Assembly: GCA_965225855.1 (NCBI GenBank) | Contig: CBDDCK010000005.1 | Coordinates: 1,969,074 to 2,033,073 of the forward strand | Source of the DNA: Spirochaetia bacterium | GTDB lineage: Bacteria; Spirochaetota; Spirochaetia; SP-2023 | Direction: 5' to 3' | Length of the DNA: 64,000 nt | Shown here: positions 1 through 64,000 of the stretch, piece after piece | How the letters are laid out: the number at the start of each line of letters is the position of its first letter | Numbering within the stretch: the stretch's first letter is position 1 | Program-made: the position numbers and the translations under genes | The notes under the pieces: generated by a model | What the model was told of the DNA's origin: nothing | The model's database searches: none | What the model saw: only the letters and a program-made list of their open reading frames with translations

Positions 1-484
1 CGTTGATTAATTTGCCGATCCAGACATCAATATGGCTTATAGCTAGATTGTATTTGTTGCTAAACAAAGCGCTACAGAGACGGAAAAACAGCAGTAAAGC
101 ACAAACAATCAATAGAGTTTGTACCATCGAAACGATGAATGTCAAAAACTGAAAAACCATGCTTAGGAATACGACTCCAAAGGGTGCGCTTTGGGTTGCA
201 CGCAAAGAGCCGATGAACCTCTGCAACAAACTAATGCTAAATAGTGCAAAGATGGGGGATAAGTCGATGATTCCACCGATGACTGTAAATGGCAAACGGC
301 GGAAGAATCGCAAGAAAGGGTCGGTGACCAAGCAGAGCCAGTAACCAAGGGTGTGTGTTTCTAAGGTATAACTATTGACAATCCAAGAGAGTATAATGCG
401 GGCAATCAATAGGTAATAATAGGCACTTAGCAATAAGTTTAGTAAAGCAAATATTTGGGAAGCGAGCATAGAGGCAATGAGCAT
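1..484 (-). CDS. YggT family membrane protein (3' end runs off window)
   Basis: Manual translation MLIASMLASQIFALLNLLLSAYYYLLIARIILSW...LVTDPFLRFFRRLP...IIDLSPIFA shows the YggT motifs (R.ILSW, TDP.L, D.SP); frame open to window edge. Confidence 0.8.
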   Translation of the reverse strand, partial: MLIASMLASQIFALLNLLLSAYYYLLIARIILSWIVNSYTLETHTLGYWLCLVTDPFLRFFRRLPFTVIGGIIDLSPIFALFSISLLQRFIGSLRATQSAPFGVVFLSMVFQFLTFIVSMVQTLLIVCALLLFFRLCSALFSNKYNLAISHIDVWIGKLIN

Positions 485-542
485 AGTATAAACACCAATC
501 AAACTTTATCGAAATGTAAGGGGGATCACTGCAATAAGAATA

Positions 543-1979
543 TTACAATTTCTCTATCAACATAGAGCATTTACCAGAAGGAATGGGTAAAGTCTTTCTT
601 TTATAGTTCAAAATATCAACGGTAAAATAGTAAAGTTTCTCCGATTCCAAGCGGATTTCCCAGCCACGAAAGGTTTTGCGTGTCTGAATGGAAATAACGT
701 TGCGCCTCAATGATAGGTTGCGTATACCCATTTCTTCTATATTGGGAATCACCCAGTCCACCGTTTTACGTGGTAGACTAATATTCAAGCCTAAAATGGT
801 TTCAATGAACAGATTCACCGTAATTAGAGACGTCATATGTGCATAGCCACCCTGTGCACACATAAAGTTGCCGCTGTTATCTGGGCTTGGCATCAGTGCC
901 GGTTTGTTTTCATAGGGCATGTAGGCCTGCCAAAAATCATGCTGATATTCACTTTCGAGAAAGTATGTATCCAAGATATGGTACATATGCATAATGGCAA
1001 ATTCACGGGCCTGACGATGGTATTGGTAGGCTTCTAGCCCTTTTATAATAACAAAATTCAATGCAGGCATAACCGAACCATAGCAGCCACGGCCTTCCGC
1101 ACTGAAGTCCGGATGATGTTGGGCCAAAGAGGGGAAGGGGTTTTCTGAACCAAACCACTCTGGGGTTCTCAATTTGCTCATCATTCGTTCTAAACGTTCT
1201 TCGTTTAACACATCACAAAGTAGCAGCCAATAACTACATAAGGTTGCACTGCCAATCATTTTTCCTTTTCTATCCAAATCGTAGAAAAAATTAGTATTAG
1301 GGTTCCACATTTGGTTCATGATCCGTGTTTTTAACGAAAAGTAATATTTGCGATAGCGGAAGGCAATTTCTTTATCATTGAGCAAATCGCCAATGATGGC
1401 CATATAATAGGCATTGAGTAGTTGTTGGGCATTAAAATCAATTAGGTAAACAGCGTTATCTTGTTGACGAGCCGAGTTTTGCCAACCGACTGCAGCTAGG
1501 GGGGCTTTTAACAAACCTAATTTTTTATCGTAAAATTGGGCATCAATCCACTCAAAATATTTTTCCAAAACTGGAAAAATATTTTGAATACGTTTTTTCA
1601 TACCAACTTTGTGATAAAAATGGTACTCAATCCAGGAAAATAACGGAGGATTGACATTTTCTGGATTCCCTTCTTGTGGAATAACTTCACCGCTTTGAAA
1701 GTCATAATTAGCCCGAATGGCCCCATCTTCTTCTTGAAACTGGTAAAAATAATCAATTTGCTGAATGGCCAGTAGAGGTTTTTCCTGATATACCAGAGAG
1801 AAAGCAAACATAGTTGTTTCAAATTGATTTAACACACTAGAATTGGATTTATGAAATAAAAAAGATTTTGGTTCATCTGGGTCTGTGTACCAAAATTTTT
1901 CCAGTTTTAGCCAAGTTTTTTGATAACCTTGAATAAAGTCCTGATCGTAATAGATCAATTTGGGGAAATCTATATCCAC
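543..1979 (-). CDS. MGH1/GH63-like (alpha/alpha)6 glycoside hydrolase family protein
   Basis: NPPLFSW, GWQNSAR, MWNPNTNFFYDLD motifs typical of MGH1-like/trehalase clan. Confidence 0.7.
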   Translation of the reverse strand: MDIDFPKLIYYDQDFIQGYQKTWLKLEKFWYTDPDEPKSFLFHKSNSSVLNQFETTMFAFSLVYQEKPLLAIQQIDYFYQFQEEDGAIRANYDFQSGEVIPQEGNPENVNPPLFSWIEYHFYHKVGMKKRIQNIFPVLEKYFEWIDAQFYDKKLGLLKAPLAAVGWQNSARQQDNAVYLIDFNAQQLLNAYYMAIIGDLLNDKEIAFRYRKYYFSLKTRIMNQMWNPNTNFFYDLDRKGKMIGSATLCSYWLLLCDVLNEERLERMMSKLRTPEWFGSENPFPSLAQHHPDFSAEGRGCYGSVMPALNFVIIKGLEAYQYHRQAREFAIMHMYHILDTYFLESEYQHDFWQAYMPYENKPALMPSPDNSGNFMCAQGGYAHMTSLITVNLFIETILGLNISLPRKTVDWVIPNIEEMGIRNLSLRRNVISIQTRKTFRGWEIRLESEKLYYFTVDILNYKRKTLPIPSGKCSMLIEKL

Positions 1980-2198
1980 AAAATATCTCCTAAATTAAGG
2001 GAAGCTATCTCTAATCTATTGGAACACGAGTTAAAGTAAATAGCCCAACGCAATAATCAAGAATCGGCCAAATGGCTAGAAAGCCCAACCGCAAATTTTA
2101 CGAAAATGCCTGATTGATAAAAAATTGGAGTAGTTAAATATGCGTATGCCTACTATATTCATTCAACGGTCTTGTATCTTTTATTATTTTGGTGAACA

Positions 2199-3038
2199 AT
2201 GCTTGCGATGTTTCCACAACTAAATGGTACTGCCAGTTTTTTGCGCTATACAGACGATGCAGAAAGTGCTTATTTGCAAAAAATTGCCAAAACCGATGCT
2301 TGGAATAATGTGAACCAATGGTTAGTTCCTTCTTTAGCTTTGGCAACTTTTGTTATTGTTTATTGGCTTAACCGAAAAAAATTAGAAATTCTACTATACG
2401 GTAACCCAGCAAATTCTAATGAGCTTTTCACTTTTATTCATATAGCCATACAGTTTTTTATTGCATTGCTGCACATTGTGCTGCTAGCATATCTAGTTAA
2501 GCTCGTGCGTATTTTAGGCTATTTTCGTAAATCTAGTGAAAATGTACAAACAGCAGGAGAGCCAGAAATACATCAGCTCAATGACTATGTTATTTATAGG
2601 ATAGCCGCTTGTCCCGATATGGCTTTGTCTTTGGTCTTGACCAGTCGCTCTGGCGTGCGGCGTTATCGTTGGCACTATTATTTAGATGAGGCGCCGATAA
2701 CCCCTTTGCCACAACAGCGCAAGCTGCTACCGCTTTATGTCCAAAAGAAATCCTGGGAAAAATTAAGTGAATATAACCTAGAACAGCTTGCCCAAGTTTT
2801 TCCCGACAAAGTTTGGTTGAAACTTTGCCAAGAATCTGAACAGTATTGCAATTTGCGTTTTCATATTGCAGATGTACCATACTATGGTTTTCATTTTTAC
2901 TATTTGTGTGCCATGGGCTTGGCTCCTAAAGATAATGATTTTTCAGATGCCAATCATAACAATGCTGAATTATCTGGCTTGGCTACACTACTTCAGGCTA
3001 TACCTTCAGTTGATAACAAATATAAGATATTGCCCTAG
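2199..3038 (+). CDS. hypothetical membrane protein
   Basis: 279-aa ORF with two hydrophobic segments; no recognised family. Confidence 0.55.
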   Translation: MLAMFPQLNGTASFLRYTDDAESAYLQKIAKTDAWNNVNQWLVPSLALATFVIVYWLNRKKLEILLYGNPANSNELFTFIHIAIQFFIALLHIVLLAYLVKLVRILGYFRKSSENVQTAGEPEIHQLNDYVIYRIAACPDMALSLVLTSRSGVRRYRWHYYLDEAPITPLPQQRKLLPLYVQKKSWEKLSEYNLEQLAQVFPDKVWLKLCQESEQYCNLRFHIADVPYYGFHFYYLCAMGLAPKDNDFSDANHNNAELSGLATLLQAIPSVDNKYKILP

Positions 3039-3095
3039 ATGATTTTATGGTTTTAATAAGAAAGAGACGAAACATAAGTGAATTAGGGGGAGCCA

Positions 3096-4136
3096 TTGGA
3101 GAAAAAACTGCCAGAGTTAACAGAGATTATTTACAGACTGGAAGATTTCCATTCCAAAAATAATGTATGGTTGGATATTACCGAGGGGAAAATTATAGAA
3201 TTGGCACCAGAAATTTTGGAAGCCAAGCCAGAATTACTAGGCGATAGTATTTTCCCTTTGCCTGATTGGTCATCGGGCCAAGGTTATGAATTGATGCAGA
3301 AATTTGCCAGTAGATACCAATACGATAATGAATTACATAAAATATTGCGCAGTCGGCACCAAGTATTTAAACGTTATCGCAACTACTTAAAACTATATCC
3401 AGAATTAAAGCAGGCTTGGCATGATTTTAAAGAACAATATTTTTTTCAGTATCTACAATCATGGTATGCTTGCGAATTTCCTAAAGCGCGGGGCTTGCAA
3501 AAAGCATTGCAGGGTTTAAATTGCTCTTTACATTCAGCTATTGAGGGTAGAGATGGGAATCTAAAAAATTATTTGGGGTTGTTGGAAGAAGAAACAGAAG
3601 CGAGTCTAGTTGAATCCCTTTTGCCGGAAGATTTTGAATTTTGCGAGACGATAGGGGAAACGGCTGCTATGTTTTCTCAGCTTAGTATAACAGAAATTGA
3701 ATTGCGTACTTTTGCCTTATTCCATTTCAGTGATGAGTACCATATTCTAAGTGGTTCACATTTCAAGCGTTTGCACAGCCTTTGTAACAATGTATTTTGG
3801 TTGAATCGTATCGATCTGGTAAGCCCTGCGGGGGATTGTATTGCTAGTTTGTATTGGGCTTGGCACAAAGCGATGCAACCCAAATGCCAACCAGAGGGCC
3901 ACAACCAAGCGCGATTGATTATGTGTATCAGCAATAAAGAATATACCCAACTCAAATTAGAAAACCATCTGTTGAGCTATTTTTTATCACAACGACAAAA
4001 ATATGGTATACAAATAGTCGAGCTCCATCTTAGTTGTGCTGCTGAAAAGTTTTATACAGAAACACTATTGGAATATCAATTAGAACAAAAAGGCAGAATC
4101 TGCCATATATCTTTTAGCTCTGAAAAAATTAGATAG
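3096..4136 (+). CDS. UPF0158 family protein with C-terminal extension
   Basis: LPDWSSGQGYELMQKFA...VFKRYRNYLKLYPELKQAWHDFK matches the UPF0158 pattern; GGGGAG RBS upstream. Confidence 0.7.
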   Translation: MEKKLPELTEIIYRLEDFHSKNNVWLDITEGKIIELAPEILEAKPELLGDSIFPLPDWSSGQGYELMQKFASRYQYDNELHKILRSRHQVFKRYRNYLKLYPELKQAWHDFKEQYFFQYLQSWYACEFPKARGLQKALQGLNCSLHSAIEGRDGNLKNYLGLLEEETEASLVESLLPEDFEFCETIGETAAMFSQLSITEIELRTFALFHFSDEYHILSGSHFKRLHSLCNNVFWLNRIDLVSPAGDCIASLYWAWHKAMQPKCQPEGHNQARLIMCISNKEYTQLKLENHLLSYFLSQRQKYGIQIVELHLSCAAEKFYTETLLEYQLEQKGRICHISFSSEKIR

Positions 4137-4690
4137 CAGAGAATTTTTCTATATATATCTGGATAATAAAAACAATTTGTTTGGCATCTGTACCATCATT
4201 GTATCGCCTAGAAAATAAGCCTTGTCTTAGCTTTGTCTTCTGGTTTGAATATTTGCAGCATTTGGGCTCATGTATGGCATTTATTTTGTCCTCTGTAAGC
4301 TAACGATGAGTTACTTTAGTAAATACTTCTAGGCGTTTCGTTTCTTCTTTAGCTTTCTTGGGATAGCTCTAATTTAGTCTGCTCACTTATATCGTCTCCA
4401 TAGCAGATAAATAATTAAAAAGCAACAATAGCCCCCCACCCAATAACTGCCCCAGCCCCACCCAACACCCCAAAGCAACAAACCCGATCAACACTGTATG
4501 GCCAAAGTTGTTTGCGCAAAGCGCTTTCGGTATATATCCAGAAGAGCCGCAAGGTAAAGGCGAAAGGGCTTCAGATAAAAAACCCTAAAACATAGCCAAA
4601 CGATTATTAATGATAGGCTGGTAAAAGAAATTTTAGCTAAGGCTAAAGCAGAACAATACCGATAAATAAATACCCCAGCCCCCTCTAACC

Positions 4691-4808
4691 ATAGAATTAC
4701 CTCGCACCTATATAATAGAATCGACCTAATTCTATCAATAGATTTACCTCGCACCTATTGATAGAATTGACCTAAATCTATCAATAGAATTACCTCCCAC
4801 CTATTAAT
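4691..4808. repeat. 46-bp-period tandem array (3 A + 2 B units)
   Basis: ATAGAATTACCTCSCACCTAT alternates with TGATAGAATTGACCTAAATCTATCA-like units. Confidence 0.95.
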
Positions 4809-5169
4809 ACCCTAGTCTTTAATGAAATTTTCTACATCGGCACATAATCCACGACCTATACAACAATCATCGGAAATCGTTGCCCAAATTCTGAACGCCC
4901 CTGAAAGAATAATATCCTGTTTTCATTTTCATTAAATGTTTCACCTTTTGGAGATTGCCCCATAGTGTAATCGAAGTGTAATCGAAGTGTAATCAAGTAT
5001 TTTATTCAATTCTACACTTTCCCACCCCAAAGGCCAAACAAAGGCCCTTAAGCCTTTTGATTTCAACACCCACAAGCCTTTTGATTGGCATGGATTTTTA
5101 ACTACCTTACAACACTAAGGACCTAACAAAAAAAGCACAAAAAAACTTACAAAAAGCCTTATATAGGCC

Positions 5170-5195
5170 TTGACGCAACACCCCCCTAGCAAAAT
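5170..5195 (+). promoter_or_regulatory. putative sigma70-like promoter with poly-C spacer
   Basis: TTGACG-caaca-C6-tag-CAAAAT; conserved upstream of all four lipoprotein genes (C7 in the other three). Confidence 0.4.
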
Positions 5196-5258
5196 GGGGC
5201 ACTATGCACTAGCCCGTATGGGTTGGTTAATCTTTATCCATTTTTGGAGGTATTGCTT

Positions 5259-7019
5259 ATGTATAAGCACAAACTACTTTTATTGCCTGTAGCCTGGCTA
5301 CTGGCCTTTATGGCCTTGGCCTGCGCCCCACCCGATGACGATGATCGATCTTCTGCGCCGTCTAAGCCGACTATCAATAACGCCATCTACGACTTTGCTA
5401 CGGCTCTGTTAACCGTACAAGGTACTCACTTAAGTCCTACAGAAGCCCAAATCCAAACCATCGTAGTAGATGGCGTAGCCTTCAGTTCCTATACTGCAGA
5501 TGACGATGCCACTGGGGTAAATAGTAAAGGTCTTGAACAAGGTAAGTACCGTATTAAAAGCGATGGCACAGCGCTTTGGCTTAGACTTACCGATGACGAT
5601 AAAGCTGCTCTGAATGGCAAGACAGGTATGGATAGCAATGGTCTAAAAAAAGGGTTGCTTAGCGTTGCCTCTGGTGCTTGGGCGGGTTTAAATACAGCCA
5701 AAGACTTGGAAGTTAGGAATGTACCCGAAAATAAGCAGTCTAAAGTATCCGATGACAATCAGCCATCTAAGCAAACTGAAGACGAACAAGCTGAACAAGC
5801 TGAAGAGGAGTCGCCTAAGCAACCTAAAGACGAAGAAGACGAACAAGATGAAGAAGTCGAACAAGCTGAACAAACCGAAGAAGTCGAAGATAAGCAGTCT
5901 AAGACCGAAGCCGAAGAGGATTCGCCTAAAGCTGCAATTACCGGTGCAACCTACAATGTTGGCACGGCGCTGTTAACCTTGCAAGGTACTCACTTAAGTC
6001 CTACAGAAGCCCAAATCCAAACCATCGTAGTAGATGGGGTAGCCTTAAGTTCCTATATTGCAGATGCCACAGCCACTGGGCCAGATAGTCGCAGTCTTGC
6101 AAAAGGTAAGTACCGCATGAAAAGCGATGGCACAGCGCTTTGGCTTTACCTTACCGATCAACATAAAGCTACTCTGAATGGCAAGACAGGTATGGATAGC
6201 AATGGTCTAAAAGAAGGGTTGCTTAGCGTTGGCACTGGTGCTTGGGGAGGTTTAGATACAGCCAAAGACTTGGCCGTTAGTGGAAACCCCGCACCCACAA
6301 TTACCAGTGCAACCTACAATGCTATTACAGGCGTGTTAGTGATTACAGGTACTAATTTACCAGCAGCATTTACAGGCTGGGACTTTAGCAAATTGAGGTT
6401 TGTCGCAGGTGATGGTCGTACTAAGAGTCTCTCATTATCCCCGCATACAACCGCAGGTGAAGATAGAGCCACAGGTTCTGCAGCAAGTGTAACAAGCTTA
6501 ACGATTACTTTAACGGGTAATGAAAAAGCCAAAGCCAATGCTATATTGGTTAAGGATGGTGATAGTGATAATGCTGGTGCATACAACCTGGAAGCAGCAG
6601 CAGGATTTGCAGGTGGTAGCGCTGAAGACACAAGCAGCCCTATTACCGTTAGTGGCTACGCAAGCCAGCTCACCGAAGTACAATACTATTCTAGTTCAGG
6701 CAAGTTAATTATTTTAGGTAGCAGGTTACCGACAACAATTGCAGAGTGGGACTTTAGCAAATTGACGCTTGTATCCGGTGATGGTAAGAAGAGATACCCA
6801 TTACCCCAGCACGCAGTAGGTGAAGACACAGCCACAGGTTCTGCAGCAAATACAAGAGGCGTAATTATTATTTTAAGCGGTAGTGTAAAAGCGGAAGTCG
6901 AGAAGATACTGGTTCAGATTGGTGGTAATGATGATGCTGGTAACTACAACCTGGAAGCAGCAGCAGGATTTGTAACGGGTAAGCCAGAAGACCCAACCAC
7001 TGGTATAACAAGGTTTTAA
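5259..7019 (+). CDS. surface lipoprotein paralog 1 (A-linker-A'-B-B; beta-rich repeat domains)
   Basis: GGAGG RBS then ATG at 5259; signal peptide ending FMALAC; acidic linker; repeated ITSATYN...DFSKL...YNLEAAAGF domains. Confidence 0.9.
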   Translation: MYKHKLLLLPVAWLLAFMALACAPPDDDDRSSAPSKPTINNAIYDFATALLTVQGTHLSPTEAQIQTIVVDGVAFSSYTADDDATGVNSKGLEQGKYRIKSDGTALWLRLTDDDKAALNGKTGMDSNGLKKGLLSVASGAWAGLNTAKDLEVRNVPENKQSKVSDDNQPSKQTEDEQAEQAEEESPKQPKDEEDEQDEEVEQAEQTEEVEDKQSKTEAEEDSPKAAITGATYNVGTALLTLQGTHLSPTEAQIQTIVVDGVALSSYIADATATGPDSRSLAKGKYRMKSDGTALWLYLTDQHKATLNGKTGMDSNGLKEGLLSVGTGAWGGLDTAKDLAVSGNPAPTITSATYNAITGVLVITGTNLPAAFTGWDFSKLRFVAGDGRTKSLSLSPHTTAGEDRATGSAASVTSLTITLTGNEKAKANAILVKDGDSDNAGAYNLEAAAGFAGGSAEDTSSPITVSGYASQLTEVQYYSSSGKLIILGSRLPTTIAEWDFSKLTLVSGDGKKRYPLPQHAVGEDTATGSAANTRGVIIILSGSVKAEVEKILVQIGGNDDAGNYNLEAAAGFVTGKPEDPTTGITRF

Positions 7020-7046
7020 ATTGGTAAGTAGGGTTTCTTTTAACCT

Positions 7047-7217
7047 CGCTTGCCCAATAGCTCTTAGAGCAGCTAAGTGAAAGCTAGCGGGAGGCCAACC
7101 AAGTAAATGCGGTAAGCAATGCTTGGTTGGCCTGTTGTTGGGCATTAAGAGAGTTTCTTAATGCCCAACAACAGAATTTCTTAATAACTAACAAGAGAAA
7201 CTTTGGCCAAGCCTTGC
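7047..7217 (+). repeat. 3' tail module I with two hairpins (7092-7133, 7132-7174)
   Basis: 7047-7133 shared with 58375-58461 (minus); 19-bp perfect stem at 7132-7174; distal part shared with 44249-44360. Confidence 0.85.
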
Positions 7218-7282
7218 TTGCCTTTTGGGTGGGCACTATGGCTAGCAACTCACTACCAAGCGGGTAGTGGCTTACGATAACG

Positions 7283-7627
7283 GTGATGGAATTAGCCCAG
7301 TTAAATGAGTATTTGGACTTGGCTTTGAATATTGGTATTAATCAAGTAGATAATATTCAGTTGCAAGTTCAAGATCAAGCAAAATACCAGATGCAGGCTC
7401 GCTTAGCGGCAATAGAGGATGCCCAGAAAAAAGCTGAATTGCTAGCAGAGGGCTTTGGCAAAAAGCTAGGGGCAATTTGGCAGGTACGCTATAACAACCA
7501 TTCAGTCAGCCAGCCTCTACAACGGGGTAAAGCGATGATGTTGAATTGACCAGCGCAGATCAATAGCTATCAAGATACAACTTTAACCATTTGCGACCAA
7601 GTTGATGTGATATATAGGCTTGACTAA
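7283..7627 (+). pseudogene. SIMPL/YggE-like oxidative stress protein fragment
   Basis: ARLAAIEDAQKKAELLAEGFGKKLG motif; in-frame TGA at 7547 followed by homologous tail YQDTTLTICDQVDVIYRLD; N-terminal half absent. Confidence 0.75.
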
Positions 7628-7739
7628 ACTAGAATCAATCATTGTTTTTGTGTTATAATTTGTCAAACTTTTGCTAGCCTCTTGGGCTTGATGTGTTTAT
7701 CTTTAGTCAAAATCAAAATCAATTTAGAAAGGATTTTTT

Positions 7740-9659
7740 ATGGGAAAATGTAAGTTTAAAACCGAAGTGAAACAGATTTTAGACTTGGTGGTCCATTCAC
7801 TCTATTCAAATCGCGAAATCTTTTTGCGTGAATTAATCTCCAATTCATCAGATGCGATTGACAAATTAAAATATCTTACATTGACAGATGAGGCATATAA
7901 AAATTTAAACTTCAGTCCAAAGATTGAAATCAAGCTCAATGAAGATGGTAGACAGCTGCAAATCATGGACAATGGTATTGGCATGAATGCAAAAGACCTA
8001 GAAGAAAATCTAGGTACTATTGCCAGTAGTGGTACCAAAAAATTCCTTAATTCTTTGGGTGATGACCAAAAGAAAGGCTCTAATTTAATTGGTCAGTTTG
8101 GTGTTGGTTTTTATTCGGCTTTTATGGTGGCCGAGAAAGTGGAAGTTCTAAGCCTTAAAGTTCTAAGCGAACAAGCTTTTCTATGGTCCAGTGATGGTAG
8201 TGAAGAATATATTCTTAAAGAGGCTGTGCGTGAAGAAGGGCAAGGGACTACGGTTACCCTCTATTTTAATGAAGATGCCCAAGGTAGCGAGGGCTTTAAT
8301 ACTCGCTGGAGCTTGGAGCGCGTGATCCAAAAGTATTCAAATCATGTTGCTTTTCCCATCTATCTAACTTCTTTTCAAGATCAATATGATGAAGAGGGCA
8401 ACAAAAAGCAAGAAAAAGAATGCCGGCAAGAGCAATGCAATACCGCTTCAGCTTTGTGGAAACGCTCTAAGTCTGAAATCAAAGAAGAAGAATATAAAGA
8501 ATTTTTCAACAGTTTGGCCCACGATACAGGCGAGCCTTTGCACACCATTCATACAAAAGCTGAAGGCACTCTAGAATATACATCTTTGTTCTTTGTTCCA
8601 GAGAAAGCTCCTTTTGATATGTATCAAGCGGACTACCGTTCTGGGCTAAAATTGTATGTACGGCGTGTTTTTATCAGTGATGATAATCGAGAATTTTTGC
8701 CTGTTTACTTGCGTTTTGTACGGGGGATTATTGATTCTGAAGACTTGCCGCTCAATGTTAGCCGTGAGATATTGCAGCAAAATAAGATATTGCAGCAGAT
8801 CAGAAAAGCATCGGTCAAGAAAATACTTTCTGAGTTTGATCTGCTTAGTCGCAATGACACAGAAAAATACATTCAGTTTATTGAGCAATATAATCGCCCT
8901 CTAAAAGAAGGTTTGTACAGTGATTACGAGAATCGCGAAGAATTGCAACAACTATTGCGCTTCCGCTCCACCGAAACTATTGGCAAAGAAGGTATGGAAA
9001 AATGGACATCGCTGAAGGAATATTGTAGCCGTATGAAAGACGGCCAGCAAAGTATTTATTATATTACTGGACACAAAGCCGAACAGCTTAGCAACTCTCC
9101 TCTGTTGGAGGCCTATAAGAAAAAAGGTTTTGAGGTTTTAATCTTGGATGATGAAATCGATGAAATTATCTCTCAACAGCTAGGTCCTTATAAGGTGGAA
9201 GAAAAACATATTCCAGTTAAAGGGGTCAATCGCAGTGATAGTACGGACGAACTGAAAGACGAAGAAAGCGAAAAAGAGCAAGAGTCGAAAAGTAAAGAAT
9301 ATAGTGCTTTGCTCGAAAAGTTTAAGGACATTCTCAAAGAAGAAGTCAAAGATGTAAAACTTTCGTTGCGTTTGACTGAATCTCCAGCTTGTGTGGTCGA
9401 TGATCAAAATGATCCAAGTGCCCAATTGCAGCAAATGATGCGCTCGATGGGGCAAGAAGCTCCTCAGGCTAAACCAATTTTAGAGCTCAATCCCAACCAT
9501 GCCATTATTCAAAAGCTCCAAGGCAAAGTAGAAAATGAAGATATTCATGATCCAGCTTACTTATTGTTGGAACAAGCTCTACTTGCTGCTGGGCTAGTTA
9601 TTGCTGATCCATTAGCGATGTCGAAGCGCATTGGTCGGCTTATGCAACAAAGCTTATAG
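7740..9659 (+). CDS. htpG: molecular chaperone HtpG (Hsp90)
   Basis: LYSNREIFLRELISNSSDA, IGQFGVGFYS, DLPLNVSREILQ. Confidence 0.98.
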   Translation: MGKCKFKTEVKQILDLVVHSLYSNREIFLRELISNSSDAIDKLKYLTLTDEAYKNLNFSPKIEIKLNEDGRQLQIMDNGIGMNAKDLEENLGTIASSGTKKFLNSLGDDQKKGSNLIGQFGVGFYSAFMVAEKVEVLSLKVLSEQAFLWSSDGSEEYILKEAVREEGQGTTVTLYFNEDAQGSEGFNTRWSLERVIQKYSNHVAFPIYLTSFQDQYDEEGNKKQEKECRQEQCNTASALWKRSKSEIKEEEYKEFFNSLAHDTGEPLHTIHTKAEGTLEYTSLFFVPEKAPFDMYQADYRSGLKLYVRRVFISDDNREFLPVYLRFVRGIIDSEDLPLNVSREILQQNKILQQIRKASVKKILSEFDLLSRNDTEKYIQFIEQYNRPLKEGLYSDYENREELQQLLRFRSTETIGKEGMEKWTSLKEYCSRMKDGQQSIYYITGHKAEQLSNSPLLEAYKKKGFEVLILDDEIDEIISQQLGPYKVEEKHIPVKGVNRSDSTDELKDEESEKEQESKSKEYSALLEKFKDILKEEVKDVKLSLRLTESPACVVDDQNDPSAQLQQMMRSMGQEAPQAKPILELNPNHAIIQKLQGKVENEDIHDPAYLLLEQALLAAGLVIADPLAMSKRIGRLMQQSL

Positions 9660-9777
9660 TCGTTTTAAATATTCAAACCGGTTTTGGTTAATTTTTGATT
9701 TTTTCAATTTCAGTACCGATTTGTCATTTTATATTGGTATTTTCTGTTGGTTTTGTACCCCATATTTTGAGTAATAT

Positions 9778-10338
9778 ATGAGTTCGATTTCGCAATTATC
9801 TTTTGTTTCTCCTACAAAATTAGCGGAAGTAACCAGTAAATTGTCAGGAAAAGCAGAAGTCTGCCTTTCTGTTCCTGTGTCCGTAGATATTTCTTATTTG
9901 GAGACTGGCACTATTGTTTTGCTTTCTGGCACTATATATACCGCTCGAGATGCGGCGCATAAACTTATGATAGAAGGGTTAAAACAAAATTTGCCTTTGC
10001 CTTTTAATCCTGTGGGTCAAATTATTTATTATACTGGCCCCACACCTGAGCGTGCAGGCGAAGTTATTGGTTCGGCAGGCCCAACTAGTAGTTACCGTAT
10101 GGACCCTTACACCCCTGTTTTGTTGGAGCGAGGGCTAAAAGGGTGCATTGGCAAAGGCGAGCGTGGCTGTATGGAGGCTTTTGCCCTGTACGGCGCAAAG
10201 TATTTTTTAGCGGTAGGGGGTACTGGAGCCTTGATTTCTAAATGCATTAAGGCTTCGCGTGTTATCGCTTATGAAGAGTTGGGCACAGAAGCAATTCGTG
10301 AATTGCAAGTAGAGAACATGCGTGTGATTGTTGCATGA
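9778..10338 (+). CDS. Fe-S hydro-lyase (fumarate/tartrate) beta subunit
   Basis: TARDAAHK, GPTSSYRMDPYTP, IGKGER, ELGTEAIREL. Confidence 0.9.
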   Translation: MSSISQLSFVSPTKLAEVTSKLSGKAEVCLSVPVSVDISYLETGTIVLLSGTIYTARDAAHKLMIEGLKQNLPLPFNPVGQIIYYTGPTPERAGEVIGSAGPTSSYRMDPYTPVLLERGLKGCIGKGERGCMEAFALYGAKYFLAVGGTGALISKCIKASRVIAYEELGTEAIRELQVENMRVIVA

Positions 10339-10355
10339 TTTGTTTATGTAATTTT

Positions 10356-12005
10356 TTATAACCAAAAATTCTCAATATCTATATCTGTGAATATCCGGTG
10401 CTTTTCTTGGAGCTGTTTGAGCCAATGGTTATCCAATTTTCGGCGGGCAAGTCCTTGCAATATTGTTAGAGTGTTTTTAATGTGCTCGCTTGTTCTGGTA
10501 GTTGCATAATCTTTGTTCGTATCAGACTTTATCATAAAAGCCCAATCGGAAGCACAAGCTAAACAGAATTCCCGAATCAGCTGCTTGATAGCTTGTTGTA
10601 GACAAAATCCATATTCTTCGTTTTGATTATTTCTGTTTTCCTGTTGATTCAATTTTGATTTATAGTCTAAAATAACTTCTATACTTTCGTATAGTTCAAA
10701 TAATTGAGAGTATATCCAATCATTTTTTTGGTCAAGCCAAACTTGAGCATAACCATCTCGCCCCCAGCTACTAAAGCAAGGATTCAAAGTCTGAAAACAG
10801 TATTCTTTTTGTAAGTATTCACTAGGCGTTATAAACTTGAGACTAATTTTATCCGTTTTTTGCTGTTCATGGTTGGAGCGAAATAACTGCTCTAAAAAAT
10901 GTGGGCCTTCATGCCACCAGTGGCCAAAAAGTTCGGCATCGTAAACTGTACTAATCAAAGTTTGTTTGTTCATCAACAGACTTGCTTTTTGGCTGTGATC
11001 CCAAAGATGCTGTAAAAAATTCAACGAGTGCTGTTTGGTCAAAGTCAAAGCCTTATCTTTTTCATAAGGAGAATTGCAAACATTGCTTTTGCTATCGTGC
11101 TGTTGTTCAATGCGCCACAGTTTTATGCCTGTATAATAGCGCAAATTACCAAATGGCAGATATGGGCTCAATACTTCTAAATCCGCTTTATAACCGACAT
11201 CTTGGTAAAAATCTCTGTAAGCTTTTGCCCCTGGATAACCGATATGTTGATCCCAAATAATGGCAGAACTAGCTTGTTCCCGCGGGAATAGAATTAAACC
11301 TTCCGGGCTTTGGATAGGTGCAAAGCTACCATATTTTGGCAATTGGGAATTGCCCAGCATACCGTGTAAAGTGATGTAACAATAACGGATTCCTTCTTTT
11401 AGTAAAAGTTTATCAAGACCATCGTAGTAACCACATTCGGGCAACCAAATACCCAGAGATTCTTGATTGCCAAAGTGCTTTTCAAAGGTGGCAATGGCTA
11501 ATCGCAATTGTTGGCGTATTAACTTGGGGTACTCTTGGAAATTCGGTAGAAATGCATGGGTTGCACTTGTACACAATAAATCTAACATACCCTTATCGCG
11601 GTACTGGCGAAAGGCGGGAATTAAATTGCATTGATATTGTTTCTCAAATAGTAAAGCACTTTTTTGATAGAATTTTAAATAATCATCTAAAACTTGTCGT
11701 TCTGCTTCGAGACATTGCCAATTCTGCATTAAAGTTTTACACAAAGCCGATTGGCGTTCGAGGTATTCAAGATAGCGAACTTGTAATTCTGGGTAGTCTA
11801 GCATGGCCAATAATGTCGATGAGATAGATATTGCTAGACGACAGGGAATATTATCATTTTCCAAACGTTGGAACAGCTGTAATAAAGGTATATAAGTTTC
11901 GCTAATGGCTTCAAAAAACCAATTTTCTTCTAAAAATGAAGGATGCTCTGGGTGGTAAACATAGGGAAGGTGTGCATTTAAAAGAATACTAAAATAGTTA
12001 TCCAT
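10356..12005 (-). CDS. GH57 glycoside hydrolase / branching enzyme with DUF1957
   Basis: LNAHLPYV, ETYIPLL, WLPECGY, YDAELFGHWWHEG, ASDWAF. Confidence 0.93.
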   Translation of the reverse strand: MDNYFSILLNAHLPYVYHPEHPSFLEENWFFEAISETYIPLLQLFQRLENDNIPCRLAISISSTLLAMLDYPELQVRYLEYLERQSALCKTLMQNWQCLEAERQVLDDYLKFYQKSALLFEKQYQCNLIPAFRQYRDKGMLDLLCTSATHAFLPNFQEYPKLIRQQLRLAIATFEKHFGNQESLGIWLPECGYYDGLDKLLLKEGIRYCYITLHGMLGNSQLPKYGSFAPIQSPEGLILFPREQASSAIIWDQHIGYPGAKAYRDFYQDVGYKADLEVLSPYLPFGNLRYYTGIKLWRIEQQHDSKSNVCNSPYEKDKALTLTKQHSLNFLQHLWDHSQKASLLMNKQTLISTVYDAELFGHWWHEGPHFLEQLFRSNHEQQKTDKISLKFITPSEYLQKEYCFQTLNPCFSSWGRDGYAQVWLDQKNDWIYSQLFELYESIEVILDYKSKLNQQENRNNQNEEYGFCLQQAIKQLIREFCLACASDWAFMIKSDTNKDYATTRTSEHIKNTLTILQGLARRKLDNHWLKQLQEKHRIFTDIDIENFWL

Positions 12006-12030
12006 ACATCAAATCCGAGCTTAGATAATT

Positions 12031-13020
12031 TTAAGCCACATCAACTGAAGATAATGTTATTGAAGATGCTTTTATGGAAGGTCTAAAGTTGGATAACTCA
12101 TAAAGCTGGTAAGTCATTTGGGTTTCTGTATCAGAAGGAGGAGACATCTGCTGTACTTGGAGCAATTGAGGTTTGAAAACTATGGAAGAACGAGAGAGCA
12201 AAACATAACGATCAGTATCGCGATTGTAATAATAAATTTCTGCCCAATAGTATCTACGACCATTCGATAAGTAGATATATCGTTTATATTCTTCACTGCT
12301 AACAACAAATGAATAAAAGCCTGTCTCTTTCTGATTGAGAGCATTGAATTTATTATGTAAATGTTCGGATAGGGAAAAATTAGTGTTATTAAACCAGTTT
12401 ATCGTACTTAAAGAGTTATTGCCTAGGTCCGAATCAAAATTGGCAAAGTTTGCGAATTTTGCCAATTTTGATTGGTGGGTTAATTTAGGTATAGTAGAGC
12501 TTTCGTGAATAACGATAGATAAATTGGATTCTTCCTCTTGATTGTATGCTTGCCGGTTTTGTTCTTGCTTTTTTTGGTGAATGATTTTTTTCATATCTGT
12601 AGAAAGCTGCCAGAAAATTATAGCCCATTCCATATCCCGCAATATAAAGTGAATTTTATTTTTTGTTAGTCCTAATCCATCATTTAGATAGTTATGAGGT
12701 AAAGGCTCTATCATTACACCCGTATAATCTTGCTCCAATTCAAACTTATGTAGAGACTGCAATAGTGGTGAATTTAAATCATTTATTGATTCTGCACGTT
12801 GCTCAGCAATCACTTCAAATATTTCATCAATTAAATCTTCGTGCTCTTCTTGGTCAAGGAATTGGTTTTGTTCGTCCAGTAACTTTGAAGAACTTTTTGT
12901 ATGAGTGGAAATACCTTGAATATGATGAATATCCATAAAATTGACTGGGAGTATTCTCAGTTTGATTGCAATCTTTATCAATTTTAGCTGGCTTAAATCC
13001 TGCAGATGTGTTTTCGTCAT
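12031..13020 (-). CDS. DUF4912 domain protein
   Basis: LPHNY...KIHFILRDMEWAIIFWQ and YWAEI...LSRSS pattern; adjacent to GH57, the usual context. Confidence 0.65.
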   Translation of the reverse strand: MTKTHLQDLSQLKLIKIAIKLRILPVNFMDIHHIQGISTHTKSSSKLLDEQNQFLDQEEHEDLIDEIFEVIAEQRAESINDLNSPLLQSLHKFELEQDYTGVMIEPLPHNYLNDGLGLTKNKIHFILRDMEWAIIFWQLSTDMKKIIHQKKQEQNRQAYNQEEESNLSIVIHESSTIPKLTHQSKLAKFANFANFDSDLGNNSLSTINWFNNTNFSLSEHLHNKFNALNQKETGFYSFVVSSEEYKRYIYLSNGRRYYWAEIYYYNRDTDRYVLLSRSSIVFKPQLLQVQQMSPPSDTETQMTYQLYELSNFRPSIKASSITLSSVDVA

Positions 13021-13353
13021 TCAAAATTTCTCCAAGGTAACTAGAAATTTATTAAAGCTATAATTGCATTCTTTTTAGATGTAATAGGTTAATTATATGT
13101 TAGAATTAAAGAATTTTAGACATAGCTCGCTATTTATAATGGCAAACATTATATACTTAAGGCTTTATCCATAATCGGTTAAGTAACGCTATTGTAAAGA
13201 AATAAAACCTTTATACTATTTTTGTGAAAGTGGACATAATTGTAATGATCATTCTATTTTTATTCAAGTTTTTTAAAAATATTTCTTCATTTTTTATTAG
13301 AGCTGTATTTATTGGTAAAATGTAGAACATTTAGCTTTACATATTTAGGTTTT

Positions 13354-14193
13354 TTATTTTCGTATCGTAAATATTGGGCTATGTTCCCAAGTATATTTTT
13401 GGGTATTGGTACTATTTTGTTCTGTGAGCGGAGCAGGTAAATAATTTTGTTCTGAATCAATAGTAGTGGGGTAGGGCAGGATAACTAGAGCCGAACCTTG
13501 TTCTATGCTAATTTGGGCTGTGTGAGTGGTAGCCCAGTTGCTAAGACTATAAGGTAAGTTTGTCTTGGGTAAACTATGTAGGGGCCATTTTAGTTGTTCT
13601 GAATACAGCCGGCTTTCTATGGATAGGGGAAAGACAGAGAGTAATAGAGGTTGGGAGTTGCATTTTCCCAAGTGATCGTTTGATTGATTTATAGGGGAAG
13701 CTGCGTTAGTTTGCCGTGGCCAATTTAATTCAATTTGTTCGCCAGCTTCTAAGTAAAAAATTGCTTCATAGTGGGTTAGCCAAAGTTTTGGCAATACAGG
13801 ATAACGCTGGAATTGATAGTCATAGATCATGGCTAAGAAATGATCACTGCGCTTGCCCCCTCCACCGACTTGGATAATATTATGGTGGCCTTGTTGTGTT
13901 AAGTATTCCAGTGCTAGGTTGCGGTCGCTTTCGTCTTTGTTAGTAGGGAAGTACAAGCACTGGGTATTGATATTTGGACTTTGGAATAGGCTATGATCTA
14001 CTGGAGTTGAATCAAAGTCTCCAATAATGGCTTCGAGATTTACTTGGTAGTCTTTTGCTAGTTGGCAGCCTCCATCAGCAGCAACCCAGTATAGTTTTTG
14101 CTTTGCAGCAGACGGCAAAAATAATTCTAGCTGTTTACTACAAGGTGCTTCGCCAGCAAGGAGTAGGCCTGCACTAAACTCGAAACTATCCAT
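13354..14193 (-). CDS. thiN: thiamine diphosphokinase
   Basis: VAADGG, IIGDFDS, KDESD, GGGGKRSDH, SLSN. Confidence 0.88.
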   Translation of the reverse strand: MDSFEFSAGLLLAGEAPCSKQLELFLPSAAKQKLYWVAADGGCQLAKDYQVNLEAIIGDFDSTPVDHSLFQSPNINTQCLYFPTNKDESDRNLALEYLTQQGHHNIIQVGGGGKRSDHFLAMIYDYQFQRYPVLPKLWLTHYEAIFYLEAGEQIELNWPRQTNAASPINQSNDHLGKCNSQPLLLSVFPLSIESRLYSEQLKWPLHSLPKTNLPYSLSNWATTHTAQISIEQGSALVILPYPTTIDSEQNYLPAPLTEQNSTNTQKYTWEHSPIFTIRK

Positions 14194-15280
14194 CAGTATA
14201 AGTACCCAATAATTTATTCACTGTTTGTATTGTTTGTGCGGCATGTTCTCTAGCGATATTACAACCCCTGGCCAATATTTGATCGACATAGTCCATATTG
14301 GATTCCAGCTCTTTGCGTTTTTTGCGAATGGGTTCCAGTTTGCTATTTAATTGTTCGGTTACTACTTGTTTTAAGGTTCGGGCACCGCCATCGCCAATGC
14401 TTTGGGCTATATTTTCAGGCTTTTCACCATTACATAAGCTGATAATTTGTAACAAATTGGCTACTTCTGGGCGGCGTTCTATTTCGTAGGTAATTAGGCG
14501 TTCGCTATCTGTTTTAGCCTTTTTAATGGCTTGGGTTACTTGATCTGCGGTGGCCGAAAGTTCAATACTATTCCCTCGACTTTTGCTCATTTTCGATGAA
14601 CCATCTAAACCTATGATGGCCGGAGCTTGGCTAAGTAGGCCTATGGGTTTCTTAAAATAAGGTTGTTTGGGGCTATATCGTTGGTTGAAACGCCGAGCAA
14701 TGTTGCGTGTCAATTCGATATGGGGGAGTTGGTCTTTCCCTACTGGGACAATGTTGCCATGACAAAATAGAATGTCGGCTGCTTGATGCACAGGGTAGGT
14801 CAATAATAATGCTGTAAGCTGTTCTAGTTTGGAATGCTGTAGTTCTTCCTTGGTTGTGGGGTTGCGCTCTAATTCTTTTTGGGTCACTAAAGTTAAAAAC
14901 GGCAGTAGAAGTTGGTTTAATTCAGGTACTTGGCTATGGGCAAAGATATGCACAGGATAATGTTCTGGGTCTATACCTACGGCTAAATAATCTAAGCACA
15001 ATTGGCGGGTAAAGTAGGAAATATCATTGCCTTGGTCTCGGTCCGTCAATACTTGGTAGTCGGCAATGACAATAAAGGTTTCCAAACCTAATGCTTGCAT
15101 TGTGATTCTATTGCATAGGGAACCAAAATAATGGCCAATATGCAACCTACCCGTAGGTCGATCTCCTGTGAGAACACGGTAATTCTTGCGGTTTTCTGGC
15201 TTTTTTAAGGTTTGCTGCAATGCTTGGCTTTCAGCAATAGCGGCTTCATAGCTGTTGCTATTATTAAAATTTTCTACCAT
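14186..15280 (-). CDS. trpS: tryptophan--tRNA ligase
   Basis: TGDRPTGRLHIGHY, VPVGKDQ, KMSKS. Confidence 0.97.
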   Translation of the reverse strand: MVENFNNSNSYEAAIAESQALQQTLKKPENRKNYRVLTGDRPTGRLHIGHYFGSLCNRITMQALGLETFIVIADYQVLTDRDQGNDISYFTRQLCLDYLAVGIDPEHYPVHIFAHSQVPELNQLLLPFLTLVTQKELERNPTTKEELQHSKLEQLTALLLTYPVHQAADILFCHGNIVPVGKDQLPHIELTRNIARRFNQRYSPKQPYFKKPIGLLSQAPAIIGLDGSSKMSKSRGNSIELSATADQVTQAIKKAKTDSERLITYEIERRPEVANLLQIISLCNGEKPENIAQSIGDGGARTLKQVVTEQLNSKLEPIRKKRKELESNMDYVDQILARGCNIAREHAAQTIQTVNKLLGTYTDG

Positions 15281-15755
15281 AAACCCCAATAGTATAGATA
15301 TGTTTCTATTTAGGCAAGATCGCTTTTAGATTTATCTCTACATATCGAAATTTAATCATCGCAAGCCTTGCTAAAGTTTTCCTGTAGCTTGTAATTGATA
15401 CTCAACAGTTAAACTTTAAAATATTGATTGTGCTTTAGTAATTTACTGGTAATTGTGTTGATTTTTGTTATTATTTTATGATCAATTAACTTGTATTCCT
15501 ATTTTATGATAGCTGTACCTTAGAGTAAATTTATCATAAAAACAACAAATATCTTGGTACTTTATTGTTTATATAATACTTTAATTTTACAATAATGATA
15601 TATTTGTTTTTAATATTCGATATTTGGAACAAGAATTATAATTTATTGTTAGAGTAGGTGCTAATGCTATTGCCAAATATATAAATTATCCTGTAAAATG
15701 GCATTCTAAAATAGAAAAGCTTGATCATGCTAGAATCAATTGGAGGTAAACTAAT

Positions 15756-16448
15756 ATGAGCATTGAATATGGTATTTATAATATCGGCAATAATCGTTAT
15801 GCTGGACGAGTTATTAATTCGGGGCAGCTAACGGAAAAGGAATTTTTAGATGAGTTAGATTTGTTATTCCCAGAAGTAGGACGAGACAAATTAGCTGCAA
15901 TATTTGAACAAGGGCTTCGGATTGCTAATGAAAAGCTAGCCGATAATTGGGTAGTGCATACTCCTTTAGTTAGCTTTCGACCTTCGGTCAAAGGTGCTTT
16001 CACTAGCAGAGATGACCAATTTAACCCCGATCGTAATTCAAAAGATGTTTCAGCTTTAAGACCTCGTGCTATGCAAAAAGCAATACAGAATGTTGCTTAT
16101 ACTAAGGTTGCGGTACGGGCAGTCCAACCGCATCCTGTCGATCTATATGATGCAAAGTCTCAAACCCATAATGATGAACTAAGTTTAGGCGGTATGGCAG
16201 AGCTAAGTGGTGATGAACTGAATTTTGATCAAACTAATGATAGTGAAGGAGTGTTCTTTCGCGCGCTTTCCGATGCTACAGAAATAAAGGTAGCCGATTA
16301 TTTAAAGGTTACCAATAATAGGGTTATTTTTAGTGTGCCTTCTAGTAAAATGCCGACTGGAGAATATGTATTGCTAGTACGGCGTAGCTATACCGTACGC
16401 AAAGAACTCCGTACTGGTGAGCTCAATGTAGTTTTGACTTTGAGTTAA
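15756..16448 (+). CDS. HU-like DNA-binding domain / DUF4469 protein
   Basis: N-terminal HU-like region (VHTPLVSFRPSVKGAF) and C-terminal Ig-like tail (GVFF...GEYVLLVR...ELRTG); GGAGG RBS. Confidence 0.75.
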   Translation: MSIEYGIYNIGNNRYAGRVINSGQLTEKEFLDELDLLFPEVGRDKLAAIFEQGLRIANEKLADNWVVHTPLVSFRPSVKGAFTSRDDQFNPDRNSKDVSALRPRAMQKAIQNVAYTKVAVRAVQPHPVDLYDAKSQTHNDELSLGGMAELSGDELNFDQTNDSEGVFFRALSDATEIKVADYLKVTNNRVIFSVPSSKMPTGEYVLLVRRSYTVRKELRTGELNVVLTLS

Positions 16449-16544
16449 AAGTTATAGTTTTAGGTAGGGTAATTTTATTGAATATAAATGGAACTTAGTA
16501 GTTATTGTTCATAAAATATAATGAAAGTTTATTGAGGAGTAGTT

Positions 16545-17678
16545 ATGGCTAAAGAACCTTTAAAAATTGATGATTCCCAAAAGAAAAAGGTAATTTTAAA
16601 CCGTTTGGATATGTCCTTTGGGGAATTATTAAACATGTATAAAGAGGGAGAGCTAATTATTAGGCCAGAATATCAAAGAGCCTTCCGCTGGGATAGTACC
16701 AAGCAATCGGCTTTTATCGAAAGTATTTTGTTGGATTTACCAATTCCTTCTATATTTGTCTATTCTACCGTAGAAGATAATACTTACGAGCTACTTGATG
16801 GTTTGCAACGTTTATCTACAGTATTTGCATTTATGAGAGAGCTAAAAAGTAAAGATGGAAAGTCAGATAAGCGCAATGGTTTTCGTCTCAAACAAGCTCC
16901 TCTGCTACCTGAATTAGTGGGCAAAGCCTATGATGGCTTACATATAAAGACTCAAAGAGCGATTAAAAGACGCTATATTCGTATGGATATATTGAGTAGT
17001 CAAAGTAGTGAAGATGTAAAATATGAATTTTTCAAACGGATAAATTCTAATTCGGAACGTTTGTCTGACCAAGAAATGAGAAATTGTATTTATCATGGAG
17101 AATATAATAGCTCTATTGTTGCTTTAGCAGATGAGATTTCTGGTAATCAGAAATATGTAGACTTTATCTTTGAGCTTTCGGATAAAAAGAAAGATAATAT
17201 GTATTTAGAAGAGCTAATACTACGCTATTATGCTTTTGCAGATACAAAAAAATTAGAACAATTTAACAAAGAAGTAAAAGCATATAGTGATCCTCGCTAT
17301 TTAGATTATTTTATGCAGATGGTCAATCAAAACAAAGAACCATTTATAAAACAAGAATTTTTGGAAAAGATAGAATTATTGGACTCCCTTTATGAACATT
17401 GTCCCAAAAGTTTGCGTAATATATTTCGTAACCCAAATACTGGCCATTTTACCAGGGGAATATATGATTGTATTATGCAAGGTCTTTATAGTTGTTGGGA
17501 TATAATAGGACTTTCTAAAGATAGAATAAGCCATGAAAAGAGACAAAATTTAAAGGAAAAAATAGAAAAATTCAAAACGGAAATAGTGCCTAAACAATAT
17601 AAAGAAATTAATGAAGACTTTTGGAAACCTACAATTGAACTAATTGATATGGCCAAAGAATTTTTTAGCCAATCTTAA
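16545..17678 (+). CDS. DUF262 (ParB/GmrS-like) domain protein
   Basis: PEYQRAFRW, FIESILLDLPIPSIF, DGLQRLST, FKRINS, QEMRN. Confidence 0.9.
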   Translation: MAKEPLKIDDSQKKKVILNRLDMSFGELLNMYKEGELIIRPEYQRAFRWDSTKQSAFIESILLDLPIPSIFVYSTVEDNTYELLDGLQRLSTVFAFMRELKSKDGKSDKRNGFRLKQAPLLPELVGKAYDGLHIKTQRAIKRRYIRMDILSSQSSEDVKYEFFKRINSNSERLSDQEMRNCIYHGEYNSSIVALADEISGNQKYVDFIFELSDKKKDNMYLEELILRYYAFADTKKLEQFNKEVKAYSDPRYLDYFMQMVNQNKEPFIKQEFLEKIELLDSLYEHCPKSLRNIFRNPNTGHFTRGIYDCIMQGLYSCWDIIGLSKDRISHEKRQNLKEKIEKFKTEIVPKQYKEINEDFWKPTIELIDMAKEFFSQS

Positions 17679-17683
17679 ATGTT

Positions 17684-18259
17684 ATGGAATCTGGGTATCA
17701 AGTTCCATTTTCGCTGGAACAAGAAAAACAACATGTAAACAAGTTTAAAGAAATAATAAATACGAATGATTTTATAAATTTGGCCATTTATCTTTTACTA
17801 TATGCTGTTTGGGAACGAGTTATTAAGAAAAGTATAAGATATATTGCAGTTAATATTACAAAACAAGAAGGTTTATATATTGGTGATTTAAATAATGATC
17901 TACAACAATATATAATAGCTAAACTGATTGTCAGTAATAAGAATAAGGCTTATATAGATATTCAAAAAATATCATTATCTACCATAAAGTTAGAAAGATT
18001 GCTAGAGAGTAATATAGATATTCAATTTGATTCATTAAAGAGTATTGCTAAATATTACCAATATTTTGGCTTAGATCTTCATAGTAAGATTCGTGATAAA
18101 AATTATCATGAACCGATAAGGCTTTTATGCAGATCTCGGAATAAGATTGCCCATGGAGAGATATTACATATTAGTTACAAAGATGAATCGCGTAATATAG
18201 AAAATATTATTGTTACTATTTTTAGTTTATTTGATATTATTCAAATATTGGTAAATTAG
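17684..18259 (+). CDS. HEPN-like nuclease (MAE_28990/MAE_18760-like)
   Basis: LLLYAVWE helix and RNKIAHG (Rx4H) HEPN motif; immediately downstream of DUF262. Confidence 0.75.
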   Translation: MESGYQVPFSLEQEKQHVNKFKEIINTNDFINLAIYLLLYAVWERVIKKSIRYIAVNITKQEGLYIGDLNNDLQQYIIAKLIVSNKNKAYIDIQKISLSTIKLERLLESNIDIQFDSLKSIAKYYQYFGLDLHSKIRDKNYHEPIRLLCRSRNKIAHGEILHISYKDESRNIENIIVTIFSLFDIIQILVN

Positions 18260-18356
18260 TTTTACAACAAAAAATAGATAATTACAAAATAATATTACCT
18301 AATCTTGGTTTAATTTTAATGATATTTTGTACTGGGTAGAATATAAGGAATAAGTT

Positions 18357-18689
18357 ATGAAACACAAAATACGTGGCTACTCTGAAGAACTTTATGAGTA
18401 TATACGCAATAATTCTCTTCGTTTGCCTAACTATATGGCAGAGCTAAGTGATGATCAACTGAATTTTGATCAAAGTAATGATAGTGAAGGAGTGTTCTTT
18501 CGCGCGCTTTCCGATGCTACAGAAATAAAGGTAGCCGAATATTTAAAGGTTACCAATAATAGGATTATTTTTAGTGTGCCTTCTAGTAAAATGCCGGCTG
18601 GAGAATATGTATTGCTAGTACGGCGTAGCTATACCGTACGTAAAGAACTCGGTACTGGTGAGCTCAATGTAGTTTTGACTTTGAGTTAG
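18357..18689 (+). pseudogene. chimeric ORF: O-methyltransferase N-terminus fused to DUF4469 C-terminus
   Basis: 18340-18443 matches 20515-20618; 18434-18698 matches 16193-16457; junction TATGGCAGAG. Confidence 0.92.
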
Positions 18690-18699
18690 AAGTTATAGA

Positions 18700-19554
18700 A
18701 TGCAAGTCCAAGATACCGTATATACTAAGATAATACTTGGTGATTGCAGAGAAGAACTAAAGCAAATAGATGCTAATACGATTGACTTAGTCTTTACATC
18801 ACCTCCGTATGCAGATCAAAGAAAAAAATCTTACGGAGGCATTCATTTTAACAATTATGTCGATTGGTTTATTCCTATAGGAGAAGAACTACTAAGGGTT
18901 TTACGACCAACTGGTACTTTTGTTTTAAATATCAAAGAAAAAGTTATTAATGGTGAACGAAGTACTTATGTGCTAAAGCTTATTATTGAGTTAAAAAAAC
19001 AAGGATGGCTATGGACAGAAGAATTTATATGGCATAAGAAAAATAGTTATCCAGGAAAATGGCCCAATCGTTTTAGGGATTCATGGGAACGTTTACTGCA
19101 GTTCAATAAAGCCAAACATTTTAATATGTATCAAGAAGAAGTGATGGTGCCAATGGGGGATTGGGCGACACAAAGGTTAAAGAATCTTAGTTACACAGAC
19201 ACAATTCGTGATGAGTCAAAAGCTGGAAGTGGCTTCGGTAAGAATATATCTAATTGGGTAAACAGGAATATGGCTTATCCAACTAATGTATTACATATGG
19301 CTACTGAATGTTCCAATAAAAACCATAGTGCGGTATTTCCTAAGTCTTTACCAGAATGGTTCATTCGACTATTTACTAGAGAAGGGGATATTATATTAGA
19401 CCCTTTTATGGGATCAGGTACAACAAATATAGTCGCAAAAGAAATGAATAGAAATTCTATAGGTATTGAAATATTGCCAGAATATTATGAAATTGCCGAT
19501 AAAGTATTAAATCAGAACAAAACAATAGAGCAAATTAATATGGAGCTATTATGA
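18700..19554 (+). CDS. site-specific DNA methyltransferase (beta class, SPPY; likely m4C)
   Basis: TSPPY near N-terminus; HSAVFP and DPFMGSGTT near C-terminus. Confidence 0.93.
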   Translation: MQVQDTVYTKIILGDCREELKQIDANTIDLVFTSPPYADQRKKSYGGIHFNNYVDWFIPIGEELLRVLRPTGTFVLNIKEKVINGERSTYVLKLIIELKKQGWLWTEEFIWHKKNSYPGKWPNRFRDSWERLLQFNKAKHFNMYQEEVMVPMGDWATQRLKNLSYTDTIRDESKAGSGFGKNISNWVNRNMAYPTNVLHMATECSNKNHSAVFPKSLPEWFIRLFTREGDIILDPFMGSGTTNIVAKEMNRNSIGIEILPEYYEIADKVLNQNKTIEQINMELL

Positions 19555-20297
19555 ATAAACTAATATTAAGCCAAATTAATAGTTATGTTGAAGCTAATAT
19601 AGAGATCTTCCATCAAAAAAGAATAGAACGGTTAGCTATGCTAAAGCTTAGGAACATATTAAAGAAAAAGAATCCTTATTTATTTAGAGTTAAGAATCTG
19701 AATACTTCAGAACAGATAATAAGAAGTATTTCAGATGCATTTATTTCTTCGTCAGAAGAAACTATTTTTGGCGACTGGCTAAAAGGGTTGGCTATATTTG
19801 TCAATCAGATTGTTTATAATGGTATTAAGTCAGGAATAAAAAGTATTGATCTTGAATTTAATTACAAAGAACACCGATATATAGTTTCTATTAAGTCTGG
19901 TCCCAATTGGGGGAATAGTAGTCAAATAGAAAAGATGCGTATGGATTTTAATACAGCGAAGAAAACTTTGAGAACTAGCAATGCAAATATGAGTGTTATT
20001 GCTATTAATGGCTGTTGTTATGGAATAGAAAATAAACCTGATAAAGGAGATTATTTTAAGTATTGTGGTCAATCATTCTGGGCATTTATATCGGGAGAAC
20101 GGAACTTATATAAAGATATTATCGAACCATTAGGTTATAAAGCAAAAGAAAAGAATGATAATTTTAATAATGAGTATTCTAAAATGATAAATAGATTTAC
20201 AAAAGAATTTATTGATTTTTTTTGTAAATTAGATGGTTCTATCGATTGGGCTAAATTAATGGAGTATAATTCAGCCATTAGTTCTTCTAGCAAATAA
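19551..20297 (+). CDS. PmeII-family type II restriction endonuclease
   Basis: KKNPYLF, SSEETIFGDWL, IDLE...IKSGPNWGN, GCCYG; ATGA overlap with MTase. Confidence 0.8.
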   Translation: MNKLILSQINSYVEANIEIFHQKRIERLAMLKLRNILKKKNPYLFRVKNLNTSEQIIRSISDAFISSSEETIFGDWLKGLAIFVNQIVYNGIKSGIKSIDLEFNYKEHRYIVSIKSGPNWGNSSQIEKMRMDFNTAKKTLRTSNANMSVIAINGCCYGIENKPDKGDYFKYCGQSFWAFISGERNLYKDIIEPLGYKAKEKNDNFNNEYSKMINRFTKEFIDFFCKLDGSIDWAKLMEYNSAISSSSK

Positions 20298-20531
20298 TAT
20301 AGTTAAAATTATGCTGGAAGATTAGGCTTTTATTGTAACTATAGCGTATTCCAATAAATTAATGGCAGAAATAATAGTGAAATTATTAACAATCACAATA
20401 AAAATATCTATATATTAATTCAATACTATCTAGTTTGTTTTACAAAAATATGTAATAATCTAATACTGTATTACTAAATTCTGTGTAATTCTGATTATTG
20501 ATCATACTTTATAAAATATAAGGAATAAGTT

Positions 20532-21194
20532 ATGAAACACAAAATACGTGGGTACTCTGAAGAAGTTTATGAGTATATACGCAATAATTCTCTTCGTTTG
20601 CCTAACTATATGGCAGAGTTAATGCAAGAAACCAGCCAAATGCCTGAATCTATGATGGCGACTCCTCCAGAGCAAGGGCAGTTGTTATACTTTCTAATGA
20701 AAGCTATAGGAGCTAAGCGTGCCATAGAGGTTGGGGTATTTACCGGCATTGGAACTATGTGGTTGGCAAACGCAGTAGGTGATGATGGCAGTGTGATAGC
20801 TTGTGATCTCAATAGTGAATTTACTTCAATAGCACAGGCATACTGGCATAAAAGCGGTTTGGCCCAAACCATTGATTTACGTTTGGCACCGGCACAACAA
20901 ACCTTGCAACATTTAATTGATGGAGGCCAAAGCAGTAGTTTTGACTTTTGTTATATTGATGCCGATAAGGAAGGTTATCATACTTACTATGAACTTTGCT
21001 TTCAATTGATACGCCCGGGAGGTATTATTGCCTTTGATAATATGCTATATGGGGGTAGGGTTGCCGATAGTAACTGTAATGAAAAACCGATTCCCAACAT
21101 TCGGGCATTAAATAAAGCTCTCCATAATGATAAACGGGTGGAAGTGAGTTTTATGGCTATTGGCGATGGTTTATACTTAGTACGGAAACTTTGA
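20532..21194 (+). CDS. class I SAM-dependent O-methyltransferase (caffeoyl-CoA OMT-like)
   Basis: EVGVFTG, FDFCYIDADK, FDNMLYGG, IGDGL. Confidence 0.92.
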   Translation: MKHKIRGYSEEVYEYIRNNSLRLPNYMAELMQETSQMPESMMATPPEQGQLLYFLMKAIGAKRAIEVGVFTGIGTMWLANAVGDDGSVIACDLNSEFTSIAQAYWHKSGLAQTIDLRLAPAQQTLQHLIDGGQSSSFDFCYIDADKEGYHTYYELCFQLIRPGGIIAFDNMLYGGRVADSNCNEKPIPNIRALNKALHNDKRVEVSFMAIGDGLYLVRKL

Positions 21195-21224
21195 TTATCT
21201 CTATTCAATTGACTAATACTATTT

Positions 21225-21268
21225 ATATGGAATAAATAAAAGATAAACTCTTTTTATTTATTCCATAT
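21225..21268 (+). terminator. probable intrinsic terminator
   Basis: ATATGGAATAAATAAAAGA / TCTTTTTATTTATTCCATAT inverted repeat followed by T-run, after OMT stop. Confidence 0.55.
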
Positions 21269-21364
21269 TTTTTATTTAATAATTTATATATTTTGGATTT
21301 ATAAATTAGTATTTTTCTGTTTTATTTAATTATATAAATAATTTGTTTATTAGATATTTTTAGT

Positions 21365-22315
21365 ATGGATTTATCTATGGATCGATTGAAAAAGTATAAG
21401 ATTGCCAATGATGTATTTAATAGAAGAAATGATGTTGCTATTATTCATGGTGATGTAATAGACAAAATACAAATGCTTCCTGATGATACCTTTTCATTGA
21501 TTATTAGCTCTCCTCCGTATAATATAGGCAAATCCTATGAAACAAAACAAAGATTAGATAGTTATCTAGTATGGCAAGAAGCTATCATTAGTAAGTTAAT
21601 AGCAAAGTTAAAAGATAATGGTAGTATATGCTGGCAAGTAGGAAATTATATAGAAAATAAGGAAGTATACCCTTTAGATATATATTTATACCCTGTGTTC
21701 AAAAGTTTGGGTCTACAGTTGCGCAACCGAATTATATGGCATTTTAATCATGGTTTGCATGCGAACCTTCGATTTTCTGGTAGGTATGAAACTTTATTAT
21801 GGTTTACCAAAAGCGATAATTATATTTTCCATTTAGATAATGTCCGGGTGCCTTCTAAGTATCCCGGCAAGCGGCACTATAAAGGAAGCAAGAAAGGTCT
21901 TCCTAGTGGTAATCCCCAAGGTAAGAATCCTTCGGACTTTTGGCATTTTATTGATGATGAATTTGAAAAGGGTATTGTAGATATTCCCAATGTAAAAGCA
22001 AACCACCCAGAAAAAACACTGCACCCGTGTCAATTCCCTGTCGAGTTAATAGAAAGGTGTATTTTGGCTTTCACCAATCAAGATGACTATGTGCTAGACC
22101 CTTTTGCCGGCAGTGGTACAACCGCGATTGCAGCATTAAAACAAGATAGAAAAGCTGTATTGATTGAAAAAGAACAAGAATATTGTAACTTAGCCCATAA
22201 ACGAATCAAAGATTTTGAAAACGGCATATTAAAAACTAGAGAAATTGGCACAAAGATACATGTGCCTTCAGGCAATGATAAAGTTGCCCAAAAACCTAAG
22301 GAGTGGCTATTGTGA
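21365..22315 (+). CDS. site-specific DNA methyltransferase (beta class, SPPY)
   Basis: SSPPYN, HPCQFP, DPFAGSGTT. Confidence 0.93.
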   Translation: MDLSMDRLKKYKIANDVFNRRNDVAIIHGDVIDKIQMLPDDTFSLIISSPPYNIGKSYETKQRLDSYLVWQEAIISKLIAKLKDNGSICWQVGNYIENKEVYPLDIYLYPVFKSLGLQLRNRIIWHFNHGLHANLRFSGRYETLLWFTKSDNYIFHLDNVRVPSKYPGKRHYKGSKKGLPSGNPQGKNPSDFWHFIDDEFEKGIVDIPNVKANHPEKTLHPCQFPVELIERCILAFTNQDDYVLDPFAGSGTTAIAALKQDRKAVLIEKEQEYCNLAHKRIKDFENGILKTREIGTKIHVPSGNDKVAQKPKEWLL

Positions 22316-22884
22316 AAATACTAGGACAATATAGCTTTAATAATGGTTTAGCGTATATCAATAACCAATATCCAGATTTGTTCAATGAAGTTTCCCAAGT
22401 AATTGCTAGGGTAGATGCGAATCTATGTAAAAATAAAATATCTAAAGAAAAGACTATGCAGGATAAATTACTCTATAGTCCACCTGAATTAAATAAGGAA
22501 TTTAAAAGGCAATTTATGAAATTTACGGATTGGAAAAATCATAAAGTGCCATGTGAATATTCTAATCAATATTATGTGAATAACTATATTCCAGAAAAGA
22601 ATACTCAAAATGCTTACCGAGATATGGACTTTGTTAAAAGTAAATTAGGTGTTGAAGTGCAATTTGGCAAGTATTCTTTTATGGTGTACAATGTTTGCGC
22701 CAAGATGACTATATTTAAAAACTTGGGTGTTATCAATGCTGGTATAGAGATAGTACCTATTAAAAATCTAGCTCAAAATATGTCTACTGGCGTTTCTTAT
22801 TTTGAGCAATTTGTATGGGATTTAGATAATAGAGGGACTTCTAATATAGATATACCTGTCTTAATTTTAGGTATTGATAATTAG
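22312..22884 (+). CDS. BglII/BstYI-family type II restriction endonuclease
   Basis: KISKEKT..LYSPPELN, DFVKSKLGVEVQFGKYSF, MSTGVSYFEQ resemble BstYI; GTGA overlap with MTase. Confidence 0.88.
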   Translation: MKILGQYSFNNGLAYINNQYPDLFNEVSQVIARVDANLCKNKISKEKTMQDKLLYSPPELNKEFKRQFMKFTDWKNHKVPCEYSNQYYVNNYIPEKNTQNAYRDMDFVKSKLGVEVQFGKYSFMVYNVCAKMTIFKNLGVINAGIEIVPIKNLAQNMSTGVSYFEQFVWDLDNRGTSNIDIPVLILGIDN

Positions 22885-23038
22885 TTTTATATCTATTTAT
22901 AAATTATTTATTTGATACTTTTACTTTGATTTATAGATTAATAAATAAATTAAATTTTATATTATAGTAAAGACTATACCATAAAAGTATGCCTGCCACA
23001 TAAATATTTAAGAGCATTTGATAGACTAAAGGACAATT

Positions 23039-23773
23039 ATGAGAGATATAAAACAAGCGGATAGCTTGGATTCTACGCTTTTTGATGATCAATTTATCGA
23101 CTTAACGATTACATCGCCACCGTATAATGTAGAAATTCAATACGGTTCAAACAATGATAATTTGGATTACGGTGAATACTTAAACTTTACCAAAGATTGG
23201 TTGATCAATGTCTTTAACTGGACTAAATCTACAGGCCGTCTATGTTTGAATGTACCTTTAGATAAGAATAAAGGAGGGCAGCAAAGTGTAGGAGCGGATA
23301 TTACTCAATTAGCTAAGGAGGTTGGGTGGAACTATCATTCTACTATTATCTGGAATGAACAGAATATCTCTCGTAGGACGGCTTGGGGTAGTTGGTTGTC
23401 TGCTTCAGCGCCATATGTGATAGCTCCGGTTGAGCTTATATTAGTATTGTATAAAGATATATGGAAGAGAAACTATAAAGGACAATCCGATATTACTAGA
23501 GATGAATTTATGCTTTGGACGAACGGAGTTTGGACTTTCAATGGCGAAAGTAAGAAACGAATCGGTCACCCTGCCCCATTTCCCCAAGAACTTCCCTATA
23601 GATGTATCAAGCTATTTTCCTATATCGGGGACTTGATATTTGACCCTTTCTTAGGCTCTGGTACAACTACTTTGGTTGCCGAAAAGTTAAACCGAAACTA
23701 TATCGGTATAGAAATAGATGAAGTTTATTATAACCTTGCTTTAGAAAGAAACAGACACAAGGCTTTATTATGA
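23039..23773 (+). CDS. site-specific DNA methyltransferase (beta class, SPPY)
   Basis: TSPPYN, RRTAWGSWLSASAPY, HPAPFP, DPFLGSGTT. Confidence 0.92.
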   Translation: MRDIKQADSLDSTLFDDQFIDLTITSPPYNVEIQYGSNNDNLDYGEYLNFTKDWLINVFNWTKSTGRLCLNVPLDKNKGGQQSVGADITQLAKEVGWNYHSTIIWNEQNISRRTAWGSWLSASAPYVIAPVELILVLYKDIWKRNYKGQSDITRDEFMLWTNGVWTFNGESKKRIGHPAPFPQELPYRCIKLFSYIGDLIFDPFLGSGTTTLVAEKLNRNYIGIEIDEVYYNLALERNRHKALL

Positions 23774-24006
23774 ATAAAGAAATAACCCAAGAAGAGATAA
23801 TTAAAGAGTTTTATCAAGATAATCCTAAAAGAGATATAGTGCACCCGGAAGTAGTAGATTGGGTAACTCAAGAATATTTCAAAAGAACTGGGAAGATATT
23901 TAGAGACCCCGACCGGAGTATTAGAAAGTTAGCGCAAAGTGGTTTTGTGATAAAAGTAAAAATTCAATTATTTAGTTTATTGATTGTCAATATGATATTA
24001 TGCTAG
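23770..24006 (+). pseudogene. truncated endonuclease (N-terminus of HNH-type partner)
   Basis: HPEVVDW...FRDPDRSIRKL...IKV then unrelated AT-rich tail; no catalytic domain; ATGA overlap with MTase. Confidence 0.65.
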
Positions 24007-24135
24007 TAAAAATATGATAATAGTAGGTTGCTAGAATAATCAAACCAGATTGTTTATTAGATATTTTCAGATAGACTTATTGATTGATAAATAGCTTAAA
24101 TTTGATATTATGGCAAAGGTTGGTACTGTTTTTAG

Positions 24136-26670
24136 ATGAAATACCAAAATATTCGTGAAGAAGAACTAAAAAACTTGGTGAGCCGGGATATGTTCCCTAA
24201 ATTTGATTGCACTAGAATTATTGGCAATATAGATTTTTGCGTTGGCCCCAAAAATATTAAACAAATGGATAGGCAAGCAGAGCTTTTTGCCTCGCAACCA
24301 TCGTATTTGTGGGCCGAAGCTAAGAAAGGCCAAACCGACTTATATAAAGATTTGGTGCAATTGATTTTAACTATTGGCAAGGCGCGTACCTTTGACCAAC
24401 ACCTGCCTCCGAAATATTTGGGGGCGTTTGATGGTAATTCCATAGCCTTTATACCGTATAATGAAATTCAAGAAATATTTTATTGGAACGACTTTAATTG
24501 GAAAGTTCGCTCTTCCGATCACAATAGTAAAGAGTTTGCCTTAGTATTATCTAAGGTGCAAACTACCTTGCAGCAACAATCTTTAATCTTTGATCTGGAA
24601 GCGGATATAAAACAAATTAAAGAGTTTGTTACAAACAACTTTGTTGCAAGTAGCTTAGAAACCACCTGTAAAATACAAATTGACAAGAACAATTTTATTT
24701 CAATCTACAACAAATGGCTAAAAAAAGTAGAGCCGAGTATAAATGTAAGTTGGGAGCGAGTTAGGAATAATGGCATTCTTAGTGCCGATTTTTATCTGGC
24801 CGATTTACTTTCTCACGAAAACAAAACCCTAAAAGAGAAACTGTTTGTATTATTACAACACGATCGTTATGAGTTAAACCGAAAGATAAATCAAGATACC
24901 GGCTTGTTTGAATCTTCTACAGTCTCATTTAAGGATAAGCAACAAGCCCATACGGAATTTTGGAATTTGTACCAGAGACCGCCTAAGGAAGAGTATTGGG
25001 ACTACATTATTGAAAGGCGCGATCTATTAGTTCCGCAGGACATAAGAGAAAGAAAGGGAAGTTTTTTTACGCCACAGGCTTGGGTGGAACTTTCGCAAAA
25101 GTATTTGGCCGATAGTTTGGGCGAAGGCTGGCAAGATGAATTTACAGTTTGGGATTGTGCTGCCGGCACCGGCAACCTATTACATGGCTTAACTAATAAA
25201 TATAATATTTGGGCCAGTACCATAGATAAAGCCGATGTCGATATTATGTTGGATCGGGTGGAAAGTGGCGCAAACTTGCTCAAGAATCATATATTTCAGT
25301 TTGACTTCTTAAATGATAGTTGGGACAAACTTCCCAAACCATTGTTTGATATTATCAATGATCCAAAAAAAAGAAAAAAACTTCTCATCTACATAAACCC
25401 GCCTTATGCGGAAACTGCAAATAATAAAACCGCAGAGAAAGATAGAATTAATAAAAGAGGAGTATCTTTTACAAAGATTCAAGAGTTGTATAGCAAAGAG
25501 ATAGGTATTGCTACTAAAGAATTATTTGCTCAATTTTTAATAAGGATTTATAAACAGATTCCTAATTGTTATATAGGTCATTTCTCAACATTGAAACTAA
25601 TACAAGGCCCCAACTTTAGTAAATTTAGAGATTGTTATAAAGCTGATTTTAAGAAAGGTTTCGTTGTTCCAGCAAAGACCTTTGATAATGTCCAAGGCAA
25701 TTTTCCTATAGGTTTTATGATTTGGAATTTAGATCATCATAAGAATATAGAAAATATTGATAAAATAATCTTTGATATATTTGATGAATCTAGCATACCA
25801 TTAGGAAAAAAGAAATTTCATTCCTATAAGAAAAATAAATTTATTACAGATTGGTATAGGGCTTATCATACAAGAGAAATAGATGATAGTAATTTAGGAG
25901 CTATTGGTTTATATGGTAGTGATTTCCAACATAATAACTTCATTAGAATTACAGATAGTCAAGAACACCCTAATAGATGGACTTTTATTATCAAAGATAA
26001 CTTAATGGAAACTTCTATCTACTTTTCGATTCGTCATAGTTTTGAACCTACTTGGCTCAATGATCGAGACCAATTTTTATATCCCAACGACTCATGGCAA
26101 TTAGACTATGAGTTTCAAAATAACTGTTTAGCATTTACTTTGTTCCATACCCAAAACCGCATAACTTCTAATTATGGAGTTAATCATTGGATACCTTTTA
26201 GTGAAAAACAACTAGATTCGCAAGGAAAATTTGAAAGTAATTTGATAGTGGATTTTATCAATGGTAGGTTGGGCAAAGATAAAAACCATAATGGCCAATT
26301 ATCAAATGGAGATCAATCAATCAAAATATCAGAGCATTGCCATATACCTACCGAGCCGTTAGTATTTTCTTTGGAGGCCCAGGCAGTTTTTGCAGCAGGG
26401 CAACAACTTTGGCAATACTACCACCAAACTATCCAATTACAAGCCGATGATTCCAATCCTGCCAGTGCGGAATATAATAGAAAAATGGTCAATGCTTCCT
26501 ATTACGACATCAAAGAATACTTTCAAGGCCGCAACGATAAAGGCCGAATGAACCCCAAAAGCTCTAATCCCCGCTATAATGAATTATTGGCGCAGCTTAA
26601 GAATAACATGGAAACACTCAAAGGCAAAATACAACCCAAAGTCTACCAACACGGCTTTTTGCTAGAGTGA
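24136..26670 (+). CDS. type IIG-like restriction-modification fusion protein (m6A MTase)
   Basis: N-terminal ID...WAEAKKG (PD-(D/E)XK-like), GSFFTP, WDCAAGTGNL (motif I), INPPY (motif IV). Confidence 0.75.
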   Translation: MKYQNIREEELKNLVSRDMFPKFDCTRIIGNIDFCVGPKNIKQMDRQAELFASQPSYLWAEAKKGQTDLYKDLVQLILTIGKARTFDQHLPPKYLGAFDGNSIAFIPYNEIQEIFYWNDFNWKVRSSDHNSKEFALVLSKVQTTLQQQSLIFDLEADIKQIKEFVTNNFVASSLETTCKIQIDKNNFISIYNKWLKKVEPSINVSWERVRNNGILSADFYLADLLSHENKTLKEKLFVLLQHDRYELNRKINQDTGLFESSTVSFKDKQQAHTEFWNLYQRPPKEEYWDYIIERRDLLVPQDIRERKGSFFTPQAWVELSQKYLADSLGEGWQDEFTVWDCAAGTGNLLHGLTNKYNIWASTIDKADVDIMLDRVESGANLLKNHIFQFDFLNDSWDKLPKPLFDIINDPKKRKKLLIYINPPYAETANNKTAEKDRINKRGVSFTKIQELYSKEIGIATKELFAQFLIRIYKQIPNCYIGHFSTLKLIQGPNFSKFRDCYKADFKKGFVVPAKTFDNVQGNFPIGFMIWNLDHHKNIENIDKIIFDIFDESSIPLGKKKFHSYKKNKFITDWYRAYHTREIDDSNLGAIGLYGSDFQHNNFIRITDSQEHPNRWTFIIKDNLMETSIYFSIRHSFEPTWLNDRDQFLYPNDSWQLDYEFQNNCLAFTLFHTQNRITSNYGVNHWIPFSEKQLDSQGKFESNLIVDFINGRLGKDKNHNGQLSNGDQSIKISEHCHIPTEPLVFSLEAQAVFAAGQQLWQYYHQTIQLQADDSNPASAEYNRKMVNASYYDIKEYFQGRNDKGRMNPKSSNPRYNELLAQLKNNMETLKGKIQPKVYQHGFLLE

Positions 26671-26802
26671 TTGAACATACCAAGTGAGAAGTATCTATGG
26701 AGTAGAGCCCTTATAAGGCCATTTGCCGCATAACATTGATTTGCATCTGTTTGCTTTTTAGCATTTTATCCCTCAAAATTAACTATAATATAAGGGAAAT
26801 TT

Positions 26803-27048
26803 ATGAAAGAAATAAAGAAAGGAGATAGTTTAGACGTACCAAGGCCGAGTTATGGCCGCTGGCCAAAAGAAAACGATTGTTGGTATTACGGCTAATCTAG
26901 TCCAAGGTCATGACCATAAAACCAGTGCAAGGACGTGAATGGATTTGTGATAGTTGTAATACGCGGGGTTAGGACGCTTTAAAGATGATACCCAGTTTTT
27001 ATATCGCGTTATTGCATATTTAGAAAAAACACAATAAATAATCTATAA
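26803..27048 (+). pseudogene. decayed RM remnant: MTase-like start fused to Hpy99I-like HNH endonuclease C-terminus
   Basis: MKEIKKGDSLD start; then across two frameshifts KKTIVGITANLV.GHDH...GREWICDSCNT/GLGRFKDD..FL.RVIAYL. Confidence 0.8.
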
Positions 27049-27065
27049 TATAAAATAGAATCTGA

Positions 27066-27157
27066 CATGCTGTCTCAAAAAGTTGCTTTTTTCAAGCTTT
27101 AGTTGATAGTTAGCCTTTACATTAATTAGAAAAAAATTGGCTTTTTGGGACAGCATG
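27066..27157. mobile_element. 92-bp MITE-like element
   Basis: CATGCTGTCTCAAAAAG ... CTTTTTGGGACAGCATG 17-bp inverted repeat with one mismatch; no ORF. Confidence 0.55.
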
Positions 27158-27245
27158 AATATATTTAAAGAAACAAATATTAAATTCTTTAAATTCTTTG
27201 TTAATTAGATGAATTAAACGTATGTTAGACTCTACTGATTGATTT

Positions 27246-28601
27246 TCAGATTCCTCCAAAAAATATACCTAAAATAAATACCAAAATCGTAATTCCACAA
27301 AATGCATATTTTGATAAAGGTAAGAAATAAGACTCTAGCGGTTTTTTTCGCCCTAACTGTACTTGTTCTTTTACAAACTCCGAACCACAGACCCAGAAAT
27401 ACATAATACCCGCAAGCACCGCTCCTAATGGTAAGACATAAATAGACATAATATCCATCCATTTGCTTAATATGCTTGCATTTTCAATCATCAATCCAAC
27501 TATAAATGAAATTCCTATAACAATTGAAACTGAAGCTAATCTTGAGAGATTGTATCTTTGTTGTAACGCTTCAACAGGAGTCTCAAGCAAATTCATTAAG
27601 GAAGTGAGTCCCGCAAATAATACGGCTACAAAAAATAAAATTGCAATAATCTGCCCTCCAAACATGAGTTTGAATACACTTGGCATAGTAATAAACATTA
27701 GTGGAGGCCCAGCACCAGGATCTAACTGGAAAGCAAAGACTGCGGGAATTATTACTATTGCTGCTATGAGTGAGGCAAGTGTATCAAAAAAAGTAACTTG
27801 TTTTGCACATGATATAACATCTTCAGACTGTTTGAGATAACTTCCATATACCAGTGTTCCCGAACCCCCCAATGATAAAGAAAAGAATGCCTGACCTAAA
27901 GCAAAAATCCAGGTTCTAAGATCAGCCAGTAATTCCCATTTTGGTATAAATAAATATTTATAGCCTTCTGTAGTACCATTTAATGTAAATACATATAAGG
28001 CTAAAATAGTAAATAATGCTAAAAACAAAGGTATCATAATCTTATTTGCTTTTTCAATACCTCTTGATACTCCTAATGCCATGATGAAGAATGTCACAAG
28101 TAAAATTACTGAATGCCATCCGACACTACCAAAATTTCCAACTATGGCTCCGAAGTAAGCACCGCTATCTTTTGATGATATAACCGATCCTGTAATTGAA
28201 CCTACGGTAAATTTTAGAATCCACCCCACAACGATAGCATAACCTATGCCAACGCCAAGTGAACCTATAACTGGTATCATTCCTAAAAGACTTCCACCCT
28301 TTTTTCCTCGCATTTGAAACGCTTTCTTAAACGCACCCAATGGTCCTGATCTCATAGCACGGCCAAATGACATTTCCCCTACAACACCTGTAAGACCAAT
28401 TAATACTACAAATAAGAAATAAGGAATAAGAAACGCAGCTCCACCAAACTGGCCTACGCGATACGAAAATAGCCATATGTTACCCATACCTACGGCAGAA
28501 CCAGTACAAGCAATTATAAAACCTAATTTAGAAGTAAAGCTGTCACGACTCTGTTGCAAATCTTCTGTAACAGTTTGATTTTTTACGTCATCTTGATGCA
28601 T
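27246..28601 (-). CDS. sodium-dependent transporter, SNF/NSS family (TnaT-like)
   Basis: GSAVGMGNIW, GGAAFLIPY, ALGQAFFSLSLG, YGSY; adjacent to tryptophanase. Confidence 0.92.
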   Translation of the reverse strand: MHQDDVKNQTVTEDLQQSRDSFTSKLGFIIACTGSAVGMGNIWLFSYRVGQFGGAAFLIPYFLFVVLIGLTGVVGEMSFGRAMRSGPLGAFKKAFQMRGKKGGSLLGMIPVIGSLGVGIGYAIVVGWILKFTVGSITGSVISSKDSGAYFGAIVGNFGSVGWHSVILLVTFFIMALGVSRGIEKANKIMIPLFLALFTILALYVFTLNGTTEGYKYLFIPKWELLADLRTWIFALGQAFFSLSLGGSGTLVYGSYLKQSEDVISCAKQVTFFDTLASLIAAIVIIPAVFAFQLDPGAGPPLMFITMPSVFKLMFGGQIIAILFFVAVLFAGLTSLMNLLETPVEALQQRYNLSRLASVSIVIGISFIVGLMIENASILSKWMDIMSIYVLPLGAVLAGIMYFWVCGSEFVKEQVQLGRKKPLESYFLPLSKYAFCGITILVFILGIFFGGI

Positions 28602-28638
28602 ATTGCACCTCCCTAAATTGATTCATATTTTTACCTCC

Positions 28639-29067
28639 TTAACGGTTATTTTTGATATAGACTTTTAAAGTGGACTTGAAAATGTCTTAGTTAAGCGATT
28701 CCTATATAATTGTATATCCTGAAACGGTAGACACTCTTATACTTGGAAATAGTATACATAGCTTGGTAAATTCAAATTTTGATGGTAACTATTTTCCAGT
28801 ATTGCTGTTATACCCAGTGAAAACGATCCTATAGAAGAAACACCATGACTGATAAATCCTTCATAGATAATAGTACTATTTATTTTTGCCAATATCAGAT
28901 TATCCTAATTAAGAAATCTGTAATGTTTAGTCCATCTTTTCAAAATGAGTCTGAAAGAATCTCAAAGATTCGGGTTCATATGTGAAATGCAAACCGAAAA
29001 TATCCTTCACGACTCTGTTGCAAATCTTCTGTAACAGTTTGATTTTCTAAATCATCTTGATACATAT
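28639..29067 (-). pseudogene. decayed duplicate of tnaA and of transporter 5' end
   Basis: 28639-28882 is a patchwork of segments like 29114-29215, 29285-29351 and 29624-29654; 29007-29067 matches 28543-28603. Confidence 0.85.
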
Positions 29068-29113
29068 TTCATATCCTTAATGGTTTTTTATAACTCAGAC
29101 TTCAATCCTTGTA

Positions 29114-30499
29114 TTAAGTTTTTGATACAGGCTTTAAGTGGGCTTGAAAATGTCTTAATATAGGCGGTTCCCATGCAATGGTATATCCTGAAACGGTATC
29201 TGCTCTTTTTTGAATTCTCACTAAAGCATCCACAACGAAATCAAAATGTGCTTGCGTATATACTCGGCGTGGTATGCATAATCGGGTAAATTCAAATTTT
29301 GATGGCAACTGTTTTCCAGCATTGTCATTACCTAGTAAAAACGATCCTATATCTGCTGTTCGAATACCTCCCTCTTTATACAACTCAATCACAAGTGTCT
29401 GTCCAGGAAATTGGTGTGGTGGAATATGAGGGAACATAGCTTGAGCATCTATATATACCCCATGTCCACCTGTAGGAAACTGACAACCAATACCCCGCTC
29501 GCGAAGCTGCGCACCTAGATATTCTGCTTGTCCAATTCGATATGCTAAGTAATTTTCATCTATTCCTTCAATCAATCCAACGGCAATACATTCAATATCG
29601 CGACCCGAAAGCCCGCCATAGCCGATAAATCCTTCATAGATAATAGTGCTATTCATCACTTCTTGTTTTAAGCGCTTATCCGATTTTATGCCGATTAATC
29701 CTCCTATGTTGACAATAGCATCTTTTTTGGAACTCATCGTAAATACATCAGAGTAAAGAAACATTTCTCTGATTATTTCCTTGATGGATACATCACTGTA
29801 ACCTTCTTCTCTTTTCTTGATAAAAAATGCATTTTCTGCACAGCGCGCAGCATCAATACAAACTATAATACCGTGATGTTTACAAATATCATAAGTCTGT
29901 TTTAGATTGTTCATTGACACTGGTTGACCTCCAACCGAGTTATTTGTAAGTGTCATAATAACAATCCCAATGTTATCAGCTCCATATTCTTTAATCAATG
30001 ATTCTAATTTTTCACAATCTATATTCCCCTTAAAAGGAAATTCTTTATTCATTTCCTCTGCTTCAGGAATGCTACAATCAATGACTTGCGCTCCAGCTAT
30101 TTCTGCGTGAGCTCTTGTAGTATCAAAGTGCGTGTTGGCAATAGAATATTTACCTTTTTTTATAATAAGTGGCAATAAGACTTTTTCTGCAGCTCGGCCT
30201 TGATGTACCGGTTGAATGTATTCATAACCAAAAATATCTTGTGCTGTTGTTACAAGTTTTCGATGGCTTGAAGACCCTGCATATGCTTCATCACCTGCCA
30301 TAAGCGCAGCCCATTGATTCTGGCTCATAGCTCCTGTACCACTATCTGTTAGTAGATCTATGTATACATCTTCGGAACGAAGATTAAATACATTGTATTG
30401 TGCATCAATTATTTTTTGCTCTCGTTCTTTTGAGGTAAGCCATTGTATAGTCTCTACCGACTTAATTCTAAATGGCTCGGGGATGTAGCGTTTAACCAT
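29114..30499 (-). CDS. tnaA: tryptophanase
   Basis: [30 protein letters not shown] (PLP Lys), C-terminal LRHF (tryptophanase rather than Tpl); GGGAGA RBS before ATG at 30499. Confidence 0.88.
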
Positions 30500-30795
30500 A
30501 TATTTCTCCCTATACAATTATCTAAAAATCAATATTATAAATAATATGGAAAATTCTATTTATGTCAATAGAATTTTCCATAAATAAAGAAATAAAAATC
30601 CTTAGGCTTTCTATAACTTCCCGCAATACTACTTTGGTTTTGTATAGACCAAAATATGATCGATACCAAAAAGCAATCAATAAGATTCTGCCATTATTAT
30701 CGTAATCGTGTTCTACCATTGCTTGAGCTTGCCCCAAAAATTAAAATTGCTAAAGCGCGATAACTATAGGACTTTAGGCATATACCCAAAGCACT

Positions 30796-30913
30796 CCGGC
30801 TATTCACGCAAAGAGCCGAACTTATTCACGGTCTGCGCCTCGGCTAAATACGGGAATAAGTTTGGACAAATACGGGGAGAGCTTCGGCTAAATACGCAAA
30901 TAAGTTTGGCTCT
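30796..30913. repeat. 22-bp-period degenerate array with imperfect inverted ends
   Basis: GGCTATTCACG/GGCTAAATACG-like units at 30798, 30820, 30842, 30864, 30886; AGAGCCGAACTTATT vs AATAAGTTTGGCTCT. Confidence 0.7.
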
Positions 30914-31077
30914 GTAATTAAATAGATTATACTTATATAGTATAACAAGATAGGAGAAACACTATGAACAAAAATCTAAGCTTTGAACACTTGCAAAAAT
31001 TAATCAAGAGCAAGCCCAACGATAATGTTTATTTTATCTAGCCCCTTCGCATTTTGCTGCTGATGAAAGCAGGCTGC

Positions 31078-32280
31078 TTAACTTTTTACATTATTTAAAA
31101 CCGCTTTCAAGCCATAAGAAATAGCATTGATAATCTCTATTTTGTTATCCATCTCATCTACATAAACGCTGCTTTGAAGTAATGATTTTATATCATTGGT
31201 TCTGATTAAAAATGCTTTTTTCGATTGTTTCACTTTTACTGCTCTGCTCAAAAGTGTTACTGCTTCTTCCAAAGTTTCATGCTCTTTTTGAATGCGGATC
31301 AATATCGGTGAATTTTGGTAAGTTTCTTTTAATATAGCATCTATGCCATTATTTCTTTGGACTGGAATATATTCTATATCATACAAAAGTTTTTCTACTA
31401 GACTATCTACATTTTGATATGCAGTTTTGCCTTTCTGCAATAAACACGATTCACTTTTTATTGGATTTTTTAACCTTGCATAAGTTACTTTTATGGCATC
31501 TTCTGAAATATCCATACCGATAACTTTTCTATTTTTTAATTTTCCAGCAACCAAAGTTGTGCCACTTCCACAAAATGGATCAAGAATTATATCCCCTTCA
31601 TCTGATGCTATTTCAATAATTCTTTCTAATAATAGAATCGGTTTTTGAGTTGGATAGCCCACCCTTTCTTTCGCTTTTGGATTCAAGTATGGAATCTCCC
31701 AAACATCATTCAGAGGCACGCCTTTTTTTGCTCCATTATTTATTGTGTTTCCATTCCCATCTTTTGCATATACAGTTTTACCATCACTATTTCTAACTCG
31801 TTTTTGTAAAATTTGATCAATATTTGTCGTTTCTGAATAATTATTGTAAATGGTAGTAAATTTAAAGTTTTGGCTTTTAGAATAAAAATATATGGTTTGA
31901 TGAGAAGGCAATAAACCTTTTTTAGCATTTGACCACCTCTTATAGTACCAAATAATTTCAGACTGAAATTGTTTTACACCAAAAACATCATCTAACAAAA
32001 TTTTAGCAATATAAGCAGAATTTTTATCACAATGAACAAAAATGCTTCCAGTATTTTTTAAAACTCTTTTTAACTCGATCAATCGGAAATATAAAAAATT
32101 AGCATACTCTTCATTACTATACCATACATCTTTGTAGGAAAATTCTTTACTTCCGTCTCTGGTCTTCAATTTTTGCACTTTGTTCGTAAAAAATGGCGGG
32201 TCTAAATAAATTAAATCAATACTATCATTTTTAAAATCTTTTAATAATTCTAAACAATCTCCTTGTAAAATTTTTGCCAT
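31078..32280 (-). CDS. site-specific DNA methyltransferase (beta class, DPPF; likely m6A)
   Basis: IYLDPPF, GYPTQKP, DPFCGSGTT. Confidence 0.93.
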   Translation of the reverse strand: MAKILQGDCLELLKDFKNDSIDLIYLDPPFFTNKVQKLKTRDGSKEFSYKDVWYSNEEYANFLYFRLIELKRVLKNTGSIFVHCDKNSAYIAKILLDDVFGVKQFQSEIIWYYKRWSNAKKGLLPSHQTIYFYSKSQNFKFTTIYNNYSETTNIDQILQKRVRNSDGKTVYAKDGNGNTINNGAKKGVPLNDVWEIPYLNPKAKERVGYPTQKPILLLERIIEIASDEGDIILDPFCGSGTTLVAGKLKNRKVIGMDISEDAIKVTYARLKNPIKSESCLLQKGKTAYQNVDSLVEKLLYDIEYIPVQRNNGIDAILKETYQNSPILIRIQKEHETLEEAVTLLSRAVKVKQSKKAFLIRTNDIKSLLQSSVYVDEMDNKIEIINAISYGLKAVLNNVKS

Positions 32281-32283
32281 ATT

Positions 32284-32907
32284 TTATCTTCTAGAATTTT
32301 CTTTAGCAATTTTTTCTAAAATATCTTTTAAATCTATTTCTGTTCTATTTTTTACATATTCCCAAGCATTTTCCCCATAGTAATATTCTCCACCGATACC
32401 TTTATAAAGAGTTTCCAAAGTATTTTGAATTTTTATTGCTTGCATACGGTTTGGATAATAAAACATAATTCTTATAGGATTATAGCCAGCAGCGTGAATA
32501 ACTTTAATTCTTGTATGTTCTTTGGTTATATGGTCGCCATCCGTTGTAGCATCTCGCCATTTTATCTCTATAGCATTATTACCTTGCAAACAATCTATTT
32601 CAAAAGTCTTAGGTTTTTGCCCTATACTATTGGGAATTTTTATTGTAGCAGAATTTGGATACTTATGGTAAAAGCATAGTTTGGTTACTTCCTCTAAAAA
32701 CGATCCTGCATACTTATATAAAAACCGCCCTTTATTTTGGTATAAATCAATGAAGTACCCTTCTTCGTCTGTAACTCCTAAAACTTGATAAATTAAATAG
32801 TGGGACTTATCATCATTTTGCATTTCTACCATTCTATCACCAATTTTTGCTTTTAAATTACTGGCATATTTTTGTGATAATTCTTTTATTTCTAGTGTTA
32901 TACTCAC
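32284..32907 (-). CDS. ApaLI-family restriction endonuclease
   Basis: YQNKGRFLYKYAGSFLE, FEIDCL...EIKWRDATTDGDH. Confidence 0.85.
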   Translation of the reverse strand: MSITLEIKELSQKYASNLKAKIGDRMVEMQNDDKSHYLIYQVLGVTDEEGYFIDLYQNKGRFLYKYAGSFLEEVTKLCFYHKYPNSATIKIPNSIGQKPKTFEIDCLQGNNAIEIKWRDATTDGDHITKEHTRIKVIHAAGYNPIRIMFYYPNRMQAIKIQNTLETLYKGIGGEYYYGENAWEYVKNRTEIDLKDILEKIAKENSRR

Positions 32908-32952
32908 TATTTTCCCTTAAAATTTGTGGTGAATGTTTGGATAAAATCCTAG

Positions 32953-34422
32953 TTAAAAATTGCGCCAGAATCTGGGCATAAATAACACCAGTACGGTATA
33001 AATTTCCAAACGACCAATGACCATTACTACGGATAAAAACATTTTTACAAATGGGTGTAGTGCACCGTAGTTCATGCTTGGTCCTAGCCCAGCAAAACCT
33101 GGCCCGATATTTCCTAAAATTGCCAGCGCGCCTGAAAATGATGTCAATAAATCACTGCCAAAGAATGCTAATACCAGAGTTGTCAATAGCAATAACAAAA
33201 TATACAAAATTAAAAAACCAATAATCGCAGCAATAACCAGACTGCCCATAGACTGCCCGTTAATGGAAATTTGGTAAAATCCCCTAGGCTTTAACATATA
33301 GCGCAGTTCTAAAATACCTTTTTTTACTAGACAAATTACGCGGATGACTTTGACCCCGCCTGCTGTTGAACCCGCAGAGCCACCGATAAACATTAATAAA
33401 AATAGCAAAACTTTGGCATTTTCTGGCCATCGATCATAGTCTACCGTTGCAAAACCGGTTGTCGTTAAAATGCTAGTCACTTGGAACATTGCATCGATCA
33501 GGCTCGCAATAAAACTTTTTCCTGTTTGGAATTCTAGTTTCAAAATCAAAGCTATGGTCAAACTACACAATGCTATAATGAGAAGATATATTTTGAGCTC
33601 GGTGTTAGAACGTATTTTGTCAAATTTTCGCTTAAAAACATGATAGAATACCATAAAATTACAGCCTGCTAAAATCATAAAAATTGTAATAACCCATTGG
33701 ATATAAGCAGAGTTATACGCCCCTATGCTGTCATTTCGGGTGGAATAACCACCTGTAGCCATGGTGGCAAAGCTGTGGGTAAACGAATCAAATAAGCTCA
33801 TTCCACCCAAACGCAGTAAAATGATTTCGACAAACGTCAATATGGTATAGATAAACCATAGTATTTTTGCCGTGTCATTGATGCGGTAAGTTACTTTATC
33901 TAAATCTGGGCCAGGTGCTTCTGCACGCATTAGTTGAGCACCACTGATACCTAATAATGGAAACAAAGCTATAGTCAAAACAATGAAGCCCATACCCCCT
34001 AGCCAATGGGTCATAGCGCGCCAAAATAATAAACCTTTGGAAAGTCCTTCAATATTGCTTAAAATACTGGCTCCCGTGGTGGTATAACCCGAAATGGTTT
34101 CAAAAAATGCATCGATAAAATTGGGAATATCGCCTGATAAAACGAAAGGCAAGGCCGATAAAGCGGACACAAAAAACCAAGAAAACGAAACTAACAGCAA
34201 AGCATCACGCGGCACTAGATTTTTATTTGAGTCTCGCTTGCGCAATTTTAAAAAATAAAAAAGGCTGCCAAACAATAACACGCTAAAACCAATGGGCAGG
34301 AGAAATGCGGAAAGCAAATGTCGTTCGCCATAAAAAAGGCCCACCATCAAAGGTAATAGCATCAGTGCAGTAATGATTAACATCAAGGCAGAAAGCCCTA
34401 AAAATAATGTGCGAAAATTCAT
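32953..34422 (-). CDS. trkH: Trk potassium uptake membrane protein
   Basis: FETISGYTTTG, HWLGGMG, TGGYST, GSTAGGVK, GNIGPG, GRLE. Confidence 0.95.
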   Translation of the reverse strand: MNFRTLFLGLSALMLIITALMLLPLMVGLFYGERHLLSAFLLPIGFSVLLFGSLFYFLKLRKRDSNKNLVPRDALLLVSFSWFFVSALSALPFVLSGDIPNFIDAFFETISGYTTTGASILSNIEGLSKGLLFWRAMTHWLGGMGFIVLTIALFPLLGISGAQLMRAEAPGPDLDKVTYRINDTAKILWFIYTILTFVEIILLRLGGMSLFDSFTHSFATMATGGYSTRNDSIGAYNSAYIQWVITIFMILAGCNFMVFYHVFKRKFDKIRSNTELKIYLLIIALCSLTIALILKLEFQTGKSFIASLIDAMFQVTSILTTTGFATVDYDRWPENAKVLLFLLMFIGGSAGSTAGGVKVIRVICLVKKGILELRYMLKPRGFYQISINGQSMGSLVIAAIIGFLILYILLLLLTTLVLAFFGSDLLTSFSGALAILGNIGPGFAGLGPSMNYGALHPFVKMFLSVVMVIGRLEIYTVLVLFMPRFWRNF

Positions 34423-34427
34423 AGCTT

Positions 34428-35861
34428 CTAATTACTAAAAAGTTGAATCATTTGCTCTCGTAGTTCCTTATAGGTAATGAGGATCACGCGATCTCCTTTT
34501 TGCAACACCGTTGTACCTGTAGGTAGGATTGTACCTTCTTTTCGATATATATATGTAATAATTGTATCTTCATCAGGGAAGCGAATTTGATTTAGGGCTT
34601 GGTCTACTAAGCTGGAATTCTCCCCCACCTGCAATTCTAAAATTTCCATATCGCCATCAACCAAACTTTGAATATTGTATACATTATCCCCGTGAATATA
34701 GCGCATAATAGAATTTACCATGGTGTTACTACTACTTACGATGACATCAAGCCCTAAGCTAGAGGCAATGTTATGCATTTGTTTTGTGCGTGTCAGGACA
34801 ATCGCTCGGCGAATCCCCGTGTTTTTGGCATACAGCGCGGTTACAATATTGAGCTCTTGGTTGTCTGTAGCTGCAATAAAAATATGGGCTTTGGTTAGAT
34901 TTTCTTCTTCAAATAAATTTTCTTCACTGACATCGGCGTTTAATACTTCAACATCGGGCAGGCGAACTTTAATAGATTTGCAACGTTCATAGTCTCGTTC
35001 AATGTATTTGATTTTGTATTGCTGTAAATCCATCGTTTTGAAAAACCATTTTGTCAAACTATGGAATAGACCTTTTGCTTTTTTGACGACTGGTTCTGTA
35101 TTTTTGGCAAGCAATCGACCTACGGTAATAGCAATCTCACCGCCTCCTAGTATGACAACATTTTTACTGTTATCTTGCAAACCTAAGCCAAACTGTTCTA
35201 TAATCCGTTCTGTATGGCTTTTTTCCGATGCAATATATATGGTGTCTTTCAGCTGTAGTACCGTTTCGGCTGTGGGTATCATTAGCGAAGAATCCATATG
35301 GCGCAATAAAGGTATTAGAAATGAAACAGGCGAGTCATTGCGCAATTGCTGGATTGTTTTGCCGATAATTTTATGTTGGCCTTCACTCAACATAAAACTG
35401 CGTAGCTGAATATCGCCGTTAGCAAATTCGTAAATATCGCCAATGGCACCGTGCTCTATGGTTTTGATAATGGCTTCAGCCGTTTCGCGTGGAGGGTGAA
35501 CCACAAAAGATGGACCAATTACCGAGCGTTCAATAACGTTGATCGAGTTGTATTCTAAATTGCGAATACGAATGATTTTCGTCAATTCGGGGAATTCGGC
35601 CCCCACTATGTAGGCTGAAGCGAGATTTACTTCATCAGAGTTGGTCAAAGCCACAAAAAAATCGGTATCACTCAAATCCACAGATTTCAACGCTTCTAGG
35701 TCAGTTCCCAAAGCAAGTTCAATCTTGCAGTCCAAACGTTCGCTAGCGTAACGCTGGATTTCGGGATTTTTCTCTAAAACGACAATATCTTTGCCTTCAG
35801 AAATTAGTTGTTTTGCTAATTGAAAACCAATGCTTCCTGCGCCCACAATCACTATTTTCAT
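34428..35861 (-). CDS. trkA: Trk potassium uptake NAD-binding protein
   Basis: Two RCK units (IVGAGSIG, ILGGGEI). Confidence 0.93.
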   Translation of the reverse strand: MKIVIVGAGSIGFQLAKQLISEGKDIVVLEKNPEIQRYASERLDCKIELALGTDLEALKSVDLSDTDFFVALTNSDEVNLASAYIVGAEFPELTKIIRIRNLEYNSINVIERSVIGPSFVVHPPRETAEAIIKTIEHGAIGDIYEFANGDIQLRSFMLSEGQHKIIGKTIQQLRNDSPVSFLIPLLRHMDSSLMIPTAETVLQLKDTIYIASEKSHTERIIEQFGLGLQDNSKNVVILGGGEIAITVGRLLAKNTEPVVKKAKGLFHSLTKWFFKTMDLQQYKIKYIERDYERCKSIKVRLPDVEVLNADVSEENLFEEENLTKAHIFIAATDNQELNIVTALYAKNTGIRRAIVLTRTKQMHNIASSLGLDVIVSSSNTMVNSIMRYIHGDNVYNIQSLVDGDMEILELQVGENSSLVDQALNQIRFPDEDTIITYIYRKEGTILPTGTTVLQKGDRVILITYKELREQMIQLFSN

Positions 35862-35911
35862 TGTGGGGCGAATACTAGCATAAAGGCAGACGTTGTGCTA
35901 TATATTTGGTT

Positions 35912-36718
35912 ATGGCTTTACCAAATACTCAAGATATAAAAAAACGGCCACTCAATATTGCAATTATTTTGGCAGGGGGAATTGGCCACCGTGCCGTTGG
36001 TTCTGCAAAAGAAAAACATTTGCAAAAGCCAAAGCAATTTTGGCCTTTAGCGGGCCTCCCTGTTTGGCAACATAGTTGGTTGCGTTATGCAATGAATCCG
36101 GCTATAGATAAAGTTTGTTTGGTTTGGCCTGAAAATTATATCGCTGAAATTCAAAACATTGTTGCTAATTATTCGCAAACAGTTGCGCCTAGCTATATTA
36201 TTGCCGGTGGTTTAGAGCGTAGTGATTCCAGCTATCAGGCTGTGGAATTCTGCCAGCAATGGCAACTACCACAGCAACGGGTTCTGGTTTTAATCCATGA
36301 TGCTGCCCGACCTTTAATTAGCTCTCGGCTGATTGAAGATAGTTTGGCCCAGCTTGAATTTGCCAATGCTGTAGTTTGCGCTACCCCCGTGCAGGATAGT
36401 TTGTTTGTGAAAAATCCAGAAAACAGAGTAGAAAAGGTTTTAAAGCGCAGCCAGATTATGCACAGCCAAACGCCCCAAAGTTTTGAGTTACAAACTTTGC
36501 GCAAGGCCTTTGCCAAGCATCGCCAACGCCAGGAAATTATACCAACAGATGATATTTCTTTGGTGAAACATTATTTGCCTGCAGAAAAAATTGCGATAGT
36601 GGCGGGCGATAAGTACAATATCAAACTTACAGAAGCCGAAGACCTTGATATACTCGATTGGTGTTATGAACGGTTTATGGCTGAAACTGCCAAAATTGAA
36701 AATTTTGGCAATGTTTGA
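35912..36718 (+). CDS. ispD: 2-C-methyl-D-erythritol 4-phosphate cytidylyltransferase (IspD/TarI)
   Basis: LAGGIG, PKQF, GGLERSDS, IHDAARP, QTPQSF, TDD, NIKLT. Confidence 0.9.
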   Translation: MALPNTQDIKKRPLNIAIILAGGIGHRAVGSAKEKHLQKPKQFWPLAGLPVWQHSWLRYAMNPAIDKVCLVWPENYIAEIQNIVANYSQTVAPSYIIAGGLERSDSSYQAVEFCQQWQLPQQRVLVLIHDAARPLISSRLIEDSLAQLEFANAVVCATPVQDSLFVKNPENRVEKVLKRSQIMHSQTPQSFELQTLRKAFAKHRQRQEIIPTDDISLVKHYLPAEKIAIVAGDKYNIKLTEAEDLDILDWCYERFMAETAKIENFGNV

Positions 36719-36795
36719 AGTCTGGAAGTGAATGCAAATCCGCTTTTTCTTGGATTGTGAATTACCAAAAAATCATTATAGATTGGTTTTTTATT

Positions 36796-37323
36796 ATGAA
36801 CCATGTAGAAAATACAAACCATGCAAAACCAAAGCAATTAAAAATTGTTTTATTTCAACCAGAAATACCACACAACGCTGGGGCTGCAATTCGGCTTTGC
36901 GCTGGGCTTAATGCGGCATTGCATTTGATACGGCCTTTAGGTTTTACTGTAAACGATAAACATTTAGAGCGAGTGGCTCTGGGTTATCATGAATTGCTGC
37001 GCCCGGTAATACACAACAATATGGCAGCTTTTTTAAGTTCCTTAAAAGAATGCGAACAGTTGCTGATATTTTCCAGCAAGGCTAACAAAATATTCACAGA
37101 GATTGATATAGCAGAAAAAGTGGCCTTGTTATTTGGTTCAGAAACAAAAGGTTTTAGTGCATTGATGCAAACCAATCTCGATGTGTATCAATCGTTGGAA
37201 CAACGTTCGCTAAGCGTAAAAATCCCCCAAGCAGAAAATTTTCGTTGCCATAATTTGAGTAATAGCATTGCTATGGGAGCTTATGAAATCCAGCGAAAGT
37301 GGGGTTTCCCCAAATTGAGTTAG
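36796..37323 (+). CDS. trmL: tRNA (cytidine/uridine-34-2'-O)-methyltransferase, SpoU family
   Basis: LFQPEIPHNAG, LHLIRPLGF, FGSETKG, NLSNS. Confidence 0.88.
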   Translation: MNHVENTNHAKPKQLKIVLFQPEIPHNAGAAIRLCAGLNAALHLIRPLGFTVNDKHLERVALGYHELLRPVIHNNMAAFLSSLKECEQLLIFSSKANKIFTEIDIAEKVALLFGSETKGFSALMQTNLDVYQSLEQRSLSVKIPQAENFRCHNLSNSIAMGAYEIQRKWGFPKLS

Positions 37324-37328
37324 TTCAT

Positions 37329-38042
37329 TTATTAATGATAGGCTGGTAAAAGAAATTTTAGCTAAGGCTAAAGCAGAACAATACCGATAAATAAATACCC
37401 CAGCCCCCTCTAACCATAGAATTACCTCCCACCTATTTAATAGAATCGACCCAAATCTATTAATAGAATTACCTCCCACCTATTGATAGAATTGACCCAA
37501 ATCTATCAATAGAATTACCTCGCACCTATTGATAGAATTGACCTAAATCTATCCATAGATTTACCTCCCACCTATTGATACCCTAGTCTTTAATGAAATT
37601 TTCTACATCGGCACATAATCCAAGACCTATACAACAATCATCGGCAATCGTTGGCCAAATTCTGAACGCCCCTGAAAGAATAATATCCCGTTTTGATTTT
37701 CATTAAATGTTTCACCTTTTGGAGATTGCCCCATAGTGTAATTAAGGTGTAATCAAGTATTTTATTCAATTCTACACTTTGCCACCCCCCAAAGGCCAAA
37801 CAAAGGCCAAACAAAGGCCAACACCCTTAAGCCTTTTGATTGGCATGGATTTTGAACCACCTTACAACACTAACACACAACACTAAGACACAAAAAAAGT
37901 GCCCAAAACATAAAAAAAGCACAAAAAAACTTGTAAAAAGCTTGTATAGGCCTTGACGCAACACCCCCCCTAGCAAAATGGGGCACTGTACACTAGCCCG
38001 TATGGGTTGGCGAATCTTTATCCATTTTTGGAGGTATTGCTT
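37329..38042 (+). repeat. conserved leader, copy 2 (46-bp array 37416-37580, 4 A + 3 B units)
   Basis: Begins 5 bp after trmL stop; colinear with 4604-5258. Confidence 0.95.
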
Positions 38043-39743
38043 ATGTATAAGCTCAAACTACTTTTATTGCCTGTAGCATTGCTACTGGCCTTTATGGCCT
38101 TGGCCTGCGCCCCACCCGATGACGATGATCGATCTTCTGGGCCGACTAAGCCGACTATCAATAACGCCATCTACGATTTTACTACGGCTCTGTTAACCGT
38201 ACAAGGTACTGACTTAAGTCCTACAGAAGCCCAAATCCAAACTATCAGGGTAGCTGGCCTAGCCTTAAATTCTTATACTGCCACAGCCACTGGGGTAAAT
38301 AGTAACGGTCTTAAACAAGGTCAGTACCGTATTGCAAACGATGGCACTGCGATTTGGCTTAGACTTACCGATCCACATAAAGCTGCTCTGAATGGCAAGG
38401 TGGGTAGCAATGGTCTAAAAAAAGGGTTGCTTACTAGCTCTGGTGCTTGGGCGGGTTTAAATACAGCCAAAGACTTGGAAGTTAGGAATATACCCGAAAA
38501 TAAGCAGTCTAAAGTATCCGATGACAATCAGCCATCTAAGCAAACTGAAGACGAACAAGCTGAAGAAGACGAACAAGCCGAACAAACCGAAGAGGAGTCG
38601 CCTAAGCAACCTGAAGAAGCTGAAGAAGACGAACAAGTCGAACAAGCTGAAGATCAGTCGCCTGAAGCCACAATTACCCGTGCAACCTACCATGTTGGTA
38701 CGGCGCTGTTAACCTTGCAAGGTACTCACTTAAGTGCTACAACTGCGACCCAAGCGCAAATCCAAACCATCGTGGTAGATGGCGTAGCCTTAAATTCTTA
38801 TACTGCAGATGGCACAGCCACTGGGCCAGATAGTCGCAGTCTTGCAAAAGGTAAGTACCGTATGAAAAGAGATGGCACAGCGCTTTGGCTTTACCTTACC
38901 GATCAACATAAAGCTACTCTGAATGGCAAGACAGGTATGGATAGCAATGGTCTAAAAAAAGGATTGCTTAGCGTTGGCACTGGTACTTGGGCGGGTTTAG
39001 ATACAGCCAAAGACTTGGACGTTAGTGGAAACCCCGCACCCACAATTACCAGTGCAACCTACAATGCTATTACAGGCGTGTTAGTGATTACAGGTGTCAA
39101 TTTACCGTCAACAGTGGATCGCTGGGACTTCACCAAATTGAGGTTTGTCGCAGGTAATGGTCGTAATAAATACACATTACCCGGTCACTACCCAACCGGT
39201 AATAACATAGCCACAGGTTCTGCAGCAAGTGCAACAAGCTTAACGATTACTTTAGGCCGTTATCAACGCAATAGAGCCAATAGGATATTGGTTAAGAATG
39301 GTGATAGTGATGTTGATGGTGCATACAACCTGGAAGCAGCAGCAGGATTTGCAGGTGGTAGCGCTGAAGACACAAGCAATAACCCTATTACCGTTAGTGG
39401 GTATGTATTCATAATCTATAACGCATACTACAATGCTAATAAAGGCAATTTATTGATTCAGGGTAATCATTTACCGACAACAATTGCAGAATGGGACTTT
39501 AGCAAATTGACGCTTGTATCCAGTGATGGTAGTAAGAGATACAAATTACCCCAGCACGCAACCGCAGGTGAAAACACAGCCACAGGTTCTAGTGCAGGTA
39601 CAACCTACTTAAGTATTACTTTAAGCGGTAGTGTAAAAGCGGAAGCCGAGAAGATACTGGTTAAGCATGGCAAACTTAAAGCAGCAGCAGGATTTATACC
39701 TGGTAGTACAGAAGGCTTAACCACTAGTATATTCAAGTTTTAA
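38043..39743 (+). CDS. surface lipoprotein paralog 2 (A-linker-A'-B-B)
   Basis: Same RBS, signal peptide and lipobox; high identity to paralog 1. Confidence 0.9.
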   Translation: MYKLKLLLLPVALLLAFMALACAPPDDDDRSSGPTKPTINNAIYDFTTALLTVQGTDLSPTEAQIQTIRVAGLALNSYTATATGVNSNGLKQGQYRIANDGTAIWLRLTDPHKAALNGKVGSNGLKKGLLTSSGAWAGLNTAKDLEVRNIPENKQSKVSDDNQPSKQTEDEQAEEDEQAEQTEEESPKQPEEAEEDEQVEQAEDQSPEATITRATYHVGTALLTLQGTHLSATTATQAQIQTIVVDGVALNSYTADGTATGPDSRSLAKGKYRMKRDGTALWLYLTDQHKATLNGKTGMDSNGLKKGLLSVGTGTWAGLDTAKDLDVSGNPAPTITSATYNAITGVLVITGVNLPSTVDRWDFTKLRFVAGNGRNKYTLPGHYPTGNNIATGSAASATSLTITLGRYQRNRANRILVKNGDSDVDGAYNLEAAAGFAGGSAEDTSNNPITVSGYVFIIYNAYYNANKGNLLIQGNHLPTTIAEWDFSKLTLVSSDGSKRYKLPQHATAGENTATGSSAGTTYLSITLSGSVKAEAEKILVKHGKLKAAAGFIPGSTEGLTTSIFKF

Positions 39744-39748
39744 ATTTA

Positions 39749-39835
39749 AAGTAGGGTTTGGTTGTTGCAACGCTTGCATTGGCAATTGCAACCTTGGTAA
39801 GTTTTTTAGCAAGGTTGCTTTTGCCAATTATAGCC
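39749..39835 (+). repeat. 3' tail module II hairpin
   Basis: Shared with 49600-49689 and partly 44345-44384; stem GCAACCTTG/CAAGGTTGC. Confidence 0.85.
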
Positions 39836-39848
39836 TTGGTAAATACGG

Positions 39849-40117
39849 GAAGCCAATATAGCCAAAGGCTGGAACAACCAAGCTATGTTTGAGCCCGTGC
39901 ATGGTTCTGCACCTCGCCTGATACAAGAAGGCCGCCTGCCTTATGTTGACCCTCGTTCAATGCTACAAGCAGTTAGTTTAATGCTAAGCCATATTGGGTA
40001 CAATCAGAAAGCCGTTACATAAACACCGCAATACAAACGGCAAGCGCGCACTTCCCAATAACTGGTTTTGCAAATGGTGCCGCAACCCAAGATTTTATGG
40101 CTAAATTAATTAGCTAG
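39849..40117 (+). pseudogene. isocitrate/isopropylmalate dehydrogenase C-terminal fragment
   Basis: ANI...AMFEPVHGSAPRLIQEGR..YVDP.SML...MLSHIG, then stop/frameshift; N-terminal part missing. Confidence 0.82.
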
Positions 40118-40191
40118 ATTCAGTAAAATCGGCAAAATAATTTCTCAATAATCTTGACTTTATCGTGAACAAACTTTATAAGCTTGCGCTT

Positions 40192-40210
40192 GATATTGAT
40201 AATAGTTTTT
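40192..40210 (+). promoter_or_regulatory. putative Fur-box
   Basis: GATATTGATAATAGTTTTT matches 14/19 positions of GATAATGATAATCATTATC, just upstream of an iron ABC operon. Confidence 0.5.
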
Positions 40211-40248
40211 ATCGAATTTTAACTTATTTTTTATAAAGGATTATTTCT

Positions 40249-41202
40249 ATGTATAGAAAGATGTTTAGTGCAAAAATAGCAACTCTGTTATTCCTTATAG
40301 TTTTAGCAGCGTGCTCAAAAAAGAAAGGTACAGATTCCAGTACCACCCCTGAAAAAGAGGAAGGGAAAATGATTACGATTCAACACGAAAGCGGAGAGAC
40401 GGTATTAAAATCAATTCCCAAACGGATCGTAGTTTTAGAATACTCTTTTATTGATGCGCTCGCTGCTATTGAGATTGCGCCTGTGGGTATTGCCGATGAT
40501 AAAAAGCGCGAGCGCATTGAGCCCGAATTAATCGAGCATATTGGCAATGATTGGGTTTCCGTTGGCACGCGCAAACAACCCAGCTTAGAAGTGATTGCCA
40601 GCCTAACCCCGGATTTCATTATTGCCGATAAAAAACGTCATTCTGCGGTATACAGCTCTTTAAGTGAGATCGCCCCCACGATTGTATTGAGTAGTCTAGG
40701 GGCTGATTATGATGCCACTATTGAAAATATGGTTGTGATTGGCAAAGCGTTGGGTAAAGAATCTGAAATGGAAGAGCGTATTGCTAAGCACCAAAAAATT
40801 ATGGACGATTACGCTGCTGCTATTCAGAATCCAAACAATTTGACGGCTGTGTTTGGCGTAACCAATGCCAATGGCCTGTGGTTGCAAGGGCCCATATCAT
40901 TTAATGGTACTCTTTTAAAGCGGCTTGGCTATGAAAGCCCGTTGAAAAATAATGAAAGTGCTTCAATTGAAACTTCTCTGGAACAATTGGCCGATGCGGA
41001 TCCGGATATTTTGCTATTTGGGAAATATACCGACCCAGCATTTACAGAAAAATTCCTCGAAGATGCCCTTTGGCAGACGATTAGTGCCGTCCAAAATGAT
41101 GAAGTGCACTATGTTCGTAGATCGAATCTGTGGGCACGCTTACGCGGAATTATTGCAGCAGAAATTATTGCCAAAGATTTCGTTGAAATTCTGAACAAAT
41201 AA
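40249..41202 (+). CDS. fecB: Fe(3+)-dicitrate/siderophore ABC substrate-binding lipoprotein
   Basis: Lipobox LAAC; PKRIVVLEYSF, PVGIADD, SVGTRKQPSLE. Confidence 0.85.
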   Translation: MYRKMFSAKIATLLFLIVLAACSKKKGTDSSTTPEKEEGKMITIQHESGETVLKSIPKRIVVLEYSFIDALAAIEIAPVGIADDKKRERIEPELIEHIGNDWVSVGTRKQPSLEVIASLTPDFIIADKKRHSAVYSSLSEIAPTIVLSSLGADYDATIENMVVIGKALGKESEMEERIAKHQKIMDDYAAAIQNPNNLTAVFGVTNANGLWLQGPISFNGTLLKRLGYESPLKNNESASIETSLEQLADADPDILLFGKYTDPAFTEKFLEDALWQTISAVQNDEVHYVRRSNLWARLRGIIAAEIIAKDFVEILNK

Positions 41203-41236
41203 TTTCGATAAAATCTCTAATCAAGAGATATATCCA

Positions 41237-42235
41237 ATGAGTATTTATACAAAAATAATATGTCTCTTTGTCGTCCTGCTCTTCGGAGCAGGGGCGTCCC
41301 TTATTTTATATCCTATTGGTGATATTACTTTCGATACCGTATATTCGGCCCTCACGACTCCCATTGACGATGTGGCCGAAATCACGTTTTTGAATATTCG
41401 TATTCCCCGCACATTAACGGCCATTCTGTTAGGGGTGAATTTATCGTTGGCGGGTTTGGTTGTACAAGCTCTAAGCCGAAACCCTATCGCCTCGCCGGGA
41501 GTATTAGGTATTAGCCAAAGTGCGGGTTTATTTGTTGCCCTAGCAGCGATTATCCCGGAATATTTGCCTATACCGTTAAATATTTTGGCATTTATCGGTG
41601 GGCTTATTGGCGGTGGTTTGACGTTTGTTGTTGCCGGCGGTTTGAATAAACGTATCACTCCCGAGCGTATGATTTTAGCAGGCCTGGCTACCGGGGCAAT
41701 CACTATTGCGGTGATGCGCTTTTCCTTCACCATTGACGATGACGTTGCGAAATCTGTAATTAAATGGTTGATCGGCAATGTCAAAGATGTCCGTTGGCAA
41801 GAGGTAAATAATTTAATTATTTGGGCATTTGTAGGTATTATCATTTGTTTGGCTTTCAGTAATGTTTTGAATATTCTGGCTATCGGCACGGAAACAGCAA
41901 AAGGGCTGGGGGTTAATGTGGTGTTTTATGGTGTGATTTTATGGGCAGTAGCAACATTTTTAACTGCCGTATCGGTTGCAGCCGTTGGTCCGATATTGTT
42001 TTTAGGTTTGATGATTCCCCATTTAGCGCGTTTAATATTTGGGCATAACCACAAAATTTTAGCCATCGCCTGTCCATTGATGGGGGCAACATTGATGGTA
42101 CTTGCCGATGCGCTCAGCCGTTACTTATTAAAGGGTATATATGGCACGGAAACGCCTATTGGTGTGGTAATCTCATTTGTTGGCGGAATTTATTTTCTAT
42201 TCCTGATCAAAAGGGAAGATAGTTATGGAAAATAG
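41237..42235 (+). CDS. fecC: FecCD-family iron ABC permease
   Basis: RIPRTL, Q.LSRNPIASP, A.GLG, PH.AR. Confidence 0.8.
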   Translation: MSIYTKIICLFVVLLFGAGASLILYPIGDITFDTVYSALTTPIDDVAEITFLNIRIPRTLTAILLGVNLSLAGLVVQALSRNPIASPGVLGISQSAGLFVALAAIIPEYLPIPLNILAFIGGLIGGGLTFVVAGGLNKRITPERMILAGLATGAITIAVMRFSFTIDDDVAKSVIKWLIGNVKDVRWQEVNNLIIWAFVGIIICLAFSNVLNILAIGTETAKGLGVNVVFYGVILWAVATFLTAVSVAAVGPILFLGLMIPHLARLIFGHNHKILAIACPLMGATLMVLADALSRYLLKGIYGTETPIGVVISFVGGIYFLFLIKREDSYGK

Positions 42236-43244
42236 AACCACGCCCCTGCATACTAGTCGAAAATTTAACAGCATCTGTATTGTATTGCTGGTTATGGGTT
42301 TGGCAGTGTCTTTGTTTTCCATTGCTATGGGCGCAACTCCCATTGCCCTAGATGTGTTGATCAATACGATTTTTGGCTTAGAAGGTGAAACCAAAGATTT
42401 TATTATTTATAAATATCGTATGCCGAGGGTGGCATTAATTTGGCTGGTAGGTTTGGCATTAGGGGTTGCTGGAGTGGTTATTCAGCATACCTTAAACAAT
42501 GCACTCGCCAGCCCAAAAATTATTGGCATTAACAGTGGAGCGGCTTTTTTCACGTTGTTAGTAGCTTTTGCATTCCCTCAAATTCCCGTTAGCTATATTC
42601 CGCTAATAGCGAGTATTGGCGGTATTAGCGCGGGAACTTTGACCTATACTATGTCATGGTCTGGGGGAATTCACGTAATGCGGTTTGCCATGATTGGTAT
42701 TGCTATTGGCTACACCTTTGATTCTGCCGTTGATTTTATTTTATTCCACGGAGTGCATATCCTAAGCCCATCGCTAGTATGGCTAGCGGGGTCGTTTTGG
42801 GGGCGTACCTGGGCACACGTGAAAGCTATGGTACCGGTAATTGTCCTATTCGTTCCGTTAATTTACGCTCTATCGTACCGATTAGAAGTGATTCGATTGG
42901 GCGACAGTATAGCTACCGGGGTGGGGATTTCGGTAGAGAAAATACGATTTATTTTATTGCTGTCTGCAACTATTTTAGTTAGTACCGCAGTTGGGGTTGC
43001 CGGTGTATTGGGTTTTGTGGCTCTGATTACGCCCCATATGGCAGCAGCAATGGTCGGTGGTATCTCAAGACGCACGGGAATTGTTGCGGGGTTACTTTCT
43101 ATCAATCTAATCTTATTGGCCGATTTGACGGGGCGGATTATTGCCCCGCCCATCGAAGTAGCGGCCGGGGTCATCATTGCCTTGTTTGGTTCGCCATATT
43201 TCATTTATTTATTGTCCAGGTATAAAGGTAATAAATATGCTTAA
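42225..43244 (+). CDS. fecD: FecCD-family iron ABC permease
   Basis: YRMPR, NALASP..IGINSGA, WLAGSFWGRTW, G.PYF. Confidence 0.8.
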   Translation: MENRTTPLHTSRKFNSICIVLLVMGLAVSLFSIAMGATPIALDVLINTIFGLEGETKDFIIYKYRMPRVALIWLVGLALGVAGVVIQHTLNNALASPKIIGINSGAAFFTLLVAFAFPQIPVSYIPLIASIGGISAGTLTYTMSWSGGIHVMRFAMIGIAIGYTFDSAVDFILFHGVHILSPSLVWLAGSFWGRTWAHVKAMVPVIVLFVPLIYALSYRLEVIRLGDSIATGVGISVEKIRFILLLSATILVSTAVGVAGVLGFVALITPHMAAAMVGGISRRTGIVAGLLSINLILLADLTGRIIAPPIEVAAGVIIALFGSPYFIYLLSRYKGNKYA

Positions 43245-44001
43245 TATTCAAAATTTATGTGCCGGGTATGAAAAAACTATCATCATTGAAGATATTCATA
43301 TCACGATAGAACCAAATACATTTACCGCTATTGTGGGGGCAAACGGCTGTGGTAAATCTACATTGTTTAAGGCATTGTCCAGTGGGGCAAAAATGTTTCA
43401 TGGGGCGGTAACGATTGATGGTATTGATAAGTCTAGTCTTAGAATGAATGATATAGCCAAACGTATGTCTATTTTGCCGCAGCACCCTATATCGCCCGAA
43501 GGCATTACGGTTGAAACATTGGTTAGTTATGGCCGTACGCCCTACCAGAACTTGTTGGGTATGAAAACCAAAAATGATCACCATATTATCGAGCAAGCAC
43601 TAGAGGCAACGGATTTATTAAGTATGCGTCATAATTTGGTGGCCAACTTATCGGGTGGGCAACGCCAGCGGGCCTGGATTGCCATGATTTTAGCACAGGA
43701 CACAGACCTAATTCTGTTAGACGAACCCACTAACCACTTGGATTTGCGCTATCAACATGATATTTTGAAACTGTTAAAAGCCCTGAATAAAAAAAATAAG
43801 ACGATCGTAATCATTATGCATGATTTGAACCAAGCAGCTCAATATGCAGATATAATCTATATGATGCACGATGGGCGCATTTACCAGTCTGGCAGCCCCA
43901 ACGAAACAATGAATAGCGCGGCTATCGAATATGTTTTTGGCGTGAAAAATAAAGTAATCGAAAATCCAGAAACTCACAAACGGCTATGTGTGGTTTTGTA
44001 A
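43237..44001 (+). CDS. fecE: iron ABC transporter ATP-binding protein
   Basis: GANGCGKST, LSGGQRQRAWIAM, LLDEPT, HDLNQA. Confidence 0.85.
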   Translation: MLNIQNLCAGYEKTIIIEDIHITIEPNTFTAIVGANGCGKSTLFKALSSGAKMFHGAVTIDGIDKSSLRMNDIAKRMSILPQHPISPEGITVETLVSYGRTPYQNLLGMKTKNDHHIIEQALEATDLLSMRHNLVANLSGGQRQRAWIAMILAQDTDLILLDEPTNHLDLRYQHDILKLLKALNKKNKTIVIIMHDLNQAAQYADIIYMMHDGRIYQSGSPNETMNSAAIEYVFGVKNKVIENPETHKRLCVVL

Positions 44002-44248
44002 CATTTAGCTACAGCCTAGATGTTTTGTGCCGTTATAACCAAGAAAAAAGCTCCTAAACAACTCTTTCTTCTCTTCTTTGGCTTTAGCCTTTTCTTGCTC
44101 GGTGGCTAGTTTATTGCCTTCTTCATCATAACTTTGTCCACTGGGCTTGTTCGTTATTCTCACTGTAACAAAAAACCTACAAACTTTTTTTAGTAATAGC
44201 TTTGAACAAAACCCTTACAATAATTATTGCCAGAACGTTGCCATAAAA

Positions 44249-44430
44249 ATTAAGAGAGTTTCTTAATGCCCAACAAGAGAGTTTCTTAATGCCTAATAAG
44301 AGAATTTCTTAATACCCAACAAGAATTTTTTGTAACAAGATAAACTTTGGCCAAGCCTTGGTAAGTTTTTTATCAATTATAGCCATTCTGGAAAGTAGAA
44401 AAAATCGAGTTATCACGTTCTGCATCATTG
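44249..44430 (+). repeat. orphan cassette tail: 3x 23-bp repeat plus module II variant
   Basis: AAGAGAGTTTCTTAATGCCCAAC-like units at 44252, 44275, 44298; left part matches 7144-7217, right part matches 49643-49757. Confidence 0.88.
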
Positions 44431-44673
44431 TTTTTTACTCTATCTGCTTTGTATTGTTTTGGCTTTCTCTTTTTTGTTAGGGAAGCATATTAACTTTCAA
44501 TAATTTATTACGCAATTCTATAAAATGCAGAAAATGGAACATAATAAATTTTGGCAATGATGGGAATGTTATTAAAGATTCTCAAGATAGTTTTTACGGT
44601 GTAGCAATCGCCCAATGTCGCTATAATAAGCTTTCTATCAAAACAATAAACATTTTAAATCTTTCAGGTATTT

Positions 44674-46593
44674 ATGGCAAAACAAATAAATCAAAAGCAG
44701 CACGAAAGCCTCAGTGAAGCTTTTGAAAAGATGGATAGAGAAATTGCGGAAGGGGTCCTGCACGATAATCTGCACGCCGATGCAAAACAAGATGCTCAAG
44801 CAAAAAAGAACAAGCCTCTTAGCTTTAACACAACCGCAGATAAGCAGGGGCATTTGCACCATTTTTTACAACAGCTAGCCAAAATCTGCCATTTGCGCGG
44901 CGATATGATCCCCAGAGCGCAAGAAGCTTTAATCCGTAAGTTTCTTTTAAATTATCGCTACCGCCACCATTTACAACAAATGAGTAATGCTCATGCATTG
45001 CGTTCCGAGGAAGCCAAAAATAATGGCGATCCCAAATTATTCTTGCAAGAGAGGCTAGAGGCTTGGCGCAAAATGCCACGCGATTTATCGTTATTGCTAG
45101 ATGTTGCCGAAGCGTATGCCGAGCCACAAAGCTTTTTAGAACAAAAAAATACACGGAGTAGACTTGCAAAAGAAGATAGAGCGAAACCTGAAATAAAATC
45201 AGAAGCTCAAGGAATGAAAACTAGGCTAGGGTTTAGTGAATCAGAGCGTGCTTTGAGTGCTAAAGCTTTGATGCTTAAAGAAAAGCATGCTGCTAAGCAG
45301 GAAAACAAACAAACGCAGGAACAGCGCAAACAACAAGAAAGGATTGCCAGTGAGCTACTGCAATTAAACCCTTGGCAATACCGCCGCCAAGCGATTAAAT
45401 ATTTAAAAAAAGCCACAGAGCTATATATTGGCTTAGAATTAGAACAAGAAAGCAATGAAGAGAAAGCAAGTGCAAACAAACTAAGTGCAAACAAACTAAG
45501 CGAAGAATTAAAGCGTTTGGAACAGTTACAGCAAAATTATCCCAATATTAATTGGGAACGTTATGCTAAGCAAATTAAAATTTTAAAAGGGCAAGCTCGG
45601 TCGCGTTGGCCTTGGGTGCTGCTAGCGTTATTGTTGTTGGCTTTGTTTTCTATTGCCATGATTTACCTTCCGTGGCGCAGTTGGTTGTTCTTTCGATCTG
45701 AAGAAGTAGCTCTGCAGGAGGTTGTGCCTCAATTGAGTGAACAGCGTTTGTTGGAAACTCCGGTACCGGTAGAATGGAAGGTTCCCGCAAAGAGCGATTT
45801 GGATTTTGATAAAGTGATCCAAAAATCACAGCGATTAAAATTGAGCCAGCATTATGCCTATGAAGTTCAGGGCCACATACGAGTCAAGCCTAAAAAGCAC
45901 CCCTCTATAAATGGTGGCAATACAGCGCATTCGCAATTTTTGATTCCGACAGAGCCTTTTGACTTGTTGCTGACTTATGAACATCAGGGCCAAGAATTCA
46001 AAAAACGCATAGAATTTTCTTATGACAATGAAACTGACCCTATCGAAATCGACAGGGCCCCTGTGATGGAAGGGGATACTGTGTTGTTCCGCGAGGTTTT
46101 TCGTTTACCGGGCGGGGCGGTGAATGACGACCGTTTGCGTGCCCAGATAGACAAGGTAGGCAAAGCTCCAAAATACGAGGCCAAAAGTTTAGCAGAAGGT
46201 GGCTTTGCCCAGCCATTGAGCAGCTTCAATATTCAAGGTGAGCCCCAACCCAATATAAAAATGGCTTTCCGCAACCAAGTTGTTCGCAGCGATGGCGAGA
46301 GTATAAGACAAGTAGGCTATGATCTTGAGTTGCAAAACAATAGTAAGTTGCCTTTAGACCAATACCAATTGCGTTTGAATTGGCGGCAAGAAAATAGCAT
46401 CTATACCAAAGAAAATTCCCCTATATTACAGCAAAATAACTATACCATTATTTCTGCTAGCGGTACAAACTTGCCGGGCCGAAGCAGGACAACCCAGCGA
46501 TTGTGGTTAGAAGTTCCAGAAGGTTTAAATTACCCGATAGAACAATTAACGCCTCAAGTGCGTATTATCGAAAATCGCTTTGCCACAGAATAG
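44674..46593 (+). CDS. hypothetical single-pass membrane protein
   Basis: 639 aa; helical N-half, TM segment WPWVLLALLLLALFSIAMIYL, beta-rich C-half. Confidence 0.7.
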   Translation: MAKQINQKQHESLSEAFEKMDREIAEGVLHDNLHADAKQDAQAKKNKPLSFNTTADKQGHLHHFLQQLAKICHLRGDMIPRAQEALIRKFLLNYRYRHHLQQMSNAHALRSEEAKNNGDPKLFLQERLEAWRKMPRDLSLLLDVAEAYAEPQSFLEQKNTRSRLAKEDRAKPEIKSEAQGMKTRLGFSESERALSAKALMLKEKHAAKQENKQTQEQRKQQERIASELLQLNPWQYRRQAIKYLKKATELYIGLELEQESNEEKASANKLSANKLSEELKRLEQLQQNYPNINWERYAKQIKILKGQARSRWPWVLLALLLLALFSIAMIYLPWRSWLFFRSEEVALQEVVPQLSEQRLLETPVPVEWKVPAKSDLDFDKVIQKSQRLKLSQHYAYEVQGHIRVKPKKHPSINGGNTAHSQFLIPTEPFDLLLTYEHQGQEFKKRIEFSYDNETDPIEIDRAPVMEGDTVLFREVFRLPGGAVNDDRLRAQIDKVGKAPKYEAKSLAEGGFAQPLSSFNIQGEPQPNIKMAFRNQVVRSDGESIRQVGYDLELQNNSKLPLDQYQLRLNWRQENSIYTKENSPILQQNNYTIISASGTNLPGRSRTTQRLWLEVPEGLNYPIEQLTPQVRIIENRFATE

Positions 46594-46766
46594 CGAAATA
46601 AGTTCAGTTGCCTTTTTCTAACATTGACGCAGTAGTCGAAAGACAATCTTTGCCTTGCTCCTCTGCAGCAACGGCTTACTTTGATTTGAAGAGGCTATAA
46701 AGATTTTAATGTTCCATCTGCAAGCTGGAACAATACACCACATTCTGTGGGTAATATAAAGTTCGA

Positions 46767-46925
46767 TTACATCAGTTTAATCAAGCTCAAGATACCGATA
46801 ACTAGGCCAATGCCTGTTGCTATAAACCATTGCAACATTAAAAATCTTTTATCCATGTTCTGTTGAATAGCTTTAAAACGCTTGCCGACTTGTTCAAAAC
46901 GTTTATCTATTTGTGTTGCTATCAA
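46767..46925 (-). pseudogene. fragment of DKRFEQ coiled-coil/C-terminal TM protein (Bdr/DUF1640-like)
   Basis: LIATQIDKRFEQVGKRFKAIQQNMDKRFLMLQWFIATGIGLVIGILSLIKLM*; no ATG. Confidence 0.55.
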
Positions 46926-47070
46926 CTTGGTTTGACCAAACCTAGTTGGTTATTTAACACAACAAAAAGTCTCTGTACTTGTAAAAGCAAATGTCAGTTT
47001 AGAGTGAAGATCATCTCCCCCAACCAACACCCCACCCGATGATGATGATCGATCTTCTGGGCCGTCTGGG

Positions 47071-47636
47071 CCACCTATTTAATAGAATCGACCTAATTCT
47101 ATAAATAGAATTACCTCGCACCTATTGATAGAATTGACCTAAATCTATCAATAGATTTACCTCCCACCTATTAATACCCTAGTCTTTAATGAAATTTTCT
47201 ACATCGGCACATAATTCACGACCTATACAACAATCATCGGCAATCGTTGGCCAAATTCTGAACGCCCCTGAAAGAATAATATCCCGTTTTCATTTTCATT
47301 AAATGTTTCACCTTTTGGAGATTGCCCCATAGTGTAATTAAGGTGTAATCAAGTATTTTATTCAATTCTACACTTTGCCACCCCCAAAGGCCAAACAAAG
47401 GCCAAACAAAGGCCAACACCCTTAAGCCTTTTGATTGGCATGGATTTTGAACCACCTTACAACACTAACACACAACACTAACACACAAAAAAAGTGCCAA
47501 AAACATAAAAAACACAAAAAAACTTGTAAAAAGCCATATATAGACCTTGACGCAACACCCCCCCTAGCAAAATGGGGCGCTGTACACTAGCCCGTATGGG
47601 TTGGTTAATCTTTACCCATTTTTGGAGGTATTGCTT
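47071..47636 (+). repeat. conserved leader, copy 3 (array 47071-47175, 5'-truncated)
   Basis: Colinear with copies 1 and 2 from within the first A unit. Confidence 0.95.
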
Positions 47637-49601
47637 ATGTATAAGTTCAAACTACTTTTATTGCCTGTAGCCTGGCTACTGGCCTTTATGGCCTTGGCCT
47701 GCGCCCCACCCGATGACGATGATGCATCTTCTGGGCCGTCTTCTGGGCCGACTATCAATAACGCCATCTACGACTTTGCTACGGCTCTGTTAACCGTACA
47801 AGGTTCTAACTTAAGTCCTACAACTGCGACCCAAGCGCAAATCCAAACTATCAGGGTAGGAAGCCAAACAAATGGTGTAGACTTCAGTTCCTATACTGCA
47901 GATGAGGATGCCACTGGTGTAAATAGTAACGGTCTTGAACAAGGTAAGTACCGTATGAAAAGCGATGGCACAGCGCTTTGGCTGAAACTTACCGAGCAAC
48001 ATAAAGCTGTTCTTGAGGCCAAGGTGGGTAGCGATGGTCTAAAAAAAGGGTTGCTTACTAGCTCTGGTGCTTGGGCGGGTTTAGATACAGCCAAAGACTT
48101 AACCGTTAGGAATATACCCGCAGCCGAACAAGTCGATGATCAATCGCCTAAGCAAACTGAAGACGAACAAGCTGAACAAGTCGAACAAGCTGAAGAAGAG
48201 TCGCCTAAGCAAGCTAAAGACGAACAAGTCGAACAAGCTGAAGAAGAGTCGCCTAAGCAAGCTAAAGTCGAACAAGCTGAACAAGCCAAACAAGCTGAAC
48301 AAACCGAAGAAGTCGAAGATAAGCAGTCTAAGACCGAAACTGAAGATCAGTCGCTTAAGCTACCCGAAGCCGAAGAAACCGAAGAGGAGTCGCGTAAACT
48401 ACCCGAAGCCGAAGAAACCGAAGAGGAGTCGCCTAAGCAACCTAAAGCCGAACAAGCTGAAGAAGTCGAACAAGCCGAAGATCAGTCGCCTAAGCTACCC
48501 GACCCCGCAATTACCCGTGCAACCTACAATGTTAATACAGGCTTCTTAGAGATTACAGGTACTAATTTACCAGCAGCAGTTGCAGACTGGGACTTTAGCA
48601 AATTGACGCTTGTATCCGGTGATGGTAGTAAGAGATTCACATTACCTAAGCACTCAACTTTAGGTAGAAACACAACCATAGGTTCTCAAGCAAGTGCAAC
48701 AAAATTATTTATTGAGTTAAGAGGTAGTGTAAAAGCCAAAGCCAATGCTATACTGGTTAACGATGGTGAAAGTGATGCTAATGGTGCATACAACCTGGAA
48801 GCAGCAGCAGGCTTTGCAGGTGGTAGCGCTGAAGACACAACCAATCCTATTACCGTTAGCGGGTATACAGCCAGCATCACCAGTGCAACCTACGATGCTA
48901 ATACAGGCGAGTTATATATTATTGGTATCAAGTTACCGACATCAATTGCAAGATGGGACTTTAGCAAATTGACACTTGTATCCGGTGATGGTAGTAAGAG
49001 ATACCCATTACCCGAGCACGAAACTGCAGGTGAAAACACAGCCACAGGTTCTCGTGCAGGTAGATACAGCTTAAATATTACTTTAAGCGGTAGTGTAAAA
49101 GCGGAAGCCGATAAGATACTGGTTAACGATGGTGATAGTGATAATAATGGTGCATACAACCTGGAAGCAGCAGCAGGCTTTGCAGGTGGTAGCGCAGAAG
49201 ACCCAACCAACCCGATTACCGTTAGTGGGTATGTAGCCAGCATCACCTTAGTATCATATGTAGTTAATATAGGCCAGTTATCGATTATAGGTAGCAGGTT
49301 ACCGATAGCAGTTGCAGATTGGGACTTTAGCAAATTGACGCTTGTATCCGGTGATGGTAGTAAGAGATTCACATTACCCCGGCACGCAACCGCAGGTGAA
49401 AACAAAGCCACAGGTTCTAATGCAGGTGCAACAGGCTTAGTGATTAATTTAAGAGGTAATGTAAAAGCCAAAGCCGATGCTATACTGTTTAAGGCTGGTA
49501 AAAGTGATAATGCTGGTGCATATAACCTGGAAGCAGCAGCAGGATTTGTATCTGGTAGCGCAGAAGACCTAACCAATGCTATTCAAGTTGTATTCCTTTA
49601 A
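47637..49601 (+). CDS. surface lipoprotein paralog 3 (A-long linker-B-B-B)
   Basis: Same signal peptide and lipobox; three WDFSKLTLVSGDG domains. Confidence 0.9.
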   Translation: MYKFKLLLLPVAWLLAFMALACAPPDDDDASSGPSSGPTINNAIYDFATALLTVQGSNLSPTTATQAQIQTIRVGSQTNGVDFSSYTADEDATGVNSNGLEQGKYRMKSDGTALWLKLTEQHKAVLEAKVGSDGLKKGLLTSSGAWAGLDTAKDLTVRNIPAAEQVDDQSPKQTEDEQAEQVEQAEEESPKQAKDEQVEQAEEESPKQAKVEQAEQAKQAEQTEEVEDKQSKTETEDQSLKLPEAEETEEESRKLPEAEETEEESPKQPKAEQAEEVEQAEDQSPKLPDPAITRATYNVNTGFLEITGTNLPAAVADWDFSKLTLVSGDGSKRFTLPKHSTLGRNTTIGSQASATKLFIELRGSVKAKANAILVNDGESDANGAYNLEAAAGFAGGSAEDTTNPITVSGYTASITSATYDANTGELYIIGIKLPTSIARWDFSKLTLVSGDGSKRYPLPEHETAGENTATGSRAGRYSLNITLSGSVKAEADKILVNDGDSDNNGAYNLEAAAGFAGGSAEDPTNPITVSGYVASITLVSYVVNIGQLSIIGSRLPIAVADWDFSKLTLVSGDGSKRFTLPRHATAGENKATGSNAGATGLVINLRGNVKAKADAILFKAGKSDNAGAYNLEAAAGFVSGSAEDLTNAIQVVFL

Positions 49602-49757
49602 GTAAGGTTTGGTTGTTGCAACGCTTGCATTGGCCTATTGCAGCCTTGGTAAGTTTTTTTATCAAGGCTGCTTTTGCCAAGTTATAGCCATTCTGGAAAG
49701 TAGAAGAGTCGAGTTATCACGTCCGATGGCACAAAGTTATCACGTCCTGCATCATTG
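49600..49757 (+). repeat. 3' tail module II plus GTTATCACGTCC doublet
   Basis: Matches 39749-39835 and 44355-44430; GTTATCACGTCC at 49713 and 49736. Confidence 0.85.
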
Positions 49758-49951
49758 AGGAACTGGTTGGGATTGGGTTATCTACTATTCACTATACATT
49801 GTTGTTGAATAAAAAATCCCTTTCTCCTAACCTTAGCTTGTAAGCCTGGGTTTTGTATATTTGCACTAAACAGCAAAGCAGGCTATAATGCATTTTAACA
49901 CATTGACATATAACTGCCATGTGGTATAATAGCTGCATAAAAGGAACGCAT

Positions 49952-51463
49952 ATGCATTATTTCAGCACCCGTGATTGTTCGAGTCTCCACTCTAACTCCC
50001 ATTGCAGCCTTAAGTATAAAACCTTCTCGCAAATTGTTTTGGAAGGGCTAGCCCCAGATGGTGGTCTATACATACCCCAAAGCATACCCCAATTGGATAG
50101 CGTAGCCCTAGCGCAATGGTCCACCAAAAGTTATGTAGAGCTTACGGTAGAGCTACTGCGCCTCTACGCCCCAGAGCTAGAACAACAAACCGCTTGTAGC
50201 TATAACCAGCTAGCCCAAGCCAGCAGCCAAAACTTCCAATGTAAAGAAGTTACGCCCCTAAAGCAATTAAAGGCCCAGTCAAGCTATCCCATCTATATCG
50301 CAGAGCTATTCCACGGCCCCACTTATGCATTTAAAGACATAGCCCTGCAATTCCTCGGGCAAATCTTCCAAAGACTATTACAGCAGCAAGGTCGCACCAT
50401 ACACATACTGGGTGCCACCAGTGGCGACACAGGCGGTGCTGCCATCTACAGCGTCCACGGCATGGAGAATATTCAACTAACGATTATCCACCCTCACCAA
50501 GCTGTAAGCGAAATCCAACGCAAGCAAATGTGCAGCGTGCTGGATAACAACATCTGCAACATTGCCATCCAAGGCAATTTTGACCAATGCCAAAGCCTAG
50601 TAAAAGAAATCATGCAGCGCAGTAAACAGCAGTCCCAAGGGGGCCAAGAAAAGGGCCAAGCTGGCACTATCCCCCACTTGGGGGCTATCAACTCTATCAA
50701 TTGGGGCCGTATCCTAGCCCAAATGTCTTATTACTTTGCCTTATACTTCCGCATGGTAGGCACAAGGAATGAGATGAGACTTGCGCAGCCCATACGCTTT
50801 ATTGTTCCCTCTGGCAATTTTGGCAACGTGCTTGCTGGCTATTTTGCCAAGCAAATGGGCCTACCCATTCAATTAGTGATTGCTACCAACCGAAACAACA
50901 TCTTGCACCAATGTATTGCCCATAACCAATACCAGCCCGCAGAACATGTGCAACCCAGCCACGCCCCCGCAATGGATATAGTACAACCTTCCAACTTTGA
51001 ACGCTACTTATGGTATCTATTCAGCGGTGATACGGCCCAGCTCCATAATTTTATGATAGGGGCCAAGCAAGGCAACCTACAGCAGCTAAGCCCCCAACAG
51101 TACAGCCAAATTTGCCAAGATTTTTCTTCAGCCTATGCCAGCGATAGCGATCTACTGCAAGCCATATTGGATTGTTACACTAACTATCACTACGTACTAG
51201 ACCCACATACTGCTTGCGCTTACCACGCTTGCAGGCAGCTAGAGCAAAATATGCCCAGTGTCTTGCTGGCTACAGCGCACCCCGCCAAATTCCCCGAAGT
51301 ATACCAAGCACTAGAGCAAAAATACCCAAACAATGCAAACGCTCAATTCCATTTCCCCGTACCCAATGGCTTGCAGTTTGGCAATGCTGAAGAACGCTAT
51401 CAAGTATTGGAATGCAATACCGAAGCCTTATTAGCTTATTTAGAACAAAACATCTGGCACTAG
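49952..51463 (+). CDS. thrC: threonine synthase
   Basis: GLAPDGGLY, ELFHGPTYAFKD, ATSGDTG, NSINWGR, PSGNFGN, TAHPAKF. Confidence 0.96.
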   Translation: MHYFSTRDCSSLHSNSHCSLKYKTFSQIVLEGLAPDGGLYIPQSIPQLDSVALAQWSTKSYVELTVELLRLYAPELEQQTACSYNQLAQASSQNFQCKEVTPLKQLKAQSSYPIYIAELFHGPTYAFKDIALQFLGQIFQRLLQQQGRTIHILGATSGDTGGAAIYSVHGMENIQLTIIHPHQAVSEIQRKQMCSVLDNNICNIAIQGNFDQCQSLVKEIMQRSKQQSQGGQEKGQAGTIPHLGAINSINWGRILAQMSYYFALYFRMVGTRNEMRLAQPIRFIVPSGNFGNVLAGYFAKQMGLPIQLVIATNRNNILHQCIAHNQYQPAEHVQPSHAPAMDIVQPSNFERYLWYLFSGDTAQLHNFMIGAKQGNLQQLSPQQYSQICQDFSSAYASDSDLLQAILDCYTNYHYVLDPHTACAYHACRQLEQNMPSVLLATAHPAKFPEVYQALEQKYPNNANAQFHFPVPNGLQFGNAEERYQVLECNTEALLAYLEQNIWH

Positions 51464-51565
51464 GTCCTAATAGTTTGAGTAAAATAATAGGAAAAAAGCA
51501 GTACAAATAGGCTAGGCTAAGCACATGCTTTTAGGCAAAATTCCAACCTTATTGAGGGGGAAATA

Positions 51566-51850
51566 ATGAAAAAATGCCTAGGACTGCTGTTGTTCTTAAT
51601 GCCGTTGAGCATGATGCTCAACGTTCACCAAAGCAAATTATATTTGCAAGCAAAAGCGAAAATCATGGACTTGCAATACAAGCAAAACCAATTGCTGGAA
51701 GAAAACCAGCGCATTATTGCCGAGATTGCACGCAGTAACGCCCCTACGGTGATAGAGCATTTAGCTCGTTCTAGCGGGGCCAACCTAAGGAAAATCCACC
51801 CCGAGAAAGTTTTGCGTATTATTGTGCCAGAAGAAGATATTTCCCCTTAA
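51566..51850 (+). CDS. ftsL: cell division protein FtsL-like
   Basis: Short TM plus coiled coil, precedes murF. Confidence 0.65.
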   Translation: MKKCLGLLLFLMPLSMMLNVHQSKLYLQAKAKIMDLQYKQNQLLEENQRIIAEIARSNAPTVIEHLARSSGANLRKIHPEKVLRIIVPEEDISP

Positions 51851-51875
51851 AATAAAGGGCCAATCATACTAGGTT

Positions 51876-53483
51876 TTGGATAGCTTTATGATTCAAAAGC
51901 AAGCTGTTACAGAGGCGGCTGGCCAGCACCGCTGCCCCCAAATTATACAAGCCCTGCAAGGCGCAGGTTTTGAATTGCATTGCCTGTTGCAAGGGCACCA
52001 ACCGTTGCGCACAGCCGTAGTCGATTCACGAGAAGCAGGGCCAGAAATCTTATTCATCGCCCGCCGTGGCAACCAAACAGATGGTCACAATTACATTGAC
52101 GCCGCATATGAAAATGGCTGCCGCTATTTCTTAGTATCTTACGATTATCTGGCAACTGCCAATGCAGCGAATCGACTACCCTCCGATGCCAGCTTTATAG
52201 GGGTAAAAGGCTCTACCGAACAAGCGTTGTATGCTTGGGCCCGTGCCTACCGCCGCAGTCTAAAACAACTGTATGTGTTAGCCATTAGTGGTAGCTATGG
52301 CAAAACCAGCACAAAAGAATTGTTAGGTTGTGTGCTAGCCCAACGCTACCGTTGTTACATTACTGCAGGCAACCGCAATGCGCCGGTGGGCTGCGCTCTA
52401 ACTATTTTGGGGATTGCCCCCGAGATGGAGCTTGCAGTCCTTGAGCTAGGGATTGATCACCCCGGCGAAATGGATTTACTTTGCAGCCTAGCCCAACCAA
52501 ACGCAGCATTGCTAACCGGTATCGGCTCGGCCCATTTAGAAGGCTTTGGTACCCGCGAAAAGCTGGCCAGCGAAAAAGCTCGAATCTATGCCTATTTGCA
52601 CCAGCCGCCAAACACTAAGCCCAATGCAAAAGCGAACAAAGCCTTGACGCAGGCTTTAGCCCTACTACCAGCAGATGATTATTTTTTGCCGTTACTGCGT
52701 GCAGAAATCAATCGTAATATCTCACCTACAAGCGTCTGTCAAATTATGTATTCTGCCAAACTGGCCCAGCAACAAGGCTACCGTGTAGAAGATAGAGGCT
52801 TACAAGGTTTGCGCTTCCATTTTTGCGGTTCTACAAGAGACTCTCTTGTAGAACCGCAAAAATCCGTAACAAAGTTGAGCTGCGATATACCGATATTGGG
52901 CTTGCACACCCAACAAGTATTTTGGGCAGCTGCCTCTGCTGCCCAAAACTTAGGCCTTAATCCCACCCAAATATTTATAGGTGCGCAGCACTACTGCCCT
53001 CTATTTGGCCGAGGCCAATTGCAACAAGTACAGCTAAAGGATAGTGGTATACCATTCACAATGCTGGAAGACTGTTATAATGCCAGTCCAGAGTCGATGT
53101 ATGCCCTCATTAAAATGCTCCATTCTTGGGAACAACAAGGATTACTACCTCCCTGTGTCTTAGTGCTAGCTGACATGTTGGAGTTGGGCGAGGCCAGCGT
53201 TGCATGTCACCGCAAAATTGCACATCAGCTCTCTTGCTTTTGGCAAAATTCAAAAGTACAGCCTCAAATATTGGTATTATTCTATGGCAAAGAGATGCAA
53301 GTCGCACACTCGGAATTACCACCAATGCCTATGGACTGTATCTATGTGCAAAACCAAGAACAGCTCACAACCACCATGTATCATGCTATAGAACACATTG
53401 CCAACAAAGCCCAACCACTACTGGTAACCAAGGGAGCTAGGGGAATGCATTTAGAAAAAATCGTAGAGAAAATCTTACTTTAG
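51876..53483 (+). CDS. murF: UDP-MurNAc-tripeptide--D-Ala-D-Ala ligase
   Basis: DSR, DGHNYI, GSYGKTSTKE, ELGIDHPGEM, DCYNASPES, DMLELG. Confidence 0.93.
   Translation: MDSFMIQKQAVTEAAGQHRCPQIIQALQGAGFELHCLLQGHQPLRTAVVDSREAGPEILFIARRGNQTDGHNYIDAAYENGCRYFLVSYDYLATANAANRLPSDASFIGVKGSTEQALYAWARAYRRSLKQLYVLAISGSYGKTSTKELLGCVLAQRYRCYITAGNRNAPVGCALTILGIAPEMELAVLELGIDHPGEMDLLCSLAQPNAALLTGIGSAHLEGFGTREKLASEKARIYAYLHQPPNTKPNAKANKALTQALALLPADDYFLPLLRAEINRNISPTSVCQIMYSAKLAQQQGYRVEDRGLQGLRFHFCGSTRDSLVEPQKSVTKLSCDIPILGLHTQQVFWAAASAAQNLGLNPTQIFIGAQHYCPLFGRGQLQQVQLKDSGIPFTMLEDCYNASPESMYALIKMLHSWEQQGLLPPCVLVLADMLELGEASVACHRKIAHQLSCFWQNSKVQPQILVLFYGKEMQVAHSELPPMPMDCIYVQNQEQLTTTMYHAIEHIANKAQPLLVTKGARGMHLEKIVEKILL
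52819..52863. repeat. 45-bp perfect palindrome inside murF
   Basis: ATTTTTGCGGTTCTACAAGAGA-C-TCTCTTGTAGAACCGCAAAAAT. Confidence 0.97.
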
Positions 53484-53556
53484 CTAGATATTGTAAATAC
53501 AATCACGAAGTTTTGTGCTGTGGCCCGCATTTTTTAGCAGAGGGCACTGGAGGGGT

Positions 53557-54666
53557 ATGATTCTTAGCCTGTTTCGCTATTTTGCCGAGCATTATAATTT
53601 GCCGAGTATATTTACCTATATATCTTTTCGCTCGGCGATGGCTGCGGTATGTGGTTTTATGCTTGCTCTATTGTTAGGGCCTACTATCATTCGCAAGTTG
53701 CGGGCGCTAAAACTTGGTCAAGAAATTCGCCAAGATGGGCCACAAGATCATTTGAAAAAAGCCGGCACGCCGACAATGGGAGGCCTGCTCATTATTTTAG
53801 CTGTGTTTATCTCATCGGCTCTGTGGTTTGATATGCTTTCTATCTATAATTGGATATTGCTTTTAGCAGTAATGGGCTATGGTTTGTTGGGCTTTCTCGA
53901 TGATTATTTAAAAATCACGCGCAAAAACAGCGATGGTTTGCTTGCCCGTTTTAAATTAATTGGCCAGTGTATACTTGGAATTATTATAGGCAGCTTGGTT
54001 TATTATCATGGTAATCAATATACGACCTATATTTACCTGCCATTTTACAAAGAGCCCGTGCTTGATTTGGGCCTCTGGCATGGTGCTTTTTATATCAGCT
54101 TTGTTACCTTGCTGCTCATGGCTTCCTCTAATGCTGTGAATTTGACGGACGGTTTAGATGGGCTGGCTACGGGTTTGATGCTCATAGCCCTAGTGCCTTT
54201 TGCCGTGATAGCTTATATTATTGGTCGTGCGGACTTTGCCTCTTATTTATTCTTGCCACACATTGCCGGGGCTTCCGAATTAAGTATAGGCATACTGGCT
54301 TTATTGGGAGCTTCACTTGGTTTTTTGTGGTTTAATTCCCACCCTGCCCAAATTATGATGGGCGACACAGGCAGCCTTTCGTATGGAGCAGCTTTGGGCA
54401 CAATTGCCATTTTGCTAAAAAAAGAGATTCTGCTATTGATTATCGGGGGCGTGTTTGTACTAGAAACGCTTTCCGTCATTTTGCAAGTTTTCTATTTTAA
54501 ATACACCAAAAGGAAACATACCGAAGGGAAGCGATTGTTTCGCATGGCACCACTGCATCACCATTTTGAGTTGATTGGCTGGCATGAAAATCAAGTAGTC
54601 AACCGCTTTTGGATTTTAGGCGTAATTTTTGCCTTGTTTGGTCTGTTAGCCTTAAAAATACGTTAA
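53557..54666 (+). CDS. mraY: phospho-N-acetylmuramoyl-pentapeptide transferase
   Basis: KAGTPTMGG, DDYLK, NAVNLTDGLDGL, MGDTGS, MAPLHHHFE. Confidence 0.97.
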   Translation: MILSLFRYFAEHYNLPSIFTYISFRSAMAAVCGFMLALLLGPTIIRKLRALKLGQEIRQDGPQDHLKKAGTPTMGGLLIILAVFISSALWFDMLSIYNWILLLAVMGYGLLGFLDDYLKITRKNSDGLLARFKLIGQCILGIIIGSLVYYHGNQYTTYIYLPFYKEPVLDLGLWHGAFYISFVTLLLMASSNAVNLTDGLDGLATGLMLIALVPFAVIAYIIGRADFASYLFLPHIAGASELSIGILALLGASLGFLWFNSHPAQIMMGDTGSLSYGAALGTIAILLKKEILLLIIGGVFVLETLSVILQVFYFKYTKRKHTEGKRLFRMAPLHHHFELIGWHENQVVNRFWILGVIFALFGLLALKIR

Positions 54667-54672
54667 ACACAA

Positions 54673-56064
54673 ATGCAAATAAAACATAAAGAAATAGCTC
54701 CAATGTCTCCCCAAGATCGCCGAAATAATCATGGCCTGTGGCATCATTTGCAATTAGCTTGGGACGAATTTGCCATAGAGCTGAATGACGAACATTCTTA
54801 TTCACCTTTCTTGTTGTTGCTAGGTTTTGAAACTCTATTGGTTTTATGTGGTGCCGTATTTTTGTATTCCAATTCCAATAGTTATATGCTGCAAAGGCAT
54901 TTAATGTGGTTGGGATTAGGGGTTGTCATTAGTTTGGTTATCTATGTATTGCCGATAACAATGATTGTACAATCTATCCCTGCTTTTGTAGTGCTGGCTT
55001 TGTTATTAAATGCCTTGCCTCAAATTCCTGGCTTGCAATTAGCCAACGATGGTAGCCCCCGTTGGATTCGTTTATGGGGGCTTTCTTTCCAAGTTTCAGA
55101 AACGCTGCGCTTGATGTTAGTGCTATATTTTGCTCGGTGCATTAGAATCAATTTATGGCACTATCAAGAATCTTTGCAAAAATCTATTCAAGATGAAATG
55201 GATAAACTGAAATTTATCGACCGTTATCCGAAAATCCTGTGGAGGCCTTTTATCTATCTATTGTTGGCCAGTGTTTTAATCATATTGCAAAAAGACTATT
55301 CTACCACGGTGATGTTGCTAGTAGTAGCCTCGGCTATGACTTTGCTAGTCGGTTCCATAGCTACTTTAGGAGTGATTGCTATTTTATTGATAGCAGTAAC
55401 CATTGTTGCCATGTTGTTCTTAGGGCAGACATTTCGCATCAATCGTATCAACGAATGGCTCGACGGTTCTGGCGAACAAATTAATTGGGTTTATGATGCA
55501 CTACAAATAGGTTCTTGGTTTGGAGTTGGTTTAGGGCAAGGTAGGGCAAAGTATTTAGTGCCTGCCGAAATGACCGATTTTCCTTTGGCTGCTGTTGGCG
55601 AAGAAGTAGGGCTACTCGGTATTGGCTTGGTATTTTTTTTGTTTTTGGGTTTTGCCATAACGGGGTTTTATCTAGCAAGGCAAAATAATGATCCTTTTGT
55701 ACGCTATGCCACTGCTGGCCTTACCGGTTTAGTCTTCATTCAGGCCTTTGTCAATTTTGCGGTAAGCTGCGGGATTTTACCAGTAACAGGGCAACCTCTG
55801 CCTTTTTTTTCGGTTGGCGGTTCGTCTACACTAACACATTTAGTGATTTTGGGGCTCATCAACAGCTTAAATCGGCCAAGCCGTAATTTGCGTTCAGAAG
55901 GTTCTATTGCTGGACGCAAAACTTCAGCGAAAAAACCACAGCTTAGCCGTTTCAAAGATAATACTCGCAATCATGTGGCCTACCATTCGCGCAACCAAGC
56001 CCAAAAACATTCTCGCAATCTAGTACAAATTTTTTCTCGTGAGGGCAATAATGAGGAGCCATAA
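54673..56064 (+). CDS. ftsW: SEDS peptidoglycan polymerase FtsW
   Basis: RWI..FQVSE, LQKDY, GVGLGQG, TDF, GEE.G, PVTGQPLPF.S.GGSS. Confidence 0.9.
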   Translation: MQIKHKEIAPMSPQDRRNNHGLWHHLQLAWDEFAIELNDEHSYSPFLLLLGFETLLVLCGAVFLYSNSNSYMLQRHLMWLGLGVVISLVIYVLPITMIVQSIPAFVVLALLLNALPQIPGLQLANDGSPRWIRLWGLSFQVSETLRLMLVLYFARCIRINLWHYQESLQKSIQDEMDKLKFIDRYPKILWRPFIYLLLASVLIILQKDYSTTVMLLVVASAMTLLVGSIATLGVIAILLIAVTIVAMLFLGQTFRINRINEWLDGSGEQINWVYDALQIGSWFGVGLGQGRAKYLVPAEMTDFPLAAVGEEVGLLGIGLVFFLFLGFAITGFYLARQNNDPFVRYATAGLTGLVFIQAFVNFAVSCGILPVTGQPLPFFSVGGSSTLTHLVILGLINSLNRPSRNLRSEGSIAGRKTSAKKPQLSRFKDNTRNHVAYHSRNQAQKHSRNLVQIFSREGNNEEP

Positions 56065-56914
56065 CCCTCGGCATTATTTGCTCTATATAAACTTCGTATT
56101 ACTTTTGATACTGCTACTAGAATTTGGTTTTTATTTTTTTATGTTCCCAAAAGTTGCCATAACTCAAATTGAGCTAGAAAGTGATTTGGCTATCAGTGAT
56201 GATGATGTACGCCGTATGCTGAAGTTTGAAAATCCGCAAAATTATTACAGTGTCGATGCCAAAGAGTTAGAAGAATATGTGCGCAGCTTTCCTTTAGTCA
56301 ATGATATTCAAATAAGCAAAGAATTTCCCAATCGCTTAAAAGTGCGGCTACAATCGCGCAAGCCCGTTTTAGTTATGTTGCAAACATCTATGCTAAATCA
56401 AGAGCAATTGCAAAAAAATTCGCCAATAGAGCAAAATAGCCCAACACAGTGGCAGAGCAAACCCATTTTGGTTGATGTAAAGGGGGTGATGTTTAAAGTT
56501 GGGCTGGGCCATTATGATGATGTACCTATACTGTCTGGGCTAAAATTTTCCCAAGGAAATTCGCTCAACAGCCACCTGCCTTCGCGCTTACTTCCTTTGG
56601 TTGCTGCATTGGGCCAGCTAAAAAATAATAGACCCAAGCTATATGCAATGATTTCTGAAATTCGGGCCAAGATGGATATTACCTTAGAAACCGATATATA
56701 TTTGGAAAATGAGTCCAGTTATATCAAAACTGGTGGCAAAATTGATGCCCATATCCTTGAGACCGCTTTAATTGCGATGGAAGTTTTAGAGCGCAGTAAT
56801 GTTTTTACCAAGTATCTGGATATGCGCACCACGGGGATTGTCTACCGCCCGATATTGAACCCAACGGCTAAAAACTTGCTACCTGTGTTGACTCCCGATG
56901 ATAAGAATTTGTAG
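56051..56914 (+). CDS. ftsQ: cell division protein FtsQ/DivIB
   Basis: TM plus POTRA (KEFPNRLKV), YLDMR; lies between ftsW and ftsA. Confidence 0.8.
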   Translation: MRSHNPRHYLLYINFVLLLILLLEFGFYFFMFPKVAITQIELESDLAISDDDVRRMLKFENPQNYYSVDAKELEEYVRSFPLVNDIQISKEFPNRLKVRLQSRKPVLVMLQTSMLNQEQLQKNSPIEQNSPTQWQSKPILVDVKGVMFKVGLGHYDDVPILSGLKFSQGNSLNSHLPSRLLPLVAALGQLKNNRPKLYAMISEIRAKMDITLETDIYLENESSYIKTGGKIDAHILETALIAMEVLERSNVFTKYLDMRTTGIVYRPILNPTAKNLLPVLTPDDKNL

Positions 56915-56916
56915 CT

Positions 56917-58224
56917 ATGTATGTTTGTGTTGTCGATTTAGGTTCGCTATCCTGCCGTGCAATGTGCCTTACTTGGCAAGCAGAACGCTACCATATTCTA
57001 GGGCTAGTAGAAGTTCCTTCCAGCGGGGTGGTGCAAGGGGAGGTAGTCAATACCGAGAAAGCCTATGCCACCTTGAAGGAAGTTTTAGAGTTGCTCGAAA
57101 GCCAAGTACAAATGCGGATACGTGAGATTAGCTTGGTCTACAGTGGGGTAACATTGGGCTGCTATAATTCATGGGGCATTACCGGCACAACACCAATCCG
57201 CAATCACAGCGACCCTCGCGATAGTTCGGCCCGTTGTGTTACGGAAGAAGATATTAGTCGAGCCTTAAATTCTGCTGCTGAATTGCGTATCAGTGCTGAC
57301 TATGAACGGCTGCATGAAATCCCGCGCAGCTATAAATTAGACGGCAAAGCGGTTCGCCGCGACATTATAGGCAGTAATGGTATCCGCTTAGAAGTGGAAG
57401 TCCATATTATTACATGCCTTCGTGAGGCAATTGAGAATTTAATTGAAATTTCTAGCAGAGAAGATTATCATCCTGTAGAAATTATACATAGCAGTATTGC
57501 GGCTAGCTATGTTGGCTTGACTCGTGAAGAGCTAGTACAAGGTTGCTTATTGATTGATATGGGCTATGGAAGCACTTCATTTCAGTATTCATTTGAGGGA
57601 CAACCTTTGATTACAGAAAGTTTAGGGCTTGGTGGTTATCATATTACACGCGATATTTCTGAATGTTTTGATTTTCCTTTTGATATGGCAGAACAGTTAA
57701 AGTTACAGCGAGGGGTTTGTTGGCCGGCTTTTATTTCTAAAGATGAAAAGGTTGTAATACCGGGCGGGGCCAATAGTTTGGCCCAGCAAATTAGTTTACT
57801 AGACCTTTGCGAAGTGCTGAATGCCCGTATCGAAGAAATATTTGAGCTTATATATGGCAATTTGCAGCGTTATGGCCTTAGCCTAGAATATATCCAAAGT
57901 GTTGTGTTGGTAGGGGGTTCTGTACTGCTCCCGGGTATGGGCGAATTAGCCGAAGAAGTTTTTGAAAGCCCGGCTCGTTTGGGCTTACCCGATGAGCCCA
58001 AGCTGGTAGCTGACCCAACTATTCTGCAAGAAATAAATTGGAAGAGCCCAGAATATACTTCGTTATTTGGTTTAGCTTTGTATTGGTTGGACGAAGAGAT
58101 TAGCCACCATCATATTAGTTCCCCAAGTACCAGTACGGCTGCTCTACACAGAGATAAAAATACAAAAAAAAACCTAAGCGTCTGGAAAAATATGCTTGAT
58201 TGGATCAAGCGAAATCTAGCGTAA
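56917..58224 (+). CDS. ftsA: cell division protein FtsA
   Basis: VDLGS, G.RLEVEVHII, IDMGYGST, GGYHITRDI, AEQLK, ARIEEIF. Confidence 0.93.
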   Translation: MYVCVVDLGSLSCRAMCLTWQAERYHILGLVEVPSSGVVQGEVVNTEKAYATLKEVLELLESQVQMRIREISLVYSGVTLGCYNSWGITGTTPIRNHSDPRDSSARCVTEEDISRALNSAAELRISADYERLHEIPRSYKLDGKAVRRDIIGSNGIRLEVEVHIITCLREAIENLIEISSREDYHPVEIIHSSIAASYVGLTREELVQGCLLIDMGYGSTSFQYSFEGQPLITESLGLGGYHITRDISECFDFPFDMAEQLKLQRGVCWPAFISKDEKVVIPGGANSLAQQISLLDLCEVLNARIEEIFELIYGNLQRYGLSLEYIQSVVLVGGSVLLPGMGELAEEVFESPARLGLPDEPKLVADPTILQEINWKSPEYTSLFGLALYWLDEEISHHHISSPSTSTAALHRDKNTKKNLSVWKNMLDWIKRNLA

Positions 58225-58374
58225 ATGACGATATGCTTAGTGAATATGATCGTAAGCTTGCTCAAAATCTTCTATCTCGGCTAAGGCCTCTGTGGCAAAA
58301 ATAACTTTTTGTATTTTCAATAATAAGTAATGTTGTTTATAGCTTGGTTAGCCACAAATCTAAAAGCTAATAAT

Positions 58375-58461
58375 AGGCCAACCAAGCATTGCTTACCGCA
58401 TTTACTTGGTTGACCGCCCGCTAGCTTTCACTTAGCTGCTATAAGAGCTATTGGGTAAGCG
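58375..58461 (-). repeat. 3' tail module I (copy 4)
   Basis: Reverse complement matches 7047-7133. Confidence 0.88.
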
Positions 58462-58469
58462 CAGTCAAA

Positions 58470-60296
58470 CTAATTACTAACATAAATAATGTTATTGCTT
58501 GTGTCTGCTGGACTACCCATTACAAATCCTGCTGCTGCTTCCAGGTTGTATGCACCATTATTATCACTATCACCAACCTTAACCAGTATAGCCTCGACTT
58601 TGGCTTTTACACTACCGCTTAAAGTAATATATAAGTAGGTTGTACTTGCTTGAGAACCTGTGGCTCTGTTTGCGCCTACAGTTGAGTGCCGTGGTAATGT
58701 GTATTTCTTCTTACCATCACCGGATACAAGCGTCAATTTGCTAAAGTCCCAGTCTGCAACTGCTGTCGGTAACCTGCTACCTTTAATAATTAACTGGCTT
58801 ACAGTTGTTCTGTATAATACGGAGTCGAGCAGGCTTACATACCCACTAACGGTAATCGGGTTGGTTGTGTCTTCAGCGCTACCACCTGCAAAGCCTGCTG
58901 CTGCTTCCAGGTTGTATGCACCATTAGCATCACGAACACCATCGTTAACCAGTATCTTCTCGGCTTCCGCTTTTATACTACCGCTTAAAGTAATATATAA
59001 GTAGGTTGTACCTGCACTAGAACCTGTGGCTGTGTTTTCACCTGCGGTTGCGTGCTGGGGTAATGGGTATCTCTTCTTACCATCACCGGATACAAGCGTC
59101 AATTTGCTAAAGTCCCATCGTGCAACTGCTCTCGGTAACTTGATACCCTGAATCAATAACTCGCCTGTATTAGCATCGTAGTCTACTTTGGTGATGCTGG
59201 CTGTATACCCAATAACGGTAATAGGGTTGGTTGTGTCTTCAGCGCTACCACCTGCAAAGCCTGCTGCTGCTTCCAGGTTGTATGCACCATTAGCATCACG
59301 AACACCATCGTTAACCAGTATCTTCTCGGCTTTGGCTTTTACACTACCCCTTAACTCAATATATAAGCTTGTTGCACTTGCTTCAGAACCTGTGGCTGTG
59401 TTTCTATTTGCAAAACCTATGGCTCTGTTTTCTTGACCTGTTGAGTGCCGGGGTAATGTGTATCTATTAGTACCATCACCGGATACAAGCGTCAATTTGC
59501 TAAAGTCCCAGTCTGCAACTGCTGCTGGTAAATTAGTACCTGTAATCTCTAAGAAGCCTGAAATAACATTGTAGCTTGCACGGGTAATTGCAGCTTTAGG
59601 CGACTGCTCTTCGGTTTCGGTCTTAGACTGCTTATCTTCGACTTCTTCGGTTTGTTCGGCTTCGGGTAGTTCAGGCGACTGCTTATCTTCAGCTTGTTCG
59701 ACTTGTTCGGCTTTAGCTTGCTTAGGCGACTGCTCTTCGACTTCTTCAGCTTGTTCGTCTTCAGTTTGCTTACGCGACTCTTCTTCAGTTTGCTTAGATG
59801 GCTGATTGTCATCGGATACTTTAGACTGCTTATCGGGTACATTACTAACGGTTAAGTCTTTGGCTGTATCTAAACCCGCCCAAGCACCAGAGCTAACGCT
59901 AAGCAAGCCTTTTTTTAGACCATTGCTACCCACCTTGGCCTCAAGAGCAGCTTTATGTTCATCTTTAAGTTTCAGCCAAAGCGCTGTGCCATCGCTTTTC
60001 ATACGGTACTTACCTTTTGCCAGATTGTTACTATTTGGCCCAGTGGGTTTGGCATCTGCAATATAGGAACTTAAGGCTAAGCCAGCTACCGTGATAGTTT
60101 GGATTTGGGCTTCTGTAGGACTTAAGTTAGTGCCTTGTACGGTTAAGATAGCCTTGCCAACATCGTACATGGCGTTCTTGATAGTCGGCCCAGACGGCCC
60201 AGAAGACGGCGCATCGTCATCGGGTGGGGCGCAGGCCAAGGCCATAAAGGCCAGTAGCCAGGCTACTGGCAATAAAAGTAGTTTGAGCTTATACAT
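58470..60296 (-). CDS. surface lipoprotein paralog 4 (A-linker-B-B-B)
   Basis: Same RBS, signal peptide and lipobox; three B domains. Confidence 0.9.
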   Translation of the reverse strand: MYKLKLLLLPVAWLLAFMALACAPPDDDAPSSGPSGPTIKNAMYDVGKAILTVQGTNLSPTEAQIQTITVAGLALSSYIADAKPTGPNSNNLAKGKYRMKSDGTALWLKLKDEHKAALEAKVGSNGLKKGLLSVSSGAWAGLDTAKDLTVSNVPDKQSKVSDDNQPSKQTEEESRKQTEDEQAEEVEEQSPKQAKAEQVEQAEDKQSPELPEAEQTEEVEDKQSKTETEEQSPKAAITRASYNVISGFLEITGTNLPAAVADWDFSKLTLVSGDGTNRYTLPRHSTGQENRAIGFANRNTATGSEASATSLYIELRGSVKAKAEKILVNDGVRDANGAYNLEAAAGFAGGSAEDTTNPITVIGYTASITKVDYDANTGELLIQGIKLPRAVARWDFSKLTLVSGDGKKRYPLPQHATAGENTATGSSAGTTYLYITLSGSIKAEAEKILVNDGVRDANGAYNLEAAAGFAGGSAEDTTNPITVSGYVSLLDSVLYRTTVSQLIIKGSRLPTAVADWDFSKLTLVSGDGKKKYTLPRHSTVGANRATGSQASTTYLYITLSGSVKAKVEAILVKVGDSDNNGAYNLEAAAGFVMGSPADTSNNIIYVSN

Positions 60297-60480
60297 AAGC
60301 AATACCTCCAACAATGGATAAAGATTAACCAACCCATACGGGCTAGTCTGTAAATCCCCATTTTGCTAGGGGGGGTGTTGCGTCAAGGCCTATACAAGCT
60401 TTTTGTAAGTTTTTTTATGTTTGGGCACTTTTTTTGTGTGTTAGTGTTGTAAGGTGGTTCAAAATCCATGCCAATCAAAA
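60297..60480 (-). repeat. proximal leader, copy 4
   Basis: Matches the last ~180-210 bp of leaders 1-3, then diverges. Confidence 0.9.
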
Positions 60481-60774
60481 GTCTTGAGGGTATGCGATAG
60501 CAGGCACAACGCCAACCATGCCAACCGTGCCAACCCAACCATGCCAACCATTGGGCGGTATCAATATATCGCAGTTGGGGTCATCGGCCCGCAATATATA
60601 GCCAGATATTGTGCCATTACTTCTAAAATGCCAGCATTGACGCTGTGGGCTACGGTCAAAGCATCGGCATACTGGCCCTATTTGAGGTCGTCCCAGTTTT
60701 GGCTTTTTACGATGTTGTTGGGTTTTAGCAAGTCTATGGCCTGCTTATTTTTATGGTTTTTAGTGCCTTGCTAT

Positions 60775-60900
60775 GATATAACTTTCCGCCTTCGATCAAT
60801 ACCTTACTCCAATGCGGATCAAGGCCTTGATCGAAGTGGGAAAGCTATATTGCACCAATGCGGAACAAGACTTTATACCAAGGCGGAAAGCTATATTGCA
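60775..60900. repeat. 46-bp tandem duplicate with upstream inverted copy
   Basis: CCAATGCGGA...GGAAAGCTATATTGCA at 60809-60854 and 60855-60900; 60775-60800 is an inverted partial copy. Confidence 0.8.
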
Positions 60901-61839
60901 GCAAGACAGGCGATGACTTGTAGATTGGCATCGGCAAACCAATTGCCCAATTGCGTTTGTATGGCTATTTCGGTTTGTTGCTTTGGATTGTTGGTTGGGG
61001 GTGGGGTGGGTTATCAAGCCCCGCATTTAGGCATAAAGCCCAAGCGTTATTAACTGTTTTACGTGATACGAGACATGATAACTTAACGGGATAGGACGTG
61101 ATAACTTGGGATTTTTTGGGACAAATGGAAGGTAAAAATTGGCTTACTTTCCAAAATAAAAAAGTAAAACCAAAATAAAAAAGTAAAAAATTTTTCATTG
61201 CACGAGAAAAAGCCAGAATCCATTTTAAACACCAAACCAGAGCAAAAACGCTCAAAACTTCAAAAAGCCAAAGCGGTGCTAGGATAACCAAACCATGCAC
61301 AGCTGTTTTTGTGCCTTTCGGCTGAATCCACAAAATGCCTAAAGCTATTCATTGTAGAATTTTATTTGACAAATTATACGTTTTGTGCTATACTATAGAA
61401 AATTTAAAACAAGGCATAAAGGAGAAATAACCATCAAATTACCAATGGATTGCCAAAAGGAAAGGCACGGCCAATAACCACAACGCCCGTGCCTTCCGAA
61501 AACCCGCCCGAGTTTGAAATCAGGCACAATAAACATTTTGAAGCTGTGGACTTGCTCACTGGTGAGCTTGTACCTTTGCCTAAAAATGTTGCGATACGCT
61601 GCCTCACCGCTTGGCTTATTAGCTTATAATACGGGGTCAACAACATTTTTGCCAAAATTTGCCAAGGGGCCTAAACCCGCAAAGTTGCTTTTGATATTGC
61701 AGAAGAGGCCCTATACGAAGAATTGGGGGCGCACAATGGGTAAATATCAAATTGGCCACAATTTGTTTTTCGGCATATGGGTTATTGTCGGCAATAATAT
61801 ACTTTCAGTATCAAAATCATGGTAACGGGCCGCAGTCTT

Positions 61840-61882
61840 AAAAAGCTAGTAAGGTTTTGACTGAAAACCTTACTAGCTTTTT
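61840..61882. terminator. bidirectional terminator-like hairpin
   Basis: AAAAAGCTAGTAAGGTTTT-GACTG-AAAACCTTACTAGCTTTTT, 19-bp perfect arms. Confidence 0.7.
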
Positions 61883-62343
61883 TGATTGGCAACCTGGGGA
61901 TTTTCCAACGAGGCTGTGGCAGTCTCTAAAAAAATCGCAAAAAATTGTATTGTATTATTTTGCTAAAAACTGGGCTGTACTGCGATACAAAAAACTCAAA
62001 TTCTTATACCAAATTCTTATACTTTGTGCCATAATGTTTAGTACGATCATACGCAACAGCATAAGCTATGCTTATCTTTTGGTAATTCTTTTCTTCTATA
62101 CTTTACACCATCACTATTCAACAAACTGCCTAAACGTTTGCATTTATTAAATTATTTAGCGTTTGCTAAACAAATGAAATCATCGAGAAAAGGAGAATAA
62201 CAACGATGAGAAATATCCAGTCTATTTTAAATGATTGAGAGCCAGCGATTGCGGTATTTACCAACCGCGATAAAAAAGATGATTCAAAGATGATTCAATG
62301 GAGAAATTCTTTAGAAAGGCAAAAAGAAGACAATAAAATCTTT

Positions 62344-64000
62344 TTACCCTAATGGAAAGATATCTTTATATTCTTTGTCAAACTCATCATTATAATTTAA
62401 TTCCTTAAATTTCTTTTCTATATTTTTTGTAGTATCACTTCTAGTATAGAAAGACTTTAATGTTCCTCCCATCGTTTGAGTAAATTCAGCGTGTTCTTTT
62501 CCTATAATATCTAATATTGTTTTTATCCACTTCTTGACCATGTATGTATTTATATATTCTTGATCTTTAAATAAATCCGTATTGATTAACTTATTCCAAT
62601 ACTCACATTTGTCTATAATAAAATAAAATATCCTCAAAGCTAAGTACTTACCCAGTGAAAAGTATTGATATTCTTTAATTTTGTTTAATATTTTTTCTTT
62701 TTCTTTTAAAAATGTATCTCTTTGCATAGTGTCTTTTTTAAGCTGATTCGGAAGAAATGCGACACTAGATATCATTGATTTAATATTATCATATGTTTTT
62801 TCATCGAAATTTTCTGTATTGAATTGTGTGATTTTCGTAATTATCTGCCCATCCTTTTGCCTTTTTCCATAAATTGCGCTTTGTTGTTCAATGCAAGTCA
62901 TAATATTATACGCTACTATCATTTTCTTTACCAATTCATCATTAATCTCTTTGTCGAAAATTTTTTTGTAATATTTATCCTGAGCATAACCAAATATGTT
63001 GCTCTTTGCTACGGCATGAAGACTCGGATCTTCGGTAAATGCCATCCATATACTTGCCAAATTTTCAATGGTAATTTTTTCATCCCAGAGCGTAAAATCA
63101 TTTTTTTTCTTTTGTAAGAGATTATGTTTTTCTTTCGGATTTGATTCTAGATGTTTTCTATCGCCTCGTTTTATCTCATAAAAATATCCATATTTTGCCA
63201 TAATTCTTTGAATGTCAATCTGTTCTCTTTCGTTTGCATAGAAATCGGTAACTTTCACTGCATTTTGACTATTGTTATATTGGATAACCTTGTTTTCAAA
63301 TTCTGTATTTTTCTTACCGTCTTTATCGTTATCTGTAATGACTCTAAAAATAATTTTTATTCTCTTGAAGTGCTTTCGTATTTCTTCAATCGCTTCTTTC
63401 TTGTTACCGTTTAATTTTCTTGTTTTTGTTTTAACCATGTCTTGGTAAGATTCATAGAGTGCATTTACCGTTTGTGCTCCATTGATGATTTGCGGATAAG
63501 TTATTTTCAGTGTATTATTAGTTAGATTTTCCTTAAAGTCTTTTGAAGTAATGGTTATTCCATTGTTGTAAAAGTAAAAATTATCGGGCTCATTTCGAGT
63601 AGTGTCTTGGATTTTTTTATTTATAGCAGTCTTTCCTAATCCAAATCGTAGATTCTTATCAAAGAGCTTGTATCTATGTTTTTCTCTTAAATCAACAATT
63701 GCATCACCGGTGATAACTGAAATCAAGGTTTTATGCTTTTGTCCTATGGTAGGGCTTATAGTAGCTGATTCCAACTGTATTTTCATACTCTCTGGTTCGG
63801 TTCTATCAAGTTTAGATTGATATTCTAAGTAGGTATCTTTAATCGTATCCCAATCGTAGTATGTTATTTTCGGGTAATTGTTTTCTACGAGTTGCACAGT
63901 GCCTTCTTGTCCCAAATGAAAGAAGTGAAGTTTTTCTTCATATCCCTGATTTTTGTGTGTTAAATAATCGGTGGCTATATCTTTTATTCTTTCGTTTTTA
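62344..64000 (-). CDS. AIPR family protein (5' end beyond window)
   Basis: NLRFGLG, FYFYNNGITIT, QIINGAQT, NNSQNAV; frame open to position 64000. Confidence 0.88.
   Translation of the reverse strand, partial: KNERIKDIATDYLTHKNQGYEEKLHFFHLGQEGTVQLVENNYPKITYYDWDTIKDTYLEYQSKLDRTEPESMKIQLESATISPTIGQKHKTLISVITGDAIVDLREKHRYKLFDKNLRFGLGKTAINKKIQDTTRNEPDNFYFYNNGITITSKDFKENLTNNTLKITYPQIINGAQTVNALYESYQDMVKTKTRKLNGNKKEAIEEIRKHFKRIKIIFRVITDNDKDGKKNTEFENKVIQYNNSQNAVKVTDFYANEREQIDIQRIMAKYGYFYEIKRGDRKHLESNPKEKHNLLQKKKNDFTLWDEKITIENLASIWMAFTEDPSLHAVAKSNIFGYAQDKYYKKIFDKEINDELVKKMIVAYNIMTCIEQQSAIYGKRQKDGQIITKITQFNTENFDEKTYDNIKSMISSVAFLPNQLKKDTMQRDTFLKEKEKILNKIKEYQYFSLGKYLALRIFYFIIDKCEYWNKLINTDLFKDQEYINTYMVKKWIKTILDIIGKEHAEFTQTMGGTLKSFYTRSDTTKNIEKKFKELNYNDEFDKEYKDIFPLG

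Follow-up and report, generated by a model that had tools for sequence, protein, structure and literature searches.

The scattering of variable surface-gene families has mostly been inferred, with no engine in view. Several described systems share features with the family reported here. Segmental mosaics among paralogs, with variable outer regions, are known from vmp, tprK and p44. The vls and pilS/pilE silent cassettes, as outlined in PMC4534519, are similar, and the vlhA family of Mycoplasma gallisepticum, as covered there, comprises many full-length lipoprotein genes, each under a promoter of its own and with a repeat that may control expression. For tp0126/tpr of Treponema pallidum, PMC7864442 describes a homopolymer lying between -35 and -10, as here, which provides a spirochaete precedent for a promoter homopolymer. 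Passengers held between transposon ends, without a transposase of their own and with the enzyme elsewhere, are described as mobile insertion cassettes (MICs) for Xanthomonas TALE genes flanked by ends of the Tn3-family transposon TnXax1; duplications are seen at some copies only, solo ends and end-less members occur (45% of TALE genes have ends), and the cargo is a modular, diversifying repeat protein, to follow the account in PMC4337579. In the engineered mini-Mu(LR) system, the left and right phage ends surround foreign DNA, which the A and B proteins supplied in trans multiply within the chromosome; inversions and deletions arise on the side (PMC3145075, as far as it treats this element). 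Phages of the B3 type, including those of Leptospira, have TG-CA ends, 6-bp repeats and lengths of 36-39 kb, according to the relevant part of PMC8705779. We found no report, in open-access literature listings, of a host gene family that cassettes with phage ends had amplified in nature. Here, we describe a family of predicted lipoproteins that in our judgement likely multiplied as transposase-less mini-transposons with the ends of a resident B3/Mu-type prophage, moved in trans by its transposase and then reshuffled by homologous recombination.

The window is a 64,000-nt stretch of contig CBDDCK010000005.1 (positions 1,969,074-2,033,073) in assembly GCA_965225855.1 of a Spirochaetia bacterium (G000, whose contigs include C1, C3, C4 and C5). 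An earlier note on this DNA had described four paralogs, and all four open reading frames lie where it had placed them (Table 1), with near-identical ribosome-binding site (RBS) and signal peptide and Cys22 in each. Its other structural claims also held. The domain order is A-linker-A-B-B in copies 1 and 2 and A-linker-B-B-B in copies 3 and 4, the tails pair 1 with 4 and 2 with 3, and the leaders are better conserved than the C-terminal domains (last 120 leader bases 89-94% vs last B domain 77-80% in copies 1-4; 90.5% vs 79.7% family-wide). Only about 170-200 leader bases are common to the four copies; farther upstream, the leader type of copy 4 differs from that of copies 1-3, which makes a third pairing. 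The tails of copies 1-4 are more stable in folding than shuffles (z -7.2, -6.5, -3.0 and -2.7). The common leader of copy 2 begins 5 bases past the trmL stop (37323), as noted before, and capture of the trmL 3′ end in the leader was rejected because the common module starts only after that stop.

Table 1 Features of the window and of selected loci elsewhere (window positions unless a contig is given)
Feature	Position	Strand	Basis or remark
Leader of copy 1 (type H), with C-rich and short tandem repeats and a gene relic ahead of the family-wide core	4431..5258	+	
31-codon relic within type H leaders	4871..4963	-	tblastn to longer relic ORF at C5:1352235
Predicted sigma-70-type promoter of copy 1, 14-bp spacer, C6 run 5181-5186	5170..5195	+	sequence
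5′-UTR hairpin motif of copy 1	5208..5224	+	
Copy 1 lipoprotein gene, signal-A-acidic linker-A-B-B, 586 aa	5259..7019	+	
Copy 1 tail, module I and more hairpins, without phage end	7020..7273	+	
5′-truncated SIMPL (DUF541) gene adjoining copy 1 tail	7286..7549	+	Pfam PF04402, profile positions 94-173
Copy 2 leader, type H; promoter 37953-37979, C7 run 37964-37970	37329..38042	+	
Copy 2 lipoprotein gene, signal-A-linker-A-B-B, 566 aa	38043..39743	+	
Copy 2 tail, module II, without phage end	39744..39885	+	
Broken 3′ duplicate of isocitrate/isopropylmalate dehydrogenase gene	39852..40114	+	Pfam PF00180
Gene-less tail with one-box phage right end, terminus 44427	44177..44427	+	
Copy 3 leader, type H; promoter 47547-47573 with C7 run	47071..47636	+	
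Copy 3 lipoprotein gene, signal-A-linker-B-B-B, 654 aa	47637..49601	+	
Copy 3 tail, module II, full two-box phage right end, terminus 49754	49602..49754	+	73 bp at 91.8% to prophage right end
Copy 4 tail, module I, without phage end	58359..58469	-	
Copy 4 lipoprotein gene, signal-A-linker-B-B-B, 608 aa	58470..60296	-	
Copy 4 leader, type K; promoter 60386-60360, C7 run 60369-60375	60297..61000	-	
Phage left end (terminus 61064) and leader body, without lipoprotein gene, directed away from copy 4	61064..62130	+	
Five scarred sites	C5:45577, 800480, 1449578, 1722378, 1781349		6-bp duplication
Copies with C8 or C9 run	C5:1508714, C5:803129		

The family proved to be dispersed, as had been proposed, and far larger than four copies: the genome holds 109 genes with a standard start and 112 tblastn loci, the genes making up 8.0% of G000 and the cassettes 11.4% of the assembly. 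They are spread over both strands without bias (57 plus, 52 minus), and leader and tail modules also stand alone at many places in the genome. No member was found in three congeners or in 400 sampled genomes of the phylum, a JGI metagenome scan gave no relative, and a search of the ESM Atlas returned unnamed clusters and one SWM_repeat lead. Long open reading frames of at least 440 aa are kept in 105 of the 109 genes, together with the signal peptide and the order of the two domain types, A before B. The structure model of the A-B-B part of copy 1 (mean pLDDT 84.7) consists of tandem beta-sandwich domains with Ig-type matches throughout, the best being SbsC (Z 7.7, rmsd 2.7, 94 aligned), a Z value below the specificity level of the tool. 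The B repeat is also present in giant proteins, of which, among 16 scanned, four carry DUF4347, two RTX repeats and one Big_9/cadherin. The residues preceding the Cys are ALA or AFA, and those of other candidate lipoproteins of the genome are mostly LFS or LLS. From the predicted fold and the domain neighbours, the family members are predicted surface proteins (antigens or adhesins).

A phage end lies beside 40 of the 109 copies (left end at 30, right end at 27, both at 17), and the two ends co-occur above chance (odds ratio 9, p 7e-6). The 17 two-ended units are 2.4-3.7 kb long and hold a single family gene and no internal transposase. Five of them are flanked by a perfect 6-bp direct repeat (P 6e-11 under site composition), whereas repeats of 4, 5, 7 or 8 bp flank none; the remaining 12 have no duplication. 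From 52 distinct flanks, the target bias is N-Y-T-W-R-N. Among the 30 left ends, five have an outer flank in common and were thus inherited rather than freshly inserted. The copies at C5:1508714 (+) and C5:1387244 (-) form a sister pair (leader score 448 of 450, rank 1 of 29) in opposite orientation with a matching cross 6-mer, and this pair, judged from sequence, is arranged as replicative transposition accompanied by inversion of 120 kb would leave it (C5:1387897 to 1508059). Third-position GC skew also shifts at cassettes on C5 (p 0.003, 0.02) and C1 (p 0.0002, 0.002), with a negative result on C4 (p 0.93, 0.66); the cassettes appear linked to chromosome rearrangement. Across all cassettes, cross 6-mer matches are not above chance (3 among 793 pairs vs 1.26 expected, p 0.13), and rejoining putative empty sites restored no convincing gene. 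In strain contigs X4 and X5, whose cover is low and fragmentary, no joint skipping a cassette was seen among the matches listed over window positions 33000-52900 and the scarred cassette at C5:1722378-1725605; contigs of X6 gave no alignment there.

The ends match those of a 36.1-kb prophage at C5 ~1,257,677-1,293,766, 0.7 Mb from the window, in nested lengths (left 63-682 bp, right 43-354 bp); in the window, 61075-61753 is 93% identical to its left end over 682 columns. The prophage is of B3/Mu type, with head and tail genes, an open DDE transposase of 586 aa (phrog_310 E 2e-70, rve E 8e-10; D144, D238 and E274 read by eye) and an adjacent transposition ATPase (phrog_296 E 4e-32), and the transposase is the sole rve match in G000. 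In size, in its DDE transposase with ATPase, in its TG...CA termini and in the 6-bp repeats of the derived units it agrees with the B3/Tn552-type prophages of PMC8705779, which, where it bears on this comparison, concerns prophages and engineered minis rather than host-gene cassettes. In congener G002, the orthologous prophage carries the same end layout at both termini, and no repeat was seen by eye in its flanks. The right terminus of the G000 prophage is as in the cassettes, but the outermost ~11 bases of its left terminus depart from the cassette ends, with repeat modules inside, so that the prophage may not be active at present, and no flanking 6-bp repeat was seen. The 5′-UTR hairpin motif has 108 genome matches, 107 in family leaders and one in the prophage early region, the latter identical to the leader motif at 17 of 17 positions (E 6e-4).

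Other engines were sought in G000. Profiles for RVT_1, Y1_Tnp and PDDEXK_2 gave no match, although positive controls did, and retro-copying and IS200/605-type and Rpn-type mobilisation were rejected on that ground; no multi-copy transposase family was found, and a dedicated tyrosine recombinase was rejected because both matches have congener counterparts. The Mu DDE_2 and Mu-transpos_C searches were uninformative, the controls being silent. A second left end proposed within leaders turned out to belong to the interior of long leaders of the left-end kind. For a candidate second type of right end, which starts with TG and stands on 13-17 tails, no partner end or repeat was found; a similar motif occurs twice in genome G001, not at termini of the prophages examined. 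The earlier note had seen no transposase in the window, and none was present among the 16 of its 73 open reading frames scanned, but transposon ends are, at 44427, 49754 and 61064. No window copy has an end on both sides, and these three ends share no 6-mer pairing with any other end. As only copy 3 keeps a phage end and the other two are lone ends, it is by inference that we extend transposition to copies 1-4. The suggestion of a non-autonomous mobile unit is supported by the phage-type ends, the duplications and the cognate transposase elsewhere in the genome; the idea that leader repeats and hairpin tails delimit the travelling unit is not, as the mobile ends are phage-derived.

The copies are also mosaics of one another. 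Distance matrices of five segments are nearly uncorrelated (pairwise -0.03 to 0.21), incompatibility affects 60-72% of informative site pairs, and the neighbour-site test gives p 0.003 in all five segments; the uncoupled segment trees mark the copies as recombination mosaics. The earlier reading of a dispersed, recombining family thus stands, with the qualification that discordant pairings in 4 of 109 copies do not demonstrate exchange among these four: the window copies are patchworks of 3-13 donors each, and the nearest donors lie mostly elsewhere. Copy 4 and the copy at C1:208190 share an exact tract of 2,193 bp that includes the leader. All six relatives found only in ENA are mosaics of G000 copies, none being more than 86% identical to a single copy, and recA is present in G000. 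In the outer B domains pN/pS is 1.37, vs 0.85 in the A domains.

On the phage-end account, a member of a small older family, with an Ig-like repeat resembling giant adhesin-like proteins of other bacteria, would have come inside a prophage copy, and internal deletions would have left units consisting of end, leader, gene, tail and end. Replicative transposition would have created these units at many sites, five of which retain the duplication, and would have flipped or removed host DNA as well. Gene conversion and crossing-over that depend on RecA could then have uncoupled leaders, domains and tails, and recombination and deletions may have stripped or separated the ends of 69 of the 109 copies, including window copies 1, 2 and 4. 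The resulting family has terminal repeats on 17 of 109 members, no internal transposase, some duplications and a cognate transposase in the same cell, as expected of MICs, and would extend these to transposable-phage ends. Unlike the Xanthomonas MICs, it has ends from a transposable phage, 6-bp rather than 5-bp repeats, ~110 dispersed copies in one chromosome, and a predicted lipoprotein with its own promoter as cargo. It would correspond to mini-Mu amplification occurring in nature, with a copy number roughly tenfold that reached in the laboratory; the differences from the element in PMC3145075, as presented there, are B3-type ends with two boxes 23 bp apart, copies far above the reported 5-10, and later recombination. 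With engine, ends and scars in one genome, the spread of a surface-gene family can be tested directly, and the pair of ends and transposase is a candidate genetic tool for spirochaetes.

The missing ends on 69 copies count against this account and would fit a family that spread mainly without the phage, through duplication and through gene conversion among the leader and tail repeats scattered over the genome, with ends gained late by a subfamily of perhaps 20-40 copies that alone transposed. Left ends are indeed few on some leader types (H 6/23, K 2/16, M 2/24, one HM leader being counted twice), five are nested within another leader module, long near-identical tracts connect end-less copies, lone leader and tail modules are common, and the latest copying seen (2.2-2.5 kb, copy 4 and C1:208190) joins two copies without ends. 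Such a course would nevertheless need a second, unseen route to ~70 new sites in a genome without a match to a reverse transcriptase, a Y1 or a PD-(D/E)XK transposase or a multi-copy transposase family. Conversion rewrites present sites and makes none new, and ends have demonstrably been lost, as gene-less left and right halves and truncated ends exist. We regard spread mainly without the phage as unlikely.

Spread by the phage leaves room for cassettes that are largely selfish by-products, neutral passengers that do not switch and bring little benefit, in a small host-associated population. Decay elsewhere in the genome (gene relics in leaders, truncated neighbours), the lack of strand bias and an A-domain pN/pS near 1 would fit, yet the flanks are full of deletions while nearly all reading frames remain long and open with signal and domain order intact, B-domain pN/pS exceeds 1, and the gene-bearing form outnumbers the gene-less halves; this makes neutrality very improbable. 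That assembly created the mosaics as chimeras, from a smaller family or from mixed strains, has a nearly negligible probability. The assembly does break at family genes and phage copies, and the ENA relatives could be chimeric. Against this, the summed depth of short-read contigs from two studies on the copies is 700-1700 vs 4-8 on most unique DNA in X1 and 230-510 vs 1-11 in X4 (values that are not copy numbers), X1 contigs match the unique flanks without difference and enter a scarred cassette by ~25 bases from either side (short of the 31 bases required for bridging), contamination is 0.68%, and exact 6-bp repeats are not a product of chimeric joins.

As to expression, the earlier note had not recognised a vls, vmp or tprK arrangement, rightly so: each copy brings an RBS, a signal peptide and a promoter-like sequence of its own. 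The RBS and start are found in all 109 and a promoter core with a C run in 108; unlike in vls, pilS and the other silent-cassette systems there is no promoter-less store and no single expression site, and the family would be a variation system of a spirochaete that draws on many complete expression sites instead of a silent archive. From vlhA, as described in PMC4534519, it differs in being dispersed, phage-ended and Ig-like rather than tandem with a trinucleotide repeat. The run between -35 and -10 is C7 in 85 copies, C6 in 20, and C8 and C9 in one each, and by sequence C5-C9 give spacers of 13-17; runs as short as C6/C7 could contain sequencing errors. A change of spacer through the poly-C run may switch copies on. 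Most copies would be low or off because a C6 or C7 run sets the spacer at 14-15 bp, and a slip of 1-2 bases would switch single copies on, which is the weakest step of the scheme. Promoter-like pairs of the host peak at spacer 16 (43) and are near background at 15 (15), but they also peak at 14 (30), and mutS is present, both of which count against a switch. That slip switching yields a variable surface coat or adhesin set, with diversifying selection on the outer B domains, has in our view somewhat less than an even chance. A broader proposal, that the domesticated replication machinery of a phage built and still renews the whole variable surface repertoire, with natural mini-phage units multiplying a single host lipoprotein gene to ~110 copies that are each a complete expression site, single switching by poly-C, a 5′-UTR element common with the phage early operon and copies serving as hinges of chromosome inversion, is speculative and rather unlikely.

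The surroundings of the window copies hold further debris. An Rfam search of the window gave no match, and the relic at 4871..4963, which we take to resemble a type I restriction specificity subunit, has no Pfam match. The truncated SIMPL gene is the sole PF04402 match in G000, its 5′ part not being found there, and the dehydrogenase fragment is 83% identical in DNA to the intact gene at C5:1832007-1833179. A relic of a family N-terminal coding stretch (~47030-47070) lies upstream of the copy 3 leader. The copy 1 leader is common with at least eight other leaders from 4431 onwards and matches that of the copy at C5:1174799 over 786 bp at 99.2%.

The earlier note described a four-copy lipoprotein family in the window (copies 1–4, at 5259, 38043 and 47637 on the plus strand and 60296 on the minus strand). 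All four open reading frames and their shared start region were found at those places and the family is real, but in the host genome G000 (2.71 Mb in 5 contigs, C1–C5; 94% complete) it comprises 112 loci by tblastn, and the 109 genes with a standard ribosome-binding site and start together occupy 216 kb (8.0% of the assembly; 11.4% including shared flanks). Nearly all encode a signal peptide, an A domain, an acidic linker, zero or more further A domains and then B domains (249 A and 248 B in total), and 105 are at least 440 aa long. Copies lie scattered over the genome at a median spacing of 17 kb, 57 on the plus and 52 on the minus strand, and they are distinct, with a median identity to the best paralog of 76% and values above 90% in 2 of the 109. 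A few divergent, longer relatives with a different promoter, such as C5:353,655 and C5:571,748, may represent an older stock. The family turned up in none of 20 related genomes, three congeners among them, and neither a profile search of those congeners nor a comparison of the B-B region with 400 genomes sampled from the phylum found it. FtsA encoded in the window has its nearest named relative in Candidatus Haliotispira prima (69%), which makes the host a spirochaete. Short-read contigs from two studies, of which X1 may be the source sample, pile up on family copies; this speaks against an artefact of assembly. A further multi-copy family of ORFs (13 members, 146–275 aa) sits in the tails, or downstream modules, of some cassettes (C5:100452, 233367, 722566 and others) and forms a cluster at C5:1.10–1.11 Mb. 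The congener G001 shows another expansion, with 22 PD-(D/E)XK (Rpn-like) matches, nine nearly equal in score; G000 has none.

Alignment of the outer limits of the shared DNA revealed sharp termini, and scanning the genome yielded 31 left ends and 32 right ends. All start with TG and have a 12-bp box at position 9, in most cases followed by a second box 23 bp on. Left ends lie upstream of 30 of the 109 genes and right ends downstream of 27; 17 genes have both and 40 have either. Perfect 6-bp direct repeats lie outside the ends in five of the 17 two-ended copies (P 6e-11), among which repeats of 4, 5, 7 or 8 bp were not found. The ends belong to a 36.1-kb prophage (C5 about 1,257,677–1,293,766; outermost left bases unlike cassette ends). 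It carries genes for terminase, portal, capsid, sheath and repressor, an open reading frame for a 586-aa DDE transposase and a gene for a transposition ATPase; rve matches in the genome are confined to it. Cassettes (leader-gene-tail units) hold nested lengths of the prophage ends, the pattern expected from internal deletions of the phage. Two further right-hand prophage pieces (97–100%) lie at contig edges, and the congener G002 carries an orthologous prophage (transposase 55%) with the same end layout; a spread of such ends was not seen in any of the three congeners. TG-CA ends, 6-bp repeats and a length of 36–39 kb mark B3/Tn552-type phages, Leptospira included, in the pertinent part of PMC8705779. 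The repeats of about 46 bp found in type K leaders occur inside the prophage too, near portal and baseplate genes (C5:1264372–1264473, 1292605–1292855), and alone elsewhere. A second sharp TG-started terminus, found in the tails of 13–17 copies (for example C5:93018, 445348) and standing alone at C5:1452844 as well as in G001 (C4:30410 and 609882), yielded no partner end and may derive from a lost second element. Two CRISPR-array-like stretches with ORF-like periodic translations lie at C5:663600–670000 and about 900800.

A phage-end mobilisation mechanism has support in part of the family at least, and phage-type movement of the scarred copies is very probable. The suggested non-autonomous mobile unit gains support from the ends, the 6-bp repeats and the prophage transposase, but no window copy keeps both ends. 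That the family instead spread mainly without the phage, by duplication and gene conversion, with ends acquired late by a subfamily, finds its main opening in the 69 of 109 copies without ends; we consider it unlikely. Phage-end mobilisation of the family followed by mosaicism is, as a whole, the probable account.

Within the window, copies 1 and 2 read A-linker-A-B-B and copies 3 and 4 A-linker-B-B-B, the tails pair 1 with 4 and 2 with 3, 5 bases separate trmL from the copy 2 unit downstream of it, and conservation is higher in the leader core than in the last domain, all as described before. The leader (upstream module) is common to all four over no more than about 170–200 bases, and farther upstream copy 4 is of another type. 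No window end pairs by its 6-mer with any other end, so arrival of the four copies by transposition is inferred from their kin. The gene-less tail and left half show that halves become separated. Truncated or duplicated host genes adjoin copies 1 and 2, and an AIPR-family gene (62344–63915) neighbours the gene-less left end in a stretch of low GC.

Phage-end features in the window
Feature	Position	Remark
Copy 3 right phage end	49754	sole phage end kept among the four copies
Gene-less tail with right end	44177–44427	
Gene-less left half	61064 to about 62130	

Recombination between copies, also proposed earlier, is borne out. Pairwise distances measured on the promoter, the first and last A and the first and last B show almost no correlation with one another. 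Of the informative site pairs in these segments, 60–72% are incompatible, and an ad hoc neighbour-site test gave p 0.003 (its floor) in all five. Leader type shows no association with tail type (p 0.32) or architecture (p 0.36), and tail and architecture are weakly associated (p 0.019). Exact-tract donors of copies 1, 2, 3 and 4 number 8, 9, 13 and 3, mostly outside the window, and copy 4 has 2,193 exact bases in common with a C1 copy. Six proteins found only in ENA assemblies, maybe from other strains and possibly chimeric, are mosaics of G000 copies; one ENA-only protein matches a single copy exactly for 290 residues and then switches. The genome carries recA and mutS. Systems of the vls/tprK type have a silent archive, whereas this family has none and, in line with the earlier note, is not one of them. 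Its many whole genes are reminiscent of vlhA of Mycoplasma gallisepticum, and it operates in the manner of the TALE-gene mobile insertion cassettes of Xanthomonas and of laboratory mini-Mu, as far as the relevant parts of PMC4534519, PMC4337579 and PMC3145075, respectively, describe them. A search of the open-access literature found no natural phage-ended case.

Left and right flanking 6-mers joining different cassettes match in 3 of 793 pairs against 1.26 expected, which is not significant by count. The leaders of C5:1,508,714 (+) and C5:1,387,244 (−) are the most alike (448 of 450, rank 1 of 29), and these oppositely oriented copies have a 6-mer in common crosswise. Replicative transposition with inversion is an established Mu mechanism, and the sister pair shows the trace expected of it within a chromosome; inversions are noted for mini-Mu in the portion of PMC3145075 on that element. 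On C5 and C1, but not on C4, third-position GC skew makes a larger jump at cassette junctions than at matched gene junctions. Left and right ends of two different cassettes, with a matching 6-mer outside, bracket 26.5 kb (C5:1590138–1616622) holding four family genes and host genes, possibly a composite unit moved whole and possibly chance.

Modelled from a 26-row alignment, the A-B-B portion of copy 1 shows three beta-rich domains at a mean pLDDT of 84.7. Structure searches returned Ig-type folds, the best being the S-layer protein SbsC at Z 7.7, unspecific by the tool's own rating. The B repeat recurs many times within proteins of 1,000–5,500 aa; among 16 scanned, DUF4347 occurred in 4, RTX repeats in 2, NHL repeats in 2, Big_9 with cadherin-like domains in 1 and nothing in 6. 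Variability of the B domains is about double that of the A domains (entropy 1.22 vs 0.68 bits), and pN/pS is 1.37 for B and 0.85 for A in a simple count over 1,500 random pairs that ignores recombination. A role of these predicted lipoproteins as surface adhesin or antigen is likely, judging from the predicted fold and domain neighbours; an acidic tether can keep spirochaete lipoproteins below the surface. At C4:210671–211942 and C5:206266–209247, B domains are fused to unrelated lipoprotein N-termini, which shows that other genes have captured the domain.

A TTGAC-type box, a C run and a −10-like box are present in 108 of 109 leaders. The run is C7 in 85, C6 in 20 and C5, C8 and C9 in one each, and spacers are mostly 15 and 14; among host promoter-like pairs a spacer of 16 is commonest (43), followed by 14 (30), 17 (22) and 15 (15). 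Slippage to C8 or C9 would lengthen the spacer to 16 or 17, and a poly-C promoter switch is a tentative hypothesis with somewhat less than even prospects. The section of PMC7864442 on tp0126 of Treponema pallidum offers a precedent for a promoter spacer set by a homopolymer. The family's 17-base UTR hairpin motif occurs once outside the family, in the prophage early region, hinting at phage origin or common control. There, at C5:1270690–1270760 (about 13690–13760 of the prophage stretch L011), the hairpin follows a short stretch that we take to resemble a tRNA T-loop and that is perhaps an RNA control element.
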